This document shows positions 1 to 55,507 of a stretch of DNA of 55,507 nt, piece after piece. Source of the DNA: a candidate division WOR-3 bacterium. GTDB lineage: Bacteria > Hydrothermota > Hydrothermia > LBFQ01 > DSFT01. The notes beneath the pieces were generated by a model that had not been told where the DNA came from, did no database searches, and worked only from the letters and a program-made list of their open reading frames with translations. The position numbers were made by a program, and so were the translations under genes. How positions within the stretch are numbered: the first letter of the stretch is position 1; each line of letters begins with the position of its first letter. The stretch spans positions 1 to 55,507 of the forward strand of contig CBFGJN010000003.1 of the NCBI GenBank assembly GCA_965649115.1, in the 5' to 3' direction.

Positions 1-127
1 GATTTTATAGGGGGTTTTAATGGGAGGCAAAGCCGAAATATGGGTATTTTAAAGGCTCTGCCTTAATTTTAGTGTGGTTGAGCAAAATATAGAAATAACT
101 ATACTTTCCGAATTATTGGACAAAGCA
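1..127 (-). mobile_element. MITE-like repeat, copy A (cut by window edge)
   Basis: Ends AATTATTGGACAAAGCA (111-127); contains AAATATGGGTATTTTAAAGG and hairpin AAGGC-TCT-GCCTT shared with the other copies. Confidence 0.85.
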
Positions 128-149
128 CTAAAACAAAACATTTTTGCTT

Positions 150-155
150 TAAAAT
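150..155 (+). promoter_or_regulatory. -10-like box GCTT-TAAAAT
   Basis: 6 nt before ATG 162; 22 nt from the end of MITE A. Confidence 0.7.
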
Positions 156-161
156 TTAAAA

Positions 162-505
162 ATGACTGACTTAATAAAGCTTTATGAATTATTAAAAGAA
201 AAAATAGGAGAAGAAACTGCCAAACTTCTTGTTGATGCGATATCAAAAATTTATTCTAATGGATATATAAAGAATGAGCAATTTATTGAAGTAATGAGGA
301 CGATAGAAGGTAGGATAAAATCATTTGAGGATATGGTAAAATTTGAATTTTCAAACATGAAGCACAGAAGAATTTCGCTACAAAAGATGATATCAATAGA
401 CTTGAAAAGAGAACTGAAAGAATTGAAAAAATGATTTTAGGGCTTTCAATAACTATTATTTCAAGTATCTTGTTATACTTTCTTTCAAGAATATTTCTAC
501 CATAA
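162..505 (+). pseudogene. Frameshifted small coiled-coil protein with C-terminal TM helix (DUF1640-like architecture)
   Basis: ORF 162-434 continues in the -1 frame (open from 347) as HEAQKNFATKDDINRLEKRTERIEKMILGLSITIISSILLYFLSRIFLP* (TAA 503-505); one added nt near TCAAAC (351-356) restores a 114-aa ORF. Confidence 0.65.
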
Positions 506-540
506 GAGAAGGCTCCGCTCAAAAATTTTCTGAAAATATA

Positions 541-647
541 GATTTATTGGGGGGCTATAAGGGGGACGAAGTTTTTAAGCCGAAGGCTTAATTTTAGGTT
601 GGGCGGGGAAAGATAAGAAATAATCTATATTTCAAAAATATCGACAC
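541..647 (-). mobile_element. MITE-like repeat, degenerate copy B
   Basis: AAGCC-GAA-GGCTT hairpin, AGGTTGGGCGGGG tract, decayed end ...ATATCGACAC running into the next promoter. Confidence 0.7.
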
Positions 648-650
648 CTT

Positions 651-656
651 TAAAAT
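651..656 (+). promoter_or_regulatory. -10-like box CCTT-TAAAAT
   Basis: 7 nt before TTG 664. Confidence 0.65.
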
Positions 657-663
657 TTCAATC

Positions 664-1062
664 TTGAAAAAAATTCTTATTGTTATTTTACTTATTTCTT
701 GCTTAAAAAAGGAAGGAATTGAAATTACAAATGCTTATGGAAGAATTGGAATAAAAGGAGGAACAAGTGCAGTTTTTATGAAAATTAAAAATTATGGACA
801 AATAGATACATTATATGAAGTTTATTGCGATTGTTCTGAAATAAGTGAAATTCATCAAACATTTAAAGAAGGAGATAAAATTAGCATGAAAAAAATTGAT
901 TTTATTGAAATAAGAGATAATTTTGAATTAAAACCACTTTCTTATCACATAATGTTAATAAATTTAAAGAAAGATTTAAAGGAAAACGATACAATTGATA
1001 TAAAATTAAAATTCAAGAAAAATGGAGAAAAACTAATTAAAGTCCCAATTAAAAGGCTTTAA
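664..1062 (+). CDS. Copper chaperone PCu(A)C family lipoprotein
   Basis: Lipobox LLISC; Cu-ligand pattern H-x10-M...HIM; SAVFMKIKN and ELKP..YHIML motifs. Confidence 0.85.
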   Translation: MKKILIVILLISCLKKEGIEITNAYGRIGIKGGTSAVFMKIKNYGQIDTLYEVYCDCSEISEIHQTFKEGDKISMKKIDFIEIRDNFELKPLSYHIMLINLKKDLKENDTIDIKLKFKKNGEKLIKVPIKRL

Positions 1063-1707
1063 ATTATAATTTTCAATTTTATAAATTTTTGCATTTTTAA
1101 CGTAGTTTAATAATTCAAGATTATGTGTTGCCATAATAATTGTCATACCTTGAAAGTTCAAATCAATTAAAATTTTCAAAATTTCAATAGAAGTTGATAA
1201 ATCAAGATTACCAGTAGGTTCATCCGCTATTAAAATTTCAGGTTGTCTTGCTATTGCTCTTGCAATTGCTACTCTTTGCTGTTCACCACCAGATAAATAA
1301 TGTGGATAATCATCTTTTATATTAGTTAATTTTGTAAATTTTAAAGCAAACTCTACCCTATCTTCACATAACTTTTTTGAAAGTCCCATATACCTTAACG
1401 GAAAAATAACATTTTCATAAACTGTTCTATCATTTAAAATTTTATAATCTTGAAAAATAACCCCAATTTTACGTCTTAAATCTTGAATCTCACTAATTTT
1501 CATTTTCTTATGAATTAATTTATCAAATATATAAACTTCACCACTATCAGCAAATTCGTCAAGATATAAATGTTTAAGTAATGTTGTCTTACCTATACCA
1601 CTCTCACCCACAATAAATACAAAATCACCCTTATTAACCTCAAAATTAACATTTTCAAGGACTTTCTTATTTCCATATTTTTTTGATACATTTAAAAGTT
1701 TGATCAT
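1033..1707 (-). CDS. ftsE: FtsE-like ABC ATP-binding protein
   Basis: Walker A GESGIGKTT, LRRKIGVIFQD, LSGGEQQRVAIARA, ADEPTGNLD; no ftsX adjacent. Confidence 0.75.
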   Translation of the reverse strand: MIKLLNVSKKYGNKKVLENVNFEVNKGDFVFIVGESGIGKTTLLKHLYLDEFADSGEVYIFDKLIHKKMKISEIQDLRRKIGVIFQDYKILNDRTVYENVIFPLRYMGLSKKLCEDRVEFALKFTKLTNIKDDYPHYLSGGEQQRVAIARAIARQPEILIADEPTGNLDLSTSIEILKILIDLNFQGMTIIMATHNLELLNYVKNAKIYKIENYNLKPFNWDFN

Positions 1708-2264
1708 AATAATTTCAAAAAGAATTCATGAAGTTTAGTATCAAATGTTATTTCAGGATGAAATGTTATCCCTATAAAATTTCCATCTTTAATACCCACA
1801 ACTTCATCACCTAATTTAGCAATAATTTCACCTTTATTTACTCTTCTAATAATTGGCGCCCTAATAAAAGCAACTTTTGATTTATAACCAAATGAATATT
1901 CAACTTCCGCTATAAAACTTTCTTTTTGTCTTCCATAAGCATTTCTTTCAATTTCAATATCTAAAAAACCATAACCTTTACCCTCTTCATCATTTAAAAT
2001 TTTCTTTGACATTATAATAATACCTGCACATGTTCCAAGTGTGGGCATTTTTTCTTCCTTCCATCTTAAAATCTCATCTTCTAAATAATTATTTTTAATA
2101 ATTTTCCTTAATGTTGTAGATTCACCACCTGGAATAATAAGTCCATGAATATCTTTAAAATCTTCTTTATTTTTAACGAATTTATAAGGGACATCAAGCT
2201 TTTCTAAAATTAATTTATGTTCTTCAAAATCTCCTTGAATTGCCAATATACCAACTTTTTTCAT
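1704..2264 (-). CDS. pdxT: PLP synthase glutaminase subunit
   Basis: GILAIQGDF, IIPGGEST, GTCAG, ERNAYGRQ, FIRAP, TFHPE. Confidence 0.93.
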   Translation of the reverse strand: MKKVGILAIQGDFEEHKLILEKLDVPYKFVKNKEDFKDIHGLIIPGGESTTLRKIIKNNYLEDEILRWKEEKMPTLGTCAGIIIMSKKILNDEEGKGYGFLDIEIERNAYGRQKESFIAEVEYSFGYKSKVAFIRAPIIRRVNKGEIIAKLGDEVVGIKDGNFIGITFHPEITFDTKLHEFFLKLL

Positions 2265-2272
2265 AATCTAAA

Positions 2273-2292
2273 AGCCCCCAAAAATGGGGGCT
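2273..2292 (-). terminator. Intrinsic terminator-like hairpin
   Basis: Perfect 8-bp stem AGCCCCCA/TGGGGGCT, 4-nt loop, short T run on the minus strand, just after the stop at 2298. Confidence 0.7.
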
Positions 2293-2297
2293 AAAAA

Positions 2298-4019
2298 CTA
2301 TTGAACAACAACTTTATAATTTTCTTTATTTATTCTAACAATATAAACACCTCTATTCACATTAAAGATAATATCATTTCCAACTTTTCTATCAATTAGA
2401 GAACCATTCACATTATATAATGAAATAACAGCGCCTTTATCCATAGTCTTAACCTTAATTTGACCTTTCAAAGCAGTTATAGAATAATTAGAACTCTTAG
2501 AAATTTCAGAAACATCAACAACAATTAGAGTATCTTGGAATTGACCATTGCTATAAGATACGCCTTCCTTAGCTAACCAATTATATGAACCAGTAGTGGC
2601 ACCGGCACTTAAAGCATTGCAGTGTATATCAGTTGAACCATCTTGAGGACTTAAATAAGCAATAATAAGTGTATCTTGATTTGTTATTGAAAGATCTCTC
2701 GAGCCTACTCTTGCTGGCCATACGAAATCTTCAAGCTTATTAGGATTATTATTCCAATTTACTTTCCTTAAACCCCAGCTACTTCCACCGTCATTACTAG
2801 CAATATAGAAAATATCTTTTGGGGAATTTGTAGTTCTATTTGTTCCACAACCTGAATTCGTTGAATCAGTCCATTGAACAAAGAGGATAACAATTTTATT
2901 ATCTCCATTTATTGCTAACTTAGGTTGATGAGCAAATGGAAGTTTATCTTGAACACTATTATTAAACCAAGGTGCCCATATCCATTGTTTAATAGGTTTC
3001 GTCCAATCTATATTACCACTAGCAGTTCTTGTATATTTTTGTAGGACTAAAATGTGAGAAACTGTCGTATCATTATATGGAACAGGTGATTCTTGAAGTG
3101 AATAGAGAACATAAACATAATTTGATGTAAATCTGACATCTATATCAAAAAGTGAGCTAAATGTTTTACCTACTATTGTAAATGCATAAAGAGCAAGTGT
3201 ATCAATAAGGTTAGCACTAGCGGGATCTGGATTTGTTGTTCCATCTTTTCTAATTAAGAAATATCCAACTTTGTTTTGGGTAGGACTTCCAGCTGTGTTA
3301 TCAAGACCAACGACATAAACTGAATCACCGCTTATATCAACTGCATATGGTGAAATACCAAAGTTAGTAGTTGGATCTCTAACAGCAATAGGAGAACCTA
3401 TTAAAGCATTACTTATTGCATCATAAAAACCAAGATAAACAGCATATGTACTTGCTGTGAATCCTATAAAAGCAAATGTATCATTACCCACTTTATAACC
3501 TATACTTCTATATGTTCCAAGGTTACCAGTAGCAACGGGTGGGCTACCAACTTTACCTATGGACATATTACCCCAGTTACCACCAACTAATTCTGGCCAT
3601 GAGCAAACGGGTGTTCCATTTGATGTAAAGCCAACAGCACTTGGATACCTACCATTTGAATTTCCATTTATATTACCAGCTGTATTCCAGGTTTGCCCCC
3701 TATTATAACTCCAAGCGGCTCCAACTCTTCCAGAACCGCCAGCGGGATCTACTCTTCTAAAGCAAAAGAGAATGCTATCACCATTAGCAGAAACATAAAC
3801 AGGTTTGTGAAGTGTTGAAAGCAAACCATATTGATTTACTGAACTATCCTTATATATATCAACAAAAGCAAACGTTTGAGCAGGATTCTTGGGATTGTAG
3901 TAGGAAACTCCCCTTTCAACATAGCCATATACTCTATTTAGCTTTGACAGATCAGCTTTTCCAGAAACTTGGGCACCCTTTACAAGTGCCATCTTGCTTA
4001 TCAAAATCAGCTCCATCAT
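2298..4019 (-). CDS. Secreted protein with Asp-box/BNR-like motifs and T9SS-type C-terminal domain
   Basis: SYNRGQTW and SNDGGSSW Asp-box-like motifs; C-terminus ISLYNVNG...RGVYIVRI..YKVVV; SD GGAGG. Confidence 0.65.
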   Translation of the reverse strand: MMELILISKMALVKGAQVSGKADLSKLNRVYGYVERGVSYYNPKNPAQTFAFVDIYKDSSVNQYGLLSTLHKPVYVSANGDSILFCFRRVDPAGGSGRVGAAWSYNRGQTWNTAGNINGNSNGRYPSAVGFTSNGTPVCSWPELVGGNWGNMSIGKVGSPPVATGNLGTYRSIGYKVGNDTFAFIGFTASTYAVYLGFYDAISNALIGSPIAVRDPTTNFGISPYAVDISGDSVYVVGLDNTAGSPTQNKVGYFLIRKDGTTNPDPASANLIDTLALYAFTIVGKTFSSLFDIDVRFTSNYVYVLYSLQESPVPYNDTTVSHILVLQKYTRTASGNIDWTKPIKQWIWAPWFNNSVQDKLPFAHQPKLAINGDNKIVILFVQWTDSTNSGCGTNRTTNSPKDIFYIASNDGGSSWGLRKVNWNNNPNKLEDFVWPARVGSRDLSITNQDTLIIAYLSPQDGSTDIHCNALSAGATTGSYNWLAKEGVSYSNGQFQDTLIVVDVSEISKSSNYSITALKGQIKVKTMDKGAVISLYNVNGSLIDRKVGNDIIFNVNRGVYIVRINKENYKVVVQ

Positions 4020-4034
4020 CCTCCTTACCTCCTT

Positions 4035-4982
4035 TTAAGGTTGTGTAGATAAAAACTCATAAAATTTTGATTTTATAGCACTTTGGTTATTATAAACCCA
4101 ACGTACATCATTTTTTATGTTACTTCCCCAATTATTATATGGCCAAGTTGAATAAACATCATGTAGTAAATTCGTTAAATTATAATAAAGCTCCAATTTA
4201 TATAAAATTCTTGCAAGATTAAAAACATTATCTGAATTTTTAAACCTTTTTACAATCCTTGGATTTAATGAATTTATAGGATTTGTAAAATATGCTAAAT
4301 AACCATATACCATAGCTTGACCAGGATTATCACTCAAATAACCCAAACCTGATGATAGAATAATGATATTCCAAAGCAAACTATCAATATCTTTAAGTGT
4401 AGGATTTGATACAGAATATATAATTGTATCATTTGCTTTTGGTAAATCACTTTGCTTAACATTACTATTTTGATCTAACACATGTGTAAAAGGTATTATA
4501 ATTTTATTTCTATTAAATGCATAAATAGATTTGAGTGAATTATTTAGGAATATGGAAGAAACTTCAAGAATTGGAGTATCAGATATTTGAATATAGTAAT
4601 AACCGAAATAAACACTATCATTTCCAACTTTTTGAGCGGATATTAAAATTGTATCGGGCATAGCGTTTAAAATAATTTTATTTACAACTTTCTTTAATGG
4701 TGGTTCTCCTTGTGCAAAAACTCCAGAGGATGAAAGGGAAAAAGCTTCTTGATATAAGGATAAAGAAGCGGAAGATAAGGCATTTCCATAATAAGCTTCC
4801 CTATCTTTACTATTTATTGAAAGTGCCTCAGAAAATAAATTCCTTGCTTTTGAAAACTCAAAAATTGAATAATTTCTCCAAGCTTCATTCATAATATCAT
4901 CATAGGTAATGGGTGTCTCAGATGGCGTTTTTTTAGCGGAGCAACCTAAAATTAGAAATGAAATAAAGATAAGTCTTTTCAT
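4035..4982 (-). CDS. Lipoprotein with N-terminal TPR-like repeats
   Basis: Lipobox LILGC; AWRNY..ARNLFSEAL..EAYYGNA helical repeat; SD AAGGAGG. Confidence 0.65.
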   Translation of the reverse strand: MKRLIFISFLILGCSAKKTPSETPITYDDIMNEAWRNYSIFEFSKARNLFSEALSINSKDREAYYGNALSSASLSLYQEAFSLSSSGVFAQGEPPLKKVVNKIILNAMPDTILISAQKVGNDSVYFGYYYIQISDTPILEVSSIFLNNSLKSIYAFNRNKIIIPFTHVLDQNSNVKQSDLPKANDTIIYSVSNPTLKDIDSLLWNIIILSSGLGYLSDNPGQAMVYGYLAYFTNPINSLNPRIVKRFKNSDNVFNLARILYKLELYYNLTNLLHDVYSTWPYNNWGSNIKNDVRWVYNNQSAIKSKFYEFLSTQP

Positions 4983-4994
4983 ACCCTAACCTCC

Positions 4995-7202
4995 TTAATT
5001 TATAACTTGCTTAAATCTAAACTTCTCTCCACTATACATAATCTCAAAGACATAAACACCTTTCTTAATAGGAATTTCAATAACATTTAAACCAACACTT
5101 AAATCCCTATCAAAATTATAAATTACTCTACCATTAACATCAAAAATCCTAATTTTAACATTACTATAAGACGGAAGTGTAAGAAGAAGGTTTTTATTCT
5201 CTACTTTGAAAGAAAAGTTATAAATAGGTTTTCCATTGGATACCTTATAATAACCACTACCGTTGAATTTCGCCATTAAATATCCATTTTCATAATAAGT
5301 AGTCAAAGGTTGATTTTCATAATAGATAATCTCATTATTTGAACCTTTTATATAAATATAGCCATCAAACTTAGCGTTGGAGAATATATAAAAACCTTCC
5401 GAAGTTCTCTTAACAATAACTGGATATTCTACATTATCATTATTCTTTATCTTTAAAAGACCATTATAAAGTAAAATAGTAGATTGAGGAGATAAATAAT
5501 CCAATTTTATCGTATCAGATGGATAAGTAGATGGGATATTATCAAATTTATCACGAAGATTAATAACAGAAAATATATAATCACCTTTTTGAACCTTAGA
5601 AAGAAGAATTTTTCCATAATAGACAATATCAGTTACCGTTTCTAATTCATCCAATTCTATTAGAGGCTTATATATTGGATCAGGCGTAGATAATTGAACA
5701 TAAGCTTTTGAACACTTACCAACATCAACGCATAACAAATCATTTGCTAATAGAAAAACTTCAAATGTATTTAATGAAAACTTATTTGGTAGTACAAAGA
5801 AAGAAGAAATTGTAGGAGGGGTTGTATCATTTATTGCGTATCTTATTTCAACTTTTATCTGATCTAAATTTATCATGAATAATCTTTCTCTTCCTCTTCT
5901 TAAACTATCAACTTTAAGTTTCAATGGATTTGTTGAAAGCTCAGAAACAGTTTTTGAAAGCGTATCAATTTTAAAAACTTTTATCTTTGAACTATCTATC
6001 CAATTCCAAACAATAGGTTTATTTGCTCCTGTGATTGCAGTAACAACGAAACCCTCTGCCGCATAAATAGGAAGAGAAAGCCACCTATCATTGTCAGCAC
6101 CACCAACACCTTTAAATATAGGAGATGTCCCTGTCCAAGGATATATCTCCTTATTCTGCAAGAAAGAATTTGAATAATTATATCCATAACCTTTTGAATT
6201 TAATAAATTTTTCAAATGGAACTCAACAATATAACTCTTAATTAAACTATCTGGAAATAAACTATAAAATTTATCGTAATTATCTGTTATCTTATTTTTC
6301 AAAGCACTTGCATCTTTCTCTTCAAGAAAATTAAACCAAAGATATGAAATTTGTGCTTGCGGGTCATCAAGTGTATTTGCCAAGTTAACCTGATTTATGT
6401 AAGGCACCGTAGGATTTATAGCAATGTTATACTTAAAAGTAGCATCAATTTGATCATTTACTACATAAAGCAAGTTTCTTGTATTACCTTGTCTAAAACC
6501 ATAGAACAATGAAGTATCATTTGAAGCTTTGGAGGCTAAGTAATATGCAATTTGAGAACGAGCAAAGTTATCCTCATTAGGTTTATAACTATACAAGACA
6601 TAATTTGTATATAAGAAATATAAAGCTTTCTTTAAGGAGTTTCTATTAAAGGACTTGGTACAATCACCATCAGATGAGCTTTCAGATGTTAAAACACTTG
6701 CACAATTTAGAACAATATATTCATGTCTTGGATATGGTGTACTTAGGGAATAATAAGGATCAAAATAACCAACAACATTATTTGGATTAACTAAACCCAA
6801 AGCATCACTAACATAAAAGCCACCAAGCACAACAAAAATTCTCGGATCATTATCAGAATCAAGAAAATTAGGACTATAACCAAAGTAATTAGTTAAATAG
6901 TTATCAACAGTTGGTTTAATTTGACTAAATAAAGTGTCTATGAGATTCGCTATTTTAACTGCAGTGTCAGGAGGAATAATGTACTTCTTAGGTATTTCCT
7001 GAATATAAACTGTGTCCATTGTAAGAACATAAATATAAGGAGTTTTTAAAATTACACGAGCATAACCACTATCCGAAGCTTCTATATAATCTTTTCTGAA
7101 TGTAAGCGAAAAATATGTAAGTGGAACTTGAACCCTATCACCAACATTAAGCTCAGCACTTGCTATTGAAAAAAATGAAAGAAATATAAAAAGCTTTCTC
7201 AT
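4995..7202 (-). CDS. Secreted metallopeptidase-fold protein lacking HEXXH, with T9SS-type CTD
   Basis: Signal peptide MRKLFIFLSFFSIASA; DSDNDPRIFVVL..VGYFDP..EYIVLN; C-terminus IRIFDVNGR..KGVYVFEI; SD AAGGAGG. Confidence 0.6.
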   Translation of the reverse strand: MRKLFIFLSFFSIASAELNVGDRVQVPLTYFSLTFRKDYIEASDSGYARVILKTPYIYVLTMDTVYIQEIPKKYIIPPDTAVKIANLIDTLFSQIKPTVDNYLTNYFGYSPNFLDSDNDPRIFVVLGGFYVSDALGLVNPNNVVGYFDPYYSLSTPYPRHEYIVLNCASVLTSESSSDGDCTKSFNRNSLKKALYFLYTNYVLYSYKPNEDNFARSQIAYYLASKASNDTSLFYGFRQGNTRNLLYVVNDQIDATFKYNIAINPTVPYINQVNLANTLDDPQAQISYLWFNFLEEKDASALKNKITDNYDKFYSLFPDSLIKSYIVEFHLKNLLNSKGYGYNYSNSFLQNKEIYPWTGTSPIFKGVGGADNDRWLSLPIYAAEGFVVTAITGANKPIVWNWIDSSKIKVFKIDTLSKTVSELSTNPLKLKVDSLRRGRERLFMINLDQIKVEIRYAINDTTPPTISSFFVLPNKFSLNTFEVFLLANDLLCVDVGKCSKAYVQLSTPDPIYKPLIELDELETVTDIVYYGKILLSKVQKGDYIFSVINLRDKFDNIPSTYPSDTIKLDYLSPQSTILLYNGLLKIKNNDNVEYPVIVKRTSEGFYIFSNAKFDGYIYIKGSNNEIIYYENQPLTTYYENGYLMAKFNGSGYYKVSNGKPIYNFSFKVENKNLLLTLPSYSNVKIRIFDVNGRVIYNFDRDLSVGLNVIEIPIKKGVYVFEIMYSGEKFRFKQVIN

Positions 7203-7218
7203 AACTTAAAAACCTCCT

Positions 7219-8193
7219 TCAAAACTTATAATGAATAGCTATCTGATTTATGGGTGGTAAAATACCCTTATTATAAAAACCATAATCTAAACCTATTCTA
7301 CCATAATTAATTCCCAAACCAAAATTTATACCATTTGCTCCATTAACAGCTTCATCAGAATTAACATATAATTTATAACCTGTCCTTATAAAAATTATAT
7401 TCATAAGCGAATATTCTAAACCCACATTATGACTTTCCAAATTATCAGTTGGGTGATTTAATTGATAAGCTAATAAAATTTTTCCATAAGCAGAAGATAA
7501 GATGGAAAGTGATAATCCAAAACTAAATATCGTTGGAAGTCTATAACTTGTATATGTTGAAGTGGTTTCAACAAGACCAGCTTCATAAAGGTACCTTGTA
7601 TATTGACCAGAGGGCTTCATATCAAAACCAAAATTTCTAATACTTGCAGCAATTACTAAATCTCTAAAACCAGTTATGTAATAAGTTCCAACATCAAGTG
7701 CTAAACTATAAGCATTTGAAAATCCTCCAAAACCTTCATATATTATTTTAGAAGATAATCCAAATGAGAACTTGTCAGTTAAAAATTTTGAAAAAGTAAA
7801 TCCAAGCTGAGTAGCAAGATAACTAAAAGTTCCTATGCTATTTATATTACCACTAGGATCTAATTCGTATCCCTCCATTCCACCAACATAAACACCAGAT
7901 GCCCAAAAACCTAAATTGCCTCTTTTGGAAGGAACAACATAAGAAACAGCAAAATTATTAACACCCCAAAAGAAACCTGCTAATCCATAAATTGTTTTTA
8001 AGTTCAAGGTAGATACAATTGCAGGATTTACAAATGGAGAAGTGCTAGATAAACTAACACCAACATCACCCATAGATTCACTTCTAACATCGTAAGGGAG
8101 AGACAAAAACTTTGCACCAGACTGACCAGCTTTTGATATTTGAGCATTTAAAAATCCAAGATAAACAAAAATAAATAAAAATATCCTTTTCAT
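7219..8193 (-). CDS. PorV/PorQ-like (UPF0164-type) outer membrane beta-barrel
   Basis: Signal peptide; KAGQSGAKFLSL..RSESMGD, FVNPA, alternating beta strands, C-terminal YKF. Confidence 0.8.
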   Translation of the reverse strand: MKRIFLFIFVYLGFLNAQISKAGQSGAKFLSLPYDVRSESMGDVGVSLSSTSPFVNPAIVSTLNLKTIYGLAGFFWGVNNFAVSYVVPSKRGNLGFWASGVYVGGMEGYELDPSGNINSIGTFSYLATQLGFTFSKFLTDKFSFGLSSKIIYEGFGGFSNAYSLALDVGTYYITGFRDLVIAASIRNFGFDMKPSGQYTRYLYEAGLVETTSTYTSYRLPTIFSFGLSLSILSSAYGKILLAYQLNHPTDNLESHNVGLEYSLMNIIFIRTGYKLYVNSDEAVNGANGINFGLGINYGRIGLDYGFYNKGILPPINQIAIHYKF

Positions 8194-8203
8194 TACTAAC
8201 CTC

Positions 8204-10468
8204 CTATCTTAAAATCATAAATCTCAAAATCTTGTAATCACCATCTTTGTCAGATATTTTTGCTAAGTATATTCCAGGTGACACAAGAAAGCCATTTTTT
8301 GTTAATAAATTCCATCTTAAAGAACCAGAAGCCGGATTATTGTGATAAAGTGTAATAATATGATCGCCCGAAAGTGTGAATATATCAACCCTTGCAGATG
8401 GTGGTAAATTTTGAAATTCTATTTCCTGCGTTATCTTTGTAGCAGACCAAACAGCTGAACCTTTAAATGGATTAGGAACAATTCTAACTTTATCTTTCCA
8501 ATTTTCTTTTGAAGAAATCGGAGAACCAACATATAACGCTAATGGAGAACCATTAGCATCCTTGGCATAATTATCAAGAGAACTTTGTTGTGAAAGACCG
8601 TAAGTGGAAGGGTCAGCAGTTGGAAAGTCAAACGCACTAACAGCATAAAAGTAAGGAAATCCTGGCTTTACTGTTGTATCTTCATAAGTTCTAACGATAT
8701 TATCAAAGACTTGAACACCAACAGATTTTAAATCATTTAGTGAAAGACCAAATAAACTTTTAACAATTGAATCCTTCCTCCCATCGCTTGTTCCATTTTT
8801 AAATATAAGTGCTAAAAGAGAACCTTTATCAACACTATTGTTTTTCTTTAAAGGTAAGGTAAAGTTAGGATTGTAAAGAGTTCTGTAAACAGCATAACCA
8901 GCGAAATCTAATTCGTTTGTAACATAATCAGGTGTTATTTCTGGCTTATTATCCCAAACTAAAATAACTTTTCCGCTTTCTGAACTATATTTTAATGAAG
9001 GAGAAGGTGGCGGAATAGGTATTTTATAATGATTATCAGGAAATTTATCGGGATCAGGTTTGCAATTATCTGGATGTCCTGGATCGCAATTGCTACCTAA
9101 GTAGTATGTCCTATAAGCTATTTCAACAAGTTGCCTTGCGCCTAAAATATATTTCCCACCTTTATAATAATTATCAACACCACCATTCAAACCATAACCA
9201 ACACCTGTAACCAAAACCAATCTAATAGTATCAGGATAGGTAATAGAATAAGGACCAACTGTAAGAAGAAATCTATAATCAAATTGTGTGGCTCCAACAT
9301 TTAAAGGGACTGGAACAAATCTATAAAATTGAGTTTTTGCTATATGACCAGCCATATAGTAAAACATGTCTGGATTTGTAGCACCAGCATAAGGTGGGTC
9401 AGTTTCTATATTCCACCATTGATGAGCATGAGGTCTTACAATCCTACCACCAGGAAATGTACTATCATCAGGAGTTGGATCTGCATATATAAATGATGCA
9501 AAAATAAAACCAGGGCATCTTTTTATATTTTCAGAATTAACAAGTTTATCTCTTGCATCATAAAATATATAAGACATTCCTCTCGGAATTAAGTAGATGT
9601 ACTTTCTTCCATTTGGTAGTGTAGGTAAGTTGGTTGTATCAACACCTGCTTTTGCAGAAATTTGTCTTTCAATAGGGTCATCACCCCAAATAATATAACC
9701 ATCGGGAACATTATCAGGTTGCTCAATTGTAGTATCACCCAAAATAGTATATTTGTCTTCAAGACCAAAATTAACGCCATTTAAATAACTCAAAAGTGGG
9801 TCATCAGTAGAATAACCAGAAAGTGACAAGTATCTTGGATCCTCATCAATAACCTTTTTATAAAGTCCATCGTAAAAAACCAAATTATCGTACCAAAATG
9901 AGGTTCTCGTGCTAGCGGCACAAGCATCTGCATCAAACCAAACTCCAACAAAAACACTATCAATACTATTTGGTATATTACCCGATTTTAATGCTGGATC
10001 AAAAACAATTTTATATTCATGGATAAAGAATTGATTATATGGTCTATTAGGCCAGGAAAGTGTCCTCTCAAAAACCCTAACACCCAATCTGTTCCCACTA
10101 TTAGCATTTGTATTCTCTTTAAAAACCGCATAAACATCAAATGCAGATTTACCTGGTCCTATGTACTTAAAACCAGTCACAGGATTTATATAATTATCAT
10201 CTGACTCAAATTCATCATTATAAAATTCCGCACTTACTATTCCTCCACTTACATTAGCTCCAATCCATAAACCACCTCTATATAAGTAGTTTGAGATAAT
10301 GTTTGCGGGATAGTTATAAGAAATAGGGTCAGTTACATTATAGCCATATAAACCATTATTAAACTTTGAAGTAGATATTTCGCCTATGTTTATATGAACA
10401 TACTTTGTTGTTCCAAGTGGATAGTAATAAGAACCTCCAAACTTTGATAAAATCAATAAACTTATCAT
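8204..10468 (-). CDS. Large secreted protein with FlgD/T9SS-like C-terminal domain
   Basis: Start moved to MISLLILSK (SD GGAGG); YRGGLWIGA, FAGYAVYR, YFYAVSAFD (FN3-like), VRIVPNPF..WNLLTKNG..SPGIYL. Confidence 0.7.
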   Translation of the reverse strand: MISLLILSKFGGSYYYPLGTTKYVHINIGEISTSKFNNGLYGYNVTDPISYNYPANIISNYLYRGGLWIGANVSGGIVSAEFYNDEFESDDNYINPVTGFKYIGPGKSAFDVYAVFKENTNANSGNRLGVRVFERTLSWPNRPYNQFFIHEYKIVFDPALKSGNIPNSIDSVFVGVWFDADACAASTRTSFWYDNLVFYDGLYKKVIDEDPRYLSLSGYSTDDPLLSYLNGVNFGLEDKYTILGDTTIEQPDNVPDGYIIWGDDPIERQISAKAGVDTTNLPTLPNGRKYIYLIPRGMSYIFYDARDKLVNSENIKRCPGFIFASFIYADPTPDDSTFPGGRIVRPHAHQWWNIETDPPYAGATNPDMFYYMAGHIAKTQFYRFVPVPLNVGATQFDYRFLLTVGPYSITYPDTIRLVLVTGVGYGLNGGVDNYYKGGKYILGARQLVEIAYRTYYLGSNCDPGHPDNCKPDPDKFPDNHYKIPIPPPSPSLKYSSESGKVILVWDNKPEITPDYVTNELDFAGYAVYRTLYNPNFTLPLKKNNSVDKGSLLALIFKNGTSDGRKDSIVKSLFGLSLNDLKSVGVQVFDNIVRTYEDTTVKPGFPYFYAVSAFDFPTADPSTYGLSQQSSLDNYAKDANGSPLALYVGSPISSKENWKDKVRIVPNPFKGSAVWSATKITQEIEFQNLPPSARVDIFTLSGDHIITLYHNNPASGSLRWNLLTKNGFLVSPGIYLAKISDKDGDYKILRFMILR

Positions 10469-10472
10469 ATCT

Positions 10473-13400
10473 CTACCTCCTCCAGTTAATTTCAAAGCCT
10501 ATTTCAGTTATTCTTGGTAATGAATAAACACTTATATCGCCAGAAGGACCTTCTGCAGCTCTCTCACCCAAACAAGTAGGAAGACCATTTCTACAAGCAT
10601 CAGAGCTTGGTCCATAACCAAACCAATAAGTCTGATCAGAATAAGTTATAAGAACTCTATTATTAAATAAGTTATAAACATTACTAAATAACCTTAAATC
10701 CAAACCTCTTATAACAAAACTCTTATATAAGTTCAAATTAGCAACTGATTGACTATAAAATCTCAAACTATTTGTTAATTCAAGATAATCCCTTGGTGTT
10801 CTGATTTCGGGTGAATATGGAAGAGCTGTTCCATAATTCCACACAAAAGAGCCACCCCAACCTGTCTTAAATGGACTTTGAGGAATAAATGGTATTGTGT
10901 ATCCAACATTAACAACAATTCCATGTCTTTGATCCCAATCTAAATAAAATTCTTGTGTGAAACCTGGTGCAAGTCCATAGTACTCATTAAGATAATTACT
11001 ATTAGGATTAGATGAGCTTCCCCTTGCAACCTGGAAAGTATAATTTATATCAAAGAATAAGTTATTTAAAATACCAATTCCACCTCCAATTTGCTTAGAG
11101 AGTTGAATTTCAATTCCTCTAACCGTTGCATAATCAGAATTTACATAAACTGTGTACCATTTTCCTATCCTTACCTTTTGGCCTGTAATTGGGTCTATCT
11201 CGTACATATCGTACCTTTGAGATTGAACCAAATCGTAAATATCCTTATAAAATCCTGTAACATCTATGTACATATATGGATTAAAGGCATGTCTTATACC
11301 AAGCTCATAGGAAATTGTTTTTTCAGGTTTTAAAGCAGGATTACCTTGTCTTGGATAAGCACCTGAGAATATCCACCATTGATTTGAGTACAATCTTGCA
11401 AGTAGAGGAACTTGGAAGTAATGACCATATGTAAAGTGTAAAACATCATTTTCGCTAATTGGATGAGAAATTCCAATTCTTGGACTAATATAATAATAAG
11501 GTTTTACCTTAACAGGATTATTTATATTAAGTGTATCTCTTCTTATTCCATAACCATTATCCCATGTCCAAGCACCATTAAGAGTATCAGGATTAGCAAA
11601 ATCACTATTATCATTTACCTTTACAGGTATTTCATAATCAGCAGGAACATATGCATCTGGATCAAAGTAATCAAGTCTAAGTCCAATATTTGCTATTAAA
11701 CCTTCAAATTCTATTTTATCCCTAACATAAAATGCAAATTCTTTTGGATCAGCATCAACAACAGAAGGATAAACATTTCCACCTGATGCAAAATCCCATA
11801 TATCCTGTTTTAATCTTATAAATCTGTATTCAAAACCTGTCTTAAATTCATGTCCTTTTAAATTGGCAAAGTCCTGTTGAACAAAATCAAATTTCACTTG
11901 ATTCGTATAATTATATCTCCAACCAAATGCAGTTCTATCATAATTTAATGGGTTTGGAACATTTATTCCACTTATTCTATATAATGTATCCTTTATTGGA
12001 ACATTTAATTGATCACTAACAGCAACTGTATCACCTGATGGAGTAATTCCAACTAATAATCTCAAAGCAATACGTTTTTGCTGAGGATAACAATTAATAA
12101 TGGGTGTTTGCCACCAAAATGCTCTTAATTCAACAACACCTGGAATATCAGTAGGTTTAGCAAAACCAGGCTTATTTCTAATCATATTTAGAAGATCAGA
12201 GCAAAAGTAAGAATAAACCTCATTACCCACTAAAACACTACTCTTTAATGCATTAGTATCAATCTCAACATAACCATTCTTATCTCTATCTGAAAAATCA
12301 TCAATACCATCCATATTTATATCTTCAAATGAATTCCAAATTGTTTGATTTCTATATCTACTAAATCTAATTTCTGAATAAGTTTTTGGAGAAATTAAAA
12401 AGTTTATTCCACCTATTAAGCCAAATATATCAGTTTTACTATAAGCAGAATGAGTTGGAGCTATCCTCCATGCAGGCTCCCAATAGGATGTCCAAGCTCT
12501 CGTTCCAACAAAACTACCAAAAATTTTAATTTTTTGATTTGGTAAGGCAGTTATCTTCGCTTGATAATTAATTTGATTATTTCTATTAGGCATAATATTA
12601 GTTTCACCAGCATTTAATCTGCTAAACCTTCCATTTGAATTTTGAATATCAAGTGTTCCACTAAATCTTAAATACTTCTTAATAATTGGACCTGAGGCAG
12701 TAAATTCAAATCTATTTAAATCCTGCTTTTGATTATAAAATGTTGTTGGGAATGGCATTCCATTCGTATATAATGGTTTAATATCTGAAAATAATGGGTC
12801 ATCACTCTTAAAATTCATATCATTATATTTCTTCTGTCTTAAAATCTCATATCCAAAAATCTGATCATAATAACTACCCATATATTTTCTATCAAACCAC
12901 TTTGCATAAACATCACCCTTATCAGTTGATAAGAAATTATATATAGGAAGTCCGATATTCTTTGAACCAATATAAAAATTACTTAAAAATCCAAAATCAG
13001 AAGTTCTCGTTCTTAATTGAAACTCATATTTATCAGTCCCTTCCTTTGTAACAACTTCAACAACACCTGACGCAGCATTACCATATTCAGCTCCAAAACC
13101 ACCCTTACTCACAGAAACTTCTGAAATCGCGTTAAGAGGTAAGTTAGGAGTACCTGCATTTGTATAAGGGTCTCTTAAATCTGCTCCATCAACAACATAA
13201 GCAACTTCCCCTGTTCTACCACCTCTTATTTGTAATTGACCCCCATACCTTCTAACACCTGCTTGAAGTTGAAGCGCTTGCTCAACATTAGCAACAGGTA
13301 AATTTTGAAGTTTTTCACTTCTAATTTTATCAACGCTTGCAGTTAAATCCTTTTTAACAACTGGCTCTCTCGCTATTACAACCTGCTCCTGTAAAACTAC

Positions 13401-13724
13401 CCCTGTTTCTTGAAGTTTTATAATACCACCAAGAGGACTTATTGTTCTATCTGCTTCAACTACAAGATTTTTAAGAACAAATGGAGAATATCCAGTAAAT
13501 TCAACTTTTAAGGTATAAGTTCCTGGTGGAACTCTTAATAAAACAAATTCACCCTTATCATCAGTATATGTCCCAATACCAAGCTCTTCAATATAAACAG
13601 CAGCAGCTACAATTGGTTGTCCTGTCTTAGCATCCACAACCTTACCTGTAATCTTACCATATTGAGCGTAAGCTAAACTAAAAAATCCCAAAATAAAGGT
13701 TATAAGTATAAACAATCGTTTCAT
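10473..13724 (-). CDS. TonB-dependent receptor with N-terminal carboxypeptidase-regulatory-like domain
   Basis: Signal peptide; GKITGKVVDAKTG, plug motifs IRGGR..YVVDG and GGFGAEYGNAASGVV, LKPEKTISYELG, NVYNLFN; ATG 13724 preferred over GTG 13730 on SD spacing. Confidence 0.92.
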   Translation of the reverse strand: MKRLFILITFILGFFSLAYAQYGKITGKVVDAKTGQPIVAAAVYIEELGIGTYTDDKGEFVLLRVPPGTYTLKVEFTGYSPFVLKNLVVEADRTISPLGGIIKLQETGVVLQEQVVIAREPVVKKDLTASVDKIRSEKLQNLPVANVEQALQLQAGVRRYGGQLQIRGGRTGEVAYVVDGADLRDPYTNAGTPNLPLNAISEVSVSKGGFGAEYGNAASGVVEVVTKEGTDKYEFQLRTRTSDFGFLSNFYIGSKNIGLPIYNFLSTDKGDVYAKWFDRKYMGSYYDQIFGYEILRQKKYNDMNFKSDDPLFSDIKPLYTNGMPFPTTFYNQKQDLNRFEFTASGPIIKKYLRFSGTLDIQNSNGRFSRLNAGETNIMPNRNNQINYQAKITALPNQKIKIFGSFVGTRAWTSYWEPAWRIAPTHSAYSKTDIFGLIGGINFLISPKTYSEIRFSRYRNQTIWNSFEDINMDGIDDFSDRDKNGYVEIDTNALKSSVLVGNEVYSYFCSDLLNMIRNKPGFAKPTDIPGVVELRAFWWQTPIINCYPQQKRIALRLLVGITPSGDTVAVSDQLNVPIKDTLYRISGINVPNPLNYDRTAFGWRYNYTNQVKFDFVQQDFANLKGHEFKTGFEYRFIRLKQDIWDFASGGNVYPSVVDADPKEFAFYVRDKIEFEGLIANIGLRLDYFDPDAYVPADYEIPVKVNDNSDFANPDTLNGAWTWDNGYGIRRDTLNINNPVKVKPYYYISPRIGISHPISENDVLHFTYGHYFQVPLLARLYSNQWWIFSGAYPRQGNPALKPEKTISYELGIRHAFNPYMYIDVTGFYKDIYDLVQSQRYDMYEIDPITGQKVRIGKWYTVYVNSDYATVRGIEIQLSKQIGGGIGILNNLFFDINYTFQVARGSSSNPNSNYLNEYYGLAPGFTQEFYLDWDQRHGIVVNVGYTIPFIPQSPFKTGWGGSFVWNYGTALPYSPEIRTPRDYLELTNSLRFYSQSVANLNLYKSFVIRGLDLRLFSNVYNLFNNRVLITYSDQTYWFGYGPSSDACRNGLPTCLGERAAEGPSGDISVYSLPRITEIGFEINWRR

Positions 13725-13754
13725 TTTCACAACCCCCTTTTAAACAACTTGAAA

Positions 13755-13760
13755 ATTTTA
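13755..13760 (-). promoter_or_regulatory. -10-like box CCTT-TAAAAT for the TBDR gene
   Basis: Lies just after the tonB stop; followed by a short leader with a GGGGG SD. Confidence 0.55.
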
Positions 13761-13767
13761 AAGGTTA

Positions 13768-14457
13768 TCATTTTTTAATTACAAAATTAAAAGGGATTAA
13801 AACCCTAACCTTAACTTTCTTGTCTTTCATCATAGCAGGAGAAAATTTATATTGATATGCTGCTTTTAAAGCAGGCTCATTAAATATACTATTTGTAGAA
13901 CTTACAATTTGTGCATCAACAACATTTCCTTCTTCATCTACAACTGCACTTATTACAACTCTTCCCTCAATTCCAGCTTTTTTAGCATATTCAGGATATT
14001 CAGGAGGAACAGATTTTATAACCTGAGGTTTAATCTCAACCTTAAAAAATTCATAAACTTCTTCACTTGTAGCAGTAGGAAGAGGAACATTTTCAATAGG
14101 ATTGATAGGAGCTTGTTCTTGGATAATCTCTTCTTTACTCTCTGTTTGAGATATTAAGCTTCTTTCTTTTTTCACTTTGTCAGACTTTTCCTTCTTTACT
14201 TCAACTATTCTTACATTTATTCTGGGTTTAACTGGTGGAGGAGGTTCTTCTATTCTTTGAATAACAGGCATAAATTCAATAGTAACAGGTTTAGGTAATT
14301 GCGCGGGTTTATATGTTCCAAATTCAATTTTCTTAACACCAGCAAATAACAAAGCTATTATTCCAATTGAGATGATAAAACCAAAGAAAATGTTCTGAGC
14401 ATAGAAATCTTCAATTTCTTGACCTTTTTGAATATAATGTTTTGGTAATTTCGCCAT
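13768..14457 (-). CDS. tonB: Energy transducer TonB
   Basis: N-terminal TM, EEPPPP linker, TonB_C motif PEYPEYAKKAGIEGRV..AAYQYKFSPA. Confidence 0.9.
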   Translation of the reverse strand: MAKLPKHYIQKGQEIEDFYAQNIFFGFIISIGIIALLFAGVKKIEFGTYKPAQLPKPVTIEFMPVIQRIEEPPPPVKPRINVRIVEVKKEKSDKVKKERSLISQTESKEEIIQEQAPINPIENVPLPTATSEEVYEFFKVEIKPQVIKSVPPEYPEYAKKAGIEGRVVISAVVDEEGNVVDAQIVSSTNSIFNEPALKAAYQYKFSPAMMKDKKVKVRVLIPFNFVIKK

Positions 14458-14460
14458 GCT

Positions 14461-14868
14461 CTAACCTCCTGTTATAAAAGCAATTTTATTTATTCCTATT
14501 TTCCTTAACCTATCCATAATTTCAATAATAGTATTTACTCTCACATTTTTATCAGCCCTTATAAGAATTAAAACATCTTTTTGAGATTTCGTTAAATATA
14601 TAGTAGATAGGTCATCTAAGGATTTTATCTTAAATCCCTCTGCATATATTTCATTATCATTAACTATCAAAATTGTTGAGGTTTTACTTTGTGTGGGAAT
14701 TTTAAATGAGTTATTTAATTTTGGAAGATTTATAACTTTTGATTTTTCATAATACTCAACTTTAACAACAATTACCATAAACACCGCCATTATAAACGCT
14801 AAATTAGCTAAGGACAGAATAGAAATTGAGGGAATTTCACGCTTTGGAAAATTTATCCTAACAGCCAT
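14461..14868 (-). CDS. exbD: ExbD/TolR family protein, TM Asp replaced by Asn
   Basis: TM SLANLAFIMAVFM; VINLPK; LIRADKNV..IMDRLRKIGINKIAF. Confidence 0.8.
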   Translation of the reverse strand: MAVRINFPKREIPSISILSLANLAFIMAVFMVIVVKVEYYEKSKVINLPKLNNSFKIPTQSKTSTILIVNDNEIYAEGFKIKSLDDLSTIYLTKSQKDVLILIRADKNVRVNTIIEIMDRLRKIGINKIAFITGG

Positions 14869-14871
14869 AAA

Positions 14872-15369
14872 TTACCTTCTAACAACACCTATGAAAATTT
14901 TAGGTTGTAGCTTTAAATCCTTAAAAACTTGAATTGTCATATCAAAAGCCTTAATTAGATATTCATAAGAAGCGTCCTGATGAATAATAATATAAATTGA
15001 TTTGGTGCTATCTTCAATAAAATAACTTTTTAACTTATCAACAATTTGATTAAAATTAACAGGTTCATCTTCTACAAAAAATTCACCTTTATCATTTATA
15101 GAAAATCTTATGTAATTTGAAAATTTCTCCTCTTGGGGATTTTGAAGTCTTTCATACGAGTAAAGAACCCCCCTTGCAGAACCACCTGTTATTTGATAAG
15201 GCAATTGAGCAACTGCAGGTTTTTTCTCAAAAGCAAATAATATACCCTTCTCTTTCTTAGGAATGTTTAAAGCAAAAAACGAAAGGATTATAAAAGATAA
15301 ATTTGCAACAGATAATGATACAAAGTCAAATCTAAAATCAATTGTTTTAACTTCTTTAAAAATTTTCAT
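14872..15369 (-). CDS. exbD: Second ExbD/TolR family protein, TM Asp replaced by Asn
   Basis: TM SVANLSFIILSFF; INDKGEFFVEDEPV; IIHQDASYEYLIKAFD. Confidence 0.7.
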   Translation of the reverse strand: MKIFKEVKTIDFRFDFVSLSVANLSFIILSFFALNIPKKEKGILFAFEKKPAVAQLPYQITGGSARGVLYSYERLQNPQEEKFSNYIRFSINDKGEFFVEDEPVNFNQIVDKLKSYFIEDSTKSIYIIIHQDASYEYLIKAFDMTIQVFKDLKLQPKIFIGVVRR

Positions 15370-15986
15370 ATAACAAGAATTCCTTTTTCAAGAAGATATT
15401 CAACAAGTGCGTTTGAAGCTTCTTCTATTTGTTTTTGATATGTATTTATCCTATTTGTGAAAATAGCATAAAATAAAGCACAGGGAGTAGCAACAACGAA
15501 AGATGCCAATGTCGCTATTAAAGCTTCACCTATACCACTAGCAACAAGTGTAGGTTCAACTTCACCAGATGTAGCTATCGCATTAAAAACTTTTATAAGT
15601 CCTATTGATGTTCCAATAAATCCAAGAAGAGGAGATATTGTAGTAATAGCGGATAAATAAATCATGTTTCTATCAAGGAAAGATAACTCGCTTATAGCTT
15701 TCCTTACCATTGCGTCCTCAAAGGCACTTTTACCTAACTGAACCTTTTCAAGACCAGCAACTAAAACCTTGGCAAGAGGAGAACGATTATTATATAAATA
15801 ATCAAGAGCTTCTTTAAGACCTTGCTCCTCAATAATTTCTATAACCTTTTGAACAAGCTTTAAAGGATTTGTAAATGAAAGAATATAAAGACTTATAAAT
15901 CTTTCTAAAATAATAGCAAGAGCAAAAATTGCAAGGACTAAAAGTCCCCACATCACAGGACCACCTTTCTGAAAAAGTTCAATCAT
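15366..15986 (-). CDS. exbB: MotA/TolQ/ExbB proton channel protein
   Basis: KGGPVM, SPLLGFIGTSIG, GIGEALIAT. Confidence 0.92.
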   Translation of the reverse strand: MIELFQKGGPVMWGLLVLAIFALAIILERFISLYILSFTNPLKLVQKVIEIIEEQGLKEALDYLYNNRSPLAKVLVAGLEKVQLGKSAFEDAMVRKAISELSFLDRNMIYLSAITTISPLLGFIGTSIGLIKVFNAIATSGEVEPTLVASGIGEALIATLASFVVATPCALFYAIFTNRINTYQKQIEEASNALVEYLLEKGILVI

Positions 15987-15996
15987 AAGTTTCCAA

Positions 15997-16002
15997 ATTT
16001 TA
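15997..16002 (-). promoter_or_regulatory. -10-like box CCTT-TAAAAT
   Basis: 10 nt before exbB ATG; 22 nt from MITE D. Confidence 0.65.
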
Positions 16003-16024
16003 AAGGGTGTTATTTTAGGCTTAA

Positions 16025-16206
16025 TAATGTGTCTAGTAATTTTGAAAATATAATTATTTCTATATTTTGCCCACCCATCCTATATTCAAGGCCTCGCCTC
16101 TAAAAACTACGCCCCCCTTAAACCCCCCCGTAAAATTAACAATTTTCTTAAAATTTTTATAAGTCGTTGATAATCAATTATTTAGCATTATTTACTAGAC
16201 AAAGCA
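16025..16206 (+). mobile_element. MITE-like repeat, copy D
   Basis: TAATGTGTCTAGTAAT...TTTACTAGACAAAGCA; GCCCACCCATCC; flanks TAGGCTTAA / TAGCTTTAA (7/9, possible decayed TSD). Confidence 0.85.
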
Positions 16207-16212
16207 TAGCTT

Positions 16213-16309
16213 TAATGTGTCTAATAATTCTAAAAATATGATTATTTCTTATTTTCCCCACCCTAAATACAAGGCTTAGCTTTGAAATTCGCATTAATCC
16301 TCCAAAGCA
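16213..16309 (+). mobile_element. MITE-like repeat, truncated tandem copy E
   Basis: TAATGTGTCTAATAATTC left end (same variant as D), CCCCACCCT, AAGGCTTAGCTTT. Confidence 0.7.
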
Positions 16310-16339
16310 AAAAATAGGGATTTTTGTGGATGGGTAAAG

Positions 16340-16927
16340 CTATAAACTATTGAATTTTCCTCTTAACCTTTCAACATCAATAATTTTCTTTACATTAAAA
16401 ATAGCGCTTTCTAAATCATCATTTAAAACCCAATAATCGTACTCCCATCTAAAATTCATTTCAACATCAATAAGCGAAATCCTTTTAAGTAATTCATCTT
16501 CGCTTAAATCTCCTCTACTCCTTAATCTTTCAATCAAGACATCCTTGCTTGGAGGTATTAAGAAAACACTAATTACTCTACCCCTAAAATTTCTTTCTAT
16601 ATTTCTTTTACCTTGAACATCAATGTCCATTATAATATCCTTACCATTATTTAAATTTTCAAAAATTGGTTTTTTAGGTGTTCCATAAAATTTACCGTAA
16701 ATTTCAGCCCATTCTAAAAATTCATCTTTTTCTATCATTTCTAAAAATTCTTCCTTACTAATGAAAATATAATCAATACCATCTATTTCATTTTGTCTCC
16801 TTTTTCTTGTTGTAATTGAAACTGAATAAAACAAATTATTATCCAACTCTAAAAGTTTTCTACATATTGTAGTTTTACCACTGCCAGATGGTCCTGAGAT
16901 TATTAAAATAAAATTTTGATGCTTCAT
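16340..16927 (-). CDS. gmk: Guanylate kinase
   Basis: SGPSGSGKTT, SITTRKRRQNEIDGIDY, FLEWAEIYGKFYGT. Confidence 0.96.
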   Translation of the reverse strand: MKHQNFILIISGPSGSGKTTICRKLLELDNNLFYSVSITTRKRRQNEIDGIDYIFISKEEFLEMIEKDEFLEWAEIYGKFYGTPKKPIFENLNNGKDIIMDIDVQGKRNIERNFRGRVISVFLIPPSKDVLIERLRSRGDLSEDELLKRISLIDVEMNFRWEYDYWVLNDDLESAIFNVKKIIDVERLRGKFNSL

Positions 16928-18444
16928 AACTTTGGACCCGCTTGTAAAATTTTACTATCAATGTTAAATTTTTTAATATTTTCTATAAACATAAAAGCAA
17001 GCTTTTTGGCACTTTGAATATAATCTTCCTTATTTTTCCAACTATCTTGTGGATAAAATATCCAATCTGGAATATCTGAAATTCTTTTAGGAACTAATAA
17101 ACCAAATATAGGAAATTCATAAAATTCTGCATTACCATCATTTATAGCCCAATCTATCATTCTTCTTGTCAAAACAATATCAATCCTATTTCCAATACCA
17201 TATGGACCACCAAACCAACCAGTATTCACAAGCCATATATTAGGATTATATTTCTCAATTTTTTCAAGAAGCATCTTGGCATATTCAATAGGTTTCAAAA
17301 CTAAAAATGGTGCTCCAAAGCAAGCAGAAAATGTAGCAGTTGGTTCTTTAATACCTCTTTCAGTTCCTGCAAGTTTTGCAGTATATCCTGAGAGAAAATA
17401 AAACAATGCTTGCTCCTTAGTTAATTTTGCTATTGGTGGTAATATACCAAATGCATCAGCAGAAAGAAAGAATATATTTTTGGGATGACCACCTTTACCA
17501 TCTAACTTTATATTTTCAAGAAAATCAATAGGATAACTTGACCTTGTGTTTTCTGTTTTTTCGTCACTATCAAAATCAACACTTCTATCTTCTCTCAATA
17601 TAACATTTTCAAGTATTGTGCCAAACCTCGTAGAAGCTTTATATATTTCAGGTTCTTTTTCCTTTGATATTTTAATTACTTTTGCATAACAACCACCTTC
17701 AAAATTAAATATCCCTTCATCAGACCAACCATGTTCATCATCTCCTATTAAGGGTCGATTAGGGTCTGTTGAAAGTGAAGTTTTTCCTGTACCTGAGAGC
17801 CCAAAAAACAAAGCAGTGTCTTGATTTTTACCTATATTTGCTCCGCAATGCATAGATAAAATGTTTTTAACTTTCGGATAGTAGTAATTTAAAAATGTAA
17901 AAACAGATTTCTTAATTTCACCAGCATATAAAGTACCACCAATTAAAATAATTCTTTTTGAGAGATGAAGAATTATAAAAACTTCGCTTTTTGTTTTATG
18001 AACTTCAGGTCTTGCCTTAAAAAATGGGACATGATAAATAACAATATCTGGATTGAAATTTAAAATATCATTCTTATTAGGTCTTATAAACATATTTTTA
18101 GCAAATAATGCATGCCAAGGGCTTTCTGTTATGACTCTTAATTTTAATCTATGCTTCTCTTCCGCTCCAACGAATAAATCCTCAACATAAACATCTTTTG
18201 TATTTAAGTAATTTTTTACTTCCTCTAAAAGTTTATTAAAATGCTCCTCATCAAAAGGTTGATTAACTTCACCCCACCAAACATCATCTTTCGTTTCATT
18301 TTCATACACAATAAACTTGTCTTTTGGAGATCTTCCTGTATAAGGTCTTGTATCTACAACAAGTGTTCCATTATTAGAGAGAATAGCAAGATTTTTCTTT
18401 ATACTTTCTTCGTACAACTCTGCCACACTTAAATTATGTTTCAT
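16924..18444 (-). CDS. pckA: Phosphoenolpyruvate carboxykinase (ATP)
   Basis: TGRSPKDK, YAGEIKKS, FGLSGTGKT, IGDDEHGW, FNFEGGCYAK, TENTR. Confidence 0.97.
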   Translation of the reverse strand: MKHNLSVAELYEESIKKNLAILSNNGTLVVDTRPYTGRSPKDKFIVYENETKDDVWWGEVNQPFDEEHFNKLLEEVKNYLNTKDVYVEDLFVGAEEKHRLKLRVITESPWHALFAKNMFIRPNKNDILNFNPDIVIYHVPFFKARPEVHKTKSEVFIILHLSKRIILIGGTLYAGEIKKSVFTFLNYYYPKVKNILSMHCGANIGKNQDTALFFGLSGTGKTSLSTDPNRPLIGDDEHGWSDEGIFNFEGGCYAKVIKISKEKEPEIYKASTRFGTILENVILREDRSVDFDSDEKTENTRSSYPIDFLENIKLDGKGGHPKNIFFLSADAFGILPPIAKLTKEQALFYFLSGYTAKLAGTERGIKEPTATFSACFGAPFLVLKPIEYAKMLLEKIEKYNPNIWLVNTGWFGGPYGIGNRIDIVLTRRMIDWAINDGNAEFYEFPIFGLLVPKRISDIPDWIFYPQDSWKNKEDYIQSAKKLAFMFIENIKKFNIDSKILQAGPKL

Positions 18445-18453
18445 AGTTTCAAA

Positions 18454-18459
18454 ATTTTA
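18454..18459 (-). promoter_or_regulatory. -10-like box GCTA-TAAAAT
   Basis: 9 nt before pckA ATG; 22 nt from MITE F. Confidence 0.6.
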
Positions 18460-18481
18460 TAGCATAATAAAGTGTTTTACC

Positions 18482-18620
18482 TGCTGTGTCTAGTAATTCT
18501 GAAATTATTATTGTTTCTTATTTTCTCCCACCCTACGAAATAAGCCTTCGGCTTATAACTTTGCCCCCCGTTAAACACCATATAAAAACTATTATTTCAA
18601 AAAATTCTTCACAAATCAAC
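18482..18620 (+). mobile_element. MITE-like repeat, copy F (right end decayed)
   Basis: TGCTGTGTCTAGTAATTCTGAAA, CCCACCCT, AAGCC-TTC-GGCTT, GCCCCCC. Confidence 0.8.
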
Positions 18621-18664
18621 AGTATAATTCCCTCTTTATTTCAATTAATCTTTGCTGTGTCCTT

Positions 18665-18670
18665 TAAAAT
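18665..18670 (+). promoter_or_regulatory. -10-like box CCTT-TAAAAT
   Basis: 6 nt before ATG 18677. Confidence 0.6.
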
Positions 18671-18676
18671 ATGGGT

Positions 18677-20428
18677 ATGCTTCACATTACCTTTGGTCTT
18701 TTTGTAGATGTTCCAAAAACGAAATTTTTCGGTATAGGTGCTTACATAAATCCTCAATTTCAAAATAGAGTTATTGGATATTGGGAAGCTTCTTATACTG
18801 CCTTTACTAATGGACTTGTAGGATTTACCTTAGGCTCACAAATTCATTTTGGAAACATATATGCATCTGAAATATCATCAAGTGATAGTGCATTGTACTA
18901 TTTTCCTGGATTTCAAGTTTTTCTTGGACCTTCAATTGGTAAAAAATTCTTTTATATATCTCCCGTTTTAAGTTTTGGATATTTTAATCCACGCTCAATC
19001 AAAAGAAATACAATTTCTATTCCAAATTATGGAGATACCTTATTATATGGTCCAACATTCTCACCATCAGTAGGAATAAAAATTGGATTGTTATATCATG
19101 AGCATTTTTCACTTATAACTGCATACTTTGGTTATGGGCAATATGTAATAAAAAAATATAATAATGGAATTTGGGTCAGAAATCAGGACAGCATTGTGAG
19201 AAACTTCTATTTTTCAATAGCAATAAATCCTCTTTTCTTTACAAGCACTTATCCATTTAGAGAATGGGATGAAGAAACATATACAAGATATTATCACGGA
19301 GATGTTGTAGAAAAAGCAGAAGAAAGAAACTTTGTAGTATTTACAATTTATACTCAAAGAATGTTTTCAGATAGTTCTTATTATGATTACATTTATGAAA
19401 TTGGCCTTTATAGGTACTTTCCTCTTAAAAAGTACGGGAATGAATGGACAATAGGCCTTAGAAGGGTTAATTATGAGCCAAGGACACCAAGTCTAAATTA
19501 TTATAATTTACCATCATTCATTTATTTCAAATTTAGGCCATATTTTGGAACAAGAAGTTATGATATTGGGCCATATTTCTCATTTGGTTATACAACTGAC
19601 GGAATGAATTTTAAAGGTGGTGGATATGATTTTGGTTTAGCATTTAGATGGAATATATTTTATATTGATTTAGGTATGACAAAAGCTTATAACGGATTAT
19701 TTTACGATCCTATGAAAACCTATATTTTAAGAAGCAAACCTGATACTAATTATTTCAAAGATTACAAAGTTTATTCTTCAAAACTACTTCCAAAGGTTTC
19801 ATTTGGTTTGAGAATTCTATATAATCATTCAGATTATGTAATAGCACCATTTATATTTAATCCTCAAAACGAAAGGACATTTTTATTATGGACATTAAAT
19901 GCTGGTGTTAATTTTCAAGCAAGCAATGAATTAAAAATTGTTCCATTTGATTTTATATTCTTTAAATATATGAAAAATAAACCATTTGGATTTGGAATTG
20001 GTTTAGATTTTGAAAACATAACATTTAAATTAAGAAAGGACACAACACTACCATCTCAAATAAAAGAGAGAGTTAAAGAATCAAGATTCTCATTAAAACT
20101 TGGTCCTTCACTTGGAAATAGAACAATATCAATAATGCCTTATGGTGTAGTTGGAACAGCCTACTATCCAAAAGATTTAATTTATGGTGGAGGAGTAAAG
20201 GTTGGATTTGGTAGTTGGGGAAAAGCTTGGAATATGCCATTTTATGTTTTAAGTTTGGATTTGAGATATGCTAATGATTATTATTTTGATGGCTCAAAAT
20301 ATGTCCAAAATTTTGGATTTAGTCTTAAATTTGGATTAAGTTATCATATACCAATTTGGAAATTTACAAGAAAAACCGAAAGTGATATATACAAGCCTAT
20401 AAAACCTGATTACTTTAAAGGGTATTGA
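18677..20428 (+). CDS. Hypothetical aromatic-rich, probably multi-domain outer-membrane beta protein
   Basis: Alternating aromatic/Gly beta strands; internal repeat LGPSIG..ISP / LGPSLG..IMP; start 18677 chosen over 18671 on promoter spacing. Confidence 0.5.
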   Translation: MLHITFGLFVDVPKTKFFGIGAYINPQFQNRVIGYWEASYTAFTNGLVGFTLGSQIHFGNIYASEISSSDSALYYFPGFQVFLGPSIGKKFFYISPVLSFGYFNPRSIKRNTISIPNYGDTLLYGPTFSPSVGIKIGLLYHEHFSLITAYFGYGQYVIKKYNNGIWVRNQDSIVRNFYFSIAINPLFFTSTYPFREWDEETYTRYYHGDVVEKAEERNFVVFTIYTQRMFSDSSYYDYIYEIGLYRYFPLKKYGNEWTIGLRRVNYEPRTPSLNYYNLPSFIYFKFRPYFGTRSYDIGPYFSFGYTTDGMNFKGGGYDFGLAFRWNIFYIDLGMTKAYNGLFYDPMKTYILRSKPDTNYFKDYKVYSSKLLPKVSFGLRILYNHSDYVIAPFIFNPQNERTFLLWTLNAGVNFQASNELKIVPFDFIFFKYMKNKPFGFGIGLDFENITFKLRKDTTLPSQIKERVKESRFSLKLGPSLGNRTISIMPYGVVGTAYYPKDLIYGGGVKVGFGSWGKAWNMPFYVLSLDLRYANDYYFDGSKYVQNFGFSLKFGLSYHIPIWKFTRKTESDIYKPIKPDYFKGY

Positions 20429-20940
20429 TTTTAATTCCAGATATTTTAACAACAATTAGGTTAGTTTTAGTTCCATTTGTTTTTTTGTCAATTTCAAAAA
20501 ACGAAATTCTAACAATTATTCTTTTAATAATTGCACTTATTACAGATATTCTTGACGGATTTCTATCAAGAAAACTAAAAATTCAAAATAGAGAATTTGG
20601 AAAAGCTTATGACCATCTTGTAGATAAACTATTAGTTTTTATTATTGTTTATGGGCTTGTTATTTATAAGGACTTGCCAAATTGGGCACTGTTGTTTTTC
20701 TTAATAAGAGAATTTATTTTGATAATTGGTGCAGTATTTTTATGGTTTAATAGGAAGAAAATTGAAGGCTCTAACATTCTTGGAAAAATTGCAGGTTTCT
20801 TTTTTTACTCTATGGTTATCAGTTATCTATTTAACTTTGAATTCAAATCTATATTGTTAATTCTTTCAATTATTACTTCAATTTTAGCATTTTCAATTTA
20901 TGTCTTAAGAGCTATTTATTTTTCTAACTTTCAAAGTTAA
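20425..20940 (+). CDS. CDP-alcohol phosphatidyltransferase (PgsA-like)
   Basis: IPDILTTIR, TDILDGFLSR..GKAYDHLVDK (DGxxAR..G..D..D variant). Confidence 0.9.
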   Translation: MILIPDILTTIRLVLVPFVFLSISKNEILTIILLIIALITDILDGFLSRKLKIQNREFGKAYDHLVDKLLVFIIVYGLVIYKDLPNWALLFFLIREFILIIGAVFLWFNRKKIEGSNILGKIAGFFFYSMVISYLFNFEFKSILLILSIITSILAFSIYVLRAIYFSNFQS

Positions 20941-22098
20941 ACCTTCAATTCCAATTACTTCAACCTTATCGTCCTTCAATATATTATCGTTGCTTTGTGC
21001 AAACCAAATTTCTCCAAGAACAATAACTCTACCTTCACCTTTCTGAAAATTCTCAATAGCAACACCAACTTTACCAATAATTGATTCTGAACCCGTTTGA
21101 GGCTTTTGTTTGAGTGCCTTAATAGCAAAAGCAATTATTACAAAAAAGAAAATTAATGTTAATAATAGAGCAGTCAGAATACTAAAAATTGATATTCTTA
21201 TTTGGGGATTAGAAATATCAAAAAGCATTAATGAACCAATTAAAAACGATATTGTTCCACCAATAGCCAAAAAACCACCTGTTTGTAATTTTATTTCTGC
21301 AAAAAATAAAATGAATGCTATAATAATTAACAATAAACCTACCAAATTAGCACTTAAAACTTGAAGAGCAAATAACGATAAAAGCAAAGCAATAACTCCA
21401 ATAGTTCCTGATATACCCCAACCTGGACTTGCAAGTTCAAATATAATTCCATATAAACCTATAATCAAAAGAAAATAAGCTATATTTGGGTCAGCTATTT
21501 TTTCAAGAATTTTTTCTCTCAAACTCATATCAAGCTTATCAATAACTTTGTTTTTTACACCTATACTATCAAGCAATTCATTAACATTATCAACTAAATA
21601 GTCAATAAGTCCAAATTCTTTCATTTGTGATGAAGAATAAGACTTTGCATATATTACAAAACTATCAGACCAAAATTCTGGCTTATTTCTTATCTTTAAT
21701 ATACTCTTTAAAAAAGCATTTGCATCATTCATAACCTTCTTTTGCATAACAGAATCCATTCCACCTGTTAGAGAAACAGGACTAGCAGAACCGATATTTG
21801 TACCACTTGCCATAGCGGTAATGTGAGAAGCAAGAACGATAAAAACACCAGCAGAAGCAGCCCTTGAACCACTTGGATAAACATAAGCTATTATCTTAAC
21901 TTTTGAATTCAATATTTCTTTAACAATTTCTCTCATAGCACTTTCAAGACCACCAGGAGTATTTATAATCATCAATATAAAATCGTAATTTTTTTCATTA
22001 GCTATTTTAATTGCTCTTTTAACATAACTTGAAGTAACTGGCGTTATCGGTCCATTTATTTCAATTTGAAGGATATTAGAAATTATACAAAAAAGCAT
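20905..22098 (-). CDS. nfeD: NfeD family membrane-bound serine protease
   Basis: INGPIT, INTPGG, SRAASAG, TM block, C-terminal OB fold GEGRVIVLGEIW; start moved to MLFCIISN. Confidence 0.92.
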   Translation of the reverse strand: MLFCIISNILQIEINGPITPVTSSYVKRAIKIANEKNYDFILMIINTPGGLESAMREIVKEILNSKVKIIAYVYPSGSRAASAGVFIVLASHITAMASGTNIGSASPVSLTGGMDSVMQKKVMNDANAFLKSILKIRNKPEFWSDSFVIYAKSYSSSQMKEFGLIDYLVDNVNELLDSIGVKNKVIDKLDMSLREKILEKIADPNIAYFLLIIGLYGIIFELASPGWGISGTIGVIALLLSLFALQVLSANLVGLLLIIIAFILFFAEIKLQTGGFLAIGGTISFLIGSLMLFDISNPQIRISIFSILTALLLTLIFFFVIIAFAIKALKQKPQTGSESIIGKVGVAIENFQKGEGRVIVLGEIWFAQSNDNILKDDKVEVIGIEGLTLKVRKINSS

Positions 22099-22105
22099 TA
22101 TTAAA

Positions 22106-22111
22106 ATTTTA
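22106..22111 (-). promoter_or_regulatory. -10-like box GCTT-TAAAAT
   Basis: 7 nt before ATG 22098; 21 nt from MITE G. Confidence 0.65.
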
Positions 22112-22132
22112 AAGCAAAAAGCCAAAATGACT

Positions 22133-22245
22133 TGATGAGTCTAGTAATTCTGGAAACATATATTTTTCCCACCCACCCTATGAATAAGCCTTCGGCTTAT
22201 AAATGCCCATTTTTCGGCCTAGGGGGGCTTTGCCCCCCATAAAAT
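22133..22245 (+). mobile_element. MITE-like repeat, copy G (left two-thirds)
   Basis: TGATGAGTCTAGTAATTC, CCCACCCACCCT, AAGCC-TTC-GGCTT, GGGGGGC-TTT-GCCCCCC. Confidence 0.85.
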
Positions 22246-22265
22246 CTTTAACTGAATTTATGAGG

Positions 22266-22305
22266 GAATTTTAGGGTGGATGGGGAAGTAAAGAAGAATA
22301 GATAA
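22266..22305 (-). mobile_element. MITE fragment in opposite orientation to G
   Basis: ATTTTAGGGTGGATGGGGAAGTAAAGAAGAATA matches the reverse complement of the element left arm. Confidence 0.6.
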
Positions 22306-22313
22306 CTCAACAT

Positions 22314-22319
22314 TAAAAT
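22314..22319 (+). promoter_or_regulatory. -10-like box TAAAAT
   Basis: 6 nt before ATG 22326. Confidence 0.6.
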
Positions 22320-22325
22320 TTTAAT

Positions 22326-23309
22326 ATGTTTTTCATTATAGCTTATAAACTTATGGATATATTTCCAAACTTGAAATTTAACAATCCTGTGTATATGATA
22401 AATGAGCCTTCTGATGACAAAACTTTTTATGTAGTTGAACAGGTCGGAATTATCTTAAGAATAAAAAATAATAAAATTGATACTTTCTTAGATGTCAGAG
22501 ACAAAGTCAAATATGGTGGTGAAATGGGACTCTTAGGTATGGCTTTAAGCCCAAAATTTAAAGAAGACGGAAAGTACTATATTTCATATACGAATAAACA
22601 AATGTTTTCAATTGTTGAAGAAAAGGATATTAAAAATAAAAATTATTCACGAATTTTATTAAAAGTTAAACAACCTTTTGCAAATCATAATGGTGGTGAT
22701 ATAAAATTTGGTCCTGATAATTATTTGTATGTTGGCCTTGGAGATGGAGGTTCAGCAGGAGACCCCTTAAACAATGCTCAAAATCCTAACAGTTTATTAG
22801 GTAAAATTTTAAGAATAGAGGTAAATACGGGAAAAATTGAAATTTACGCATCGGGTTTGAGAAATCCTTGGCGTTTTTCATTTGATGGAAAAACATTATG
22901 GGTTGGAGATGTAGGACAGGATAGATGGGAGGAAATAGATACTATTATAAGAGGAGGAAATTATGGCTGGAGATGTTATGAGGGAAATCATCCTTATAAC
23001 TTAAATGGTTGTAAAAGTAAAGAGAATTATATTTTTCCTGTTTGGGAATATAGAAGAGATAATGGAAATTGTTCTATTATAGGTGGGTATGTATATAGAG
23101 GAAATGAGTTAAAGGAATTAATAGGAAGTTATATATTCGGTGATTTTTGTTCTGGAAGAATTTGGGCTTTAAAGAAAATAAATAATGGTTTCAAGTCAGA
23201 ACTTCTAATAGATAGTGAAATAAACATATCTTCATTTGCTATTGACAACCAAAATGAAATATATGTTATAGACCATACAGGCGGGAAAATTTATAAAATT
23301 GTTAAGTAG
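22326..23309 (+). CDS. PQQ-dependent glucose/sorbosone dehydrogenase family
   Basis: GEMGLLGMALSP, NHNGGDIKFGPD.YLYVGLGDGG, GLRNPWRFSFD, GGNYGW. Confidence 0.92.
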   Translation: MFFIIAYKLMDIFPNLKFNNPVYMINEPSDDKTFYVVEQVGIILRIKNNKIDTFLDVRDKVKYGGEMGLLGMALSPKFKEDGKYYISYTNKQMFSIVEEKDIKNKNYSRILLKVKQPFANHNGGDIKFGPDNYLYVGLGDGGSAGDPLNNAQNPNSLLGKILRIEVNTGKIEIYASGLRNPWRFSFDGKTLWVGDVGQDRWEEIDTIIRGGNYGWRCYEGNHPYNLNGCKSKENYIFPVWEYRRDNGNCSIIGGYVYRGNELKELIGSYIFGDFCSGRIWALKKINNGFKSELLIDSEINISSFAIDNQNEIYVIDHTGGKIYKIVK

Positions 23310-23320
23310 ATAGAATATAA

Positions 23321-23430
23321 CCCACCCTATAAATAAGATTTCAGCTTATAAAAACCCCAATTTTTGCCTCGGAGGCTTCGGCAGGGGGCTAACACACCCC
23401 CTTAAAAACTCCCTATAAAAACCATAATTT
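23321..23430 (+). mobile_element. MITE-like repeat, degenerate internal copy H
   Basis: CCCACCCTATAAATAAGATTTCAGCTT..AAAACCCCAATTTTTGCC..GGGGGCTAACACACCCCC; no TIRs. Confidence 0.65.
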
Positions 23431-23464
23431 CAATTGGCTTGTAAATATGGATTTTTCTTACCTT

Positions 23465-23470
23465 TAAACT
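23465..23470 (+). promoter_or_regulatory. -10-like box CCTT-TAAACT
   Basis: 7 nt before sufD ATG. Confidence 0.65.
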
Positions 23471-23477
23471 TTTCATT

Positions 23478-24707
23478 ATGAATCAAATTAAATTTTTAGA
23501 CGAAATAAAGGAAATTGCTCTTAAAACTTATAAGGAAAGTGAGCCTTTAAGGAATAAATATGTTGATTATAGAATTTTAAAACCAGAAAATTTCTCAACC
23601 CAAACAGCTATAAAAGAAGAGCTTCCAGATTATATAAAATCAATTATTAAAGAGGAGAAGGATACAATTGGTTTTGCTTTGTTTGTAAATAATGAACTTA
23701 TTTCAATTGATTACGATAGTAATTTAAAAGAAAAAGGACTTATTATTGAAGAGTTAATTTATGCTTTCAATAACATTGATTTTAATTTCCCTGCTTATTT
23801 TTCAAAAATAGTTAGTCCAAGTGAAGATAAATTTACTGCAAATCACTATTTAAATTTGAAAACGGGGCTATTTATATATGTTCCAAAAAATTTAATTATT
23901 GAGAAACCTTTTCAAGTCTTGTTTGTCCATAGTTCAAATGAAGTAGCAATTTATCCTCATATTTTAATAGTTCTTGATAAAGGTTCAAAATTCAGTTATG
24001 TTGATGAGGCACACTCCATAAATGAAAAAATTACAGGTTTTTATAGTCCAATTTATGAAATTTATATAAATGACGAATCAATTTTAAACTTCTCTTCAAT
24101 TTACGACCTTAATTTAAATGTCTATTCATTTTCAAGAAGAAGGGCTATTTTAAACAGATATAGCAAAGGTTATATAAATCACATATGGATAGGTGGGAAA
24201 TATAGTGTAAATTATATGGAATTATTTATGAATGGAGAAGGTTGTGAAGGAGAAGATACCCAAATTTTCTTCGGAAGAGATGAGCAATTTTATAGTTTAT
24301 ATTCAAAATTAATGCATAGAGTTGGGAATAGTGTTGGAAATGTTCTTGTAAGAGGTGCTTTAAAAGATAAAGCAAGAAGTCATTTTGATGGTTTAATTAA
24401 AATTTTTCCAAAAGCTCAAAAATCTAATGCATATTTACAAGAGCATACAATTTTATTAAATCCAGGGACAAGATCTGATGCTATTCCAGGTCTTGAAATA
24501 TCAGCTAACGATGTTAGATGTACTCACTCTGCAACAGTTAGCGAAATAGATTATGAAAAATTGTTTTATCTAAGATCAAGGGGAATAGATGAAAATAATG
24601 CTAAAAAATTAATGGTTCTTGGTCATTTTGAATTTGCAATTGAAAAAATACAAATAGATAAGGTCAAAAACAGATTCTTGGAGATTTTAAATGACAATTT
24701 TGAATGA
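23478..24707 (+). CDS. sufD: Fe-S cluster assembly protein SufD (SufBD family)
   Basis: RGALKDKARSHFDGLIKI, PGLEISANDVRCTHSATV, LFYLRSRGI. Confidence 0.88.
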   Translation: MNQIKFLDEIKEIALKTYKESEPLRNKYVDYRILKPENFSTQTAIKEELPDYIKSIIKEEKDTIGFALFVNNELISIDYDSNLKEKGLIIEELIYAFNNIDFNFPAYFSKIVSPSEDKFTANHYLNLKTGLFIYVPKNLIIEKPFQVLFVHSSNEVAIYPHILIVLDKGSKFSYVDEAHSINEKITGFYSPIYEIYINDESILNFSSIYDLNLNVYSFSRRRAILNRYSKGYINHIWIGGKYSVNYMELFMNGEGCEGEDTQIFFGRDEQFYSLYSKLMHRVGNSVGNVLVRGALKDKARSHFDGLIKIFPKAQKSNAYLQEHTILLNPGTRSDAIPGLEISANDVRCTHSATVSEIDYEKLFYLRSRGIDENNAKKLMVLGHFEFAIEKIQIDKVKNRFLEILNDNFE

Positions 24708-25404
24708 AATTGAATTTTTAGAACCAAGAGAGATAGTTCCACATGAAGAACCATCTATTGAAAAATTAAATGCCTTAATATCAAAAATAAAAAATGATGG
24801 ATTTATAAATCATCCGATTTTAACTACAAAAATAAAAAACAAAATTATTATTCTAGATGGAACGCATAGATTTTTTGCTCTAAAAAACTTGAATGTTAAA
24901 TTCATCCCTATTCAGCTTGTTAATTATCATAAAAGAAGAATAAAGTTAAGTAGTTGGGCTTGGCAATTTAATGTTAATCAAGAATTTAAAAATTTTTTAA
25001 AATCATTTGATATAAAAATGATTTATGATATTAGAATGCCTAAGAATTATGAAATTCTTATAAAATCAAAAGAAACATTTTTGGTAAAATTTTCAGACAA
25101 ATTCAAATTCCTAAATTTTTTAAATGAGATTAAAAATTTACACTATGAAAGAGTTTTAAAAGAACACCTAAATGAAGGGATAATTTTTCCAAAATTAAAT
25201 CATAATTTTTTTCTATTTCTTGCCAAAAATAATTTAAAAATTCCATCAGGAATTACGAGGTTTAAGGTTCAGAATAGAATTTTGTATTTAAAAGTTCCTT
25301 TAAATGTCCTCAATGATGAAAATTTAATTCTTGAATTTAAAGAACATTTAAAAAACAGGAAATTTAGAATTTACGAAGAAAGTGTATTAGTATTTGAAGA
25401 ATAA
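24691..25404 (+). CDS. ParB-like domain protein resembling SbnI/SerK free L-serine kinases
   Basis: PHEE, INHPILTT, ILDGTHR, IPIQ..SSW and C-terminal GITRFKV.NRIL.LKVPL..FRIYEE.VLV, matching SbnI features as I recall them. Confidence 0.7.
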   Translation: MTILNEIEFLEPREIVPHEEPSIEKLNALISKIKNDGFINHPILTTKIKNKIIILDGTHRFFALKNLNVKFIPIQLVNYHKRRIKLSSWAWQFNVNQEFKNFLKSFDIKMIYDIRMPKNYEILIKSKETFLVKFSDKFKFLNFLNEIKNLHYERVLKEHLNEGIIFPKLNHNFFLFLAKNNLKIPSGITRFKVQNRILYLKVPLNVLNDENLILEFKEHLKNRKFRIYEESVLVFEE

Positions 25405-25451
25405 AATCTTCGGTTTATAAATCTTCGCCCTCTTAAAAATCCCTATTAAAT

Positions 25452-25567
25452 TGCTGTGTCTAGTAAAAGGCTTAATTTTATAGGGGGTTATTTGAGGGGG
25501 CGTAGCCCCCTACTGAAAATAGGGTGGGTGGGAGAAATATAGAAAAATAGGTATTCGACAAATAGCA
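25452..25567 (-). mobile_element. MITE-like repeat, short copy I1
   Basis: TGCTGTGTCTAGTAA...GGGGGC-GTA-GCCCCC...AGGGTGGGTGGG...GACAAATAGCA. Confidence 0.75.
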
Positions 25568-25600
25568 GTGTGAGTGAAAAGCTTTTTTAAATCATTGGAG

Positions 25601-25752
25601 CATTTATAAAGTTATTGATTTAATGGGGAATTTTAGTGGGGCAAAGCCCCCCCATGGCATAAAAATGGGTATTTTAAAGCCGAAGGCTTAAATATAGGGT
25701 GGGTGGGAAAAATATAGTAAAATAAATAGTTTTGGAATTACTAGACAAAGCA
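25601..25752 (-). mobile_element. MITE-like repeat, copy I2
   Basis: GGGGC-AAA-GCCCC, AATGGGTATTTTAAAGCC-GAA-GGCTT, AGGGTGGGTGGG, GAATTACTAGACAAAGCA. Confidence 0.85.
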
Positions 25753-25767
25753 ATTTTAAACTGATAT

Positions 25768-26637
25768 TTACCGAATACCAAATCTTCTAAAAACAAAATA
25801 AAATCCAACAAATCCACTTAAATAACCACTAAAAAGCCTCCAAAGAACTATAACAAAACCTACAAATTTAAAATCCAAATTCTCACTTATTATAATTGAA
25901 GAAATAAGCTCTGAAATACCAAGACCACCAGGTGTAATTTGAAAATAAGTTGAAAGTTGCATAATTAACTGCTTAAAAAAAGCTTCTAAAAATCCAATTT
26001 TTATAGAAAATGCTTTCAGAACAATATAAAGGAAACTTAAATAAAAGGATTGAATAGGGAAGCTAATTAACAAAGCTAAAAACAAGAATTTGAAATCTAT
26101 TTGTTTTAAGGCTTGACGATAATCCTTTTTCGTTAAGACAAAAACTAGAAACAACATAACAATAATAAATGAATAAAAAAGAAATAATTTTGAAATTGTT
26201 GTTTTTAAAAAACCAATAACAAATGGTAAAAATGTTAAATATGGAGTAAATATACAAATACCTCTTAAAAGAATTAGACTTACTATTTCAGAAACCTTAA
26301 ATCCATATTTATTTAAAAGCCATATCTGATAAGGAAGACCACCACTACCAAAAGGTGTGATTAATCCAAGAAAAGCACCTGATGTTATAAATTCAATAGA
26401 TGTCAATAAGTCTAAATTTTTTTTTAAACCTTTTGAAATAATTTTTAATCTCAAACCATCAAGAACTAAAAACAAAAACCAATTCAAAAGACCTAATAAA
26501 ATAAACAAAAAATTAACATAAGAAACAATTTTCAAAAATTCTTTTCCTGAAAAAATCAAAATCCATACGAAACTAATAACAACATAAAAAATTATAAAAA
26601 TTTTGAAGAGTCTAAAAAATTTTTCAAAATTAGGCAA
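25768..26637 (-). CDS. Lysylphosphatidylglycerol-synthase TM / flippase-like (UPF0104) protein
   Basis: Polytopic; TPFGSGGLPYQ, TPGGLGISE, LWRLFSGY. Confidence 0.85.
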   Translation of the reverse strand: MPNFEKFFRLFKIFIIFYVVISFVWILIFSGKEFLKIVSYVNFLFILLGLLNWFLFLVLDGLRLKIISKGLKKNLDLLTSIEFITSGAFLGLITPFGSGGLPYQIWLLNKYGFKVSEIVSLILLRGICIFTPYLTFLPFVIGFLKTTISKLFLFYSFIIVMLFLVFVLTKKDYRQALKQIDFKFLFLALLISFPIQSFYLSFLYIVLKAFSIKIGFLEAFFKQLIMQLSTYFQITPGGLGISELISSIIISENLDFKFVGFVIVLWRLFSGYLSGFVGFYFVFRRFGIR

Positions 26638-27670
26638 TTATTCCCGCTCCTATTAAATAATCACCAATATAAATGGCACCAATTTGTCCTCTTGCTGGCG
26701 AAAATTGAGGCTTTTCAAATTCAACCTCTGCATAATTTCCATAAATTCTTATAAGAGCATTAGCAGGCTTATGAACATTTCTAATTTTTACTTGCGCTAT
26801 AAATTCATTTTCAACTTCAACAAATAAATTTAAATTTTCTAATTTTATAAAAGAACTATAAGCATCTTCTTCAAAACCAATAACTACAACATTTTCATTT
26901 GGAATAATATCAATTACATAAGCTCTTTTACCAAGAGCGATATTTAAACCTCTTCTTTGTCCAATTGTATATAAGGCATAACCCTTATGTTTTCCAATTA
27001 TATTTCCAAATTTATCTACAAAATAACCCTCCTTTGGTTGATAATTCCCTTTTTCAATTAGAAAGGAACGATAATCATCATCAACAAAACAAATATCCAT
27101 AGAATCAATTCTTGTAGCATTTATAAGTCCAAGTTCAAGGGCAATTTTCCTAACTTCATTTTTTGTAAAGTTTCCAATAGGCAAAATTAAATTATCAACC
27201 ATTTCTCTTGTTAAATAACTTAAAAAGTAAGATTGGTCTTTATTTTCATCTATTCCTTTCATTATTACTTTTTTACCTCTAAACTCACCTATTCTTGCAT
27301 AATGGCCTGTTGAAAATTTTGCATTTATACTTTTAGCATAATCAAATAAAACTTTCATTTTATAATCTCTATTACAGAATACACAAACATTTGGTGTCCT
27401 TCCTTTAAGATATTCATTTATAAACATTCTTACAATTCCATTTTTAAATTCTTTTGAATAATTTATCACTTTGAAAGGGATATTAAATTTTTTAGCAACT
27501 TTATAAGCAAGCCTTAATGCCTCAATTGAACAACATGCTCTTTTATTTTTACTTTCATCATAAAGAACAACATTAACTCCAATAACATCATATCCCATTT
27601 CTTTTAATAAATATATTGCAACCGAACTATCAACACCTCCTGAAATTCCAAGAACAACTTTATTATTCAT
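26630..27670 (-). CDS. mnmA: tRNA-specific 2-thiouridylase
   Basis: SGGVDS, TPNVCVFCN, TGHYAR, KDQSYFL, DICF, YTIGQRRG. Confidence 0.96.
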   Translation of the reverse strand: MNNKVVLGISGGVDSSVAIYLLKEMGYDVIGVNVVLYDESKNKRACCSIEALRLAYKVAKKFNIPFKVINYSKEFKNGIVRMFINEYLKGRTPNVCVFCNRDYKMKVLFDYAKSINAKFSTGHYARIGEFRGKKVIMKGIDENKDQSYFLSYLTREMVDNLILPIGNFTKNEVRKIALELGLINATRIDSMDICFVDDDYRSFLIEKGNYQPKEGYFVDKFGNIIGKHKGYALYTIGQRRGLNIALGKRAYVIDIIPNENVVVIGFEEDAYSSFIKLENLNLFVEVENEFIAQVKIRNVHKPANALIRIYGNYAEVEFEKPQFSPARGQIGAIYIGDYLIGAGIIA

Positions 27671-27681
27671 AATTTATTAAA

Positions 27682-27687
27682 ATTTTA
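27682..27687 (-). promoter_or_regulatory. -10-like box GCTT-TAAAAT
   Basis: 11 nt before mnmA ATG. Confidence 0.55.
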
Positions 27688-27692
27688 AAGCA

Positions 27693-27834
27693 TTTATTTT
27701 TCCTTATTTTGCCCGCCCACCCTGAAAATAGGGAGCTTTACCCCCCTATAATCCCCCATAAAATCAATAGTTTTATTGAAATTTTCGTAAGTCATTGATA
27801 ATCAAGCATTTAGCAATGATTACTGGACAAAGCA
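27693..27834 (+). mobile_element. MITE-like repeat, copy J (left TIR lost, internal deletion)
   Basis: GCCCGCCCACCCTGAAAATA..CCCCCCTATAATCCCCCATAAAATCAATA..TTGATAATCAA..ATTACTGGACAAAGCA; nearly identical to copy O. Confidence 0.8.
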
Positions 27835-27854
27835 CTTAAAAACCCCTTTTTATA

Positions 27855-27945
27855 GTAAAGCCTATGACTTTAAAATACCTATACTTTTGCCTCGTAGGGC
27901 TCTACCCCTATAACCGAAAAAAGACTCAATAAAATGGGCATTTAT
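27855..27945 (+). repeat. Degenerate MITE fragment
   Basis: TAAAGCCTATGACTTTAAAATACCTATACTTTTGCC..GTAGGGCTCTACCCCT. Confidence 0.55.
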
Positions 27946-27956
27946 ACAATGAACTT

Positions 27957-27962
27957 TAAAAT
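27957..27962 (+). promoter_or_regulatory. -10-like box ACTT-TAAAAT
   Basis: 7 nt before ATG 27970. Confidence 0.65.
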
Positions 27963-27969
27963 TTAAAAA

Positions 27970-30120
27970 ATGCTTTTAATACTAATTATTCAAATTTTCT
28001 ATGAAGATTTTGAAAATTCCTTATTTCCACCAACTGGATGGACAAATACAGGAACAAGAAGCACACTTTGGGTAAGAAGGACAAGTGGTGTAGCTTTTGG
28101 AACTGCTTCTGCTGGTGTCTCAGTTGCTCAAACTTCATCAGAAACTGGGACTGCAATCCTTCAAACACCAATTATAAACCTTCCATCAATAAACCCAAAT
28201 GATACGATAATTTTCTCATTTTATTATAAACTTCCATCTGTTGGAGGTGCTTTTGATACAAGATTTAGATCAACAGATACATTAAAAGTTCAAATATCAA
28301 ATGATGGCAATAATTGGACAAATTTAATTGTTTGGGATTCAACAAGTTTATATACAGGAGCAAATAATCAACCAAAAAAGGTTCAATTTAATATATCCTC
28401 CTATCAAAATACAAATATTTATATTAGATGGATTTTTATAGATAATACATCACTAACGGATGCTTCTAATTCATATTTCAATATAGATTCTATTTTTATC
28501 GTAATTAAGCAAGGTCTTCCACAATCTCCATATATTCCAATAGACAGCATTCAAAAAACTGTTTATCAAGGAACTGATAGTTCAATTTTTTCAGGACAAA
28601 GTATTAGAACAAGTGGAATAATTGTTGAAGTTGGTAAATATAATTCAAAGGGGTTTCATATCAAAATGAAAAATGGTGGTCCATATTCAGGAATATATAT
28701 TTATACGACGAATTTAGTAGGATTATCAAAAGGTGATTCAGTTATGGTAGAAGGAATTGTAAAAGAGTACTATAAATACACAGAAATTGTTCCCTCAAAT
28801 ATCCAAATTATTAGTCATAATAACTCATTTAAAATTGATACACTGACAACAGATTTAATAAGTTCATCAAATCCAGATAATGCAGAAAAGTACGAAGGTG
28901 TTTATATCTTCATAAAAAAGGCTATTGTGATAGATAATACAAATTCTTATAGATATGAAATTAAAAATGGAATTTTAAGTGCTTACTTGTCAAAATTTAA
29001 TGTTCCAAATTTAAATTTAAATGATATCATTTCAGTTTGGGGTGTCCTGGTTTATGAATATGGAGAATATAGAATTTATGCAGATAGCATTTACATTCAT
29101 CAATTTCCTTATAAAATTGATAAAATCATTTATGGTTATTACGATAGTCTAATTTTGAAATTCAAAAAAGTTTTTAGTCCAAATTCAAATTCCTATATTA
29201 AATTTTCTGTTTCCAATTTAATGAGGGATACAACAATTTTTGACACTGATAGTTTTAATTTTACTATTAAACTAAGTTCGCTTAACAGAGGTCTTTACAA
29301 TGCCAATATCCAAATGATTTATAATAATGATACTACAAATTTCTCATTTTTATTACCATATCCAAATGGTTTTAGTTGTTTATTGGTAAATGAATTTGAT
29401 GATTATCCAACCAAAGATGAATTTATTGAAATAAAGAACTATTGCCAATATCCAGTAAATATTGGAGGATTATATGTAAAAAGTTATTCGGGAACCAATA
29501 TCTATACAAGTTCCCCATTTGATAATATAACCTTAGAGCCAAATGGAATTTTCGTTTTCATATATGATACATTTCAAAATAATATATGTCAAAGATATAA
29601 CTTAAATAATTGTAAGGCTTTAAGTAAATGGACTTATATAAATTATCAACAGCCTATGGTTATATCAACACCAGAAGGTTTCGCAATTGACTCCATTTGG
29701 TACGATTCTTATTGGGGAGGAAGAGATCCATATACAACTATAAGGGTTAATCCAAACGAAAAAGGTTGGACGAGAAGTGCATGGGGACCCTCATCTATTC
29801 CAGGAGGAACACCAGGAAAAGATAACGATATTTACATAAGCGATGAACAAGATATTGAGGTAAATAAAAAAGATTTAGCAAAAGGAGATATTTTAAGTTT
29901 TGCTTTTAATTTAAAGGAAGAAACAAATAATGTTTATATTTATCTTTACGATGATGCAGGAAGGTACATAGATAGAATCTATTATGAAAAAAATTATATC
30001 ACAAGAAAAGGAATTGTGTTTTATAACACATCAAGGCTAAAACCAGGAATTTATATTGTTGCAATTACAGTTGATGGAAAAACAAGAAATAAAATTGTTT
30101 TTAGAATAAGACCAAAATGA
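27970..30120 (+). CDS. Secreted multidomain protein: MAM/adhesin-like N-terminus, OB folds, lamin-tail domain, T9SS-type CTD
   Basis: YEDFENSLFPPTGW; GQSIRTSGIIV and AEKYEGVYI OB-like units; LLVNEF..DEFIEIKN (LTD); IYLYDDAGR..LKPGIYIVAI. Confidence 0.7.
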   Translation: MLLILIIQIFYEDFENSLFPPTGWTNTGTRSTLWVRRTSGVAFGTASAGVSVAQTSSETGTAILQTPIINLPSINPNDTIIFSFYYKLPSVGGAFDTRFRSTDTLKVQISNDGNNWTNLIVWDSTSLYTGANNQPKKVQFNISSYQNTNIYIRWIFIDNTSLTDASNSYFNIDSIFIVIKQGLPQSPYIPIDSIQKTVYQGTDSSIFSGQSIRTSGIIVEVGKYNSKGFHIKMKNGGPYSGIYIYTTNLVGLSKGDSVMVEGIVKEYYKYTEIVPSNIQIISHNNSFKIDTLTTDLISSSNPDNAEKYEGVYIFIKKAIVIDNTNSYRYEIKNGILSAYLSKFNVPNLNLNDIISVWGVLVYEYGEYRIYADSIYIHQFPYKIDKIIYGYYDSLILKFKKVFSPNSNSYIKFSVSNLMRDTTIFDTDSFNFTIKLSSLNRGLYNANIQMIYNNDTTNFSFLLPYPNGFSCLLVNEFDDYPTKDEFIEIKNYCQYPVNIGGLYVKSYSGTNIYTSSPFDNITLEPNGIFVFIYDTFQNNICQRYNLNNCKALSKWTYINYQQPMVISTPEGFAIDSIWYDSYWGGRDPYTTIRVNPNEKGWTRSAWGPSSIPGGTPGKDNDIYISDEQDIEVNKKDLAKGDILSFAFNLKEETNNVYIYLYDDAGRYIDRIYYEKNYITRKGIVFYNTSRLKPGIYIVAITVDGKTRNKIVFRIRPK

Positions 30121-30614
30121 ATATTCTTTGGGCTCCTTGGAGATTTAAGTACGTAGCAAATGTTAATGATAAAAGTGAATGTCCATTTTGTGAAAAACCA
30201 AAAAAAGAGCCATCTCTTGAAAATTTAGTTTTATACAAATCAAAATTTTCATTTATTATACTAAACCTTTTCCCATATAACACTGGACACTTAATGGTTG
30301 CTCCTTATAAACATACATCAGAAATTTCTTCACTAACAGATGAAGAATGGTTAGATATAACTAAGCTTTTAAATTTATCAGTTGAAATTATAAAGGAAGT
30401 TTATAAACCCCAAGGATTTAACATAGGAATGAACATAGGTAGAATCGCTGGTGCAGGAATTGAAGAACATGTTCATATTCATATTGTTCCCAGATGGGCT
30501 GGTGATACAAATTTTATGCCTATTATTTCACAAACGAAAGTTATTCCAGAAAGTCTTGAAGATACATATAAAAAATTATCAGATTGTCTTAAAAAATATG
30601 AAAATCGTTTATAA
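30117..30614 (+). CDS. HIT family hydrolase (Ap4A phosphorylase-like)
   Basis: LWAPWR, CPFC, NLFPYNTGHLMV, HVHIHIVPRW. Confidence 0.92.
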   Translation: MNILWAPWRFKYVANVNDKSECPFCEKPKKEPSLENLVLYKSKFSFIILNLFPYNTGHLMVAPYKHTSEISSLTDEEWLDITKLLNLSVEIIKEVYKPQGFNIGMNIGRIAGAGIEEHVHIHIVPRWAGDTNFMPIISQTKVIPESLEDTYKKLSDCLKKYENRL

Positions 30615-30987
30615 AGCGGAAATATCTTCTGCTCACAGGATATTAAACCATAAAGGAAAGTGTAGAAATTTACATGGACATAATTACTTTATTATTGTTG
30701 AAATTGAAAGTGACGAACTTGATGAAAATGGTTTTATAATTGACTTTTTAGAAATAAAGAAAATAATTAATGAACTTGACCATAAAGTGATTTTACAAAA
30801 AAACGACCCCTTAATTGAAAAACTAAAAAGTGAAAGTTTGTTTATAATGGAGGAATCACCAAGTTGTGAAAATATAGCTAAAATTATTGCAATCAAAATA
30901 TCACAATTATTAAAAAACTACAAAAAAATTAAGGTAAGAGTTTGGGAAAGTAGAAGAAGTTATGCAGAATTTGAATTAAAAATTTAG
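30598..30987 (+). CDS. queD: 6-carboxytetrahydropterin synthase (PTPS/QueD)
   Basis: SSAHR..GKCRNLHGHNY, ELDH, PSCENIA, VWES; start moved to MKIVYK. Confidence 0.9.
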   Translation: MKIVYKAEISSAHRILNHKGKCRNLHGHNYFIIVEIESDELDENGFIIDFLEIKKIINELDHKVILQKNDPLIEKLKSESLFIMEESPSCENIAKIIAIKISQLLKNYKKIKVRVWESRRSYAEFELKI

Positions 30988-32768
30988 CTAATTGTTTGAA
31001 TTTCAACTAAATTTCTATAAACTTCACATCTATCAATAAGTTCTTCATGCTTTCCAATATCTAAAATTCTGCCATTTTTCATAACAATAATTTTATCAAC
31101 AAATAATATCGTGCTTATTCTATGGGCTATAATAATAGCAGTCTTATCAAACAAGAAATTTTCAATAGCATTTATAATTTTTTCTTCACTTTGAGCATCT
31201 AAATTACTTGTAGGTTCATCAAAAAAAATAATTTCAGGATTTTTTAAAATAGCTCTTGCTATTGTTAATCTTTGTTTTTGACCACCAGATAAATTCGCTC
31301 CACCCTCTGAAATTTTATAAAAATAACCATCTTCAAGACTTTCAATAAACTCACTTATATTTGCTAATTTACAGGCTTTTTTAACTTCTTCTAAACTTAT
31401 ATTTTTTGAAAATGTTAAGTTTTCATAAATAGTTCCTTCAAACAAAAATGGTTCTTGGGGAACAAAGCTAATTTTGCTTCTATAACTTTCAATATTATAA
31501 TCCCATAAATCAATTCCATCTATCAGAACCTTTCCCGAAGTTGGTTTTAATAAACCTGCTAAAATTTCAATTAATGTTGTTTTTCCTGCTCCTGAAAGTC
31601 CAACAATTCCAATTTTTTCCCCTTTTTTTATTGTAAAATTTATATTGTCTAAAATCATTTTATTACCATAATAAAACGAAACATTAACAACCTCAATTTT
31701 TTCCTTTAATTTTTCAAATATAATTTGACCACCTTTTGGTTCATCGGGTAAGCTCAAAAATTCCAAAATTCTATTATAAATTGAAACACCTCTTTGAATG
31801 TGGTTATTTGCCTTAAAAATTCGCTTAATTGGACTAATACTTGAAATAACTAAAAGTAAAAAAACAATAAATTGATCACTTGTTAGTTGAGATTTTAAAA
31901 AAACCAAATTTGAAACATAAATCAAAAATAAAATGATAGGGACAGAAACAATAAATTCTGAAAAATTTGAAGAAAAACTGCCAAGAGCTTCAAGTTTCAA
32001 AACTGCATTAAAGTAATTTTTTGAAAGTTTTTCAAATTTAGAAATTTCTTTACTTTTATTTGAAAAAATTTTTATAACCTTTATTCCTCTAACTACTGAA
32101 CCTATATAAGAACCTATTTGTGAAACATTCTGATTTAATTTATTCCACCTATAATTCATAGCTTTTGAAATTAAGAACAATAACAACCCCAAAGGAATTG
32201 CAATTAGAATGCCAAATAACAAAAGATTAAAGGCAATAATAACCAAAATTGAAATATAAATTACTAATTTTACAAACGAAAACAAAAATTCAAATACACC
32301 TTCGGTTAAAGAACCTTTTAATAATCTAATATCATTTGTAAATCTACTAATAATTTCACCTGAACTATGTGTATTTATCCAATATGTAGGAAGTAATAAA
32401 AGCTTTGAAAACATTTTATTTCTTATTTCCATCATCATTTTTTCTTCAACTATTGTTGTTATAACATCTTTTAAAAATAGAACTAAAAATTTTAAGAGAA
32501 ATATAAAGAAAGTAAGAATTGCTATTCTGATTATTGCTACATGTGGCTCAACATTAAAAAATAATTTAGCTATTAAATTATCTAAAAATTTTAAATTTTC
32601 AACATTAGAAAATAATCTAGGAGGTTCTTGACTATTTAAAATTACCCTTAAAGCAATCGGAAGTGAAGAAAAAGAAATGCTTTCAATTAATGAACCAAGC
32701 GAAACCAAAAAAATTAAAAAAATTACACTAATTTTTCTTGAAAGAACTAAACTCAAAAAGTTTTTCAT
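30984..32768 (-). CDS. MsbA-like ABC transporter (TMD plus NBD)
   Basis: GEIISRFTND, GLSGAGKTT, LSGGQKQRLTIARA, FDEPTSNLD. Confidence 0.92.
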   Translation of the reverse strand: MKNFLSLVLSRKISVIFLIFLVSLGSLIESISFSSLPIALRVILNSQEPPRLFSNVENLKFLDNLIAKLFFNVEPHVAIIRIAILTFFIFLLKFLVLFLKDVITTIVEEKMMMEIRNKMFSKLLLLPTYWINTHSSGEIISRFTNDIRLLKGSLTEGVFEFLFSFVKLVIYISILVIIAFNLLLFGILIAIPLGLLLFLISKAMNYRWNKLNQNVSQIGSYIGSVVRGIKVIKIFSNKSKEISKFEKLSKNYFNAVLKLEALGSFSSNFSEFIVSVPIILFLIYVSNLVFLKSQLTSDQFIVFLLLVISSISPIKRIFKANNHIQRGVSIYNRILEFLSLPDEPKGGQIIFEKLKEKIEVVNVSFYYGNKMILDNINFTIKKGEKIGIVGLSGAGKTTLIEILAGLLKPTSGKVLIDGIDLWDYNIESYRSKISFVPQEPFLFEGTIYENLTFSKNISLEEVKKACKLANISEFIESLEDGYFYKISEGGANLSGGQKQRLTIARAILKNPEIIFFDEPTSNLDAQSEEKIINAIENFLFDKTAIIIAHRISTILFVDKIIVMKNGRILDIGKHEELIDRCEVYRNLVEIQTIS

Positions 32769-32780
32769 TTTTGTTATGAA

Positions 32781-32786
32781 ATTTTA
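32781..32786 (-). promoter_or_regulatory. -10-like box CCTT-TAAAAT
   Basis: 12 nt before ATG 32768; 22 nt from MITE K. Confidence 0.6.
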
Positions 32787-32808
32787 AAGGATTTAATTAA
32801 ATGAATTC

Positions 32809-33013
32809 TGCTGTGTCCAATAATTCTGAAAGTATTTATTTTATTATGTTTTCCCCACCCACCCTGAAATAAAGGCTACGCCTTTAAAATACCCATATTT
32901 CGGCTTTGGGGGGCCTCGCCCCCCTTAAAAACCCCCTTTAAATCAATAATTCTCTTAAAATTTTTGTAAGTTGTTGATAATCAATAACTTAACACTATTT
33001 ATTGGACAAAGCA
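32809..33013 (+). mobile_element. Full-length MITE-like element, copy K (205 bp)
   Basis: TIRs TGCTGTGTCCAATAA / TTATTGGACAAAGCA; hairpins 32871-32885 and 32908-32924; dyad 32968-32990. Confidence 0.92.
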
Positions 33014-33040
33014 AATTTTTAATAACTCTCTGTATTCAAG

Positions 33041-33895
33041 CTAAATTCTATAAAACGCATTGGTTATAGGCTCATCTGTAAATAATAATTTATATCTTAT
33101 CCCACTTTTTAAAAAATTTTCTCTTATTTCATTAAGCCATTTATTTAATGCTTTTTTATAGTCCTCTAAATAATATAGTGTATTTAATGAAATTGATTTA
33201 TTTGTTTCGGGGTCAAAGAATCTAAAAGAACCTTTATCTTCAATTTCTCTTTCTTGGGGTGATAAAATTTGATAAACGATAATTTCAAATCCCAAGTTAT
33301 TTAGTGCTTTTAGAACTTTAATTGTAGAATTTTTATCAGCTATTAAGTCAGAAATTAGAATAATCATTCCTCTTCTTTTCAATTTATTTGCAGATAAAAG
33401 TAATGGATTTTCAATATAAGTTCTACCTGATGGTTTTAAATTACTTAAAATTTTTAAAACTTTATACAACTGATTTTTCGTAGAAGATGGATTTAAAACA
33501 TGTTCAATTTTATCTGAAAATGTGATAAGTCCAAAAGCATCTCTTTGTAAATAAAGAATATAGCTTAATATAGCACATAAATTTTGGGCATAAGTGAATT
33601 TATTTGGCTTACCGTAATCCATAGATTTTGAAATATCTAAAATTAAATAAGCTCTTAAATTTGTTTCTTCGTAAAACTTCTTTATAAATAATTTTTCTTT
33701 TCTTGCAAATACCTTCCAATCAATAAATTTCAAGTCATCACCTTTGGTATATTCCCGGTGTTCTGCAAATTCAACGGAAAATCCTTCAAAAATACTTCTA
33801 TGTTTTCCTGAAATATAACCTTCAACAATTTTTTTAACCCTTATATATAAATTTTCAATTTTAAGAATTTCATCTAAGGTCATTTTATTTTCCAA
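33041..33895 (-). CDS. DUF58 family (vWA-associated) protein
   Basis: GKHRS..GFSVEFAEHREYTKGDDLKFIDWKVFAR, LDISKSM, IILISDL. Confidence 0.92.
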   Translation of the reverse strand: MENKMTLDEILKIENLYIRVKKIVEGYISGKHRSIFEGFSVEFAEHREYTKGDDLKFIDWKVFARKEKLFIKKFYEETNLRAYLILDISKSMDYGKPNKFTYAQNLCAILSYILYLQRDAFGLITFSDKIEHVLNPSSTKNQLYKVLKILSNLKPSGRTYIENPLLLSANKLKRRGMIILISDLIADKNSTIKVLKALNNLGFEIIVYQILSPQEREIEDKGSFRFFDPETNKSISLNTLYYLEDYKKALNKWLNEIRENFLKSGIRYKLLFTDEPITNAFYRI

Positions 33896-35406
33896 ATTGT
33901 GCTTGGTAATTTTTCAAATCCCATCTCATTTAGTGTTTTTTGCAATTCATAATCCTTTGGTACATTTTCAATAATTGTCCCAAAAGTAGGTTCTTTATAA
34001 AAATCACCTCCTTTATCATCAAGTCTGAAAATTTCTCCTGTTCCAGGGTCTTTAACATAAATTTTTTCACCAAGTAAGTTTGACCAAGCGGTATTTAATT
34101 GTGAAACGAATTCATCATTTTCACTTAATGTTCTTTGCCAGTTTTCTGAAATTTCTCTATTTTCTCTTAAATAATTTCTAAACATTTCTGCCTCTTTTCG
34201 TTTTTCCTCAATAATAGCTTTTGTAATTTCATTAATTCTTCTATTCTCTTCACTAAATCTTTTATTTATTTCAGAAATCCACTGCGGATTAAAATAAACA
34301 CTATTTAAAATTGAAATTAGCAAATGACCATCATTTATTTTATTTGAAGGAATGTTAAAAGTTATTAGAGTTAAGTTTCCGCTTGAATAAGCACTATAAA
34401 TATCTTGATAAAATGTTCCAAAACAATATACAATTCCATATCTTGATGTATCATTCTTTATAGCTTTTATAAATAAACTATTTGCATTAACATTAGGTGG
34501 AACATTACTTGGTTTCTCATTATCCTTTACATATTCTAATTTCCATCCATTCCAAAAATAATTTAAAACTGCATTAACACAATCATTTCTATCATAAAGT
34601 CTTACAAAACCATAAACCATATTTGAATTTCCATTTATTTTTATAATACTTTGTGCATTGTTCATAACACCACTTGCCTCAATACTTAAAATATCCATTC
34701 TTAAAAATGTTCCATAAGGAGAAGTTAAATTATAATAAACTGCCCAGAATGCTGTTCCACCTTTAATAGCACTGCCAATTATTTTCCAATTTTCAGGAAC
34801 AGCTATGTACATAGCAGGAATTCCCGAGGGGTCATTTATACTTTCATAACTATAAACAATTCTCTCTGAAACTGGAATAATTCTAAAACTTTTTGCAATT
34901 TCTTCAAGTTCATTTAATTTTTGGGAATTTGAATTTTTTGGGAAAATTATCATTGAAACTTTTGATAAATTATTTTCAGAAGTTATTGTTATAATTGATT
35001 TATAAACTCCTCTTTTTTCTTCAAGCAAAAGCTCATAAGGAAAGTTCATTTCTAAAATGATTATTCTTGTATTTTTTTCATCTTTGTAAATTGGTTCTGA
35101 AACTACATATTTTGATATTGTTGATAAAACTTTTTTTGTAGAACCATCTTTATCATCTTTCATAAATCCACAAATAAAATAATAGTTTTTTGAGTTATCG
35201 TAAATCCTAAAAATTCCATTACTAACTTTATATGAATAATTTTTAACTGCTTTAACCATAAATCCATTTATTCTATCTACAAATATCCCTTTGCCTTCAT
35301 ATAGAGAATCTAACGGATAATTTGCTTCTCTTGGTATTTGGAATTTTGAAGATTGGGCATTTGTGCTTTGACAAGCGAAAATAAATAAAAAAATTAACCT
35401 TTTCAT
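33880..35406 (-). CDS. Hypothetical lipoprotein
   Basis: Lipobox FIFAC at residue 12; long C-terminal coiled coil followed by VKDPGTGE. Confidence 0.6.
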   Translation of the reverse strand: MKRLIFLFIFACQSTNAQSSKFQIPREANYPLDSLYEGKGIFVDRINGFMVKAVKNYSYKVSNGIFRIYDNSKNYYFICGFMKDDKDGSTKKVLSTISKYVVSEPIYKDEKNTRIIILEMNFPYELLLEEKRGVYKSIITITSENNLSKVSMIIFPKNSNSQKLNELEEIAKSFRIIPVSERIVYSYESINDPSGIPAMYIAVPENWKIIGSAIKGGTAFWAVYYNLTSPYGTFLRMDILSIEASGVMNNAQSIIKINGNSNMVYGFVRLYDRNDCVNAVLNYFWNGWKLEYVKDNEKPSNVPPNVNANSLFIKAIKNDTSRYGIVYCFGTFYQDIYSAYSSGNLTLITFNIPSNKINDGHLLISILNSVYFNPQWISEINKRFSEENRRINEITKAIIEEKRKEAEMFRNYLRENREISENWQRTLSENDEFVSQLNTAWSNLLGEKIYVKDPGTGEIFRLDDKGGDFYKEPTFGTIIENVPKDYELQKTLNEMGFEKLPSTIWKIK

Positions 35407-35414
35407 CGTTGTTT

Positions 35415-37397
35415 TTAAAAGTTTATAATTTTGCTTTTATAATTTAAATTTCCTCTTATTTCAATGAAATATATACCTTTTGGTAAATTTAATGGCATTT
35501 CAATAAGGTTTTTATTAGTTTGTAAATTTTTACTTAAAACAATTCTTCCAGAACTATTGTAAATTTTTAATTCATAATTTCCAATTCTTGGAATTGAAAG
35601 TTTTAATTTATTATCCTTAATTTTGACAGATATAAATTCATTTTCAGGAATAAGGGCTACTGATGTTTGGTCAATATAGTGATTTGGATAATCAGGAATT
35701 ATTGTTGTAGGCTCTTTTATAAAATTAAAATAAAATGTTTGACTTGAAAGTGAATCTATATTTATTGTAGTATCAATTTGACTATTATCTGAAAATTTTA
35801 TTCTTATTGGATATTTTGGTATTTTGAACCTTGCCCAATTGTTAGGTTGATTTTGATTTACTTTAATATAAAAATCATAAGTTGAGCCATTGAAATTCTT
35901 TGATATTAAAAATTGAAATTGTGGATGTCCTGGCTTAAATATCCATTGATTGAAGAAATAACCTATGGATGTATCCTTATTTTCATTATTCAAGAATTCT
36001 TTAATGTCATTTTCAAAATCAATAATTCTTGCATAGGAAAATTTTCTCTTATTTCCATAATATCTTAATGCTTCAAAAAACTTATTATCACCCGTAGCAC
36101 TATCGTTGTAAATAACTCTAAATAACAATCTTAAAGCATGTAAAACAGCACTTCCTTTACTATAAGTTATATTCCCGTCAAAAACATCACCGAGACTTGG
36201 TCCTGGATTGTAAATTGGTTTGTTATAATCACCATAATTTAAATATCTGTTTATATCGCCATGTATTTGTCCTAAATATCCTCTATTGTTTCCATAGTCA
36301 CCATAACCCAAATTATTCTCATCATAAATTGCTTCTGAAAATGTTGCAAAACTTTCATTTATAAAAATATCTTTAAATGTAGCACAAGTTACCATATTAC
36401 CCCACCAGTGATGTGAAAGTTCATGAGCACTTAAAATTTCATAATTCGTAGCTATTGTAAATGTATTTGTTTGATTTTCCATAGCACCACCAAAGAAACC
36501 TTGAAATATCTGAACTTCCGCATACTTTTCATCATAAAATGGATAAATTCCATATTTGTTAGAAAAGATTGTAAGTTGATTTGGTAAATATGATGAAGGA
36601 CCATTATTATTTGGACCTAAGTAATGATAAATAGGCATAGATATATTATTGTAATTCCAAGTTTGAGTTTGGATTGTAAATTGATTTGAGGAAGCAAAAA
36701 CTATTAAATAGGGAGCTATTGGATGGCCTTCTTTATAATGATAAGTTATCCAATTTCCTTCAATTATTGAATCAATAAGTTTTCCATTTGCTATTGTTTT
36801 CCAACCAATTTTCGTTTTAATTTTAGCATCTACTATTTGAGCCTTTTCATATGGTAAATCAAAGCTTGGTAGCCATCTTCTCAATCCAAAAGGTTCATTA
36901 TCCGCATAAACAATATCATTCTGCTTTAAGTCAAGACCTCCACCAAATGAAGAGCCTGCTCTATTTGTTATTCCATGATAGTAAATTTCCACTCTAAAAC
37001 TATCATTAGGGTTTATTGTAGAAGGAAATTTTACTATTATTAAAGTATCACCAGGTGTGTAATAATTGAAAGGTTTGTAATTCCCGTTATGGAAAAATTT
37101 AATAGAATCAATAATCAAATTGTTTTTAACTGTATCAGTCCAATACGGAACAACATAAAAACCTTTTATAAAATGAAGGTAGATACTATCAGTTGGATCA
37201 ATTGCTTTAAATGTGATTTTATTATAAGCATTTAGAATAGGCCTTAAATTTTGGGCATTTTTTATGCTATCTATCCATATAAAATAATCGTACTTTATAA
37301 CCTTGAAGGTCTTATATTCAACATCTGGCCAAGTATAGGATAGAATTTCAATTTTTTGAAGGTTCTTTTCAGGAATAAAAGTAAGTAGATAAAACAT
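35415..37397 (-). CDS. M1 family zinc aminopeptidase with T9SS-type CTD
   Basis: GAMEN, HELSHHWWG + NESFATFSE, YSKG; C-terminus LKIYNSSGR..LPKGIYFIEI. Confidence 0.92.
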   Translation of the reverse strand: MFYLLTFIPEKNLQKIEILSYTWPDVEYKTFKVIKYDYFIWIDSIKNAQNLRPILNAYNKITFKAIDPTDSIYLHFIKGFYVVPYWTDTVKNNLIIDSIKFFHNGNYKPFNYYTPGDTLIIVKFPSTINPNDSFRVEIYYHGITNRAGSSFGGGLDLKQNDIVYADNEPFGLRRWLPSFDLPYEKAQIVDAKIKTKIGWKTIANGKLIDSIIEGNWITYHYKEGHPIAPYLIVFASSNQFTIQTQTWNYNNISMPIYHYLGPNNNGPSSYLPNQLTIFSNKYGIYPFYDEKYAEVQIFQGFFGGAMENQTNTFTIATNYEILSAHELSHHWWGNMVTCATFKDIFINESFATFSEAIYDENNLGYGDYGNNRGYLGQIHGDINRYLNYGDYNKPIYNPGPSLGDVFDGNITYSKGSAVLHALRLLFRVIYNDSATGDNKFFEALRYYGNKRKFSYARIIDFENDIKEFLNNENKDTSIGYFFNQWIFKPGHPQFQFLISKNFNGSTYDFYIKVNQNQPNNWARFKIPKYPIRIKFSDNSQIDTTINIDSLSSQTFYFNFIKEPTTIIPDYPNHYIDQTSVALIPENEFISVKIKDNKLKLSIPRIGNYELKIYNSSGRIVLSKNLQTNKNLIEMPLNLPKGIYFIEIRGNLNYKSKIINF

Positions 37398-37403
37398 TTT
37401 GAA

Positions 37404-37409
37404 ATTTTA
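37404..37409 (-). promoter_or_regulatory. -10-like box CCCT-TAAAAT
   Basis: 6 nt before ATG 37397. Confidence 0.65.
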
Positions 37410-37423
37410 AGGGATAATTTTTT

Positions 37424-37627
37424 TGCTGTGTCTAGTAATTCTAAAAACTATTTATTTTACTATATTTTCCCACCCACCCTGAAATTAAGCTTTCAGCTTA
37501 AAAATACCCATTCTTATGCCTTGGGGGGCTTCGCCCCCCATTAAACCCCCGTAAAATCAATAATTCCAATAAAATTTTTATAAGATATTGATTATCAATT
37601 ACTTAACACTATTTATTGGACAAAGCA
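37424..37627 (+). mobile_element. Full-length MITE-like element, copy L (204 bp)
   Basis: TGCTGTGTCTAGTAAT...TTATTGGACAAAGCA; AAGCT-TTC-AGCTT; GGGGGGC-TTC-GCCCCCC. Confidence 0.92.
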
Positions 37628-37635
37628 AGAGTTAG

Positions 37636-37815
37636 TGCTTTGTCTAGTAATTCTAAAATTATGATTATTTCTATCTTTCCCCACCCACCCTAATAATAAG
37701 CCTTCGGCTTGAAAATATCCATATTTCGGCAGAGGGGGCAAAAATCAATAATTTCCTTTAAATTTTTATAAGTTATTGATTGTCAAGCATTTAAAACTAT
37801 TTACTAGACAAAGCA
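37636..37815 (+). mobile_element. MITE-like element, copy M (tandem with L)
   Basis: TGCTTTGTCTAGTAA / TTACTAGACAAAGCA perfect 15-bp TIR; 8 bp from L; L+M flanked by TAATTTTTT direct repeats. Confidence 0.92.
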
Positions 37816-37904
37816 TAATTTTTTTGCCTTCAAATTAAACCTTAAGTAATTTGAGCAAACCTCACCCATTCTAAAAATAAGGTGGAGACTTGAAAGTAAT
37901 ATTT

Positions 37905-38798
37905 CTATTTTACAGCTATTCCTACTAATGGCAAATGATTATCTAATTTTTCGTTTTTTAAATAGTTTTCAAGATCAAGGACAATTTTTTCAGGAATTTT
38001 ATAGTCATAGTAAATTGCACTTCCAACACTTATAAATAAAGCACCTGCAAATATATATTCAAGGGCATCTTTATAATCAAATATCCCTCCAAGTCCGATA
38101 ATCGGGCATTTAAAAGCTTTATATGTTTCATAAACTTTTTTTAAAATAATTGGTTTTACTGCTTTACCTGAAAAACCACAAAAAACTCTTTCAAAATAAG
38201 GTTTTTTCTTTTCAATATCTATTTTTATTCCAACTGGACTATTTGCCAAGTTTATAATATCAGCACCATAATTCAAAGCAACTTCAACATAAGGCAATAT
38301 ATTACCTTCTGGAGAAAATTTAACAATTATTGGTTTTTTAGTTATATTTTTTGCATTCTTTAAAATGTACTTTATTGATTGCTCACTAAAACAAAACAAA
38401 CCTCCTTCAACATTCGGACAAGATAAATTCAATTCAAATAATGATATTTTTTCAAGTTTATTTAGTTTTTCTAAATTTTCTAAGAATTCATCTTCATCAT
38501 GACCTGCTATTGAACAAATTAAAATTGTTTCAAAATTTTGAAATTTTGGATAAACTTCATTTATAAATTTATCTACACCAGGATTTTTCAATCCAACAGA
38601 ATTATAAACAACATATTCTTCAATAAGGATATTTGGAGGTGGATTTCCAATTCTTTCATTTTTTGTTAAACTTTTAAATGTTATTGCACCAAGCATTTGG
38701 AAATTTATTTTTCCGAGATATTCCTCACCAAACCACCAAGGACCTGATGCCAAAACTACGGGATTTTTAAATTCTAAATTTAAAAATTTAAATTTCAT
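37905..38798 (-). CDS. pyrD: Dihydroorotate dehydrogenase, class 1 catalytic subunit
   Basis: NPVVLASG, NSVGLKNPG, ELNLSCPNV, PIIVKFSP, PIIGLGGI. Confidence 0.9.
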   Translation of the reverse strand: MKFKFLNLEFKNPVVLASGPWWFGEEYLGKINFQMLGAITFKSLTKNERIGNPPPNILIEEYVVYNSVGLKNPGVDKFINEVYPKFQNFETILICSIAGHDEDEFLENLEKLNKLEKISLFELNLSCPNVEGGLFCFSEQSIKYILKNAKNITKKPIIVKFSPEGNILPYVEVALNYGADIINLANSPVGIKIDIEKKKPYFERVFCGFSGKAVKPIILKKVYETYKAFKCPIIGLGGIFDYKDALEYIFAGALFISVGSAIYYDYKIPEKIVLDLENYLKNEKLDNHLPLVGIAVK

Positions 38799-39712
38799 TT
38801 TTTATCAAGATTTATGAAGTTTGGTTTATCAGATATTATGACTTGGACTTTATCTGATAATTTATCAACATAAAGATAATCAATGTATTTTGGATTTTGA
38901 TTTAGTGCTTTTGCTATAATTTCAATTTCCTGTGCCTTTGATTGAGCTTGAATTTTTCTTTTTTGAGCTTCAAGTTCTTCTGATTGAAGTTCATATTTTA
39001 ATTTTTCTGCTTTTTGTTTTGATATTGCTATTTCCTCAATTGTTTTAAGAAATTCTGGTGTTACCTTAACTTCCTCAATTGAAACGCTATTTATATAAAT
39101 TCCATAATTTCTAAATTTTTCATTTAAAGCATTTCTTATATTTTCAGAAAATTCTTTCTTGGCAGTTGTCCAAATTTCTACTGCTTGATATTTTGATAAT
39201 TCAATTTTTGTAATTGACTTTGTTTCTGATTCAATTATCTGGTTATAATTACTATTTCCTAATAATTTATGAAGCTTTATTATATTAGAAGTATCTATTG
39301 AATACCAAATTCTTAAATCCAATCCAATTTGAACACCATCCGAACTTGAAGACCATATTGTAAATGGTTTTTGAGTAGGAAAAACTTTTATTTTGCTATC
39401 ATATATACTAACCTCATTTATAAATGGTACATTAAAGCTTATTCCTCCTTTATAAATATAATAGTTCCCAGTAATTGAATTGTAAATCAATAAATAATTT
39501 TGAGATGAAGCAAACCTTATTGTAAAACCTATAAGGAATAAAATTATTGAAATTAAAATAGATGGAATTGCTTTTTTGGTAAATGTAAATTTACTTGTTG
39601 TTATAATTTCTCCTCCTTTTTCAACAAGGATTTCCTGCGAAGAATGTTTGAATATGCTATAAATCAAAATGATTATTGAAATTATGATTATAAAATAATT
39701 ATAGGCGCTCAT
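38795..39712 (-). CDS. SPFH/prohibitin domain membrane protein
   Basis: Two N-terminal TMs; SSDGVQIGLDL; FLKTIEEIAISKQKAEK. Confidence 0.85.
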   Translation of the reverse strand: MSAYNYFIIIISIIILIYSIFKHSSQEILVEKGGEIITTSKFTFTKKAIPSILISIILFLIGFTIRFASSQNYLLIYNSITGNYYIYKGGISFNVPFINEVSIYDSKIKVFPTQKPFTIWSSSSDGVQIGLDLRIWYSIDTSNIIKLHKLLGNSNYNQIIESETKSITKIELSKYQAVEIWTTAKKEFSENIRNALNEKFRNYGIYINSVSIEEVKVTPEFLKTIEEIAISKQKAEKLKYELQSEELEAQKRKIQAQSKAQEIEIIAKALNQNPKYIDYLYVDKLSDKVQVIISDKPNFINLDKK

Positions 39713-39719
39713 AAAGAAA

Positions 39720-39725
39720 ATTTTA
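39720..39725 (-). promoter_or_regulatory. -10-like box GCTT-TAAAAT
   Basis: 7 nt before ATG 39712, in the 36-nt gap after kup. Confidence 0.65.
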
Positions 39726-39748
39726 AAGCTGAAACAAAATGGATACTT

Positions 39749-41557
39749 TTATATAATAACACGACTTATTACACCGTGCATTTTATGTGAAGGAAAATTA
39801 TAGAATTCATCAAATCTTGGTGATATTCTCTTAATAAATGCATAAATTTTGTAAAACCATTTATCAGTTATAATTTCTTCAAATCCATAAAATATAACCT
39901 TTTCATCTATTCCACTTTCTTTCAATATTTCTTCAACATTAACAAATTCAAGATAGCCAAATTCAATTTTAAATAAATCTAATCCATAAAGTAATTCTTT
40001 TTCAAAACCAAATTTAATACCAAATGGTTCATCTTTTTTTACTAATGAAAGAAATACATTCCTTTCGTAAATTATAGCTTGATTGAACATTACATTTATA
40101 ACATAAGGAGGAACTTTTTGATAATCTCTTACTAAAAATACTGCTGTTCCCTTAATTTTGTTAGCATTTTCATAAACATTATTGAACATAATTTCAAATT
40201 CTTTGAAATCAATTGGTTGTAATTTTTCATAAACTTTTCTTTGTCCTTTTGTATAATTTATTATAATAAAAATTAGAAATATAGCAATAACGATAGGTAT
40301 ATAAGCACCACTTGGGATTTTTAAACTTCCCGAAAGAACAAACATTAAATCACAGATTGTTACAAAAACTGAAAGAACAAAAAAAATCCATTCCTTTTTA
40401 TAAAAATTCAAAATGGAAAGCAAAATTCCTGTTATTAGCATTGTTAAAGCTACTGAAAAACCATAAGCATGACCAAGATTTTCAGATTTCTTGAAAATAA
40501 GTACAACTAAAACTACACAAATAAATAAACTATAATTTACAAAACTTGAATAAATTTGCCCATATAGCTCTTTTGAAAGATGTTTAAATTTAATTCTTGG
40601 GAAAAGACCTAAGTTTGATGCTTGAAAAAATAATGAAAAAACTGCGGTTATAATAGCTTGGGAGGCTATTATGGTAGCAAGTATAGTTAGAATTAAAAAC
40701 GGAATATAAAGATATGGAAAATTCTCATTAAACATTTCAAAAAAAACATTTTGAGAATTTGGATTTTTTATCAAATAAACACCTTGTCCAAGATAATTAA
40801 GAACTAATGATGGAAAAACAAAAAAGAACCAAGATTTTTGAATTCTTTCTTTTCCAATATGACCTATATCAGAATATAATGCTTCACCTCCTGTTGCTGC
40901 AAGTATAACCTCTGATAAAACGATAAATGATAAAAACCCATTTTTTATTATAAATTCAATGGCAAATATAGGATTTAGAGCAATTAAAATGCTTGGCATT
41001 TTTATTGTTTCTAAAAGACCTACTATGAATAACGCTAAAAACCAAACTAACATTATAGGACTAAATGCTGGATAAATTTTATCTGCTCCACCTTTTTGGA
41101 TATAGAATAAAAATATAAATATAACTATTGTTATGGCTATTATAAAATTTTGGTCTAGATTTTGAAAATAACTTATGACTTTTATTCCTTCAACTGCACT
41201 TAATACTGAAATGGCAGGCGTTATAATACCATCACCTGCTAAAAAAGAAATTCCAAAATAAATAAGTAAAGAAATAAAAGAAACAACTCTTAAATTCTTT
41301 ATATTTTTTAGTGCTATTTCACCTAAAATTATTTGACCACCTTCACCTCTTATGCTAAAACGCATGGCTAAAAATGCATATTGAATTGAAACAATAATTA
41401 CAAGTGTCCAAAAAATCAGTGAAACAATACCATAAATATCTTCTTGTTTTGGTTTTGTAAGAAGAGCAATAATAGTTAAGGTGTATATAGGACTTGTCCC
41501 GATATCTCCAAATACAATTCCAAGAGGTCTAAAAATATCAGAAAAGAATTTTTTCAT
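39749..41557 (-). CDS. kup: KUP/HAK/KT potassium transporter
   Basis: LGIVFGDIGTSPIY, GEGG, GDGIITPAISVLSAVEG, GGEALYSDIGH. Confidence 0.96.
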   Translation of the reverse strand: MKKFFSDIFRPLGIVFGDIGTSPIYTLTIIALLTKPKQEDIYGIVSLIFWTLVIIVSIQYAFLAMRFSIRGEGGQIILGEIALKNIKNLRVVSFISLLIYFGISFLAGDGIITPAISVLSAVEGIKVISYFQNLDQNFIIAITIVIFIFLFYIQKGGADKIYPAFSPIMLVWFLALFIVGLLETIKMPSILIALNPIFAIEFIIKNGFLSFIVLSEVILAATGGEALYSDIGHIGKERIQKSWFFFVFPSLVLNYLGQGVYLIKNPNSQNVFFEMFNENFPYLYIPFLILTILATIIASQAIITAVFSLFFQASNLGLFPRIKFKHLSKELYGQIYSSFVNYSLFICVVLVVLIFKKSENLGHAYGFSVALTMLITGILLSILNFYKKEWIFFVLSVFVTICDLMFVLSGSLKIPSGAYIPIVIAIFLIFIIINYTKGQRKVYEKLQPIDFKEFEIMFNNVYENANKIKGTAVFLVRDYQKVPPYVINVMFNQAIIYERNVFLSLVKKDEPFGIKFGFEKELLYGLDLFKIEFGYLEFVNVEEILKESGIDEKVIFYGFEEIITDKWFYKIYAFIKRISPRFDEFYNFPSHKMHGVISRVII

Positions 41558-42564
41558 AGATATTCTTCAAAGTTCATGTTTTTTAACAAATTAACAATAT
41601 CTCTAACATTTTGAGCATTTTCTTTTGGTATAACTAGAACTGCATCTTTTGTTTTAACAATAATTAGATTTTCAACACCATAAACACCACAAATTCCATC
41701 TTTTGAAATTATTATACAATTTTTCGTATTAATTTTTGCCACTTTCCCAAGTATCACATTTCCATTTTCATCTTTTTTGAATATATTTTCAAGTGAAGTA
41801 TATAATCCTAAATCTTCCCATTCAAAACTTGCTTTGATTAGAGCGATATTGTCAGATTTTTCCATAATAGCATAATCAATTGATATATTTCTAACATTTT
41901 TATAAAATTCTAATTTGTTTTTTGAACTTTCAAAAGCTTGAATAATATCATAAGCAAATTTTTCATAAGCTTTTATAATTGTTTTTTTATTAAATATGAA
42001 CATTCCAGAATTCCAAAAGAAACTGCCTGATTGAATGTACTCTTTTGCTTTTTCAAAGGAGGGTTTTTCGTGAAATTTTTTTACTTTATAGACATTATTT
42101 CTTATTTCATCACTAACTTCAACATATCCAAACCCCGTTTCAATTCTCGTTGGTTTTATACCAAAGACAACAATATAATCCATTTTTGCAATTTCAATTC
42201 CTAAATTAACATCATCTTTAAAAGCTTGAAAATTTTTAATAATATGGTCGGATGTTTGAACAAAAATTATATCATCATCTTTAATTTTTAAATTTCTTAT
42301 TGAATAGTAAATAGCTGGTGCAGTATTTTTACCAAATGGTTCTATAATAAATTTAGCGTCTTTTATGATTTTCTTTATTTGTTTTTGAAGTTCTTGTGTC
42401 GTAATGATATATACCTCTCCAAAAAGTTTTGCTCTTTCATAAGCCTCTAAAATTAATGGTTTTCCAGTAAATAAATCTAATAATTGTTTTGGTTTATTTT
42501 TTCTTGAAAGGGGCCAAAATCTTTCTCCTTTTCCTCCTGCTAATATAAAAGAAAGGATTTTCAT
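41554..42564 (-). CDS. manC: Mannose-1-phosphate guanylyltransferase
   Basis: LAGGKGERFWPLSR..PKQ, EPFGKNTAPA, FHEKP, WNSGMF, SIDYAIMEK. Confidence 0.93.
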   Translation of the reverse strand: MKILSFILAGGKGERFWPLSRKNKPKQLLDLFTGKPLILEAYERAKLFGEVYIITTQELQKQIKKIIKDAKFIIEPFGKNTAPAIYYSIRNLKIKDDDIIFVQTSDHIIKNFQAFKDDVNLGIEIAKMDYIVVFGIKPTRIETGFGYVEVSDEIRNNVYKVKKFHEKPSFEKAKEYIQSGSFFWNSGMFIFNKKTIIKAYEKFAYDIIQAFESSKNKLEFYKNVRNISIDYAIMEKSDNIALIKASFEWEDLGLYTSLENIFKKDENGNVILGKVAKINTKNCIIISKDGICGVYGVENLIIVKTKDAVLVIPKENAQNVRDIVNLLKNMNFEEYL

Positions 42565-42575
42565 TAATTTTCAAA

Positions 42576-42581
42576 AGTTTA
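42576..42581 (-). promoter_or_regulatory. -10-like box CCTT-TAAACT
   Basis: 11 nt before manC ATG. Confidence 0.55.
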
Positions 42582-42653
42582 AAGGTTTATTGATAGAATT
42601 TTTTTCTTTTATTAGGGCTTTTTCCAATAAATAAGGCATTTTTTTCTTAACTT

Positions 42654-42659
42654 TAAAAT
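42654..42659 (+). promoter_or_regulatory. -10-like box ACTT-TAAAAT
   Basis: 7 nt before GTG 42667. Confidence 0.65.
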
Positions 42660-42666
42660 TTTCAAA

Positions 42667-43488
42667 GTGCTTTACTTTTTTAATGATGAATTTACAAATT
42701 CTGCTTACTTACCATTAGAAGAGAGGAGTGTAAATTTTGGGGATGGTGTTTATGAAGTAATTGTCACTTATAATTTTAGACCATTTAAGATAGATGAGCA
42801 TATAAATAGATTATTTTATAGTGCTGGGGAAATTTTTTTAAAAGTTCCATATAGTATTCAGGAAATAAAAACAATTATAGATGAAGGAATAAAGAAAATT
42901 TCAAAACCAAATTTAAAAATATATATTCAACTTTCAAGAGGTTCTTATGAAAGAACTCACGAATTTCCTCCAAGTTATATAAAACCAAACTTTTTTATAA
43001 TTTTTAGGGAATTTCAAAGAATTGAAGATAATATTAGATTTAAAGGTGTTAAATTATTTACCTATCCTGATATTAGGTGGGAAAGATGCGATATTAAAAG
43101 TTTAAATTTACTACCTAATGTTCTTGCTAAACAATTTTCAAGAAATAAAGGTGGATTTGAGGCTTTATTTATTAAGAATGGTAAAATTACTGAATGTGCT
43201 TCAAGTTCATTTTTTGCATTTATAGATGATAAGTTAATAACTCACCCTTTAACTAATGAAATTCTATCTGGTATTACAAGAAGTGAGGTTATAAACATAG
43301 CCAAAAGTCTAGGTTTTGAAGTTATTGAAAGACCTATTTTCATAAATGAAATTGAAAAAATTCAAGAATGCTTTATAACAAGTACAACTGCAGAAGTTTT
43401 ACCTATAATTAGTATTGATAATTATCAATTCCCTATTGGAGAAAGAACGCTTAAAATATATAATGAGTTTATAAAGAAAGTCTTATGA
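42667..43488 (+). CDS. Class IV aminotransferase, D-amino-acid aminotransferase-like
   Basis: FGDGVYE, HINRL, RCDIKSLNLL (PLP Lys), ILSGITR. Confidence 0.88.
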   Translation: MLYFFNDEFTNSAYLPLEERSVNFGDGVYEVIVTYNFRPFKIDEHINRLFYSAGEIFLKVPYSIQEIKTIIDEGIKKISKPNLKIYIQLSRGSYERTHEFPPSYIKPNFFIIFREFQRIEDNIRFKGVKLFTYPDIRWERCDIKSLNLLPNVLAKQFSRNKGGFEALFIKNGKITECASSSFFAFIDDKLITHPLTNEILSGITRSEVINIAKSLGFEVIERPIFINEIEKIQECFITSTTAEVLPIISIDNYQFPIGERTLKIYNEFIKKVL

Positions 43489-44465
43489 ATGTCTTAATAA
43501 CAGGAGGTGCAGGATATATAGGTAGTTTTATTGTTAAGGTATTAAAAAATGATTTTAATTTGCTTGTTATTGATTCACTTGAAGAAGGACACAAATGGGC
43601 TGTTAAAGATTGCCCATTAGTTGTAGGTGATATTTCAGATGAAAAAATTTTAAATGATATTTATGAGAATTTCAAGCCTGATGTTATTATTCATTGTGCT
43701 GCTTATGTTGTTGTTCCTGAATCAGTAAAAAATCCCTTTAAGTATTACGAGAATAATTTTTATAAATCTTTAAAGATGTTAAAATTCTTTTTAGAAAGAA
43801 AACTAAAATTTTTTATCTTTTCATCAACTTGTGCTGTATATGGTAATCCTAAATATATTCCTGTTGATGAAAATCATCCAATTGAACCAATTAACCCATA
43901 TGGATGGTCTAAGTTTTTCTTTGAAAAAGCAATAATGGATTTAAAAAATGTTTATGATTTTGAATATATTATTTTAAGGTACTTTAATGCTGCTGGTGCA
44001 AGTCTTGATGGAACACTTGGACAACACAAAAAAGACCCTCAGCATTTAATTTCAAGAATAATTAAAACAATTTTTGGGTTTTATGAAGAATTAAAGATTT
44101 ATGGAAACGATTATCCAACAAAAGATAGAACAGCAATAAGAGATTTTATTCATGTTGTTGATTTAGCAGAATTACACAAATTAGCACTTGAATATGTTAT
44201 AGAAACAAAGAAAAGTGATATATTCAATTTAGGTTATGGTAGAGGTTATAGTGTTCTTGAAGTTGTTGAAATGGCTAATAAAATTCTAAAACCTTTTAAA
44301 TATAGTTTTGCTCCAAGAAGAGAAGGAGACCCTGCTATTTTAATAAGTGATAATAAAAAAATTAAAACAGTACTTGGATTTAATCCAAAGTACAACGATA
44401 TGGAAATTATTCTAAAAACTGCATATAATTGGGAAAAATATAGAATTGAAAATGGATTAGATTGA
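43485..44465 (+). CDS. galE: UDP-glucose 4-epimerase
   Basis: TGGAGYIGS, VPESV, FSSTCAVYG, PYGWSK, LRYFNAAGA, RDFIHV. Confidence 0.95.
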   Translation: MNVLITGGAGYIGSFIVKVLKNDFNLLVIDSLEEGHKWAVKDCPLVVGDISDEKILNDIYENFKPDVIIHCAAYVVVPESVKNPFKYYENNFYKSLKMLKFFLERKLKFFIFSSTCAVYGNPKYIPVDENHPIEPINPYGWSKFFFEKAIMDLKNVYDFEYIILRYFNAAGASLDGTLGQHKKDPQHLISRIIKTIFGFYEELKIYGNDYPTKDRTAIRDFIHVVDLAELHKLALEYVIETKKSDIFNLGYGRGYSVLEVVEMANKILKPFKYSFAPRREGDPAILISDNKKIKTVLGFNPKYNDMEIILKTAYNWEKYRIENGLD

Positions 44466-44496
44466 AATTGGTATTACGCACAAATCAGTTTAAGGC

Positions 44497-44607
44497 TAAA
44501 AAATTATTTATTTTATTATTTATCCCCACCCACCCTATATTCAAGGCTCCGCCTTAAAAACCTCGCCCCCCTAAAAGCCCCCCATTATTTCAAGAATTCT
44601 GATAAGA
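44497..44607 (+). mobile_element. MITE-like repeat, internal copy N (no TIRs)
   Basis: CCCCACCCACCCTATATTC-AAGGC-TCC-GCCTT..CCTCGCCCCCC. Confidence 0.75.
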
Positions 44608-44645
44608 CTCTGCTCCCCATTAAATCCATAATTTTAAAAAACTTC

Positions 44646-45722
44646 TCATAAGTTATTGCAGATTGAAATTAATGTATCAACAATAATTTTACTTGGATAA
44701 AAACGTTTAAATTCTTTTTTTCTTCTAAAATTATAATAATTTTCAAAAAAATAATTTATTTTTTCATCTTTAAATTCAGAAAGAAAAGCAGTTTCATCTA
44801 AACCAACTTCTCTTTCCGTTCTTTCTCTCAATAGTAAACAAGGAACATTTAAATAATAAGTTTCTTCTTGGAGTCCTCCACCATCAGTTATTACAAAAGC
44901 ACTATCTCTAACTAAGTTCATAAAGGTTATGTAATCTAAATAACCCATAATTTCAATGTTTTGATTATTTTTTATAATATCGTAAAGTTTGAACTTTTTT
45001 AATTGAACTTCACTTGGTTTGTGAATTATGTATTTTACTTTTTTTAGTTTTGATGCTCTGATTATAATATCAATACATTTTTTGAATCTTTCTTTATTGT
45101 AAATTGTCTCTTGTCTGTGAATTGCAGATACAATATAATTAGAATTTCTTGGATCATCATCTTTTGGACGCACAAATTCGCAAAGTGTATCATAAACTGT
45201 ATTCTGAAAAGTATTAACAATAATTTTTTTCCCTTCGTACTTTTTTAAATTACTTTTAGCCCAATCAGAAGGCGGGAATAAAATATCTGAAAAATGAACA
45301 GAAATAATTCTAACTAATTCTTCTGGAAATGGATGAAATATATTAAATGACCTTAAACCTGATTCAATATGTGCAACTTTCATGTTAAATAATTTACCTA
45401 TGATTACTGCTAAAAGTGTTGATATTGTATCACCTTGAGTTATCAAAATTTTTTGATTTTTAATTTTGTTTTTATGCTTAAAAGCATTAATGATAACTTT
45501 TAAAATAAAAATTGGAATTTCATATACATTCTTTAAATCCTTTTGTTCGTTTCTTAAATTTAAATCTGGCTTTCTCAATCCAAATTTTTCTTCAAGAACT
45601 CTATTAAATGATGGTTGTTGATCAGTTTGAACATATAGATAATCTATCTTTCTCTTTTCAAGTTCTAACATTACTCCTGCCATTTTAATTAATTGTCCTT
45701 TTGTTCCAATTAAGATAACCAT
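44646..45722 (-). CDS. wecB: UDP-N-acetylglucosamine 2-epimerase family
   Basis: GTKGQLIKM (divergent), QGDT, HIESGLRS, PFPEE, HRQE, TDGGGLQEE. Confidence 0.85.
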   Translation of the reverse strand: MVILIGTKGQLIKMAGVMLELEKRKIDYLYVQTDQQPSFNRVLEEKFGLRKPDLNLRNEQKDLKNVYEIPIFILKVIINAFKHKNKIKNQKILITQGDTISTLLAVIIGKLFNMKVAHIESGLRSFNIFHPFPEELVRIISVHFSDILFPPSDWAKSNLKKYEGKKIIVNTFQNTVYDTLCEFVRPKDDDPRNSNYIVSAIHRQETIYNKERFKKCIDIIIRASKLKKVKYIIHKPSEVQLKKFKLYDIIKNNQNIEIMGYLDYITFMNLVRDSAFVITDGGGLQEETYYLNVPCLLLRERTEREVGLDETAFLSEFKDEKINYFFENYYNFRRKKEFKRFYPSKIIVDTLISICNNL

Positions 45723-45736
45723 AAAATAAATTGAAA

Positions 45737-45742
45737 ATTTTA
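45737..45742 (-). promoter_or_regulatory. -10-like box CTT-TAAAAT
   Basis: 14 nt before ATG 45722; 22 nt from MITE O. Confidence 0.55.
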
Positions 45743-45764
45743 AAGATAAATAAACCTTATAAAT

Positions 45765-45929
45765 TGCTGTGTCTAGTAATTCTGAAATATAGATTATTTC
45801 TTATTTTGCCCGCCCACCCTGAAAATAAGGCTTCGCCCCCCTATAATCCCCCATAAAATCAATAATTTCTTTAAAAATTTTATAAGTTATTGATAATCAA
45901 GGATTTAACAATAATTATTGGACAAAGCA
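45765..45929 (+). mobile_element. MITE-like element, copy O (165 bp) with perfect 9-bp TSD
   Basis: CTTATAAAT|TGCTGTGTCTAGTAAT...ATTATTGGACAAAGCA|CTTATAAAT. Confidence 0.95.
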
Positions 45930-45945
45930 CTTATAAATTTAACTT

Positions 45946-45951
45946 TAAAAT
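45946..45951 (+). promoter_or_regulatory. -10-like box ACTT-TAAAAT
   Basis: 7 nt before radA ATG 45959. Confidence 0.7.
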
Positions 45952-45958
45952 TTCAATA

Positions 45959-47218
45959 ATGTTTATATGTTCAAATTGTGGATATAAATCTTTAAAGTGG
46001 ATAGGAAGATGTCCAAATTGTCAAGAATGGGAAACATTAATAAAAGAAGATGAAATGAAAATTGAAACTAATAATCAAAACGTTGAAATTAAAAAATTAA
46101 AGGATTTAGAATATATTAAGGAAGAGAGACTTATCTCAAATATAAATGAATTTGATAGGGTTGTTGGTGGTGGTATTTTAAAGGGTTCTTTAATTTTAAT
46201 GGGAGGAGACCCTGGTGTTGGAAAATCAACTATTGCTTTACAATTAGCAAGTAGATTTAAATCGTTGTATATTAGTTCAGAAGAATCTTTAAATCAAGTC
46301 TTATCAAGAGCCAAAAGGATTGGAATAAATAATGATAATGTTTATATTGTTTGTGAAAGTAATTTGGATAGAATTTTAAATAATTTAAATGAAAGTTTTG
46401 ATTTAATTGTTATTGATTCAATACAAACGATATATTCAGATGAAATTCCTTCAAGTCCTGGCAGTGTTTCACAAATAAAGACATGTGCTTATAAATTACT
46501 TAAAGTTTCAAAATCAAGTAATACAGCAATTTTAATAATAGCTCACATTACAAAGGAAGGGGAAATATCAGGACCAAAATTATTAGAACATATCGTAGAT
46601 GTAGTTTTATATATGGAAACTAATGAAGCAAATTTAAGAATTTTAAGAAGTTATAAAAATCGTTTTGGACCCACAAATGAAATAGGAATTTTTGAGATGA
46701 CTGAAAAAGGATTAAAAGAAGTCAATAAACCCGAAAATTACTTCATTTCTGATATAAATTATGCTAAACCTTCAATAGCAAGAAGTATAATTTTAGAAGG
46801 ATTAAGACCACTAATTGTTGAAGTTCAAAGTTTAATAGTTAGAACATATTATCCAACACCGATAAGAAATTCAACGGGATATGATATTAGAAGATTAAAT
46901 ATGATTTTAGCTGTAATTGAAAAGTACCTAAATATAAAATTGAGAAATTATGATATTCATGTAAATATCGTTGGAGGAATTAGAGTTTCAGACCAAGCTA
47001 TTGATTTAGCTGTTGCTCTTTCTATAATTTCTGGATATAAGAATTTTCCTTTAAATCCAAAATTAGTTTATATTGGTGAAATAGGTTTGACAGGTGATAT
47101 TCACAAAGTTTTTCTAATGGATTTAAGAAAATCAGAAGCAAAAAGACTTGGTTTTGAAATTTATGAAAACAAAAAAACATTAATTGATACTTACAAGGAT
47201 ATTTTTGAAAATTTTTAG
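45959..47218 (+). CDS. radA: DNA repair protein RadA/Sms
   Basis: CSNCG..GRCPNC zinc finger, GGDPGVGKST, IDSIQT, KNRFG, Lon-like C-terminus; start moved out of the MITE. Confidence 0.96.
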   Translation: MFICSNCGYKSLKWIGRCPNCQEWETLIKEDEMKIETNNQNVEIKKLKDLEYIKEERLISNINEFDRVVGGGILKGSLILMGGDPGVGKSTIALQLASRFKSLYISSEESLNQVLSRAKRIGINNDNVYIVCESNLDRILNNLNESFDLIVIDSIQTIYSDEIPSSPGSVSQIKTCAYKLLKVSKSSNTAILIIAHITKEGEISGPKLLEHIVDVVLYMETNEANLRILRSYKNRFGPTNEIGIFEMTEKGLKEVNKPENYFISDINYAKPSIARSIILEGLRPLIVEVQSLIVRTYYPTPIRNSTGYDIRRLNMILAVIEKYLNIKLRNYDIHVNIVGGIRVSDQAIDLAVALSIISGYKNFPLNPKLVYIGEIGLTGDIHKVFLMDLRKSEAKRLGFEIYENKKTLIDTYKDIFENF

Positions 47219-47812
47219 AAATTCATTTGGCTTTTCAATGTGTGGCATATGACTACATTCATCAATAAAGTAATTTTTACAATTTAAAATTTCACTCGTT
47301 TTCAATAATTTTTCAATATCAACAATTTTATCATTTTTTCCTATTATGTGAAAACATAATATATTTTTTCTTTTGAATGTTTCTAAATACTTAAATGGAT
47401 TAAAATTATTTAGAATTTCAATATGATTTTTTAAAACATCAGAATTCTTAAACATCAAGTAATCTCTTTTTTTACAATCGTCAATAAACTTTTGGGAATA
47501 ATATAATTTTTCGCAAATTTCTTCTTTATCCAAATTTAAATTAAATTTTTCAAAAATAGCACCATTTACTAAAATAAGTGCTTGAATATTATTAAAAATT
47601 GTTGAAAAGTAGTATCCTATTGAACCACCCATAGAATGCCCAATTATTATAATTTTTGAATTGAAATAGTCTTTAAAGTAATCCGCATAATTTTCAATTT
47701 CATTAGCTTTTGGTAAATCAACATTTATTATTTCAAAATTTTTTAATTCTCTTGTAATTAAAAGCCAATTTAAATGCGAACCTCCTGCACCATGAATGAA
47801 AAATAATTTCAT
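47180..47812 (-). CDS. Alpha/beta hydrolase
   Basis: HGAGG, GHSMGG, GKNDKIV, CSHMPH. Confidence 0.85.
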   Translation of the reverse strand: MKLFFIHGAGGSHLNWLLITRELKNFEIINVDLPKANEIENYADYFKDYFNSKIIIIGHSMGGSIGYYFSTIFNNIQALILVNGAIFEKFNLNLDKEEICEKLYYSQKFIDDCKKRDYLMFKNSDVLKNHIEILNNFNPFKYLETFKRKNILCFHIIGKNDKIVDIEKLLKTSEILNCKNYFIDECSHMPHIEKPNEFLKIFKNILVSIN

Positions 47813-47860
47813 TTAATCAGGTAAAGAAAAAATTCCACTCATTAAAATTCCTGACAAACC

Positions 47861-48529
47861 CTAAAGCAAAGAGGCAGAGTATATATAAATAAATTGTTCA
47901 TTTGATAAATAAACGACAAAAAATATATCTGCTAATAAAAAGATAATTCCTGCTATTGAACCAATTATCCATCTTTTTCCAAGATCACTACCCCAAAATA
48001 TCCTCAAATCAATAATAGCAAATGTTGCAAGAATATAACCAAGAATTATTAGTACTAAATGGTAATAAAATTTTTCATCAAATTTGTAATTATTAATGAG
48101 TAATGAATAACCAACTACCAAAAGTAATATAAAAATTCCAAGGACTTGCAAAGCTTCACCAAGTGTAAGGCCATATCCACTTCTCATAAGTTGAATAAAC
48201 ATATAAACAACTGCACTTGCAAATGATAAATGCCCAATATATAGTAATGGATAAACGATGTAGTTTTCAAAATCAAATTGAATTAAGAAGAATCCAATAG
48301 CAAGTAAGAACCCTCCAAGCCCAAGCAGAAATGTTAATTTTCCTCTTGCAGTTTTTATACCAATTGTAATAAATGCCCTTCTCATTGAAACAATAAAGAA
48401 AACTATAAATAGTACTGCTGGAATTGAAAGGGAATAGATTGGACTATAAGGATTAAAGAAAAGGTAATAAATTCCAAGAACAATCCACAAGGTTATATTA
48501 AATAATGTTATAAAGAATGTGAAGTTCAT
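47861..48529 (-). CDS. Hypothetical polytopic membrane protein (about 7 TM), apparently cut by an in-frame TAG
   Basis: Hydrophobic throughout; the frame stays open 15 codons past TAG to TAA 47815-47813, which abuts the next ATG. Confidence 0.6.
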   Translation of the reverse strand: MNFTFFITLFNITLWIVLGIYYLFFNPYSPIYSLSIPAVLFIVFFIVSMRRAFITIGIKTARGKLTFLLGLGGFLLAIGFFLIQFDFENYIVYPLLYIGHLSFASAVVYMFIQLMRSGYGLTLGEALQVLGIFILLLVVGYSLLINNYKFDEKFYYHLVLIILGYILATFAIIDLRIFWGSDLGKRWIIGSIAGIIFLLADIFFVVYLSNEQFIYIYSASLL

Positions 48530-48535
48530 ATTGAA

Positions 48536-48541
48536 ATTTTA
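48536..48541 (-). promoter_or_regulatory. -10-like box ACTT-TAAAAT
   Basis: 6 nt before ATG 48529. Confidence 0.7.
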
Positions 48542-48564
48542 AAGTTTAGAGAATTATTGCAAGG

Positions 48565-48589
48565 ACTTTCAGAATTATTAGACATAGCA
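48565..48589 (-). repeat. Solo MITE left-end fragment
   Basis: Reverse complement TGCTATGTCTAATAATTCTGAAAGT matches the start of copy K. Confidence 0.7.
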
Positions 48590-48605
48590 CACACCATTTA
48601 AAAAT

Positions 48606-48784
48606 TGCTTTGTCTAGTAAATAATATTAAGTTGCTGATTAATTATGAATTTTACGGGGGGACTTTATGGGGGGCAGAGCCCCCCACTGCCGAAAAATGG
48701 GCATTTTAAAGCCGTAGGCTTTAATTTTGGGCGGGTGGGGAAAACATAGAAAAATAAATAGTATCAGAATTATTGGACAAAACA
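48606..48784 (-). mobile_element. MITE-like element, copy P with perfect 9-bp TSD
   Basis: TTTAAAAAT|TGCTTTGTCTAGTAA...TTATTGGACAAAACA|TTTAAAAAT; GGGGGGC-AGA-GCCCCCC; AAAGCC-GTA-GGCTTT. Confidence 0.92.
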
Positions 48785-48799
48785 TTTAAAAATCACCTT

Positions 48800-48805
48800 T
48801 AAACT
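48800..48805 (+). promoter_or_regulatory. -10-like box CCTT-TAAACT
   Basis: 5 nt before TTG 48811 (or 8 nt before TTG 48814). Confidence 0.6.
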
Positions 48806-48810
48806 TTCAA

Positions 48811-49518
48811 TTGTTGATAATTTTCCTTTTATTTGACTTACCAAATGACCCAAAAACATTATATGAAGTTGCATTAAATGAATTTAAAAACAAAAATTAT
48901 AAGCAAGCTGAAAAAATTTTAAAAAGAATTATTTATTCGTTTTCACCTAATGAATGGACTGATAAAGCACAGTTTTATTTAGCACTTTTATATTATGAAA
49001 TAAAAAATTATGAACTTGCAAAGATTGAAGCAGAATTCTTTGTAAATAATTTTAAATATAGTGAATTTTATCCAAATGGTTTAATTTTACTTGCAAAAAT
49101 TTATTATAAATTATCACCAAATCCACATAAAGATATATCTGAACTTAACAAAGCAATTGAAATTTTAAATAGAGTTAAAACATTGTATCCAAGTTATAGT
49201 CAATCAGCTGATAGTATAATGTTCCTAATTAGAAAAAAATTTGCCCAAAAAATTTTAATTTCTGCCAATGTTTATAGAAACATTGAAAAACCAAAATCAG
49301 AAGCAATTTACCTTGAATACTACTTAAATAATTACATTGATATTGAACCTGATTCAGTAGCATATAGACTACTTGAAATATACGAAACTTTAAATGAAAA
49401 AGAAAAAATTATTAATTTAACTGAATTAATTCTCAAAGGTGATAATTTTTCTTCATGGATAAAAAAAGTAGCCCTTGAGAAACGAGATAAATATGGCTAT
49501 CGCTCTGATAGGAGGTAG
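48811..49518 (+). CDS. bamD: Outer membrane protein assembly factor BamD
   Basis: TPR pattern LYEVALNEFKNKNY..DKAQFYLA..FVNNFKYS; KFAQKILISANVY; no lipobox visible. Confidence 0.8.
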   Translation: MLIIFLLFDLPNDPKTLYEVALNEFKNKNYKQAEKILKRIIYSFSPNEWTDKAQFYLALLYYEIKNYELAKIEAEFFVNNFKYSEFYPNGLILLAKIYYKLSPNPHKDISELNKAIEILNRVKTLYPSYSQSADSIMFLIRKKFAQKILISANVYRNIEKPKSEAIYLEYYLNNYIDIEPDSVAYRLLEIYETLNEKEKIINLTELILKGDNFSSWIKKVALEKRDKYGYRSDRR

Positions 49519-50065
49519 ATTTGATCCAATTCATATTGGGCATCTTATTATAGCAGAAGATTTATTAGAGATTTTAAATGTTGAAAAAGTTATATTTCTT
49601 TTAAGTCATAATCCACCGCATAAAGTTGTTTATTCAAGCTTTGAAGATAGATTTAACATGATAAAAATAGCTATCAATAACTATAAAAAATTTGAAGTTT
49701 GGGATATTGAAAAAAGAATGAATTTAGAAAAAAGTTATAGTTTTTTAGTACTAAAAGAAATTTTAAGGATAGGTTATAAAAATTTATACTTTGTAATAGG
49801 TTCAGATCAATTTGAAAACTTTAAAAGTTGGTATAATTACGAGGAGATTCTTAATATGGTTAATGTTGTTGTTGTTCAAAGACCTTCAAAAAATTATAAC
49901 TATCCAAGAGAATTATTAAACAAAGTCAAAATTTTAAATAATAGATTAATTGAAGTTTCATCGTCGGAAATTAGGAAAAGAATTAAAGAAAATAGAGAGT
50001 TTAAATTTCTTGTTCCTTATGGTGTTTATGAGTATATTATAGAGAAAAAATTGTACCTTATTTGA
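49493..50065 (+). CDS. nadD: Nicotinate-nucleotide adenylyltransferase
   Basis: GGRFDPIHIGH, PPHK, FVIGSD, VSSSEIR; start moved to MAIAL. Confidence 0.93.
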   Translation: MAIALIGGRFDPIHIGHLIIAEDLLEILNVEKVIFLLSHNPPHKVVYSSFEDRFNMIKIAINNYKKFEVWDIEKRMNLEKSYSFLVLKEILRIGYKNLYFVIGSDQFENFKSWYNYEEILNMVNVVVVQRPSKNYNYPRELLNKVKILNNRLIEVSSSEIRKRIKENREFKFLVPYGVYEYIIEKKLYLI

Positions 50066-50084
50066 AATTGAAGCATTTAAATTT

Positions 50085-50260
50085 GGCTTTGTTCAGCGAT
50101 TATTGTTAAGTATGATAATCAATCACCTATAAAAAATTCGCTAAAATGCTTGAAATAATGGAGTGAATTTAGGGGGAGCGGAGCTCCCATAGCCGAAATA
50201 TGGGTATTTATAAAGCTCCGCTTTATTTCGTAGGGTGGGTGAGCAAAATCATAATTACTT
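50085..50260 (-). mobile_element. MITE-like repeat, degenerate copy Q
   Basis: GGCTTTGTTCAGCGAT end, TGATAATCAA, GGGAGC-GGA-GCTCCC, AAATATGGGTAT, AAAGC-TCC-GCTTT, AGGGTGGGTG. Confidence 0.8.
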
Positions 50261-50270
50261 TTATGTCCTT

Positions 50271-50276
50271 TAAACT
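50271..50276 (+). promoter_or_regulatory. -10-like box CCTT-TAAACT
   Basis: 8 nt before gyrB ATG. Confidence 0.65.
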
Positions 50277-50284
50277 TTTGATAT

Positions 50285-52192
50285 ATGCAAATGTTTGATT
50301 ACACTGCTGAAAGTATAAAAAGATTAAAGGGATTAGAAGGTGTTAGAAAAAGACCCGCAATGTACATTGGTGATGTTGGTAAAAAAGGTTTTCATCATTT
50401 AGCTTTTGAAATAATAGATAATGCAATTGATGAGGTGCTTGCTGGATTTGCAAATTATGTAAAAGTAGTAATTCATAAAGATAATAGCGTCTCAGTTGAA
50501 GATAATGGAAGAGGAATACCTATTGATATTCATCCAGAAACAGGAACACCAGCAGTTGAAGTTGTATTTATGGAACTTCACGCAGGTGGTAAATTTGAAA
50601 GGAATATATATAAAATTTCGGGAGGGCTTCATGGTGTTGGAGCAAGTGTAGTTAATGCTTTATCTGAATGGACAGAAGTTTTTGTGAAAAGAAATGGAAA
50701 TTTATATAGAATGAAATTTTCAAGAGGTAAGAAAGTAGAGGATTTAAAAATTGTTTCAAAGGCAAATGGGACAGGGACTATTGTTAGATTTAAACCTGAT
50801 AAGGAGATATTTACAGATTACCCTAAACTTGAATTTGATTATGACTATATTGCTAATCGTTTAAGAGAAATTGCATTTTTAGTTCCAAATGTAAAAATTG
50901 AACTTATTGATGAAAGAACAAATAAGAGAGAGATTTTTCACTATCCAAGAGGTATAGTAGATTTTATTGATTACATTGATATTTCAAGAAAACACATTAC
51001 ACCAACATTTTGGACAAAATTTACAAATAACAGTGAAGAATTTATGGAAATTGAAATAGCACTTGCATATAATGAAGGTTATGATGAAGTCATAATTTCA
51101 TTTGTAAATACAGTTAATACTAAGGAGGGAGGAACTCATGTAACGGGATTTAAAAGTGCCTTAACCAAAGCAATTAATGATATAGGAAGAAAAATGAATT
51201 TAATAAAGAAAGAACCATTACAGGGTGAAGATGTTAGAGAAGGATTGACTGCCATAATTCATGCAAAACTTTCCAATCCTATATTTGAAGGTCAAACGAA
51301 GATAAAACTTGGAAATGATAGTGTTAGAAGTTTTGTAGAAGTAAATTTTTATGAAAAGTTTTCAAGATTTTTAGAGGAAAATCCAAAAATTGCTCAAATT
51401 ATAATAAACAAAGCATTAGAAAACCAAAAAGCAAGACTTGCTGCTAAAAAAGCAAAGGAAATTGTTAGAAGAAAGAGTTTTATTGAAAATGATAGTCTTC
51501 CAGGAAAATTAGCTGATTGTATAACGAAAGAAAGGGAAAGAGCTGAATTGTTTATCGTTGAAGGTGAGAGTGCGGGAGGTTCTGCTAAACAAGGTAGAAA
51601 TAGAGAATTTCAAGCGATATTACCATTAAAAGGTAAAATTTTAAATGTTGAAAAGAAAGGTTTAGATAAAGCATTAGATAATGAAGAATTAAAAACAATT
51701 ATTTCTGCTCTTGGTTGTGGAATAAAGGAAAATTGTAATCCAAATGAATGTAGATATGGCAAAATTATTATTATGACTGATGCGGATATAGATGGTGCCC
51801 ATATTAGAACATTATTACTCACTTTATTTTATAGATATTTTTATAATCTTATTGAAGCAGGAATGGTTTATATAGCTCAACCTCCTCTATATAGGATTCA
51901 AAAAGGCAAAATTATAAAATATGCTTATTCAGATGAAGAATTAAGTAAAATTTTAAAGGAAATAGGTTCAGAAAATGTTATGATTCAAAGGTATAAGGGT
52001 CTTGGAGAAATGAATCCTGAACAACTTTGGGAAACAACGATGAATCCAAAAACAAGAGTTTTAAAAAAAATTACTATTGAAGATGCAGCTGAGGCTGAAA
52101 GGTGGGTTTCGGTATGTATGGGTCTTGATGTATCGCCAAGAAAAGAATTTATTGAAAAATATGCTTTAAGTATTAAGGAACTTGATATATGA
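50285..52192 (+). CDS. gyrB: DNA gyrase / type II topoisomerase subunit B
   Basis: RKRPAMYIG, EIIDNAIDE, DNGRGIP, GGLHGVG, VEGESAGG, TDADIDG, YKGLGEM, C-terminal ELDI. Confidence 0.93.
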   Translation: MQMFDYTAESIKRLKGLEGVRKRPAMYIGDVGKKGFHHLAFEIIDNAIDEVLAGFANYVKVVIHKDNSVSVEDNGRGIPIDIHPETGTPAVEVVFMELHAGGKFERNIYKISGGLHGVGASVVNALSEWTEVFVKRNGNLYRMKFSRGKKVEDLKIVSKANGTGTIVRFKPDKEIFTDYPKLEFDYDYIANRLREIAFLVPNVKIELIDERTNKREIFHYPRGIVDFIDYIDISRKHITPTFWTKFTNNSEEFMEIEIALAYNEGYDEVIISFVNTVNTKEGGTHVTGFKSALTKAINDIGRKMNLIKKEPLQGEDVREGLTAIIHAKLSNPIFEGQTKIKLGNDSVRSFVEVNFYEKFSRFLEENPKIAQIIINKALENQKARLAAKKAKEIVRRKSFIENDSLPGKLADCITKERERAELFIVEGESAGGSAKQGRNREFQAILPLKGKILNVEKKGLDKALDNEELKTIISALGCGIKENCNPNECRYGKIIIMTDADIDGAHIRTLLLTLFYRYFYNLIEAGMVYIAQPPLYRIQKGKIIKYAYSDEELSKILKEIGSENVMIQRYKGLGEMNPEQLWETTMNPKTRVLKKITIEDAAEAERWVSVCMGLDVSPRKEFIEKYALSIKELDI

Positions 52193-52407
52193 ATTATAGA
52201 GAGCTAATTGAAATTATGAATGGAATTAAAGATTTATATGAAAGAATAAAAAAGTTTCATCAAACTACAAAAAGGACACTTTTTTTAGTGGAAACGAGAT
52301 TGAGATTCAAACTTTGTTCAATTTTAGTTATTTTAGTTTTAAATTTAACAATAACCTTGTTAATGCTATGGATTTTAATAAAACTTTTGGGGATAGTGAG
52401 AAGTTAA
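52189..52407 (+). CDS. Small protein: coiled-coil-like N-terminus plus C-terminal TM helix
   Basis: ATGA overlap with the gyrB stop; hydrophobic ILVILVLNLTITLLMLWILIKLLG. Confidence 0.5.
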   Translation: MNYRELIEIMNGIKDLYERIKKFHQTTKRTLFLVETRLRFKLCSILVILVLNLTITLLMLWILIKLLGIVRS

Positions 52408-53510
52408 GAATTAGATATTTTGAAATTGAAGAGTTTGAAGATGGATATAGAGTTATTGATCCTTTTGGATTTTTTGAAGATTTATTTTTTACAAAAGAAG
52501 CATTATATTTAATTAGTTTGTTTGATGGAACAAGAACAATAGACCAAGTAAAATTAGATTTTTTTAAAGCTACAAATATAATGCTTTCTGATAGTGAGAT
52601 ATTGAATTTTATAAACCAAATGGATAACTACTATTTATTTTATAATGAGAAATTTATAAACAGGTTCGAAGAAGAGAGAAAAAAAATTTTAGATTTGGAA
52701 TATAAACCCATTGAAATGATTGAAAATATAAGTCAGGTTAAAAACTTCATTAAGCAAAATCTAACTGATGACTTTGAAAATGATATAATTGCTTTAATTG
52801 TTCCACATATTGATTTAAGAATAGCTATGGATACCTATCTAAAAACTTACTCAAAAATTAAAAATTTAAAAAGAAAAATTTTTATTATATTTGGAGTTGC
52901 TCATTCTGTCCATTTAACACCATTTTCAATATTTCCTAAAAACTACTTTACTGATAGAATCGTAAAAGTTAATAACGAAATTATAGAAAAAATTAGAAAT
53001 TTGTTTGGTTATGATATTCATTTTGATGTACTAGCTTATAGAGATGAACATTCAGTTGAATTTCCAATTTTATTCATTGATAGTTTATTTGAAGAATTTT
53101 CAATAATTCCATCAATTATTGCTTATGCTAATAATAAGGAGGACTTAAAAACAATTGCTTATAGAATATACGAAGTTATTAGAAACTATAAAGATGAGAT
53201 ATTTTTAATATCAAGTATTGATTTAAGTCACGTTGGAAAAAAATTTGGTGATAGTGAATATTATAACCCAAAGGAAATTGATATGGAATATATTAAATAT
53301 ATTTTAGAATTTGAAAATGATAAGGCTTTTGAATTTTTAAAAAATTCTCAAAATCAAACGAGAATTGATGGACAATTTACAAATTATGTATTTCTTGAAA
53401 TTTTAAAATTATTAAATGTTAAAAAATCTCAAATTATTGAATATAAAAATTATTATGAGGAATTGACGGATTCAGGTGTTAGCTATTGCTCTATTAGTTT
53501 TCATATCTAA
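52368..53510 (+). CDS. AmmeMemoRadiSam system protein B (MEMO1 family) with N-terminal extension
   Basis: IVPHID, GVAH, EHSVEFPILF, SSIDLSHVG; start uncertain (ATG 52368 vs TTG 52314). Confidence 0.82.
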   Translation: MDFNKTFGDSEKLRIRYFEIEEFEDGYRVIDPFGFFEDLFFTKEALYLISLFDGTRTIDQVKLDFFKATNIMLSDSEILNFINQMDNYYLFYNEKFINRFEEERKKILDLEYKPIEMIENISQVKNFIKQNLTDDFENDIIALIVPHIDLRIAMDTYLKTYSKIKNLKRKIFIIFGVAHSVHLTPFSIFPKNYFTDRIVKVNNEIIEKIRNLFGYDIHFDVLAYRDEHSVEFPILFIDSLFEEFSIIPSIIAYANNKEDLKTIAYRIYEVIRNYKDEIFLISSIDLSHVGKKFGDSEYYNPKEIDMEYIKYILEFENDKAFEFLKNSQNQTRIDGQFTNYVFLEILKLLNVKKSQIIEYKNYYEELTDSGVSYCSISFHI

Positions 53511-54053
53511 AATCCACACTTCTCCATTCTTTTGCTTGTAATTCCAAAATAATTTCCAATCTAAATTGTTCAAAATAAAAAATATAATACCATTTGTAAG
53601 TTGATGTCCAACAATTAGGACATTTTCGTAGTTTTTACTTTCCAAATCTTCTAAAAATGCTCTTGCTCTACTAACAACTTGTAAAAATGTCTCTCCGTTT
53701 GGGGGATTATATAAGAATGGATTTTCTCTTACTTTAATGAAAAATTCTTTATTTTCATTAATAATAACAGAAGATTTCTTCCCTTCCCAATCACCCATAT
53801 TTTGCTCCCTTAAACGATTATCTAAAATAATTGAACTTTTATATTTGTTTATTTTGTTTATAATTTCAGAAGTTTGAATAGCTCTTTTTAGATCAGAAGA
53901 ATATATAACATCAAACTTTATATCTTTCAATTTTTCTCCTAATTCAATTGATTGTTTTATTCCGTTTTCATTTAATTCAAGATCAGTCCATCCTTGAATT
54001 AAATCATTTAAGTTGTAATCCGTTTGACCGTGACGAACTAAGTAAATTTTCAT
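53472..54053 (-). CDS. Histidine phosphatase (PGM-like) family
   Basis: LVRHGQT, SSDLKRA, LREQNMGDWEG, VGH. Confidence 0.92.
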   Translation of the reverse strand: MKIYLVRHGQTDYNLNDLIQGWTDLELNENGIKQSIELGEKLKDIKFDVIYSSDLKRAIQTSEIINKINKYKSSIILDNRLREQNMGDWEGKKSSVIINENKEFFIKVRENPFLYNPPNGETFLQVVSRARAFLEDLESKNYENVLIVGHQLTNGIIFFILNNLDWKLFWNYKQKNGEVWILDMKTNRAIANT

Positions 54054-55350
54054 AGTCCGAAAAGTTTAATGCTAAAATTCCATCTTTTAAATTATAAGCT
54101 TTAAATCCCATATTTCTCAATCTAATAGTTAAAGCATAGCTTTTTCTACCACTATTACAATATAAGACAATTTTATGAGTTTTCTTAAATTTAGATAAAT
54201 TTTTTAAATGTTTCTCAATTTCTTCTGATGGAATGTTAATTGAGTTTTCAATTTTAAGTTCATTCATTTCATCAGAACTTCTTACATCAATAATGATAAC
54301 ATTATTTTCTTTAAGCATTTCTTTAAGTTCATTATAATCAATTTCAATTTTTAAATCCTCTAATTTTTCTTTATATTCTTTAAGTTCTAAAACTCTCTTA
54401 CATTTTGAACATATTTCACTATTTGATGGCATTGAACAAATTGAACAAGCTTTAATATCTTCTAATTCTTCATTTAAGTTCTTTTCATATAGTGGAATAA
54501 TTTTTTTCCTAAAAATTGAAAGAAGTCTAAATTTAATATCAGGTTGTGTTTTTTCTAATTCATCAATCCAATTTTTGATTTGTTTTATTGTTGTTATTTC
54601 TCCATGAGGACAAGAACATTCTTGAACTGGAAGATCATTTAAACTAACATAATATAAGTCTTCAATTTCGGGTGTAGTTATTAAGGGTTTTATTTTTCTT
54701 GGATAACCATTTAAAAGTGGTTTTAAAACAGGTTTTAATTTTCTTATCCCTTCAAAATCACCACTTAAAAATAGGGACATCATTGTAGAAACAGTATCAT
54801 CTAAATTATGGCCTGTTGCTAATGCATTAGCATTTACTTTAACTGATAATAAAGTAAATATATTTCTTTTTATTGTTCCACAAACGGAACACATTTTGTC
54901 TTTGTACTTTGTAATCAGAAAGTCATCAATTGTATAACCTTCTTTCTCTTTAAGATTGTATATTTCTAATGGGATTTTTAAGTTTTCACAAAGTTTAATA
55001 ACTTTCTTTTCAAGATGGTCAGAATAGTACTTAATTCCGAGATTTATATAAAAAGCAAATATATCCTGTTCTTTAAAAGCCATTTTAAGCGCATGTAATA
55101 ATGCAACACTATCTTTACCTCCTGAGACTGCAACTGCAACTCTTTCATTTTTGTTGAACATTTTAAATTCTTCAACAACCCTTCTAATTCTATTTATAAA
55201 GAAATCATTAAAACAACTTTTACAAAACTTTTGTTTTGCATATCTAATTTCAATAATAGCACTATCTTTTTTACATCTTGAACATCTACCAATAGGTTCT
55301 AATTTTAATTTTATTCTACCAATTCCACATTTACCATAAAAAATTTCCAT
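54004..55350 (-). CDS. TtuA/TtcA-family tRNA thiolase fused to a C-terminal rhodanese domain
   Basis: Zn fingers CSRC..CKSC and CSIC..CSKC; PP-loop SGGKDS; CSVC; GHNLDD; rhodanese IDVR..VLYCNSGRKS. Confidence 0.85.
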   Translation of the reverse strand: MEIFYGKCGIGRIKLKLEPIGRCSRCKKDSAIIEIRYAKQKFCKSCFNDFFINRIRRVVEEFKMFNKNERVAVAVSGGKDSVALLHALKMAFKEQDIFAFYINLGIKYYSDHLEKKVIKLCENLKIPLEIYNLKEKEGYTIDDFLITKYKDKMCSVCGTIKRNIFTLLSVKVNANALATGHNLDDTVSTMMSLFLSGDFEGIRKLKPVLKPLLNGYPRKIKPLITTPEIEDLYYVSLNDLPVQECSCPHGEITTIKQIKNWIDELEKTQPDIKFRLLSIFRKKIIPLYEKNLNEELEDIKACSICSMPSNSEICSKCKRVLELKEYKEKLEDLKIEIDYNELKEMLKENNVIIIDVRSSDEMNELKIENSINIPSEEIEKHLKNLSKFKKTHKIVLYCNSGRKSYALTIRLRNMGFKAYNLKDGILALNFSDYENLLSSSRSNGLQLK

Positions 55351-55360
55351 AAGTTATAAA

Positions 55361-55366
55361 ATTTTA
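55361..55366 (-). promoter_or_regulatory. -10-like box ACTT-TAAAAT
   Basis: 10 nt before ATG 55350; 21 nt from the complete TIR at 55388. Confidence 0.6.
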
Positions 55367-55378
55367 AAGTTTAAAAAT

Positions 55379-55405
55379 TGCTTTGTCTGCCTTGTCCAAT
55401 AATTC
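55379..55405 (+). mobile_element. Doubled MITE-type terminus followed by non-MITE sequence
   Basis: TGCTTTGTC immediately followed by TGCCTTGTCCAATAATTC; the next 100 nt do not match the other copies. Confidence 0.65.
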
Positions 55406-55507
55406 CCCCTCTACCTTCCCTATGGATACCCCCACTATATTTTAACTCATCCCCTCCCATATCAACCCCTCAATCAGCCAAATTACTATAACTATAAAAA
55501 CTATTCA

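Follow-up and report, generated by a model that had tools for sequence, protein, structure and literature searches.

Inverted-repeat elements in the window and the genome

In the window, that is, the whole stretch of 55,507 nt of candidate division WOR-3 DNA that was analyzed, a profile HMM trained on 164 full copies identified 19 copies or fragments of an element of 205 bp bounded by terminal inverted repeats (TIRs) (Table 1). The TIR, TGCTGTGTCYARTAAT, had 23 matches in the window at up to three mismatches, against 1.8 expected from shuffles. All window copies are located between ORFs, and copies K and L span model positions 1-205 entirely. The consensus runs from the TIR through an AT tract, CCCACCCACCCT, a hairpin (AAGCCTTCGGCTT) and TAAAATACCCAT to a second hairpin (GGGGGGC-nnn-GCCCCCC), AATCAATAA, a dyad (TTGATAATCAA) and the closing TIR, and has no coding capacity. 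A reading made earlier from sequence alone had described about 20 copies, none inside a gene, with K and L as the full form in a fixed order of modules, and no transposase in the window. These claims held, the consensus giving exactly the same order, yet window positions 55388-55507 proved to be the terminal 120 bases of an autonomous partner.

Table 1. Elements and landmarks in the window. Bits, nhmmer score; motif, host promoter motif, positioned relative to the element's left end; G002, sister species.
Feature	Position	Strand	Evidence and context
MITE copy, model 1-135, truncated by contig start	2..127	-	83.8 bits; left end at 127 faces promoter of ORF 162-434; motif at -30
MITE fragment, model 13-157, without ends	520..640	-	61.9 bits
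Near-full MITE, model 4-205	16028..16206	+	137.8 bits; motif at -30; left end faces promoter of ORF 15366-15986 (minus strand); flanks TAGGCTTAA/TAGCTTTAA agree at 7/9
MITE fragment, model 4-88	16216..16294	+	44.3 bits; stacked, 9 nt beyond copy 16028..16206
MITE with intact left end, model 1-164	18482..18617	+	68.1 bits; motif at -30; upstream of ORF 16924-18444 (minus strand)
MITE with intact left end, model 2-124	22134..22246	+	94.3 bits; motif at -29; upstream of ORF 20905-22125 (minus strand)
Weak MITE fragment, model 24-118	22220..22305	-	22.6 bits
MITE fragment, model 49-149, without ends	23320..23435	+	45.9 bits
MITE fragment, model 24-151	25459..25554	-	31.7 bits
Off-target MITE with intact left end, model 1-150	25603..25752	-	118.2 bits; no motif within 45 nt
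MITE with intact right end, model 19-205	27685..27834	+	99.7 bits
MITE fragment, model 57-114	27851..27908	+	21.7 bits
Host promoter motif CTTTAAAATTT, landmark of copy K	32779..32789	-	Direct sequence reading; 10 nt upstream of ATG of ORF 30984-32768
Copy K, full 205-bp MITE, model 1-205	32809..33013	+	198.2 bits; left end 19 nt from promoter motif; no target duplication (flanks AATGAATTC vs AATTTTTAA)
Copy L, full MITE, promoter-proximal half of dimer	37424..37627	+	178.8 bits; motif at -22; left end 11 nt from motif of ORF 35415-37397
Copy M, distal half of L/M dimer, both ends, internal deletions	37636..37815	+	144.4 bits; 8-nt spacer AGAGTTAG
Empty promoter site; two stacked MITEs in G002	42565..42666	.	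Alignment of window with G002:C16
Degenerate MITE remnant between convergent genes	44501..44607	+	50.9 bits; orthologous gap in G002 is 13 bp (alignment)
MITE (165 bp), both ends, internal deletion	45765..45929	+	135.8 bits; motif at -30; perfect 9-bp duplication CTTATAAAT; locus without MITE in G002
MITE (179 bp), both ends	48606..48784	-	136.7 bits; motif at -23; perfect 9-bp duplication ATTTTTAAA; upstream of ORF 48811-49518
MITE with intact right end, model 39-204	50086..50250	-	92.7 bits
Terminal 120 bases of 1052-bp autonomous IS, end distal to transposase start	55388..55507	+	Cut by contig end, continues on contig C6 (flank pairing); 18 nt from promoter motif of ORF 54004-55350, within first 9 bases of a resident MITE

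Across the 1.85-Mb genome, the same HMM recovered 726 copies or fragments that amount to 97.9 kb, which makes up 5.3% of the total and about 30% of the non-coding DNA, with 225 of the 726 complete from end to end. Only 1.6 kb of this element DNA overlapped crude ORF calls. Certain pairs of copies were 98-100% identical. The stems of both hairpins were retained in 87-100% of copies while the loops varied, and copy K folded better than its own shuffles (z = -4.0). One stem pair was C-G in 94 copies and G-C in 51, a single swap that separates two subfamilies and is insufficient evidence of selection on structure. No terminator-like site was found in the copies scanned, nor did the element match Rfam.

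Mobility and the autonomous partner

Exact 9-bp target duplications flanked 75 of the 164 full copies (86 with up to one mismatch; shuffled control, 0), and the observation was replicated in the sister species G002 (11/23); the duplicated length is 9 bp, sometimes 8. Half of the full copies, K included, lack a clean duplication, for which later recombination between copies or decay is needed as an explanation. Among 64 genomes of the class, TIR matches were abundant only in the window genome, G000 (820), and in G002 (309), hence in two of the five species of the genus, and the element was essentially absent from the three congeners (G001, G003, and G004) and the rest of the class. Between G000 and G002, we noted presence/absence differences in both directions.

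The partner is an insertion sequence (IS) of 1052 bp whose single ORF encodes a 300-aa DDE transposase, P0027, with domains PF13737 and PF01609. It was recovered in full on nine public contigs, and the window genome has at least 16 copies. Its two kinds of end sequence occurred at 16 and 10 contig ends, and were identical at the 16. P0027 scored 245 bits on NCBIfam model NF033579 (cut-off 140; IS903B, 356) and aligned by BLASTP over its full length to the IS903B transposase at 27% identity (E = 1e-32). Similarity between IS and MITE is confined to the termini: roughly 26 nt at the end by the transposase start, roughly 18 nt at the opposite one. Seven pairs of IS ends, matched by pairing of contig ends, have a common 9-mer duplication, while public contigs spanning the whole IS had no matching duplications. 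We read these mismatched flanks as probable chimeric assembly across a multi-copy repeat, and the 9-bp duplication of the IS therefore rests on contig-end pairing.

Together, the duplications, the lack of coding capacity, the termini common to the IS, the occupancy differences, and the absence elsewhere in the class support the identity of the element as a non-autonomous MITE, as the sequence-only reading had inferred. Of the outcomes it had named as refutations, none arose: Rfam gave no match, the ends resemble that of IS903 (14/18) and equal no described end compared, and occupancy in relatives is not identical; a transposase ORF bounded by the same TIRs, which it had proposed to look for, exists in the IS. 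Its suggestion that the family may be undescribed is likely correct, given that P0027 has no NCBI or UniRef name and nothing on the transposase appeared in the literature searched, although ISfinder was not covered. All of these readings, the targeting described below included, are nevertheless inferences from static assemblies, all metagenome bins or short contigs, and no transposition event was observed.

Insertion relative to host promoters

The 11-bp, -10-type motif CTTTAAAATTT was found in 573 exact copies, compared to about 20 expected, 4-9 nt before start codons, and 5-18 nt upstream of 32 of the 45 tRNA genes. These promoters have no -35 signal. All five genomes of the genus show enrichment of the motif, the MITE-free ones to an equal degree. 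On position statistics, without RNA data, it appears to be the host's -10-only promoter, located before leaderless genes and tRNA genes, and its transcripts are inferred to be leaderless or nearly so.

Among non-stacked MITE left ends, 249 of 340 (73%) had the motif nearby (up to one mismatch), versus 2.4% of random positions. Nearly all of these motifs were at -31 to -28 or -24 to -20 relative to the left end, with spikes of 133 copies at -30, 46 at -29, and 32 at -22, such that 19±1 or 11±1 bases separate the motif from the element. The two registers are 8 bp apart, which is not a helical repeat, and remain without explanation. The left end always faced the promoter, by about 246 to 0, and right ends showed no motif preference, their flanks being spread over all distances. 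The promoter-facing left end corresponds to the IS end distal to the transposase start; 11 of 16 IS ends of this type had the motif at exactly -30 (0 of 10 for the opposite end), and five of six public IS contigs had it at 18-19 nt. One IS was inserted at the standard distance within the TIR of a resident MITE. The 19 nt between motif and element are unconserved, with no information content, and the 9-bp duplication sits between motif and TIR.

Occupancy was recorded at 133 of 407 exact-motif gene promoters, and 460 of 643 motif-bearing promoters had no element. Some 22% of the non-stacked copies have no motif near them, and the targeting is therefore a strong preference and not absolute. None of the motif copies within MITEs (16 exact, 140 near-exact) or within coding sequences (31) was occupied. 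That target choice is non-random is shown by these data. Landing at a constant spacing from a promoter, and in a single orientation, is the unusual property of the family; it was absent from the earlier reading, and we found no report of it for IS903-like transposons in the literature searched.

Sites were also used repeatedly. Stack junctions had 9-nt spacers in 94 of 106 cases, and 34 of 70 spacers equaled the promoter-side 9-mer; repeated insertion at one site thus builds head-to-tail stacks. The L/M dimer (37424-37815) is flanked on both sides by TAATTTTTT, and its spacer recurs in a second dimer (C1:59266-59683), each having its own duplication (9-bp in the second). Dimers move as single units, and so does one unit that carries cargo between two ends.

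Alternative explanations

The alternative that survives best concerns the recognition step only: the transposase alone would read the 11-bp word and measure 10 bp (or 2 bp), with no host factor. In its favor, the word is sharply defined, the offset is constant within one base, the IS encodes a single protein, and IS903 itself shows a target preference at the level of DNA, WTTYA-N9-TRAAW (PMC2577343). Against it, motifs within MITEs are unused while 33% of exact promoter motifs are occupied, the IS903 preference is symmetrical around the duplication whereas the landmark here is one-sided and 10 bp away, and the 8-bp gap between the two registers is hard to reconcile with a rigid protein-DNA ruler. 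The non-use of intra-MITE motifs could possibly reflect GC-rich surroundings, specific mismatches, or younger age instead. On balance, we lean against this version without setting it aside.

Near-random insertion followed by purifying selection against hits in genes and core promoters is a very unlikely source of the pattern. Crude ORF calls put about 83% of this compact genome in coding sequence, and the lack of copies in genes and of occupied motifs in coding sequences would be expected from selection alone too. However, selection cannot yield the single-base spikes next to right-end flanks at all distances, and leaves unexplained the orientation bias, the reuse of the same 9-bp target in stacks, and the IS at the standard distance within a resident MITE.

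There is likewise very little room for a domesticated, immobile repeat of the REP/BIME/ERIC type with a regulatory or structural role, for example as a terminator, insulator, or protein-binding array. The retained stems with variable loops, the stem-pair swap, the fold of copy K, and the location between transcription units favor it. Opposed to it are the 9-bp duplications, the co-resident IS with matching ends, the nearly identical copy pairs, the occupancy differences, the absence from three congeners, and the lack of terminator-like sites or an Rfam match, with the swap itself being too thin. A host function is unproven, and we infer that the MITE is most likely selfish.

Finally, a mobile promoter cassette, in which the motif belongs to the element and nothing is targeted, would fit the constant distance and the motif-like words in the MITE consensus (positions 74 and 145) and ahead of the IS transposase gene (one), but is all but excluded by the duplicated 9 bp between motif and TIR, the unconserved intervening bases, the many element-free motif promoters, the equal enrichment in MITE-free congeners, and an empty G000 site that retains the motif where G002 has two MITEs; neither duplications enclosing the motif nor relatives lacking it wherever they are MITE-less were found.

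Comparison with known systems

IS903B, of the IS903 group in the IS5 family, has the inverted repeat GGCTTTGTTGAATAAATC and a 9-bp direct repeat (PMC10569121). The IS end described here, TGCTTTGTCCAATAAATA, matches that repeat at 14 of 18 bases, the lengths are similar (1052 bp versus about 1057 bp), both make 9-bp duplications, and each encodes one DDE transposase of NF033579 (PF13737 and PF01609 were scanned for P0027 only). The two differ in the low identity of their transposases and in that the ends here begin with TGC, not GGC; moreover, IS903 favors a loosely palindromic sequence that surrounds the duplication (PMC2577343), in contrast to the one-sided promoter motif at fixed distance and orientation.

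MITEAba12 of Acinetobacter (PMC6382973) is also short and non-coding, and, together with ISAba12, shares its 16-bp TIRs with co-resident insertion sequences whose ends are IS903-like (GGCTTTGTTGCACAAA); its 9-bp duplications are kept in about 40% of copies. However, it is 113 bp long, amounts to 90 copies across 31 genomes versus 726 in one genome here, and prefers AT-rich sites with no recognisable target pattern. The ISAba32 subgroup of the IS1202 family, found at XerCD sites (bioRxiv 10.1101/2022.12.17.520857), comprises DDE elements with a single transposase that, as here, insert at fixed distance and orientation beside a short site to which a host protein binds. It belongs to another family, makes 5-bp duplications 5 bp from its site, uses a recombination site and not a promoter, and faces the site with the transposase-start end, whereas the opposite end does so in our IS.

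Tn7 at attTn7 likewise keeps to one orientation and a constant distance from a recognised host sequence, with no gene harmed, but has a dedicated selector, TnsD, with TnsABC and one site per genome, as opposed to one ORF and hundreds of sites. Yeast Ty3 and Dictyostelium TRE elements insert at RNA polymerase III genes, at the upstream edge of the initiation complex, where a compact genome offers a safe haven; like the MITE and the IS, they keep a precise spacing and return to sites already used, but they are eukaryotic retroelements tethered by TFIIIB/TFIIIC, and for the present family no tether has been shown. Correia/NEMIS elements of Neisseria are, like this family, abundant intergenic bacterial MITEs with internal structure and possible protein-binding sites, but duplicate TA and often carry their own promoters; to our knowledge, they have no fixed relation to promoters.

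Proposed mechanism and implications

Overall, it is very likely that these are MITEs of about 205 bp that are moved in trans by an IS5-family, IS903-like IS of 1052 bp and that land at promoters. In the mechanism we propose, the IS transposase would act on the MITE through the common termini. Integration takes place 10 bp, less often 2 bp, beyond CTTTAAAATTT, the element then starting 19 or 11 bp upstream of the motif. Because motif copies within MITEs are never used, we favor the view that what is recognized is the functional setting of the promoter (bound RNA polymerase or sigma, or a promoter DNA state) and not the bare 11-mer, although the recognition step itself has not been shown. As the promoters have no -35 element and their transcripts are inferred to be (nearly) leaderless, insertion at about -35 would leave the core promoter and both neighboring genes intact. 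Such a safe landing site would explain the rise of the family to 5% of a compact genome.

MITE abundance and structure

The window is the entire contig C3 of the candidate division WOR-3 genome (G000; 1.85 Mb, 99 contigs, 27.6% G+C). The sequence-only reading had proposed a non-autonomous, possibly undescribed MITE family there, and the TIR that it quoted had 23 matches in the window (three or fewer mismatches), against 1.8 expected from shuffles. A MITE profile, built initially from window copies K and L and rebuilt with 164 full copies, gave 726 matches genome-wide. Together they covered 97.9 kb, equal to 5.3% of the total sequence and to about 30% of what remained once crude ORF calls were set aside. 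The left end was kept in 453 matches and the right end in 315, while 225 were present end to end, and all 19 matches within the window lay between ORFs. Pairwise identity had a median of 78%, with a nearest-neighbour median of 90% and a maximum of 100%.

The consensus was 205 nt long, with no ORF noted in the inspected copies, and its TIRs, TGCTGTGTCYARTAAT ... TTAYTRGACAAAGCA, agreed at 12 of their first 16 bases. The fixed order of modules that had been described between the two TIRs (an AT tract, two hairpins and a dyad) held exactly in this consensus. The Rfam check proposed alongside it, performed as a covariance-model scan of the whole window, found no ncRNA family (0 matches at gathering score). 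The hairpin stems were well kept, with one base pair swapping between two subfamilies, and a scan of the consensus for a terminator-like site found none, leaving a terminator role for the hairpins unsupported. Near the right end, the sequence at consensus positions 171-183 (AATCAATCACTTA) fits the IHF consensus, WATCAANNNNTTR.

Among the genes of the window, the minus-strand operon at 2298-13730 combines a 1085-aa TonB-dependent receptor of the SusC/RagA type with several large proteins whose C-termini are T9SS sorting domains, and a T9SS-tailed aminopeptidase is located at 35415-37397. A GyrB was also seen, with at most 57% identity to any sequence in the genome collection.

Target-site duplications and occupancy among relatives

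The 9-bp flanks of full MITE copies were identical in 75 of 164 cases and had a single mismatch in 11 more. When, as a control, the left flank of one copy was paired with the right flank of another, there were never fewer than three mismatches and 0 exact pairs. Exact 9-bp duplications were also present at 11 of 23 copies in G002, another species of the genus with 88-90% DNA identity to G000. Of 64 genomes of the class, the TIR was abundant only in these two (820 matches in G000 and 309 in G002), with counts at background level in the three other species of the genus. Occupied and empty sites differed between G000 and G002 in both directions, such that identical occupancy in relatives, which the sequence-only reading had named as grounds for refutation, was not seen.

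MITE insertions, empty sites and composite units
Feature	Coordinates	Contig	Observation
Empty site	42565-42666	window	two stacked MITE copies at the G002 counterpart
MITE remnant	44501-44607	window	G002 counterpart is a 13-bp gap
MITE	45765-45929	window	CTTATAAAT flanks both sides; no counterpart at the G002 locus
MITE	48606-48784	window	ATTTTTAAA flanks both sides
Dimer of copies L and M	37424-37815	window	TAATTTTTT flanks both sides; internal spacer AGAGTTAG
1426-bp unit	31359-32784	C11	MITE left and right ends; perfect 9-bp duplication TATATCTTT; usual distance to the promoter motif

In G002, the region orthologous to window 45748-45959 (contig C16, 16704-17187) has about 480 bp of unrelated sequence in place of the MITE, including an apparent small gene ending ...IYENPELL. 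The locus of copy K was unusable as a clean empty site, its flanking genes being on separate contigs in all four congeners. Additionally, when window 33000-52999 was compared with the MITE-free species G001, G003 and G004, one of which has only about 50 contigs, each operon-sized block fell on a different contig, suggesting heavy rearrangement of gene order at operon boundaries in the genus.

All five prokaryotic-MITE criteria that we tested were met, namely size and non-coding nature, TIRs, a constant duplication, ends shared with a larger element, and insertion polymorphism. A domesticated repeat of the REP/BIME type is very unlikely given the duplications, the partner IS and the occupancy that varies between species.

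Insertion at a fixed distance and orientation

From the 453 intact left ends we removed 106 that abutted another copy and 7 at a contig end, leaving 340 for analysis. An 11-bp motif, CTTTAAAATTT, was located upstream of 249 of these with at most one mismatch, versus 2.4% of random positions. Counted from the left end of the element, the motif started at -31 to -28 in 185 copies and at -24 to -20 in 61, and almost nowhere else. Right ends had no relation to the motif, and orientation is therefore fixed. The duplicated 9 bp sit between motif and element, and the 19 nt separating the two had no information content. Among gene promoters with the exact motif, 133 of 407 were occupied. The 46 left ends in G002 (382 kb) included 27 at the fixed offsets, 15 that were stacked and 2 without the motif. 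Copies of the -29 class often had 8-bp duplications, indicating that the constant cut is the one made 10 bp from the motif. The second insertion register was 8 bp closer to the motif, and we saw no link between MITE subfamily and register.

Stacking was common, with 153 head-to-tail arrays of 2-5 copies each. A 9-nt spacer was present at 94 of 106 complete MITE junctions, and the spacer was the same as the promoter-side 9-mer in 34 of 70, as expected if the same target were reused. A second dimer, on contig C1, had the spacer AGAGTTAGT and its own duplication, ATTTTTTTG, and dimers therefore move as units. The 1426-bp unit on C11 encodes proteins of 246 aa (no family match) and 66 aa (a faint RelB-antitoxin-like match), and is likely cargo that was captured and moved by two MITE ends. 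As a candidate autonomous partner this unit was rejected, since its two ORFs match no transposase family.

The target motif as a host promoter

The motif was present in 573 copies in the genome, against about 20 expected from base composition, and was mostly positioned 4-9 nt ahead of start codons. No -35 element was found, nor any conservation upstream of the motif. It also preceded 32 of 45 tRNA genes by 5-18 nt, and is therefore a transcription signal, not a translation signal. All five genomes of the genus were enriched in it, including the three that are MITE-free. Based on these position statistics, and without RNA data, we consider CTTTAAAATTT very likely to be the host promoter.

For most of the 45 tRNA genes, the distance from the end of the motif to the mature 5' end had two peaks, at 6-7 nt and at 12-13 nt. 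At several tRNA promoters, namely those of Asn and Lys (contig C2), Thr (C6), Pro (C19) and Gln (C41), a MITE or an IS was present at the usual distances. For the ORF at window 45890-47218, the listed TTG start is inside a MITE, and an ATG at about 45960, right after CTTTAAAATTT, is the more likely start.

We infer that the MITE is likely a selfish element, no host function having been shown, and that it may be tolerated because these promoters lack a -35 element, such that an insertion at about -35 would harm nothing.

Recovery and placement of the parent IS

Two non-MITE sequences were located behind TIR-like ends, each always running into the end of a contig. End A (TGCCTTGTCCAATAATTCCCCC...), later placed distal to the transposase start, was at 16 contig ends, and end B (TGCTTTGTCCAATAAATAATG...), adjacent to that start, was at 10. 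For 7 of 10 end B flanks, a different contig had an end A flank with the reverse-complementary 9-mer, and each such pair borders a single insertion with a 9-bp duplication. Specifically, an end A at window 55388-55507 and C6:49961-50086 border the same IS insertion, with a shared 8-9-bp duplication (GCTTTGTC), and six further contig pairs can be joined through the IS (C22-C1, C39-C20, C16-C38, C33-C83, C76-C88 and C43-C93). The IS thus accounts for 26 contig ends of the assembly.

The body of the IS was absent from the genome bin, and searches of five genomes of the genus with PF01609 and PF05598 gave no match, nor did the IS 5' region have an exact-word match in JGI metagenomes. An ORF begun in end B, MGKVNWQEYNKELVRRGEIW...KRGRPYKYP, aligned to the N-terminus of the IS903B transposase (E = 6e-6). 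A metagenome scan with the 56-aa end B peptide returned a relative (L103, 53% identical), and a protein search seeded by this relative led to P0027, a protein of 300 aa. P0027 was 92-96% identical to the end B N-terminal peptide and identical to the 11 C-terminal residues from end A. In nine public contigs it was the single 300-aa ORF of a 1052-bp element running from end B to end A. The transposase ORF bounded by matching TIRs that the sequence-only reading had proposed to look for was thus found as this 1052-bp IS in public contigs. The termini in common with the MITE extend over 26 nt on the end B side and about 18 nt on the end A side; with sharing limited to the termini, the MITE is not a simple deletion derivative of the IS. 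A host-type promoter word, ATTTAAAATTT, is present at IS positions 53-63 (e.g., in public contig L137), 4 nt before the transposase ATG, and the IS therefore shares the leaderless design of host genes.

P0027 scored 245 bits on NCBIfam NF033579 (cut-off 140), a model that IS903B also matches, and had the Pfam domains PF13737 and PF01609. By BLASTP it aligned over its full length to the IS903B transposase (27% identity, E = 1e-32). Relatives of P0027 were also present in Aquificota and archaeal bins. IS903B has been described with the inverted repeat GGCTTTGTTGAATAAATC and 9-bp direct repeats (PMC10569121), and the terminal repeat of the IS agreed with the GGCTTTGTTG-type IS903B repeat at 14 of 18 bases, the first base being T, not G, and positions 9-10 differing. 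We regard it as very likely that the parent IS belongs to the IS5 family and is closest to the IS903 group, with which it shares a length of about 1.05 kb, a single ORF, a DDE transposase and a 9-bp duplication. The MITE itself resembles the MITEAba12/ISAba12 case in kind (PMC6382973).

The motif was at exactly -30 in 11 of 16 end A flanks and in 0 of 10 end B flanks, and in public contigs with flank beyond end A it was 18-19 nt away in 5 of 6. Because the full IS follows the pattern of the MITE, targeting is a property of the transposition machinery, not of the MITE interior. At the right end of the window, the IS had entered a resident MITE within its first 9 bases, 18 nt from the motif, indicating that the site is set by distance, not local sequence.

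How the promoter is recognised

Inside MITEs, no motif copy was occupied, whether exact (0 of 16) or with one mismatch (0 of 140), compared with occupancies of 33% and 19%, respectively, for promoter motifs. Both protein-coding and tRNA genes had promoters that served as targets. From these two observations we infer, and favour, that recognition depends on the functional context of the promoter and not on the word alone, with the caveat that the motif copies inside MITEs have GC-rich surroundings and particular mismatches, and are younger than host promoters.

A bolder reading, which we consider possible, is that the single-protein, IS903-like transposase uses RNA polymerase or sigma, bound at the -10-only promoter, as its docking site, or responds to a DNA state that results from their binding. 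Integration would follow at the upstream margin of the transcription complex, at about -35 and in one orientation. This reading is compatible with the targeting of both promoter types, the failure to use identical non-promoter words inside MITEs, and the lack of signal in the DNA between motif and element. If true, docking would give bacterial DNA transposons an equivalent of the integration of Ty3 at RNA polymerase III genes.

Relation to known systems and implications

The ISAba32 subgroup of IS1202 inserts at a fixed distance and orientation beside XerCD sites, to which a host protein binds (bioRxiv 10.1101/2022.12.17.520857). Tn7 likewise inserts in this manner, and Ty3-type retroelements insert next to promoters. 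Tn7-like transposons use separate target-selector or regulator proteins (TnsC/D/E or a CRISPR effector), whereas the parent IS has only one 300-aa ORF; it is similar to them in outcome and is not a member. In the literature searched, we found no report of a bacterial DDE IS or MITE that homes to promoters in such a manner, and nothing on mobile elements of the present lineage. MITEs and IS903-like elements are ordinary, and what sets this pair apart is the base-precise distance and orientation from a host promoter.

This promoter-linked landing occurs hundreds of times per genome with one small transposase. If recognition is protein-guided, the system may inspire compact tools for placing DNA beside promoters. 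It offers mobile-element biology a clean natural example of bacterial safe-haven targeting, and for genome evolution it bears on how a compact 1.85-Mb genome tolerates 5% transposon DNA and on why the assembly breaks at 26 contig ends. For annotation, the MITE marks promoters and so supplies a built-in map of transcription units for an uncultured lineage.

Follow-up and report, generated by a model that had tools for sequence, protein, structure and literature searches.

Evidence for fixed-distance, single-orientation insertion of an IS5-family element and its MITE derivative upstream of promoters in a candidate division WOR-3 bacterium

The insertion sequence (IS) and the miniature element (MITE) described here very probably move into one measured spot upstream of the -10 motif of their host, duplicating 9 bp of the target as they do so. 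Genome-wide, 186 of 442 left ends are 18-20 nt away from CTTTAAAATTT, the motif of the host, and, counted to the base, 137 sites fall at 19 nt and 45 at 18 nt, in a single orientation, while the right ends (n = 299) show no peak, with no distance class above 3. A sequence-only reading of one contig had proposed that the element inserts at a fixed distance and in a fixed orientation upstream of host promoters, and had suggested a genome-wide histogram of both as a check. This histogram places the left-end peak at the 21-22 nt to TAAAAT of that earlier count, which correspond to 18-19 nt to CTTTAAAATTT, and so bears the proposal out.

Results

The element family

The ~205-bp repeat is a MITE, a non-autonomous derivative of a 1052-bp IS5-family IS. 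It is bounded by terminal inverted repeats, is flanked by 9-bp target duplications and contains no ORF; this non-coding, high-copy-number repeat gave 698 matches in a genome-wide nhmmer search, or 5% of the 1.85-Mb genome. The terminal inverted repeats TGCYTTGTCYARTAAT are common to the IS and the MITE, which agree over about 19 nt at the left end and about 25 nt at the right. The element carries GC-rich hairpins, and its left tip contains TAGACA, which resembles a -35 hexamer. A sequence similar to the host motif lies inside the right end and in the IS serves as the promoter of the transposase gene itself. It is because of this IS/MITE family that the genome assembly is in 99 pieces.

The autonomous partner is an IS with an IS5-family (IS903-like) DDE transposase. 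The MAG lacks its interior, and the flanks of single IS copies are therefore unpaired; the full-length IS was recovered from public contigs. On six such contigs it measures 1052 bp between inverted repeats, which are identical to each other at 14 of 16 positions, and its one ORF is a 300-aa transposase gene with no second gene beside it. The protein, P0001, scores 245.5 bits against NF033579 (cut-off 140 bits) and also matches PF13737 and PF01609. Since the NF033579 match spans model positions 2-288 of 289, P0001 has no extra domain. Its identity with transposases of the ISVa1 and ISAba10 types is ~30% across 97% of its length, and a 56-aa N-terminus read off the contig ends of G000 matches it at 92%. 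At 16 contig ends of G000 the same 120 nt, 100% identical, represent the IS left end. The transposase that the sequence-only reading had wished to see identified is thus a 300-aa IS5-family (IS903-like) enzyme, and with 245 bits to NF033579 the link drawn there to the TnGBS/ISLre2 (Mutator-like) family has to be given up.

The host promoter motif

At 630 ORFs the motif CTTTAAAATTT precedes the start codon by 4-8 nt; judged from its sequence and position, it is a predicted extended -10 promoter element of the host, sigma70-type, without a -35 partner. It also precedes 32 of 45 tRNAs as well as leadered mRNAs, is kept at orthologous genes in G001, G003 and G004 (G001 and G004 being element-free) and is present at empty sites in the comparison with the congener G002. 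At 375 unoccupied promoters, no information was found upstream of -16, and no -35 element. The core of the motif is nearly palindromic; with the C and the T-run that flank it, the 11-mer as a whole loses this symmetry. Intergenic DNA is mostly short in this genome.

Copies in the window

The window, meaning the whole stretch of DNA analysed, comprises positions 1-55,507 (55,507 nt) of contig CBFGJN010000003.1 of assembly GCA_965649115.1, from a candidate division WOR-3 bacterium; this host is an uncultured hot-spring thermophile. For the 9-mer CTTTAAAAT, 26 occurrences were counted there, and 7.3 would be expected. The copies and the motifs that they face are listed in Table 1.

Table 1. Element copies and promoter motifs in the window
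Feature	Positions	Strand	Remarks
MITE copy A	1..127	-	cut by contig start; left tip 127; nhmmer model 1-135; 19 nt to motif
Promoter motif CTTTAAAATTT of gene 162-434	147..157	+	ATG 4 nt after motif
Degenerate copy B	521..651	-	truncated left tip abuts motif 648-658 of gene 664-1062
Promoter motif of gene 15366-15986	15995..16005	-	same motif at orthologues in element-free G001, G004
MITE copy D	16025..16206	+	left tip 19 nt from motif; followed by partial copy E 16216-16295
Promoter motif CTATAAAATTT of pckA operon 16924-18444	18452..18462	-	
MITE copy F	18482..18606	+	right side truncated; left tip 19 nt from motif CTATAAAATTT
MITE copy G	22133..22246	+	left tip 18 nt from motif 22104-22114
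Copies I + J	25471..25752	-	tip 25752 faces gene 3' end, no motif; exception
MITE copy without left tip	27683..27834	+	model positions 17-205
Promoter motif of gene 30984-32768	32779..32789	-	
MITE copy K, full length	32809..33013	+	left tip 19 nt from motif
Head-to-tail pair L (37424-37627) + M (37636-37815)	37424..37815	+	L tip 11 nt from motif 37402-37412
MITE copy O	45765..45929	+	duplication ATTTATAAG; left tip 19 nt from motif 45735-45745
MITE copy Q	48606..48784	-	left tip 12 nt from motif-like CTTTAAACTTT 48797-48807, before gene 48811-49518
Promoter motif of ttuA-like gene 54004-55350	55359..55369	-	
Element R, left end of 1052-bp IS, not MITE	55388..55507	+	18 nt from motif; contig breaks inside

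The distances first read from the sequence were reproduced: 22 nt to the -10 hexamer at A, D, F, K and O equal 19 nt to the motif, and 21 nt at G and R equal 18 nt. That the left end faces the promoter is correct for A, D, F, G, K, L, O, Q and R; it does not apply to J, where there is no motif, and at B it is a truncated tip that abuts the motif. The I/J array is missing at the orthologous site of G002. The pair L and M, in which M abuts the right end of L, is flanked as one unit by the 9-mer TAATTTTTT, and the right end of copy O lies 13 nt from a divergent motif at 45943-45953.

Target duplication and mobility

Mobility of the element with a 9-bp duplication is demonstrated. The flanking 9-mers match at at least 8 of 9 positions in 109 of 211 full-length MITE copies, as against 1 of 211 with shuffled flanks, which agrees with the ~9-bp duplications named in the sequence-only reading; the match appears at offset 0 only, and precise empty sites were found in G002. 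The 9-bp target lies upstream of CTTTAAAATTT with 10 bp (sometimes 9) in between, at about -34 to -26, or in a minor register at -26 to -18, and its duplication is situated between tip and motif. Flank positions 1-9 are without information content, and the motif is therefore not part of the copied unit. The profile of flanks around 44 duplication-verified sites showed no IS903-type WTTYA-N9-TRAAW; the specificity is therefore not simply inherited from the IS903-type preference.

Spacing genome-wide

Besides the left ends at 18-20 nt, 60 of 442 lie 10-13 nt from the motif (the minor register), 105 are stacked 7-12 nt (mostly 9) from the right inverted repeat of another copy, and 75 fall elsewhere, so that 17% fit no class. 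The same spacing and orientation recur in G002. A left end is found within 70 nt at ~40% (255) of the 630 motif promoters, those of tRNA and housekeeping genes included and mostly at about -35, with 232 of the 255 in one of the two registers and the tip at 18-20 nt at 171 ORF promoters. These promoters must therefore work without a specific -35 or upstream sequence. With 18-19 nt between tip and extended -10 motif, the earlier placement of the element end near -35 proved accurate. Avoidance of genes, also proposed there, was found as well: insertions spare genes, with at least one intragenic insertion found, and none of 35 exact intragenic motifs is occupied.

The minor register has a feature of its own. 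At sites with exactly 11 nt, the motif is preceded by TG in 16 of 30 cases compared to 14-15% elsewhere (p = 0.002), namely 14% in the 19-nt class and 15% at empty promoters. TG together with the motif gives TGCTTT, a sequence that the element itself has at the tip of its inverted repeat. The TG-preceded register, 8 bp closer to the promoter, points to a second insertion mode beside end-like sequence, by which the 8-bp offset is only partly explained.

Age of copies and stacks

The spacing is strongest among the youngest copies, which therefore argues for targeting and not for slow selection: 18 of the 24 youngest MITEs lie at 18-19 nt compared to 41 of the 120 oldest, and 12 of the 16 100%-identical IS copies face a promoter directly at 18-19 nt, while two of the 16 face a right inverted repeat. 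Four of ten IS right ends abut the left end of an older MITE. Within a stack, the newest copy is the one closest to the promoter. It is full length in 88% of 84 stacks (the distal one in 13%) and scores higher in 77 of the 84 (p = 5e-16). At ~70-80% of the duplication-verified 19-nt sites, an older left end is already present on the far side.

Discussion

The insertion into one measured spot can probably be understood as a cycle that hardly harms the host. With the left end facing the promoter, the tip lands at about -35, and as these promoters need nothing upstream of about -16, the gene would stay expressed and the insertion would be nearly neutral. The duplication would regenerate the same target beside the promoter, where later copies re-insert; older ones are thereby moved away from the promoter, and head-to-tail stacks arise in which 9 nt separate the copies.

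The way in which the distance is set we infer from this geometry. The target lies within the stretch normally covered by holoenzyme, and a direct reading of the DNA motif is therefore favoured; we give about even chances to direct binding of the invariant 11-bp duplex by the transposase, which would then cut at a distance of about two helical turns, the orientation being set by the unlike ends. The fuller reading is possible and somewhat less probable than that: a 300-aa single-protein IS5-family enzyme, with no accessory gene or extra domain, would read an 11-bp address, integrate about two turns off in one orientation and have evolved independently of the Mutator-like targeting elements.

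Alternatively, RNA polymerase or sigma might guide the insertion, the transposase docking on the promoter holoenzyme or open complex and not on naked DNA. Precedent exists in TnGBS, ISLre2 and ISKra4 (PMC3942029), whose insertions keep one orientation upstream of sigmaA promoters, and only motifs in promoter position are occupied, those of tRNAs and leadered mRNAs included, while 35 of 35 intragenic motifs are empty. However, purifying selection against gene disruption explains the empty motifs equally well, and the sequence cannot separate motif reading from reading of a bound protein. For a fixed orientation, a landmark with polarity is required, which the nearly palindromic core would hardly offer, but the full 11-mer is not palindromic and could itself give polarity. 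Moreover, the targets at -34 to -26 and -26 to -18 lie within the holoenzyme-covered region, whereas TnGBS targets lie ~15-17 bp beyond the -35 box, and neither a domain beyond the IS5-family core nor a second gene was found in the IS. We therefore regard guidance by polymerase as unlikely, with perhaps half the weight given to direct reading.

It is less probable still that resident element ends attract new copies and that the link to promoters reflects a few founder events together with TGCTTT-like promoters. Stack junctions and the 11-nt register have a common layout of tip, 9 nt and TGCTTT; moreover, the older left ends on the far side of most verified 19-nt sites make attraction to a resident left end inseparable from attraction to the promoter there. 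Against this stand the 171 ORF promoters with a tip at 18-20 nt, the identical IS left ends, which directly face a promoter in 12 of 16 cases and a right inverted repeat in two, the equal frequency of a preceding TG in the 19-nt class and at empty promoters, and cases of a first insertion at a promoter whose counterpart in G002 is empty.

Survival after unspecific insertion into AT-rich intergenic DNA, or an end that supplies part of the promoter or insulates it, appears very improbable. The shortness of most intergenic DNA, the hairpins as possible insulators and the -35-like TAGACA would fit; however, with no constraint upstream of -16, broad distances would be expected and not the observed 137 (19 nt) and 45 (18 nt) sites, all in one orientation, the peak is strongest among the youngest and identical copies, and TAGACA would be 27 bp from the -10 hexamer, with the variable duplication filling the -35 slot. 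Finally, a mobile promoter cassette, in which the motif travels with the element, might be suggested by the constant distance of the motif from the element end and the motif-like sequence inside the right end, but is refuted by the empty orthologous sites, at which the motif is present, as it is in congeners free of the element; the stretch of 19 nt that separates tip and motif is not conserved and holds the target duplication.

Comparison with known systems

TnGBS, ISLre2 and ISKra4 are Mutator-like elements that insert in fixed orientation upstream of sigmaA promoters, those of the TnGBS type 15-17 bp upstream of the -35 box (PMC3942029). The family described here resembles them in its DDE transposase, the fixed distance upstream of housekeeping-sigma promoters, the single orientation set by unlike inverted repeats and the avoidance of genes. 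It differs in its transposase, IS5/IS903-like here and Mutator-like (p-MULT) there, from an unrelated superfamily, and in its geometry, which the sequence-only reading had likened to that of TnGBS: those elements sit upstream of a -35 box, whereas here there is no such box, the tip takes the place of the -35, 19 bp from the extended -10, and the 9-bp target is located at about -34 to -26. For those families, a comparable MITE burst, with copies within 70 nt upstream of ~40% of the promoters of a genome, was not found in PMC3942029.

IS903 prefers the loose palindromic target WTTYA-N9-TRAAW (PMC2577343). Its group (ISVa1, ISAba10) shares the size of ~1.05 kb, one ORF of ~300 aa with PF13737 and PF01609 and the 9-bp duplication; however, IS903 is not known to home to promoters, and its target pattern is absent here. 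The inverted repeats presumably resemble GGCTTTGTTGAATAAATC of IS903, but begin with TGC and not GGC.

The Correia/NEMIS MITEs of Neisseria are likewise short, non-coding and bounded by inverted repeats, with hundreds of intergenic copies mobilised in trans, often beside promoters. Correia elements use TA as their insertion site and can bring promoters of their own; unlike the present MITE, they are not known to have a base-exact, single-orientation placement relative to host promoters. The yeast retrotransposon Ty3 integrates at Pol III transcription start sites via TFIIIB and is similarly base-precise, gene-sparing and addressed by a host core promoter, with reuse of landing pads, but it is a eukaryotic LTR retroelement whose integrase is tethered by a transcription factor, whereas here a bacterial DDE transposase is at work.

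As far as literature searches went, promoter-targeted transposition in bacteria had been described for Mutator-like elements (TnGBS, ISLre2, ISKra4); the present family adds a second case with an unrelated transposase, which points to convergent evolution of safe-harbour targeting, by a very small IS5-family enzyme and with base-pair precision. Consisting of a single ORF and two ends of 16 bp, with an address of 11 bp, it offers a tractable system for the measurement of distance and polarity by a DDE transposase.

Distance and orientation of the element relative to a promoter motif

Genome-wide, the 11-bp motif, an extended -10 promoter core that includes TAAAAT, lies 18-20 nt from 186 of 442 left ends of the element, at exactly 19 nt in 137 cases and at 18 nt in 45. 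A minor register comprises 60 left ends that stand 10-13 nt from the motif, 105 are found 7-12 nt from a neighboring copy's right inverted repeat (94 at exactly 9 nt), and 75 belong to no distance class. The right ends (n = 299, genome-wide) show no distance peak and thus provide an internal control for the left-end peak. The same pattern was obtained in 355 kb of G002, a congener that carries the element.

The sequence-only reading had proposed that the element homes to host promoters in one orientation and at a fixed distance, and had suggested a genome-wide distance histogram; the left-end peak, together with the peakless right ends, supports this proposal. The window coordinates were borne out as well: at five left tips, 19 nt are followed by CTTTAAAATTT, corresponding to 22 nt to TAAAAT, while two further tips lie 18 nt and two 11-12 nt from the motif and one adjoins another copy. 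Exceptions are two copies that this reading had also taken to face promoters, J (tip at 25752), which faces the 3' end of a gene, and B (~651), which is degenerate and fused to the motif.

Copy O is situated between divergent promoters (see table). Its landing pad may have been used by the autonomous insertion sequence (IS) in another population: on the public contig L057 (JGI 3300000865), which ends in sequencing adapter and whose other flank is unmatched and possibly chimeric, the left end of the IS adjoins the same 9-mer and the same promoter flank as copy O does in the window.

Location of element copies, promoter motifs and related features (C-numbers are contigs of the source genome, G000)
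Feature	Location	Observation
Contig ends within the repeats	window 1-127; 55388-55507	terminate in MITE or IS
Genes starting 4-8 nt after the motif (examples)	window 147-161; 18662-18673; 27954-27972	
Copy O, right side	window 45929-45960	promoters only ~30 bp apart before insertion; right end 13 nt from motif of the gene on the opposite side
Copy O, promoter flank	window 45735-45765	flank matched on L057
Head-to-tail MITE pair	window 37628-37635 (spacer)	spacer AGAGTTAG(T); pair bordered as a unit by the 9-mer TAATTTTTT
Head-to-tail MITE pair	C1 ~59471-59479 (spacer)	same spacer
Off-target full-length MITE	C4:35714-35925	inside ORF intact in G002; duplication GATTTATT(T/A); precise empty site; no promoter motif near; copy includes a 10-N run
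IS copy at degenerate motif	C17:30919-30971	motif GTTAAAAATTT at 19 nt, adjoining perfect 20-bp palindrome CACTTTAAAATTTTAAAGTG; no start codon after it on that strand
Transposase N-terminal variants	C93:2-169; C50:14075-14221	compared: ...EKEKRGRPYKYP (as in public full-length protein) and ...EKDKTPTPYKYP
tRNA loci with motif (examples)	C2:48405 region; C51:13976 region	

The motif as a host promoter

Positions 1-9 of the flank and most of positions 10-19 carry no information, and the target duplication is located between element tip and motif, which places the motif outside the transposed unit. With at most one mismatch, it is found 4-8 nt ahead of the start codon of 630 ORFs. A TAAAAT ending 6-10 nt ahead of the ATG implies leaderless or near-leaderless mRNAs, and most mRNAs of G000 would accordingly be predicted to lack a leader; long leaders that contain a classical AAGGAGG are confined to a minority of genes. 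Since the motif also precedes 32 of 45 tRNA genes, at a distance of 6-7 or 13 nt from the mature 5' end, as well as mRNAs with a normal Shine-Dalgarno leader, it represents a transcription signal. Eight of these 32 tRNA promoters carry an element at 18-19 or 10-11 nt. Moreover, in G001 and G004, two congeners that lack the element, the orthologous genes show the motif at the corresponding position beside unrelated upstream DNA, and empty sites in G002 retain it as well. Judged from these sequence comparisons, the motif is a host promoter and not cargo of the element. No -35 element was found, 375 element-free promoters being uninformative upstream of about -16.

The MITE, the autonomous IS and its transposase

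Alignment of the window copies gives a MITE of ~205 bp with terminal inverted repeats TGCT(G/T)TGTCYAGTAAT and an asymmetric interior containing many G/C hairpins. A profile made from seven copies yielded 698 matches in the genome, 235 of them full length; the matches total 95.8 kb, or 5.2% of the genome and about one third of its crude non-coding DNA. The MITE is mobile, as demonstrated by matching 9-nt flanks and empty sites: 109 of 211 full-length copies are bordered by 9-mers that are identical at 8 or all of the 9 positions (1 of 211 when shuffled), an agreement seen at offset 0 only, and precise empty sites occur in G002 (88-92% identity), one of them within an ORF that is interrupted in G000. 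The family is present in G000, abundant in G002 and sparse in G003; two other species of the genus lack it, as does the remainder of the class. No transposase was found between the halves of long elements bounded by MITE halves. The gene-disrupting insertion on contig C4 is a rare off-target event.

Sixteen identical contig ends, including element R at the window end, represent a longer element's left end; the right end of that element, on ten other contig ends, shows an inward-facing promoter motif and an ORF start (MGKVNWQEYNKELVRRGEIWV...). A 56-residue fragment of the ORF matches the IS5-family model NF033579 (E = 3e-5). The search for PF01609 in G000-G004 gave no match because the IS interior is unassembled in those MAGs; it is absent from the G000 bin. 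An exact 50-mer of the IS had no match in metagenome contigs, and among 64 genomes of the class the N-terminal fragment was found in G000 only, apart from one distant match. The full transposase was recovered by a homologous-protein search for which the query was padded to its complete length and the search region confined to residues 1-56. This protein, P0001 (300 aa), is present on ten public hot-spring contigs and shows ~30% identity to ISVa1- and ISAba10-type transposases. The earlier assignment to TnGBS/ISLre2 (Mutator-like) has to be replaced by the IS5 family, given a score of 245 bits against NF033579 (cut-off 140; positions 2-288 of 289) and matches to PF13737 and PF01609. A TnpB-like partner is not supported; the element ends agree with those of the IS5-type IS. 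On the public contigs the IS measures 1052 bp, with one ORF and both ends as in G000, and its left end likewise lies 18-19 nt from the motif. The IS resembles the IS903 group in its size, in having a single ORF, in the 9-bp duplication and, presumably, in its end sequence. The two N-terminal variants of the transposase indicate at least two IS sublineages in G000.

The assembly containing the window (contig C3) comprises 1.85 Mb in 99 contigs with 27% G+C. The window encodes T9SS-tailed proteins, a SusC-like receptor, gyrB, pckA and a TtuA-type tRNA thiolase, among others, a protein set consistent with a thermophile close to the FCB group; searching the window for Rfam families and tRNAs returned nothing, and no 16S rRNA gene was found in the MAG. 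Window start and window end alike lie within repeats, and nearly all G000 contigs terminate ~100-127 nt into a MITE or IS. The element family is the chief reason for the fragmentation of this genome.

Possible basis of the distance measurement

If TAAAAT is assigned to positions -12 to -7, the motif begins at -15; the 9-bp target then occupies about -34 to -26, and after insertion the element tip is located at -35. We prefer, at about even chances, a direct reading of the motif duplex, which the transposase itself would perform, because the target lies in the place of sigma region 4, no extra domain or partner gene is present and the invariant 11-mer is unusually long. Guidance by RNA polymerase or sigma, with the transposase tethered to the holoenzyme, appears less likely than direct reading: the transposase has no additional domain, the IS has no partner gene, and the target is located where sigma region 4 would normally be. 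That 35 of 35 intragenic motifs are empty is explained equally well by selection. The IS copy on contig C17 may occupy a decoy site, which, if so, would bear on whether DNA or polymerase is read.

The minor register lies 8 bp nearer to the motif and is commoner among old copies. TG precedes the motif in 16 of the 30 sites at exactly 11 nt, compared with 14-15% elsewhere (p = 0.002). Together, TG and motif form TGCTTT, which equals the inverted-repeat tip and has the same position as at stack junctions. There may hence be a second mode, in which insertion would occur beside end-like sequence and which explains the minor register only partly.

Probable targeting at insertion and the formation of stacks

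Had random insertion been followed by differential survival, a broad spread of distances would be expected, since there is no constraint upstream of -16. Instead, identical IS ends, young MITEs and the order within stacks point to a preference that acts at the moment of insertion. The 16 contig ends bear the same 120 nt (100% identity) with 16 different flanks, and in 12 of them the motif follows after 18-19 nt. The 18-20 nt spacing is seen in 18 of 24 full-length MITEs that have a near-identical sister (at least 97%) and in 41 of the 120 most diverged ones, among which stacks are commoner. In promoter-anchored stacks (n = 84), where an intact left tip was demanded of the proximal copy, 88% of proximal and 13% of distal copies are full length, and the proximal copy outscores the distal one in 77 of 84 (p = 5e-16). 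Many stack spacers are the target duplication of the proximal copy, and 4 of 10 IS right ends adjoin the left end of an older MITE; the duplication thus restores the same 9-bp target next to the promoter, with each newcomer displacing the older copies outward.

The MITE dimer in the window, with a spacer shared by a second pair and a 9-mer flanking it as a whole, may have transposed as a single unit via its outer ends.

Two further candidates were rejected, the motif as mimic of the inner inverted repeat (5-6 of 11 matches by eye, the chance level in AT-rich DNA) and the left tip as donor of a -35 hexamer, since TAGACA would stand 27 bp from the -10 hexamer.

Relation to known systems

The closest known relatives of the element are IS903-group elements; the IS903 target pattern WTTYA-N9-TRAAW (PMC2577343) was not seen at its target sites. 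The closest known behavior is that of TnGBS, ISLre2 and ISKra4. TnGBS-type elements leave 15-17 bp between their end and the -35 box downstream of it, which puts the end outside the core polymerase footprint (PMC3942029), whereas the 9-bp target described here falls into the position normally taken by sigma region 4.

Follow-up and report, generated by a model that had tools for sequence, protein, structure and literature searches.

A nearly invariant motif of 11 bases, CTTTAAAATTT, as the putative main promoter of a hot-spring bacterium

Background

The DNA stretch of 55,507 nucleotides analysed here (hereafter the window) comes from a candidate division WOR-3 bacterium (GCA_965649115.1 CBFGJN010000003.1:1-55507) and raises a simple question: why does a short, AT-rich and nearly invariant motif stand only a few nucleotides before the start codons of most of its operon-first genes? 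A sequence-only reading of the window had taken the motif for a -10 box giving rise to leaderless mRNAs. Here we ask whether it directs transcription or translation, how long the mRNA leaders could be, and how this arrangement relates to known bacterial start signals.

Results

Motif copies in the window

Allowing up to 1-2 mismatches, we recovered 22 start-adjacent motifs, located 5-14 nt from the start codon (measured from the end of the hexamer), with 7 nt as the most frequent distance and 6 nt the next. All 22 face in the direction of the gene, and the motif is present at 19 of the 22 operon-first genes of the window, as the earlier claim of a motif at nearly every first gene implied; those without it are at 30451, 47812 and 52314. 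The single outlier of that reading is the minus-strand copy at 13763, where a GGGGG Shine-Dalgarno (SD) sequence lies between the motif and the start of a TonB-receptor gene (GTG 13730 / ATG 13724).

Copies of the putative promoter motif (coordinates, strand, distance to start codon, gene):
147..157, plus: CTTTAAAATTT; 6 nt to ATG 162; 90-aa ORF, no family
648..658, plus: 7 nt to TTG 664; PCuAC copper chaperone
13753..13763, minus: leadered; 24-30 nt to GTG 13730 / ATG 13724; SusC-like TonB-dependent receptor
15995..16005, minus: 10 nt to ATG 15986; ExbB/MotA
18452..18462, minus: CTATAAAATTT, 1 mismatch; 9 nt to ATG 18444; PEP carboxykinase
18662..18672, plus: CTTTAAAATAT, 1 mismatch; ATG 18671 touches the hexamer, ATG 18677 lies 6 nt past it
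22104..22114, minus: within the longest ORF; 7 nt to ATG 22098; nfeD, NfeD1b-type
22311..22321, plus: CATTAAAATTT, 1 mismatch; 6 nt to ATG 22326; glucose/sorbosone dehydrogenase
23462..23472, plus: CTTTAAACTTT; 7 nt to ATG 23478; SufB/D
27680..27690, minus: 11 nt to ATG 27670; MnmA
27954..27964, plus: 7 nt to ATG 27970; 716-aa protein with lamin-tail domain
32779..32789, minus: 12 nt to ATG 32768; ABC exporter
37402..37412, minus: CCTTAAAATTT, 1 mismatch; 6 nt to ATG 37397; M1 peptidase with T9SS tail
39718..39728, minus: in a 36-nt same-strand gene gap; 7 nt to ATG 39712; SPFH/Band 7
42574..42584, minus: CTTTAAACTTT; 11 nt to ATG 42564; nucleotidyl transferase; divergent to the 42651 motif
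42651..42661, plus: 7 nt to GTG 42667; D-amino-acid transaminase
45735..45745, minus: 14 nt to ATG 45722; UDP-GlcNAc 2-epimerase
45943..45953, plus: within the longest radA ORF; 7 nt to ATG 45959
48534..48544, minus: 6 nt to ATG 48529; 222-aa ORF, no family
48797..48807, plus: CTTTAAACTTT; 5 nt to TTG 48811; BamD/YfiO
50268..50278, plus: CTTTAAACTTT; 8 nt to ATG 50285; gyrB
54061..54071, minus: CATTAAACTTT, weaker, with 2 mismatches; 9 nt to ATG 54053; histidine phosphatase
55359..55369, minus: 10 nt to ATG 55350; TtuA-like PP-loop/rhodanese protein
1336..1346, minus: exact intragenic copy, sense, in an ABC ATPase gene; either chance or an internal promoter
51948..51958, minus: exact intragenic copy, antisense, in gyrB; either chance or an antisense promoter

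Genome-wide distribution

The window contains 20 exact copies of CTTTAAAMTTT, against 1.6 +/- 1.2 expected from dinucleotide shuffles (maximum 6). The bare hexamer TAAAMT shows no such enrichment (393 vs 364 expected), and the signal is therefore carried by the flanks. In the whole 1.85-Mb genome (27.6% GC) the exact sequence occurs 632 times; 412 copies sit 4-13 nt 5' of start codons, in the direction of the gene, and 30 precede tRNA/tmRNA genes. Just 72 fall in coding DNA, which makes up 88% of the genome, and the density of the motif in non-coding DNA is ~58 times that in coding DNA. Allowing one mismatch, 78% of the divergent and 67% of the same-strand first genes carry it, compared with 11% of internal genes; these percentages are approximate because the gene calls are crude longest ORFs. 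Exact copies at same-strand first genes number 144 sense and 2 antisense. This bias, the non-coding density and the tie to operon-first genes run counter to an equal frequency in both orientations or at random AT-rich positions, which the sequence-only reading had named as grounds for abandoning its proposal.

Anatomy of the motif

The flanks are real: when first genes were anchored solely on TANNNT 6-11 nt 5' of the start, C was present at -15 in 75% of cases, T at -14 in 78%, T at -13 in 85%, T at -6 in 88% and T at -5 in 82%. The preference for CTT over the canonical TGn ahead of the hexamer, as described earlier, is evident from the ranges obtained for C-15 (75-86%), T-14 (78-83%) and G-14 (1-3%). 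The reported lack of a recognisable -35 element also holds, since the best TTGACA matches at spacers of 15-19 nt were no better than those of random TAAAMT hexamers, and upstream of the motif we found nothing conserved and no positional signal at -35.

In the core promoter that we propose, V-CTT-TAAAAT-TTT, the -10 hexamer would be TAAAAT (-12 to -7), CTT (-15 to -13) would occupy the place of the extended -10 TGn of other bacteria, and TTT (-6 to -4) would begin the discriminator. Such a promoter would work without a -35 element and would be read by a single housekeeping sigma-70-type factor.

RNA genes and two modes of translation start

The motif precedes 30 of the 46 tRNA/tmRNA genes, with 7-16 nt between the hexamer and the mature tRNA 5' end (7-10 nt for the closest tRNAs) and 27 nt in the case of tmRNA. 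It also precedes 16S rRNA (L109), 23S rRNA (L092), at least six CRISPR arrays and the riboswitches for TPP (L125) and cobalamin (L118), in which the P1 stem starts 9 nt past the hexamer. Its position ahead of tRNA, tmRNA, rRNA, riboswitch and CRISPR units argues that the motif is a promoter and not a ribosome-binding site.

SD 4-mers were found at only 1-4% of motif-proximal genes, in line with the SD-less starts noted earlier, vs 32-44% of internal genes, where GGAG/GAGG peak at -12/-11 (the 3' end of 16S rRNA, bearing the anti-SD, is absent from the assembly). The genome thus has two translation-start modes: motif-proximal genes without SD and operon-internal genes with GGAGG. At 27 of the 46 tRNA genes an ORF starts within 8 nt downstream, an independent sign of near-leaderless mRNA translation.

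Spacing and leader length

The distance from the hexamer to the start codon was 4 nt in 1 case, 5 nt in 3, 6 nt in 80, 7 nt in 150, 8 nt in 59, 9 nt in 111, 10 nt in 69 and 11 nt in 37. The distribution is sharply bounded below at 6 nt, as expected for a start site at hexamer +7, and bimodal, with modes at 7 and 9 nt. Some divergent gene pairs have back-to-back motifs with 0-12 nt between the 11-mers in an intergenic region of 32-45 nt, which leaves no room for another promoter.

Transcription would begin ~7 nt past the hexamer, usually at an A, the exact nucleotide being deduced from this geometry. As most operon-first genes have their start codon 6-11 nt past the hexamer, their mRNAs would run from the A of the ATG or carry an SD-less leader of up to ~5 nt, and would have to be translated by the leaderless, 5'-terminal AUG route. 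Taking into account the 6-nt floor, the tRNA and riboswitch distances and the short divergent gaps, leaders would be at most ~0-5 nt long, and about three quarters of the operons should yield mRNAs with little or no leader. The leaderless interpretation offered earlier is therefore strongly, if indirectly, supported by the geometry of spacing floor, tRNA 5' ends, P1 stems and divergent gaps. Strictly leader-free mRNAs may be confined to the 6-7 nt class, and the 8-11 nt classes may have leaders of 1-5 nt.

Start-codon assignments

The N-termini defined by motif-adjacent start codons match the first positions of family profiles, which marks these codons as the true starts. Residue 2 of PEP carboxykinase (ATG 18444) aligns to profile position 4, residue 4 of MnmA (ATG 27670) to position 2, residue 3 of the histidine phosphatase (His_Phos; ATG 54053) to position 1 and residue 5 of the D-amino-acid transaminase (GTG 42667) to position 4. 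In radA, position 5 of TIGR00416 falls on residue 22 as counted in the long ORF, two residues before the new Met (ATG 45959; residue 24). The motif had been said to pick better starts than the ORF caller in three genes; for radA this is supported by the TIGR00416 alignment and for nfeD it is compatible with the data, while ATG 18677, at motif 18662..18672, is a prediction of the promoter model alone.

Sigma factors

The genome encodes three sigma-70-family proteins: the primary RpoD and two of ECF size (152 and 175 aa). RpoD, located on contig C12, is canonical (541 aa, regions 2-4 intact, including region 4.2) and retains H455 and E458 (E. coli numbering) of region 3.0, the residues that read the TG of extended -10 promoters. 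Region 2.4 has one genus-specific change, T440M/I. The suggestion that regions 2.4/3.0 are altered to read CTT thus finds only this substitution in its favour, whereas H455 and E458 are unchanged; nothing in the RpoD sequence accounts for the CTT preference or the missing -35. A search for a stand-alone CarD found none.

As to RNA processing, the family of this bacterium has neither RNase P RNA nor RnpA, and its sole RNase P is the protein-only HARP.

Discussion

We consider it very probable that V-CTT-TAAAAT-TTT is the housekeeping core promoter of this bacterium, starting RNAs ~7 nt past the hexamer and so making most first genes leaderless or nearly leaderless. The motif could instead be a non-SD translation signal or leader element within a longer 5' UTR, with promoters further upstream, as in group B of the GeneMarkS-2 survey; it is AT-rich and resembles known translation enhancers, the genome has FCB-type genes (T9SS tail, SusC-like receptor), and most FCB genomes belong to group B (Lomsadze et al. 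2018, PMC6028130). We find this very hard to accept, as the motif precedes untranslated tRNA, rRNA, riboswitch and CRISPR units, with tRNA 5' ends merely 7-10 nt downstream, is rare at internal genes (11%), where GGAGG serves, has nothing conserved upstream and, in divergent gaps of 32-45 nt, stands with just one other motif. Just as hard to accept is a spread by transposition, in which the copies would be ends or cargo of an abundant ~200-bp MITE-like repeat and not selected as promoters. The terminal sequence of this repeat (…ATTGGACAMAGCA) does lie 21-22 nt upstream of ~21% of copies, with a second group at 13-15 nt, and in the window a repeat end adjoins the motif at 18650-18662. However, no repeat end is found near ~75% of copies, the sequence that separates repeat end and motif is not conserved, the spacing to start codons and tRNA genes is kept, and the same box turns up at the corresponding position in GC-rich relatives. 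It therefore appears that the repeat inserts beside promoters and does not carry them.

Two other alternatives concern how the promoter is read. An accessory DNA-binding factor or alternative sigma might recognise the CTT/TTT flanks in place of the primary sigma: the TG-reading residues and region 4.2 kept by RpoD do not predict CTT, and the block, with its ~15 positions, carries more information than is usual in the -10 region of sigma-70 promoters. This seems improbable, given that the only other sigma-70-family genes are of ECF size, that stand-alone CarD was not found, and that service of rRNA, tRNA and most operons is the role of a housekeeping holoenzyme. Closer to the promoter reading is a start fixed ~7 nt past the hexamer, by which solely the 6-7 nt class (~43% of motif-proximal genes) would be leaderless and the 8-11 nt genes would form an SD-less class with mini-leaders of 1-5 nt (e.g. 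5'-ACU-AUG); over half of all motif-proximal genes would then not be leaderless in the strict sense. The bimodal spacing favours it, as does the conserved TTT(C/A)AAACT before the ATG in the 9-nt class, in which hexamer positions +5 to +7 are A. The same TTTTCAAAC block is also found ahead of tRNAs and riboswitch P1 stems, which points to a fixed start within CAAAC and 2-3 transcribed nucleotides after it. On the other hand, the discriminator sequence can shift the choice of start, which could track the first purine of each feature. A fixed start may well apply, though we lean slightly the other way; it is compatible with our main explanation, which it refines.

Among known systems, the closest is group C of the GeneMarkS-2 survey (Actinobacteria, Deinococcus-Thermus), in which 25-50% of operons are leaderless and first-gene start codons follow a Pribnow-type box after 6-8 nt, at most ~10 (Lomsadze et al. 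2018, PMC6028130). The dual start model of this group, with a Pribnow-type box adjoining SD-less first-gene starts and SD at internal genes, agrees with our data in layout (67-78% of first genes with the motif, modes of 7 and 9 nt, floor of 6 nt), in the distribution of SD (1-4% of motif-proximal vs 32-44% of internal genes; GGGGG at the leadered 13730 gene) and in promoter function (untranslated genes served; 11% of internal genes). Our host differs in being FCB-affiliated, in its larger share of operons (~67-78%, estimated from crude ORFs) and in having a nearly invariant 11-15 nt block in place of a loose TAnnnT. In Deinococcus deserti, leaderless and nearly leaderless mRNAs make up 60% of the total, with starts measured by dRNA-seq and backed by proteomics, no widely conserved -35 and SD on leadered mRNAs (de Groot et al. 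2014, PMC4007540). The missing -35 and the SD on a leadered mRNA are shared with our bacterium, whose start sites are deduced from sequence; the box of the GC-rich D. deserti is a degenerate TATAAT-like one, unlike CTT-TAAAAT-TTT in a 27.6% GC genome. Relatives (39-57% GC) show the same layout, with a TA[ATG][AT]AT box 4-15 nt from the start codon of 31-69% of their first genes, a rate above that of internal genes in three of four genomes and only weakly so in G007.

Extended -10 (TGn) sigma-70 promoters are -35-independent and draw their specificity from the 3 bp upstream of the hexamer. Our motif resembles them in its apparent -35 independence (seen in the sequence), its extra 3 bp 5' of the hexamer and the conserved sigma residues H455/E458, but at -15 to -13 it has C-T-T where they have T-G-n: T-15 and G-14 are replaced (C-15 75-86%, G-14 1-3%). 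Bacteroidota sigma-AB promoters, reportedly described by Bayley and colleagues in 2000 and in later work, are said to consist of -33 TTTG and -7 TAnnTTTG; Bacteroidota mRNAs are normally leadered. Likenesses include the FCB lineage, an AT-rich element near the transcription start and the lack of a canonical -35; differences are TAAAATTT instead of TAnnTTTG, no upstream TTTG and a full-length 541-aa RpoD. Membership in this type was rejected on the motif itself, TAAAATTT(T/C), and on TTG at -35/-33, present in 8.6% of cases vs 12.5% of controls. Archaeal-type group D leaderless promoters do not fit a spacing of 6-11 nt and a genome encoding bacterial RpoD, nor does a group B non-SD ribosome-binding site fit a motif found at 11% of internal vs 67-78% of first genes and ahead of RNA genes.

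We therefore regard the arrangement as a case of a known leaderless design, unusually uniform and in a lineage new to it. A bolder reading, which we regard as speculative and on the whole unlikely, is that expression in this family is almost UTR-free: a cassette of ~15-18 bp, V-CTT-TAAAAT-TTT with CAAACT frequently after it, lacking a -35 and read by RpoD with T440M/I, would start transcripts exactly where ORFs, tRNAs and riboswitches begin, and would have co-evolved with tRNA-start-codon fusions and with the replacement of ribonucleoprotein RNase P by HARP. If this were true, the leaderless share would exceed any other known in Bacteria, and the promoter would represent a new, C-15-based kind of extended -10 recognition.

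Distribution of the motif

The 11-mer CTTTAAAMTTT, whose hexamer TAAAMT is numbered here as -12 to -7 and whose CTT occupies -15 to -13, occurs 20 times in the window, against 1.6 copies expected from shuffled sequences. The bare hexamer is not enriched there. Allowing one or two mismatches brings the number of copies located 5-14 nt ahead of a start codon (counted from the end of the hexamer) to 22, most often at 7 nt and then at 6 nt. All of them point in the direction of the gene, as the sequence-only reading had described, and the motif heads 19 of the 22 operon-first genes. One further copy stands 24-30 nt before a gene with its own GGGGG ribosome site. Two exact copies are intragenic:
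1336-1346 (-), sense, in an ABC ATPase gene
51948-51958 (-), antisense, in gyrB

The same arrangement is found throughout the genome (G000; 1.85 Mb, 99 contigs of which the window is C3, 27.6% GC), for which percentages are approximate, since the set of 1,719 genes comes from our own longest-ORF caller. Of 632 exact copies, 412 are found 4-13 nt ahead of the start of a gene and 30 precede tRNA or tmRNA genes, while 73 have leaders of 14-300 nt and 45 are otherwise intergenic. Coding DNA, which makes up 88% of the genome, holds only 72 (38 sense, 34 antisense); intragenic copies are candidate internal or antisense promoters, or chance occurrences. With up to one mismatch, the motif precedes 78% of divergently transcribed first genes, 67% of those that follow a same-strand gene at a gap of 40 nt or more, and 11% of internal genes. 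The claimed orientation bias is borne out at same-strand first genes, where 144 exact copies are sense and 2 antisense.

The CTT and TT(T) flanks are real, as they are recovered with an anchor demanding only TANNNT 6-11 nt before starts: C-15 is present in 75%, T-14 in 78% and T-13 in 85% of cases, A at -10 to -8 in about 80%, T-6 in 88% and T-5 in 82%. The genome, with 72% A+T, contains about 13,000 TAAAMT hexamers versus about 630 full motifs, and it is the rare C at -15 and the fixed flanks that make the difference for promoter specificity.

The motif as a promoter element

Genes whose products are not translated carry the motif as well. It stands ahead of 30 of the 46 tRNA/tmRNA genes, the hexamer ending 7-16 nt short of the mature 5' end (27 nt for tmRNA). 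An Rfam scan of the DNA downstream of "orphan" copies placed the motif ahead of further RNA units: the 23S rRNA gene, a fragment of 16S rRNA (its first 376 nt, at a contig end, in the scanned stretch C40:17567-18037), riboswitches for TPP and cobalamin, and six or more CRISPR arrays. Both riboswitches read CTTTAAAATTTTCAAAC, and their P1 stem starts 9 nt past the hexamer. The TTTTCAAACT spacer recurs at tRNA genes. In the arrays, the motif lies about 66 nt before the first repeat where this was measured.

Loci with CRISPR arrays headed by the motif (two repeat types, Rfam DR2 and DR43, among the six)
L084, C4:1-471
L088, C5:27589-28059
L101, C28:582-1052
L115, C85:101-571
L129, C43
L133, C71

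Where the hexamer ends only 7-10 nt before a tRNA, the whole of which must be transcribed, the motif cannot be a -35 or TATA-type element. Spacing and sequence rule out both an archaeal TATA box and the -7 element of Bacteroidota, and the motif behaves as a -10 region. The absence of a -35 box, also proposed earlier, was confirmed: there is no positional signal around -35, and resemblance to TTGACA does not exceed that at control hexamers. A hidden -35 element was rejected too, an excess of 5/6 matches to TTGACA being seen in at most about 5% of promoters. Judged from these sequence contexts, the identity of the motif as a promoter is hard to doubt.

A MITE-like repeat is often found in the vicinity. 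Its end (…GAATTATTGGACAMAGCA) lies upstream of about 21% of motif copies (regular-expression search) at a fixed offset of 21-22 nt, with a second cluster at 13-15 nt, and at 18650-18662 repeat end and motif are in direct contact. The repeat seems to insert beside promoters rather than to carry them. Examples in the window are:
104-128, MITE-like repeat
18470-18661, MITE-like repeat
45700-45790, MITE-like repeat
48750-48790, MITE-like repeat

Predicted leaderless or near-leaderless mRNAs

The distance between hexamer and start codon has a hard lower limit of 6 nt (4 nt, 1 case; 5 nt, 3; 6 nt, 80; 7 nt, 150; 8 nt, 59; 9 nt, 111; 10 nt, 69; 11 nt, 37), as predicted if transcription starts at hexamer +7, with the A of ATG as +1. 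Shine-Dalgarno-like sequences precede 1-4% of motif-proximal genes; at internal genes a GGAG/GAGG peak at -12/-11 is found in 32-44%, despite noisy starts. Start-codon usage did not separate the classes (ATG share of 73-91% in motif classes versus 87% at SD-led starts).

The ATGs adjoining the motif are the true starts, given that the encoded proteins match their family profiles from the very beginning (PEP carboxykinase residue 2 with position 4, MnmA 4 with 2, histidine phosphatase 3 with 1, nucleotidyl transferase 6 with 3, D-amino-acid transaminase 5 with 4). Some divergent gene pairs, moreover, have two back-to-back motifs 0-12 nt apart and only 32-45 nt from start codon to start codon, a space into which no other promoter fits. 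In the pairs listed below, with 0-7 nt between the motifs, two RNA polymerases could hardly sit on both promoters together, which suggests mutual exclusion. The pair on C49 forms a near-palindrome, AAATTTTAAAGCTTTAAAATTT.

Back-to-back divergent promoter pairs with 0-7 nt between the 11-mers
C49:7815-7836
C10:16160-16186
C17:23335-23361
C45:3414-3441
C25:15054-15082

Translation of such mRNAs is also indicated by tRNA genes. In 27 of 46 cases an ORF (of at least 60 codons) starts within 8 nt downstream of the tRNA (e.g. tRNA-Asn, C2:17293-17367; tRNA-Arg, C79:3082-3156), so that 3' processing of the tRNA would release a near-leaderless mRNA. Judging from these junctions, the cell can evidently cope with mRNAs that begin right at the start codon. 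In the sister genus of the same family (G005), many such junctions instead have a new promoter box between tRNA and gene. Expression with little or no leader is thus a strongly supported prediction, at the level of sequence, for the motif-proximal genes.

How strictly leaderless these mRNAs are would depend on the start site. The spacing is bimodal, with peaks at 7 and 9 nt. A conserved TTT(C/A)AAACT precedes the ATG in the 9-nt class, A occupying +5 to +7. With a start fixed at +7, mRNAs of this class would begin 5'-ACU-AUG and be "mini-leadered"; a start that instead follows the expressed feature, here the ATG, would make them exactly leaderless.

Start-codon assignment

Among 531 motif-proximal genes, the longest-ORF start lies upstream of the promoter in 76 (14%), including radA and nfeD. 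The shorter start proposed earlier for radA was supported: the motif lies inside the longest ORF, ATG 45959 gives MFICSNCGY…, and in the long ORF the TIGR00416 alignment begins at residue 22 (profile position 5), close to the new Met at residue 24. The product of nfeD (20905-22098) was confirmed as NfeD1b-type, with which the shorter start is compatible. At a third gene, ATG 18671 touches the hexamer and ATG 18677 lies 6 nt past it; the latter would be preferred on the promoter model only.

Two same-strand ORFs in different frames, 30117-30614 and 30451-30987 (+), overlap by 164 nt. The second has a PTPS domain from residue 52 only and no motif ahead; the overlap may reflect a mis-called start, a frameshift or a programmed overlap.

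Sigma factor

Three sigma-70-family genes were found in the genome, two of ECF size and one encoding a primary sigma of 541 aa (L081:589-2214, on C12), which was compared with loci L161-L190. This protein aligns with Escherichia coli RpoD over regions 1.2 and 2-4 (E = 1e-88) and keeps the -35-reading segment RERVRQIE. The suggestion that substitutions in regions 2.4/3.0 might account for the reading of CTT holds only in part: the TG-reading residues H455 and E458 are kept, while region 2.4 does differ (R436K, A438S, T440M, S442A, Q446H). Among 30 relatives, position 440 (E. coli numbering) is M or I only in the genus of the window (5/5) and T or S in the 25 others; Q446H is present across the order, in families f1 and f2. 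In E. coli, T440I is a classic altered-specificity mutant for position -12. T-14 and T-13 reach 83% and 93% in the genus of the window, versus 52% and 53% in the sister genus, so that M/I at 440 accompanies the tightest CTT; this is a correlation across two lineages and nothing more. CarD was rejected as an accessory factor: no stand-alone CarD was found, its domain being present only in an Mfd-sized protein.

The promoter layout in relatives

The exact 11-mer occurs in about 380-630 copies per genome in the genus of the window and about 110 in the sister genus; the order's and the class's other families show no enrichment for it. We compared the layout by means of a TA[ATG][AT]AT box placed 4-15 nt from a start codon.

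Box ahead of first and internal genes
G005, sister genus, 51% GC: first genes 31% (43/140); internal 19% (15/81)
G009, same order, other family, 41% GC: first genes 69% (65/94); internal 31% (41/134)
G020, same class, other family, 39% GC: first genes 45% (33/74); internal 13% (19/147)

In a smaller sample of G007 (same order, 57% GC; 6-11 nt), the difference, 45% (22/49) versus 31% (17/54), was not significant. The promoter-adjacent layout is older than the exact motif. Its flanks read C-(T/A)-(T/G)-TAAAAT-TT in G005; in G009, C stands at -18 (83%), position -15 is C or G, -13 is T and the discriminator is rich in C; G020 has only T-13. A class-wide C-15, hinted at by a first small sample of G020, was dismissed when a 240-kb sample gave only 24% C. 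C-15 holds for the family of the window and the sister family has a different form (C-18 plus C-15); only T-13 and the leaderless layout look class-wide.

Within one family, GC content differs greatly, at 27.6% in the window's genome and 51% in a 282-kb sample of G005; the promoter core TAAAATTT is common to both.

As to the source, the window encodes a SusC-like TonB-dependent receptor bearing a CarboxypepD_reg domain, as well as an M1 peptidase that carries a T9SS sorting tail, and both point to an FCB superphylum affiliation. GyrB has no close named relative; its best matches are 50-57% identical and spread over many phyla.

RNase P

RNase P RNA, sought as a yardstick for the transcription start, is absent from the genome, as is RnpA, and a protein-only RNase P (HARP) is distributed in the opposite sense.

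RNase P components in the class
RNase P RNA (RF00010): window's family (two genera) 0/7; other families 33/34
RnpA (PF00825): window's family 0/7; other families 32/34
HARP-family PIN_5 (PF08745; 2/17 matches overall below the curated cut-off): window's family 7/7; other families 10/34

The HARP of this genome (C2:47359-47883 (-), outside the window) matches solved structures of "RNA-free ribonuclease P" from end to end (E = 1e-33). According to a 2024 review, HARP has replaced the RNA enzyme only in Aquificaceae and elsewhere coexists with it (PMC10941002); the family of the window therefore looks like a second independent replacement in Bacteria. The HARP-only state is in keeping with the promoter geometry, which predicts pre-tRNA leaders of only about 1-9 nt. 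SRP RNA gave no match in a search of the genome with a first-look filter that also missed the 16S fragment, and negatives of this filter in so AT-rich a genome should be read with care.

Relation to known leaderless systems

The design is that of GeneMarkS-2 group C, in which a Pribnow box lies about 6-10 nt from first-gene starts and other genes have a Shine-Dalgarno sequence; 25-50% of operons are estimated to be leaderless in this group, which comprises mainly Actinobacteria and Deinococcus-Thermus, while FCB bacteria mostly belong to the non-SD "group B" (PMC6028130). It is likewise that of Deinococcus deserti, where dRNA-seq revealed 60% leaderless or near-leaderless mRNAs, with the -10 box immediately upstream of the start codon and without a conserved -35 (PMC4007540). 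What is unusual here is the lineage, the near-invariant long block, which reads C-T-T in place of the T-G-n of extended -10 promoters, and the predicted share, about 70% of operons, which is at or above that of D. deserti. A full-text search found no paper on leaderless expression in WOR-3.

Our results add an FCB-affiliated thermophile lineage to those with promoter-adjacent, probably leaderless expression. Starts in this lineage are mis-placed by gene callers trained on Shine-Dalgarno sequences, and the motif offers a simple rule for locating starts, operon boundaries, CRISPR leaders and RNA genes in its genomes. If start sites bear it out, the class with mini-leaders of 1-5 nt would be a good system for studying the lower limit of leader length.

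Follow-up and report, generated by a model that had tools for sequence, protein, structure and literature searches.

The short hydrophobic N-termini on exported proteins of a candidate division WOR-3 bacterium, probably belonging to the genus Ca. Thermoproauctor, are best explained as real signal peptides of the Sec type (signal peptidase I class), extremely shortened and without an n-region, and from the sequence data we put the probability of this reading at about 60%. Most exported proteins of this hot-spring bacterium and of its class Hydrothermia start with such stubs of about eight residues, in place of the usual bacterial signal peptide of 20 residues; as SRP is missing in the same lineage as well, export may follow rules unlike those of the textbook.

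The window, i.e. the whole stretch of 55,507 nucleotides that was analysed, contains the seven short N-termini of the original prediction, and each of the translations was recovered at the position where it had been placed (Table 1). Their starts are fixed by in-frame stops, by Shine-Dalgarno sites or by the promoter motif. In-frame stop codons had been said to exclude longer starts, and indeed they lie 5 (a TAA), 3, 1 and 3 codons upstream of the genes starting at 4019, 22326, 27970 and 37397, respectively. Gene 2298-4019 has AAGGAGGT 8 nt upstream of its start, and paralogs or orthologs of its product begin with MMELILITK and MLEIILIAK. The ribosome-binding site GGAGGAGG is located 7 nt upstream of the start of gene 8204-10468, and an alternative TTG at 10495 overlaps this same site. 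For NfeD, an in-frame TTG at 22125 would give the 17-residue N-terminus MAFCFKILIMLFCIISN; between this TTG and the ATG, the promoter motif CTTTAAAATTT is found (22114-22104). Gene 27970-30120 has a promoter motif at 27953-27963, and a paralog of its product, MMLFIISQIFYEGFEG, has a GGAGG site. The proximity of CCTTAAAATTT to the M1 peptidase gene fixes the start of the latter as leaderless or near-leaderless. In three more genus members this peptidase begins with MIFLFTF, MFFFLSF and MILFIHF, each time with a TAA 3 codons upstream.

Table 1. Short N-terminal stubs, conventional signal peptides and promoter motifs in the window.
Feature	Gene	Position	Strand	Basis or location
Stub MMELILIS, 573-aa T9SS-tailed protein	2298-4019	3996..4019	-	translation
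Lipoprotein signal MKRLIFISFLILGC, K/R n-region retained		4935..4982	-	translation
Conventional signal peptide MRKLFIFLSFFSIASAE, T9SS-tailed protein	4995-7202	7152..7202	-	translation
Conventional signal peptide MKRIFLFIFVYLGFLNA↓Q, PorV-like protein (internal control)		8140..8193	-	translation
Stub MISLLILS, 754-aa protein within TBDR/PorV-like cluster	8204-10468	10445..10468	-	translation
Conventional signal peptide MKRLFILITFILGFFSLAYA↓Q, TonB-dependent receptor (internal control)		13656..13724	-	translation
Stub MLFCIISN, NfeD	20905-22098	22075..22098	-	translation
Stub MFFIIAYK, glucose/sorbosone dehydrogenase (GSDH) family	22326-23309	22326..22349	+	translation
Stub MLLILIIQ, 716-aa T9SS-tailed protein	27970-30120	27970..27993	+	translation
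Stub MFYLLTFI, M1 peptidase with T9SS tail	35415-37397	37374..37397	-	translation
Promoter motif CCTTAAAATTT		37402..37412	-	4 nt ahead of M1 peptidase start codon
Promoter motif CTTTAAACTTT		48797..48807	+	3 nt ahead of BamD start codon
Stub (TTG) MLIIFLLF, BamD/YfiO without lipobox	48811-49518	48811..48834	+	translation

All carriers were expected to belong to families, or to bear CTDs, that require export. This applies to NfeD, whose NfeD1b_N domain begins immediately past the stub, to GSDH (PQQ sugar dehydrogenase family), to the M1 peptidase with its Por_Secre_tail and to BamD/YfiO without Cys. For gene 8204-10468, neither a CTD nor any Pfam family was matched, and the CTD of gene 2298-4019 gave only a weak match to PF18962 (E 0.003). 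The lipobox Cys of BamD is kept in all other genera of the class and was lost in this genus only, where the protein gained a seven-residue hydrophobic stub directly upstream of the conserved DLPxDPK; BamD orthologs within the genus begin with MLFLLFL, MLFFLLL and MFILLYM.

In the genome-wide survey of N-termini, a protein was assigned to the mini class if the uncharged run within its first 35 residues was <11 residues long. The motif M-x(0-2)-(4-8 hydrophobic)-small residue, often followed by Gln, was detected in 170 of 1755 ORFs, of which about 20-30 are probably cytoplasmic proteins merely starting with a hydrophobic strand. T9SS CTD proteins are strongly enriched among the carriers (25 of 44 have a stub; odds ratio 14, p 2.4e-15), which also include BamA, BamD, NfeD, GSDH, OmpA, a TonB-dependent receptor, M16 and S8 peptidases, and a TolB-like propeller. 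In its strict form, the motif is present at 3.1% of N-termini compared to 0.2% of internal Met positions. The absence of a basic n-region noted in the window is general, as K/R occurs at positions 2-6 in 4% of mini N-termini and in 16% of CTD proteins compared to 63% of all ORFs. The distance from the upstream in-frame stop to the stub start has a median of 4 codons, no in-frame start codon is present upstream in 141 of 168 stubs, and a GGAGG-type site or a TAAAAT promoter box was found at 111 of 168.

The strictly hydrophobic run comprises 4-8 residues and ends at residue 5 (43 stubs), 6 (78), 7 (38), 8 (9) or 9 (2). The residue following it is S in 32% and N in 16% of cases, then T, A, Q and G, and a small residue (S/N/T/A/G) comes directly after the run in 120 of the 170 stubs. 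Gln peaks at positions 8-9; at position 8 it reaches 18%, which is 8.5-fold its proteome frequency of 2.1%. Where Gln stands at positions 6-11 (n=59), the residue at -1 is S/N/T/G/A in 33 and that at -3 is L/I in 48 stubs. In total, about a third of the stubs show a [small]-Gln junction; an acceptable residue at -1 is lacking in BamD (…LLF↓DLP) and in the M1 peptidase (…LTF↓IPE) (arrows mark the presumed or would-be cut). Signals of other classes do not account for the stubs: no Cys follows them, as a lipobox for signal peptidase II would require, no twin-arginine motif was seen in the stubs inspected, and polar or charged residues at positions 7-12 leave them far from the ~18 or more residues of a membrane-spanning anchor.

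The origin of the stubs can be traced within the genome. In four intragenomic paralog families, the mature sequences are in register, the mini form has a gap of 7-15 residues, and its Gln lies opposite the Gln at +1 of the A↓Q site in a conventional paralog; for example, the signal MKRLFILITFILGFFSLAYA↓Q of the TonB-dependent receptor aligns with MLNLIFS↓Q of the mini-signal receptor. As shown by this alignment, the stubs are ordinary signal peptides of originally 17-23 residues, from which 7-15 were deleted; with these, the n-region and the larger part of the h-region disappeared, while the cleavage-site end was kept. Among four independent MAGs of the genus, the residues of the stubs vary yet remain hydrophobic. 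By this pattern, selection is acting on the stub, keeping its hydrophobicity while the sequence turns over.

Conventional signals had been noted next to the stubs, and they are in fact present in the same window on the TBDR (MKRLFILITFILGFFSLAYAQ), the PorV-like protein (MKRIFLFIFVYLGFLNAQ) and two more proteins. Lipoproteins retain a separate, conventional K/R-bearing signal, with ~55 of them in the genome showing MK/MR, an h-region and a lipobox.

Independent MAGs of the genus share the trait, and across the class Hydrothermia (WOR-3) it is graded. CTD proteins without K/R n-region amount to 16 of 17 in a second genus member, 14 of 17 in the sister genus, and 5 of 7 and 8 of 12 in other genera of the class; a BamA series across the lineages revealed the same graded pattern. 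The short-stub trait is absent from the other WOR-3 classes sampled, where CTD signals bear K/R in 13 of 15 cases and all comprise at least 17 residues. Neither short signals nor SRP loss are mentioned for this lineage in the papers found on WOR-3, Pyropristinus and signal peptides.

Inspection of the export machinery, which had been suggested along with the original prediction, revealed SecY, SecA and LepB to be present and ordinary-looking. SecY is conserved, with plug, pore-ring and PrlA4-equivalent (F286/I408) positions matching those of the sister genus and of E. coli; it shows no lineage-specific change explaining relaxed signal recognition, and a prl-like SecY was therefore rejected. 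Loss of signal peptidase I was rejected as well, since LepB was found in 39 of 41 relatives and has its catalytic box. The inspection of SRP had an unexpected outcome: in none of the 38 genomes sampled from the class was Ffh, FtsY or SRP RNA found. The sole weak tblastn match to a possible leftover Ffh M-domain is ribosomal protein S4, and YidC was dismissed as SRP substitute because its C-terminal tail is short, unlike the ribosome-binding tail of the Oxa1/YidC2 type. Across WOR-3 families there is no one-to-one match between the loss of SRP and mini signals, as three SRP-less families (f22, f26, f27) have conventional BamA signals and three SRP-positive families (f28, f15, f36) rather short ones.

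With SecY, SecA and signal peptidase I present and ordinary, the simplest reading is the Sec pathway working with unusually short signals. Of the minimal-signal export route proposed originally, the minimal signal is retained, because the stubs occur on proteins that have to be exported, are conserved as hydrophobic and align with conventional signal peptides, while the separate route is not supported. In this lineage, a free N-terminus and a short hydrophobic run would suffice to engage SecA/SecYEG, as no SRP would compete for hydrophobic N-termini or sort them. At a [small]-Gln junction, signal peptidase I would cut before the Gln, and the new N-terminal Gln could cyclise to pyroglutamate as in the Q-rule of Bacteroidota; proteins without this junction, such as BamD and the M1 peptidase, may keep their stub. 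The rules for h-region and n-region from E. coli count against a short uncharged stub as Sec signal, since according to Hikita and Mizushima and Chou and Kendall an uncharged signal reportedly requires a hydrophobic core that is longer rather than shorter. Also, it is hard to see how a peptide of 7-8 residues would reach from the cytoplasmic face to the active site of signal peptidase. A more far-reaching proposal is that Hydrothermia gave up both SRP and the tripartite signal peptide, with 7-9 residues (Met, five to seven hydrophobic residues, a small residue and Gln) being enough for Sec export and for cleavage by signal peptidase. We regard it as tentative and rather doubtful; if true, it would place signal recognition mode and membrane geometry outside current models, SecA would possibly engage the N-terminus first, at the ribosome, and the greater part of the lineage's secretome would escape standard predictors.

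The original prediction had also offered an uncleaved N-terminal anchor, and this idea can be kept for stubs without a terminal small residue such as those of BamD and the M1 peptidase. Extended to the stubs in general, it would make them hydrophobic tags that help the protein into or through SecYEG and are never cut off, too short and uncharged for retention in the inner membrane and, in BamD, replacing the lipid anchor as a peripheral membrane anchor. The exchange of lipobox Cys for a stub in BamD fits such a role, as do the bulky residues at the would-be -1 position of the M1 peptidase and many others, and without K/R the usual 'positive-inside' retention of the N-terminus is removed. We nevertheless consider the tag unlikely, as LepB is retained and as the [S/T/N/G/A]-Gln junction, which points to cleavage of about one stub in three, is enriched and exactly aligned with the conventional A↓Q, which an uncleaved tag would not need.

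According to another explanation, Met plus 5-7 hydrophobic residues are recognised by a different reader, i.e. ribosome-bound SecA, YidC or an uncharacterised protein, which then delivers the chain by a route other than the classical post-translational one of SecA/SecB. The class-wide lack of Ffh, FtsY and SRP RNA would leave room for it, the position (run end at residue 5-7) and composition of the signals are unusually uniform, and by E. coli rules such signals are predicted to fail. We judge this reader improbable, as a candidate factor did not emerge, YidC lacks a C-terminal tail for ribosome binding, mini signals and the loss of SRP are imperfectly matched across WOR-3 families, and conventional signals are present in the same cells.

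An annotation or assembly artefact (missed start, poly-A Lys frameshift, recoded stop) or signals that decayed on proteins no longer exported can be dismissed as highly improbable: Lys-rich n-regions in a genome of 27.6% GC would be A-runs prone to indel errors and several stub genes directly follow a mobile repeat, but none of the three upstream frames contains an ATG-Lys-rich start, stub and upstream stop alike recur in at least four independent MAGs from different studies, and the carriers include essential outer-membrane machinery (BamA, BamD). A recoded stop or another genetic code was excluded because table 11 gives 90% coding density and long ORFs and ordinary TAA codons serve as upstream stops. 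The same kind of signal is carried by operon-internal genes that have strong GGAGG sites and by relatives of 41-59% GC, which also argues against truncation by a promoter-seeking repeat element and against AT mutational bias, the latter of which would favour Lys (AAA) instead of removing it.

Predictions of secretome, outer membrane and T9SS cargo for WOR-3/Hydrothermia genomes are probably large underestimates. Most non-lipoprotein exported proteins relying on a signal of ~8 residues without basic n-region would challenge the presumed minimum for SecA/SecY engagement and also that for access of signal peptidase. The class includes free-living hyperthermophiles (82-84 °C; PMC11696919), and with Ffh, FtsY and SRP RNA lacking, one has to ask by what means they target their membrane proteins. 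Strain sy37 (PMC12285271) is a cultured member of the class, which makes the short export signals directly testable.

Compared to canonical Sec/signal peptidase I signals, the stubs are likewise N-terminal, located on periplasmic, outer-membrane and secreted proteins, and equipped with a hydrophobic core and a small residue before the presumed cut; their descent is clear by alignment, and SecY, SecA and LepB are present. They differ by the missing Lys/Arg n-region, by an h-region of 4-8 instead of about 7-15 hydrophobic residues, and by a total length of 7-9 instead of about 18-25 residues. With prl suppressors of E. coli (secY/secE/secA) and minimal poly-Leu signals, Sec moves proteins with crippled or very short signals once channel gating is relaxed. 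In contrast, short signals are the natural state of a whole class here, with plug, pore-ring and PrlA4-equivalent positions of SecY unchanged. The Q-rule of Bacteroidota describes Gln at +1 of signal peptidase I sites and its conversion to pyroglutamate (PMC5837995, PMC10653852). Similarly, conventional signals of the present genome end with A↓Q and about a third of the mini signals with [S/T/N/G/A]↓Q, whereas this pattern occurs in WOR-3, and a plant-type glutaminyl cyclase, absent from all 41 genomes searched, was rejected as support for the Q-rule. Gln may cyclise without enzyme at about 80 °C. Loss of SRP is known from mitochondria and from extremely reduced insect endosymbionts (PMC8321541). 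As in these, Ffh, FtsY and SRP RNA are missing together in Hydrothermia, which however are free-living, with genomes of 1.2-2.3 Mb and a full outer-membrane proteome, and on their side the loss covers a class and more.

Translation of the window placed the seven N-terminal stubs (Met, a short hydrophobic run and a small residue, often followed by Gln) exactly where the original prediction had them. Of its assignment of the carriers to exported families, Pfam confirmed NfeD, GSDH, an M1 peptidase with a type IX secretion (T9SS) tail and BamD without Cys; the tail profile (Por_Secre_tail, PF18962) matched the ORF at 2298-4019 weakly and that at 8204-10468 not at all. The origin of the stubs can be read from four paralog families within the genome, each with one conventional-signal member and one or more stub members. 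In all four, the mature portions are in register, and the stub Gln coincides with the +1 Gln of the Ala-Gln site, while 7-15 residues are missing from the stub form (MRSFYLILFFFGVLNAQAWSGLRTYGG versus MAMLF-------VIELQIWAGLKTYGG; MLRLLITITLFISIGYAQTSKIVW versus MIFLIIS----------QINKIIW). Judged by these alignments, the stubs are signal peptide homologs that have lost the n-region along with most of the h-region and retained the cleavage-site end.

Genome-wide, 170 of the 1755 called ORFs (90% of the genome covered) have a stub-type start, defined as Met, 0-2 uncharged residues and at least four strictly hydrophobic residues without a longer uncharged stretch thereafter. ORF calling and N-terminus classes are heuristic and the evidence throughout is sequence-based; about 20-30 of the 170 probably represent cytoplasmic proteins picked up wrongly, e.g. 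thiolase and aspartokinase. In 159 of the 170, the hydrophobic run extends to residue 5, 6 or 7. The residue after the run is Ser (32%), Asn (16%), then Thr, Ala, Gln or Gly. Gln peaks at position 8 (18% versus 2.1% in the proteome), and a strict Gln-ending motif occurs at 3.1% of N-termini versus 0.2% of internal Met positions. Among T9SS-tailed proteins (45 matches, 44 inside called ORFs), for which such a survey had been proposed, 25 of 44 start with a stub (odds ratio 14, p 2.4e-15) and only about six with a conventional signal. Ten further stub-plus-Gln proteins include OmpA, a TonB-dependent receptor, M16 and S8 peptidases, a PD40 (TolB-like) propeller and LVIVD proteins (Pfam), and BamA likewise carries a stub.

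Paralogous large T9SS-tailed proteins share the sub-type M-x-E-L-I-L-I-[STA]-K (MMELILISK, MMELILITK, MLEIILIAK), whose acidic third residue is unusual for a signal peptide of any kind; MISLLILSK is similar and lacks the Glu. A 585-aa ORF rich in aromatic/Gly beta-strand-like repeats resembles outer membrane proteins; it has no Pfam match, and its N-terminus (MGMLHITFGLFVDVPK) contains no conventional signal and no clear mini signal either.

The window is one entire contig of a 1.85 Mb genome (99 contigs, 27.6% GC). Close relatives identified through its M1 peptidase are labelled 'Candidatus Hydrothermia bacterium' or 'candidate division WOR-3 bacterium', farther ones 'Candidatus Caldipriscus sp. 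T1.2'; from GC content and size, we infer that the genus fits 'Ca. Thermoproauctor', the type 2 Pyropristinus population at Octopus Spring (27-29% GC, 82-84 °C; PMC4791363; PMC11696919). BamD of three other genus genomes starts with MLFLLFL, MLFFLLL or MFILLYM immediately before DLPxDPK; the remaining genera of the class (Hydrothermia), sister genus included, have a normal lipoprotein signal with Cys. Since the stub adjoins the conserved DLPxDPK, BamD is not a lipoprotein here; lipoprotein signal and lipobox Cys were lost in this genus only. The M1 peptidase starts with MIFLFTF, MFFFLSF or MILFIHF in three other genus members, each with TAA three codons upstream, and with MIIFLAQ in Caldipriscus. 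Among T9SS-tailed proteins, the K/R n-region is missing from 16 of 17 in a second member of the genus, from 14 of 17 in the sister genus (~50% GC) and from 5 of 7 in a further family of the order (59% GC); a closed genome from a different family lacks it in 8 of 12, with longer signals of 13-20 residues. In the three genomes compared from other WOR-3 classes, 13 of 15 such proteins have K/R, and no signal is shorter than 17 residues. BamA, compared in 50 genomes, agrees: its start is an M...Q stub of 8-9 residues in families f1, f2 and f5 and measures 10-15 residues in the remaining class families examined. Most other classes have conventional BamA signals, and three outgroup families (f15, f28, f36) have short starts. 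These distributions mark the trait as derived, graded, class-wide and independent of GC content.

As predicted, conventional signals coexist with the stubs: about 15 proteins retain signals ending in Ala before Gln, and about 55 lipoproteins genome-wide retain MK/MR, h-region and lipobox. Loss of the n-region is confined to the signal peptidase I class. Lipoprotein signals are short too, with 11-16 residues before Cys and one or two Lys/Arg. In the window and genome-wide, Gln follows Ala in conventional signals and Ser, Thr, Asn or Gly in mini signals; a search of 41 class genomes for a plant-type glutaminyl cyclase (PF05096) yielded none.

Coordinates of signal, promoter and protein features
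Feature	Window	Other locations or remarks
Lipoprotein signal examples	664-702, 4935-4982	
Signals of the Gln-junction pattern	13656-13724, 8140-8193, 35353-35406	
Motif CTTTAAAATTT	22104-22114(-), 27953-27963(+), 37402-37412(-), 48797-48807(+)	18 more sites
Intergenic repeat copies	15986-16263, 22143-22278, 25475-25760, 27673-27900, 32770-33021, 37385-37822, 45726-45937, 48595-48810	
M-x-E-L-I-L-I-[STA]-K sub-type and similar stub	3996-4019, 10445-10468 (MISLLILSK)	this genome, contig C28:21011; relatives' loci L100, L103
585-aa ORF	18671-20428	
BamD	48811-49518	relatives' loci L002-L030
Signal peptidase I with SGSMEDTL		this genome, contig C51:2572-3249; relatives' loci L036, L038, L040-L042

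Given the anatomy, descent and conservation of the stubs, the exported nature of their carriers, and SecA, SecY and LepB present with SRP absent, all established from sequence, the stub would engage SecA/SecYEG, LepB would cut before Gln wherever the junction is retained, and junction-less stubs would remain attached to the protein. That at least the small residue-Gln class is still cut before Gln is suggested most strongly by the alignment of this Gln with the Ala-Gln site of the paralogs. The main difficulty of reading the stub as a Sec signal lies in the mechanism: an E. coli signal that carries no positive charge requires a longer hydrophobic core, and a peptide of eight residues is hardly long enough to extend from the cytoplasmic face to signal peptidase. 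Therefore, either recognition and geometry differ here, or some stubs are never cut. The latter would suit an uncleaved tag or anchor, which the aligned Gln makes a possible but rather unlikely explanation of the stubs.

An inspection of the export machinery for unusual features had been proposed. SecA and LepB are present, and SecY is highly conserved, with plug, TM2b, TM5, TM7 and TM10 positions as in the sister genus; it aligns normally with Aquifex and E. coli SecY, and none of these alignments revealed a prl-like change. Signal peptidase I occurs in 39 of 41 relatives, this genome among them; it has an anchor at the N-terminus and SGSMEDTL as its catalytic box. This box is common to six aligned class members; E. 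coli and Bacillus have Pro at its Asp, and the membrane anchor spans just ~12 residues between charged residues. YidC lacks a long C-terminal tail.

For SRP the outcome was unexpected: Ffh, FtsY and SRP RNA are jointly absent from all 38 sampled class genomes. The SRP protein model TIGR00959 had no match in this genome and 12 close relatives; across 151 WOR-3 genomes it found Ffh above cut-off in 76 (partial in a few fragmented ones) and in many of these also FtsY (E about 1e-60), every such match lying outside the class. Within the class, the best hits of the sampled genomes, several of them 100% complete, had E 1e-4 to 1e-5, or there were none. The SRP RNA model RF00169 mirrored this (84 genomes, 0 in the class). 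In this genome, tblastn with two outgroup Ffh proteins gave nothing below E 0.17, and the conserved SRP RNA core had no match within four mismatches; the best 'M-domain' match, considered as an Ffh remnant, was ribosomal protein S4. All three components are also missing in ~29 genomes of the WOR-3 families f12, f18, f22, f24-f27 and f33 outside the class, and present together in the remaining ~84. SRP loss is wider than the mini-signal range: f22, f26 and f27 have no SRP and conventional BamA signals; f15, f28 and f36 have SRP and short BamA starts. Because the two distributions do not coincide, we regard SRP loss as a striking accompaniment of the mini signals, not their cause, although it may have been permissive. 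With SecA and a normal SecY present, we consider it improbable that a different reader has taken over recognition from SRP or SecA. The literature searched, with partial coverage, contained no description of a free-living SRP-less bacterial clade, or of short signals or SRP loss in WOR-3/Pyropristinus; the papers on these groups are silent on signal peptides and SRP altogether.

The start sites themselves are constrained. In-frame stops lie upstream as predicted, at five (4019), three (22326), one (27970) and three codons (37397). Both operon-internal genes (4019, 10468) follow a strong GGAGG at normal spacing, and the remaining five starts lie 3-7 nt downstream of CTTTAAAATTT; a TTG upstream of NfeD would lengthen its N-terminus to 17 residues, but the promoter motif separates this codon from the ATG. 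Genome-wide, the upstream stop lies a median of four codons before the stub, 141/168 stubs have no in-frame start codon upstream, and 111/168 follow a Shine-Dalgarno site or promoter box. An artefact of annotation or assembly is very improbable. CTTTAAAATTT, found 6-11 nt before 429/1755 ORFs (measured from its TAAAAT core), is best interpreted as the -10 box of promoters whose transcripts would be leaderless or nearly so. Directly upstream of promoters lies a dense family of intergenic repeats (~150-200 nt) with two GC-rich hairpins (GGGGGGCnnnGCCCCCC; AAGCCnnnGGCTT), GGGTGGGTGGG (229 copies in the genome by pattern count) and TTACTAGACAAAGCA.

The Gln junctions would follow the 'Q-rule' of Bacteroidota outside that phylum, in WOR-3. 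SRP loss is known from mitochondria and extreme endosymbionts; here, in contrast, it concerns free-living hyperthermophiles. By sequence, the stub would work like a Sec/SPI signal, yet fails two of its defining features, the basic n-region and the h-region length. E. coli prl suppressors permit what the stubs resemble, which in this lineage would be the natural state.
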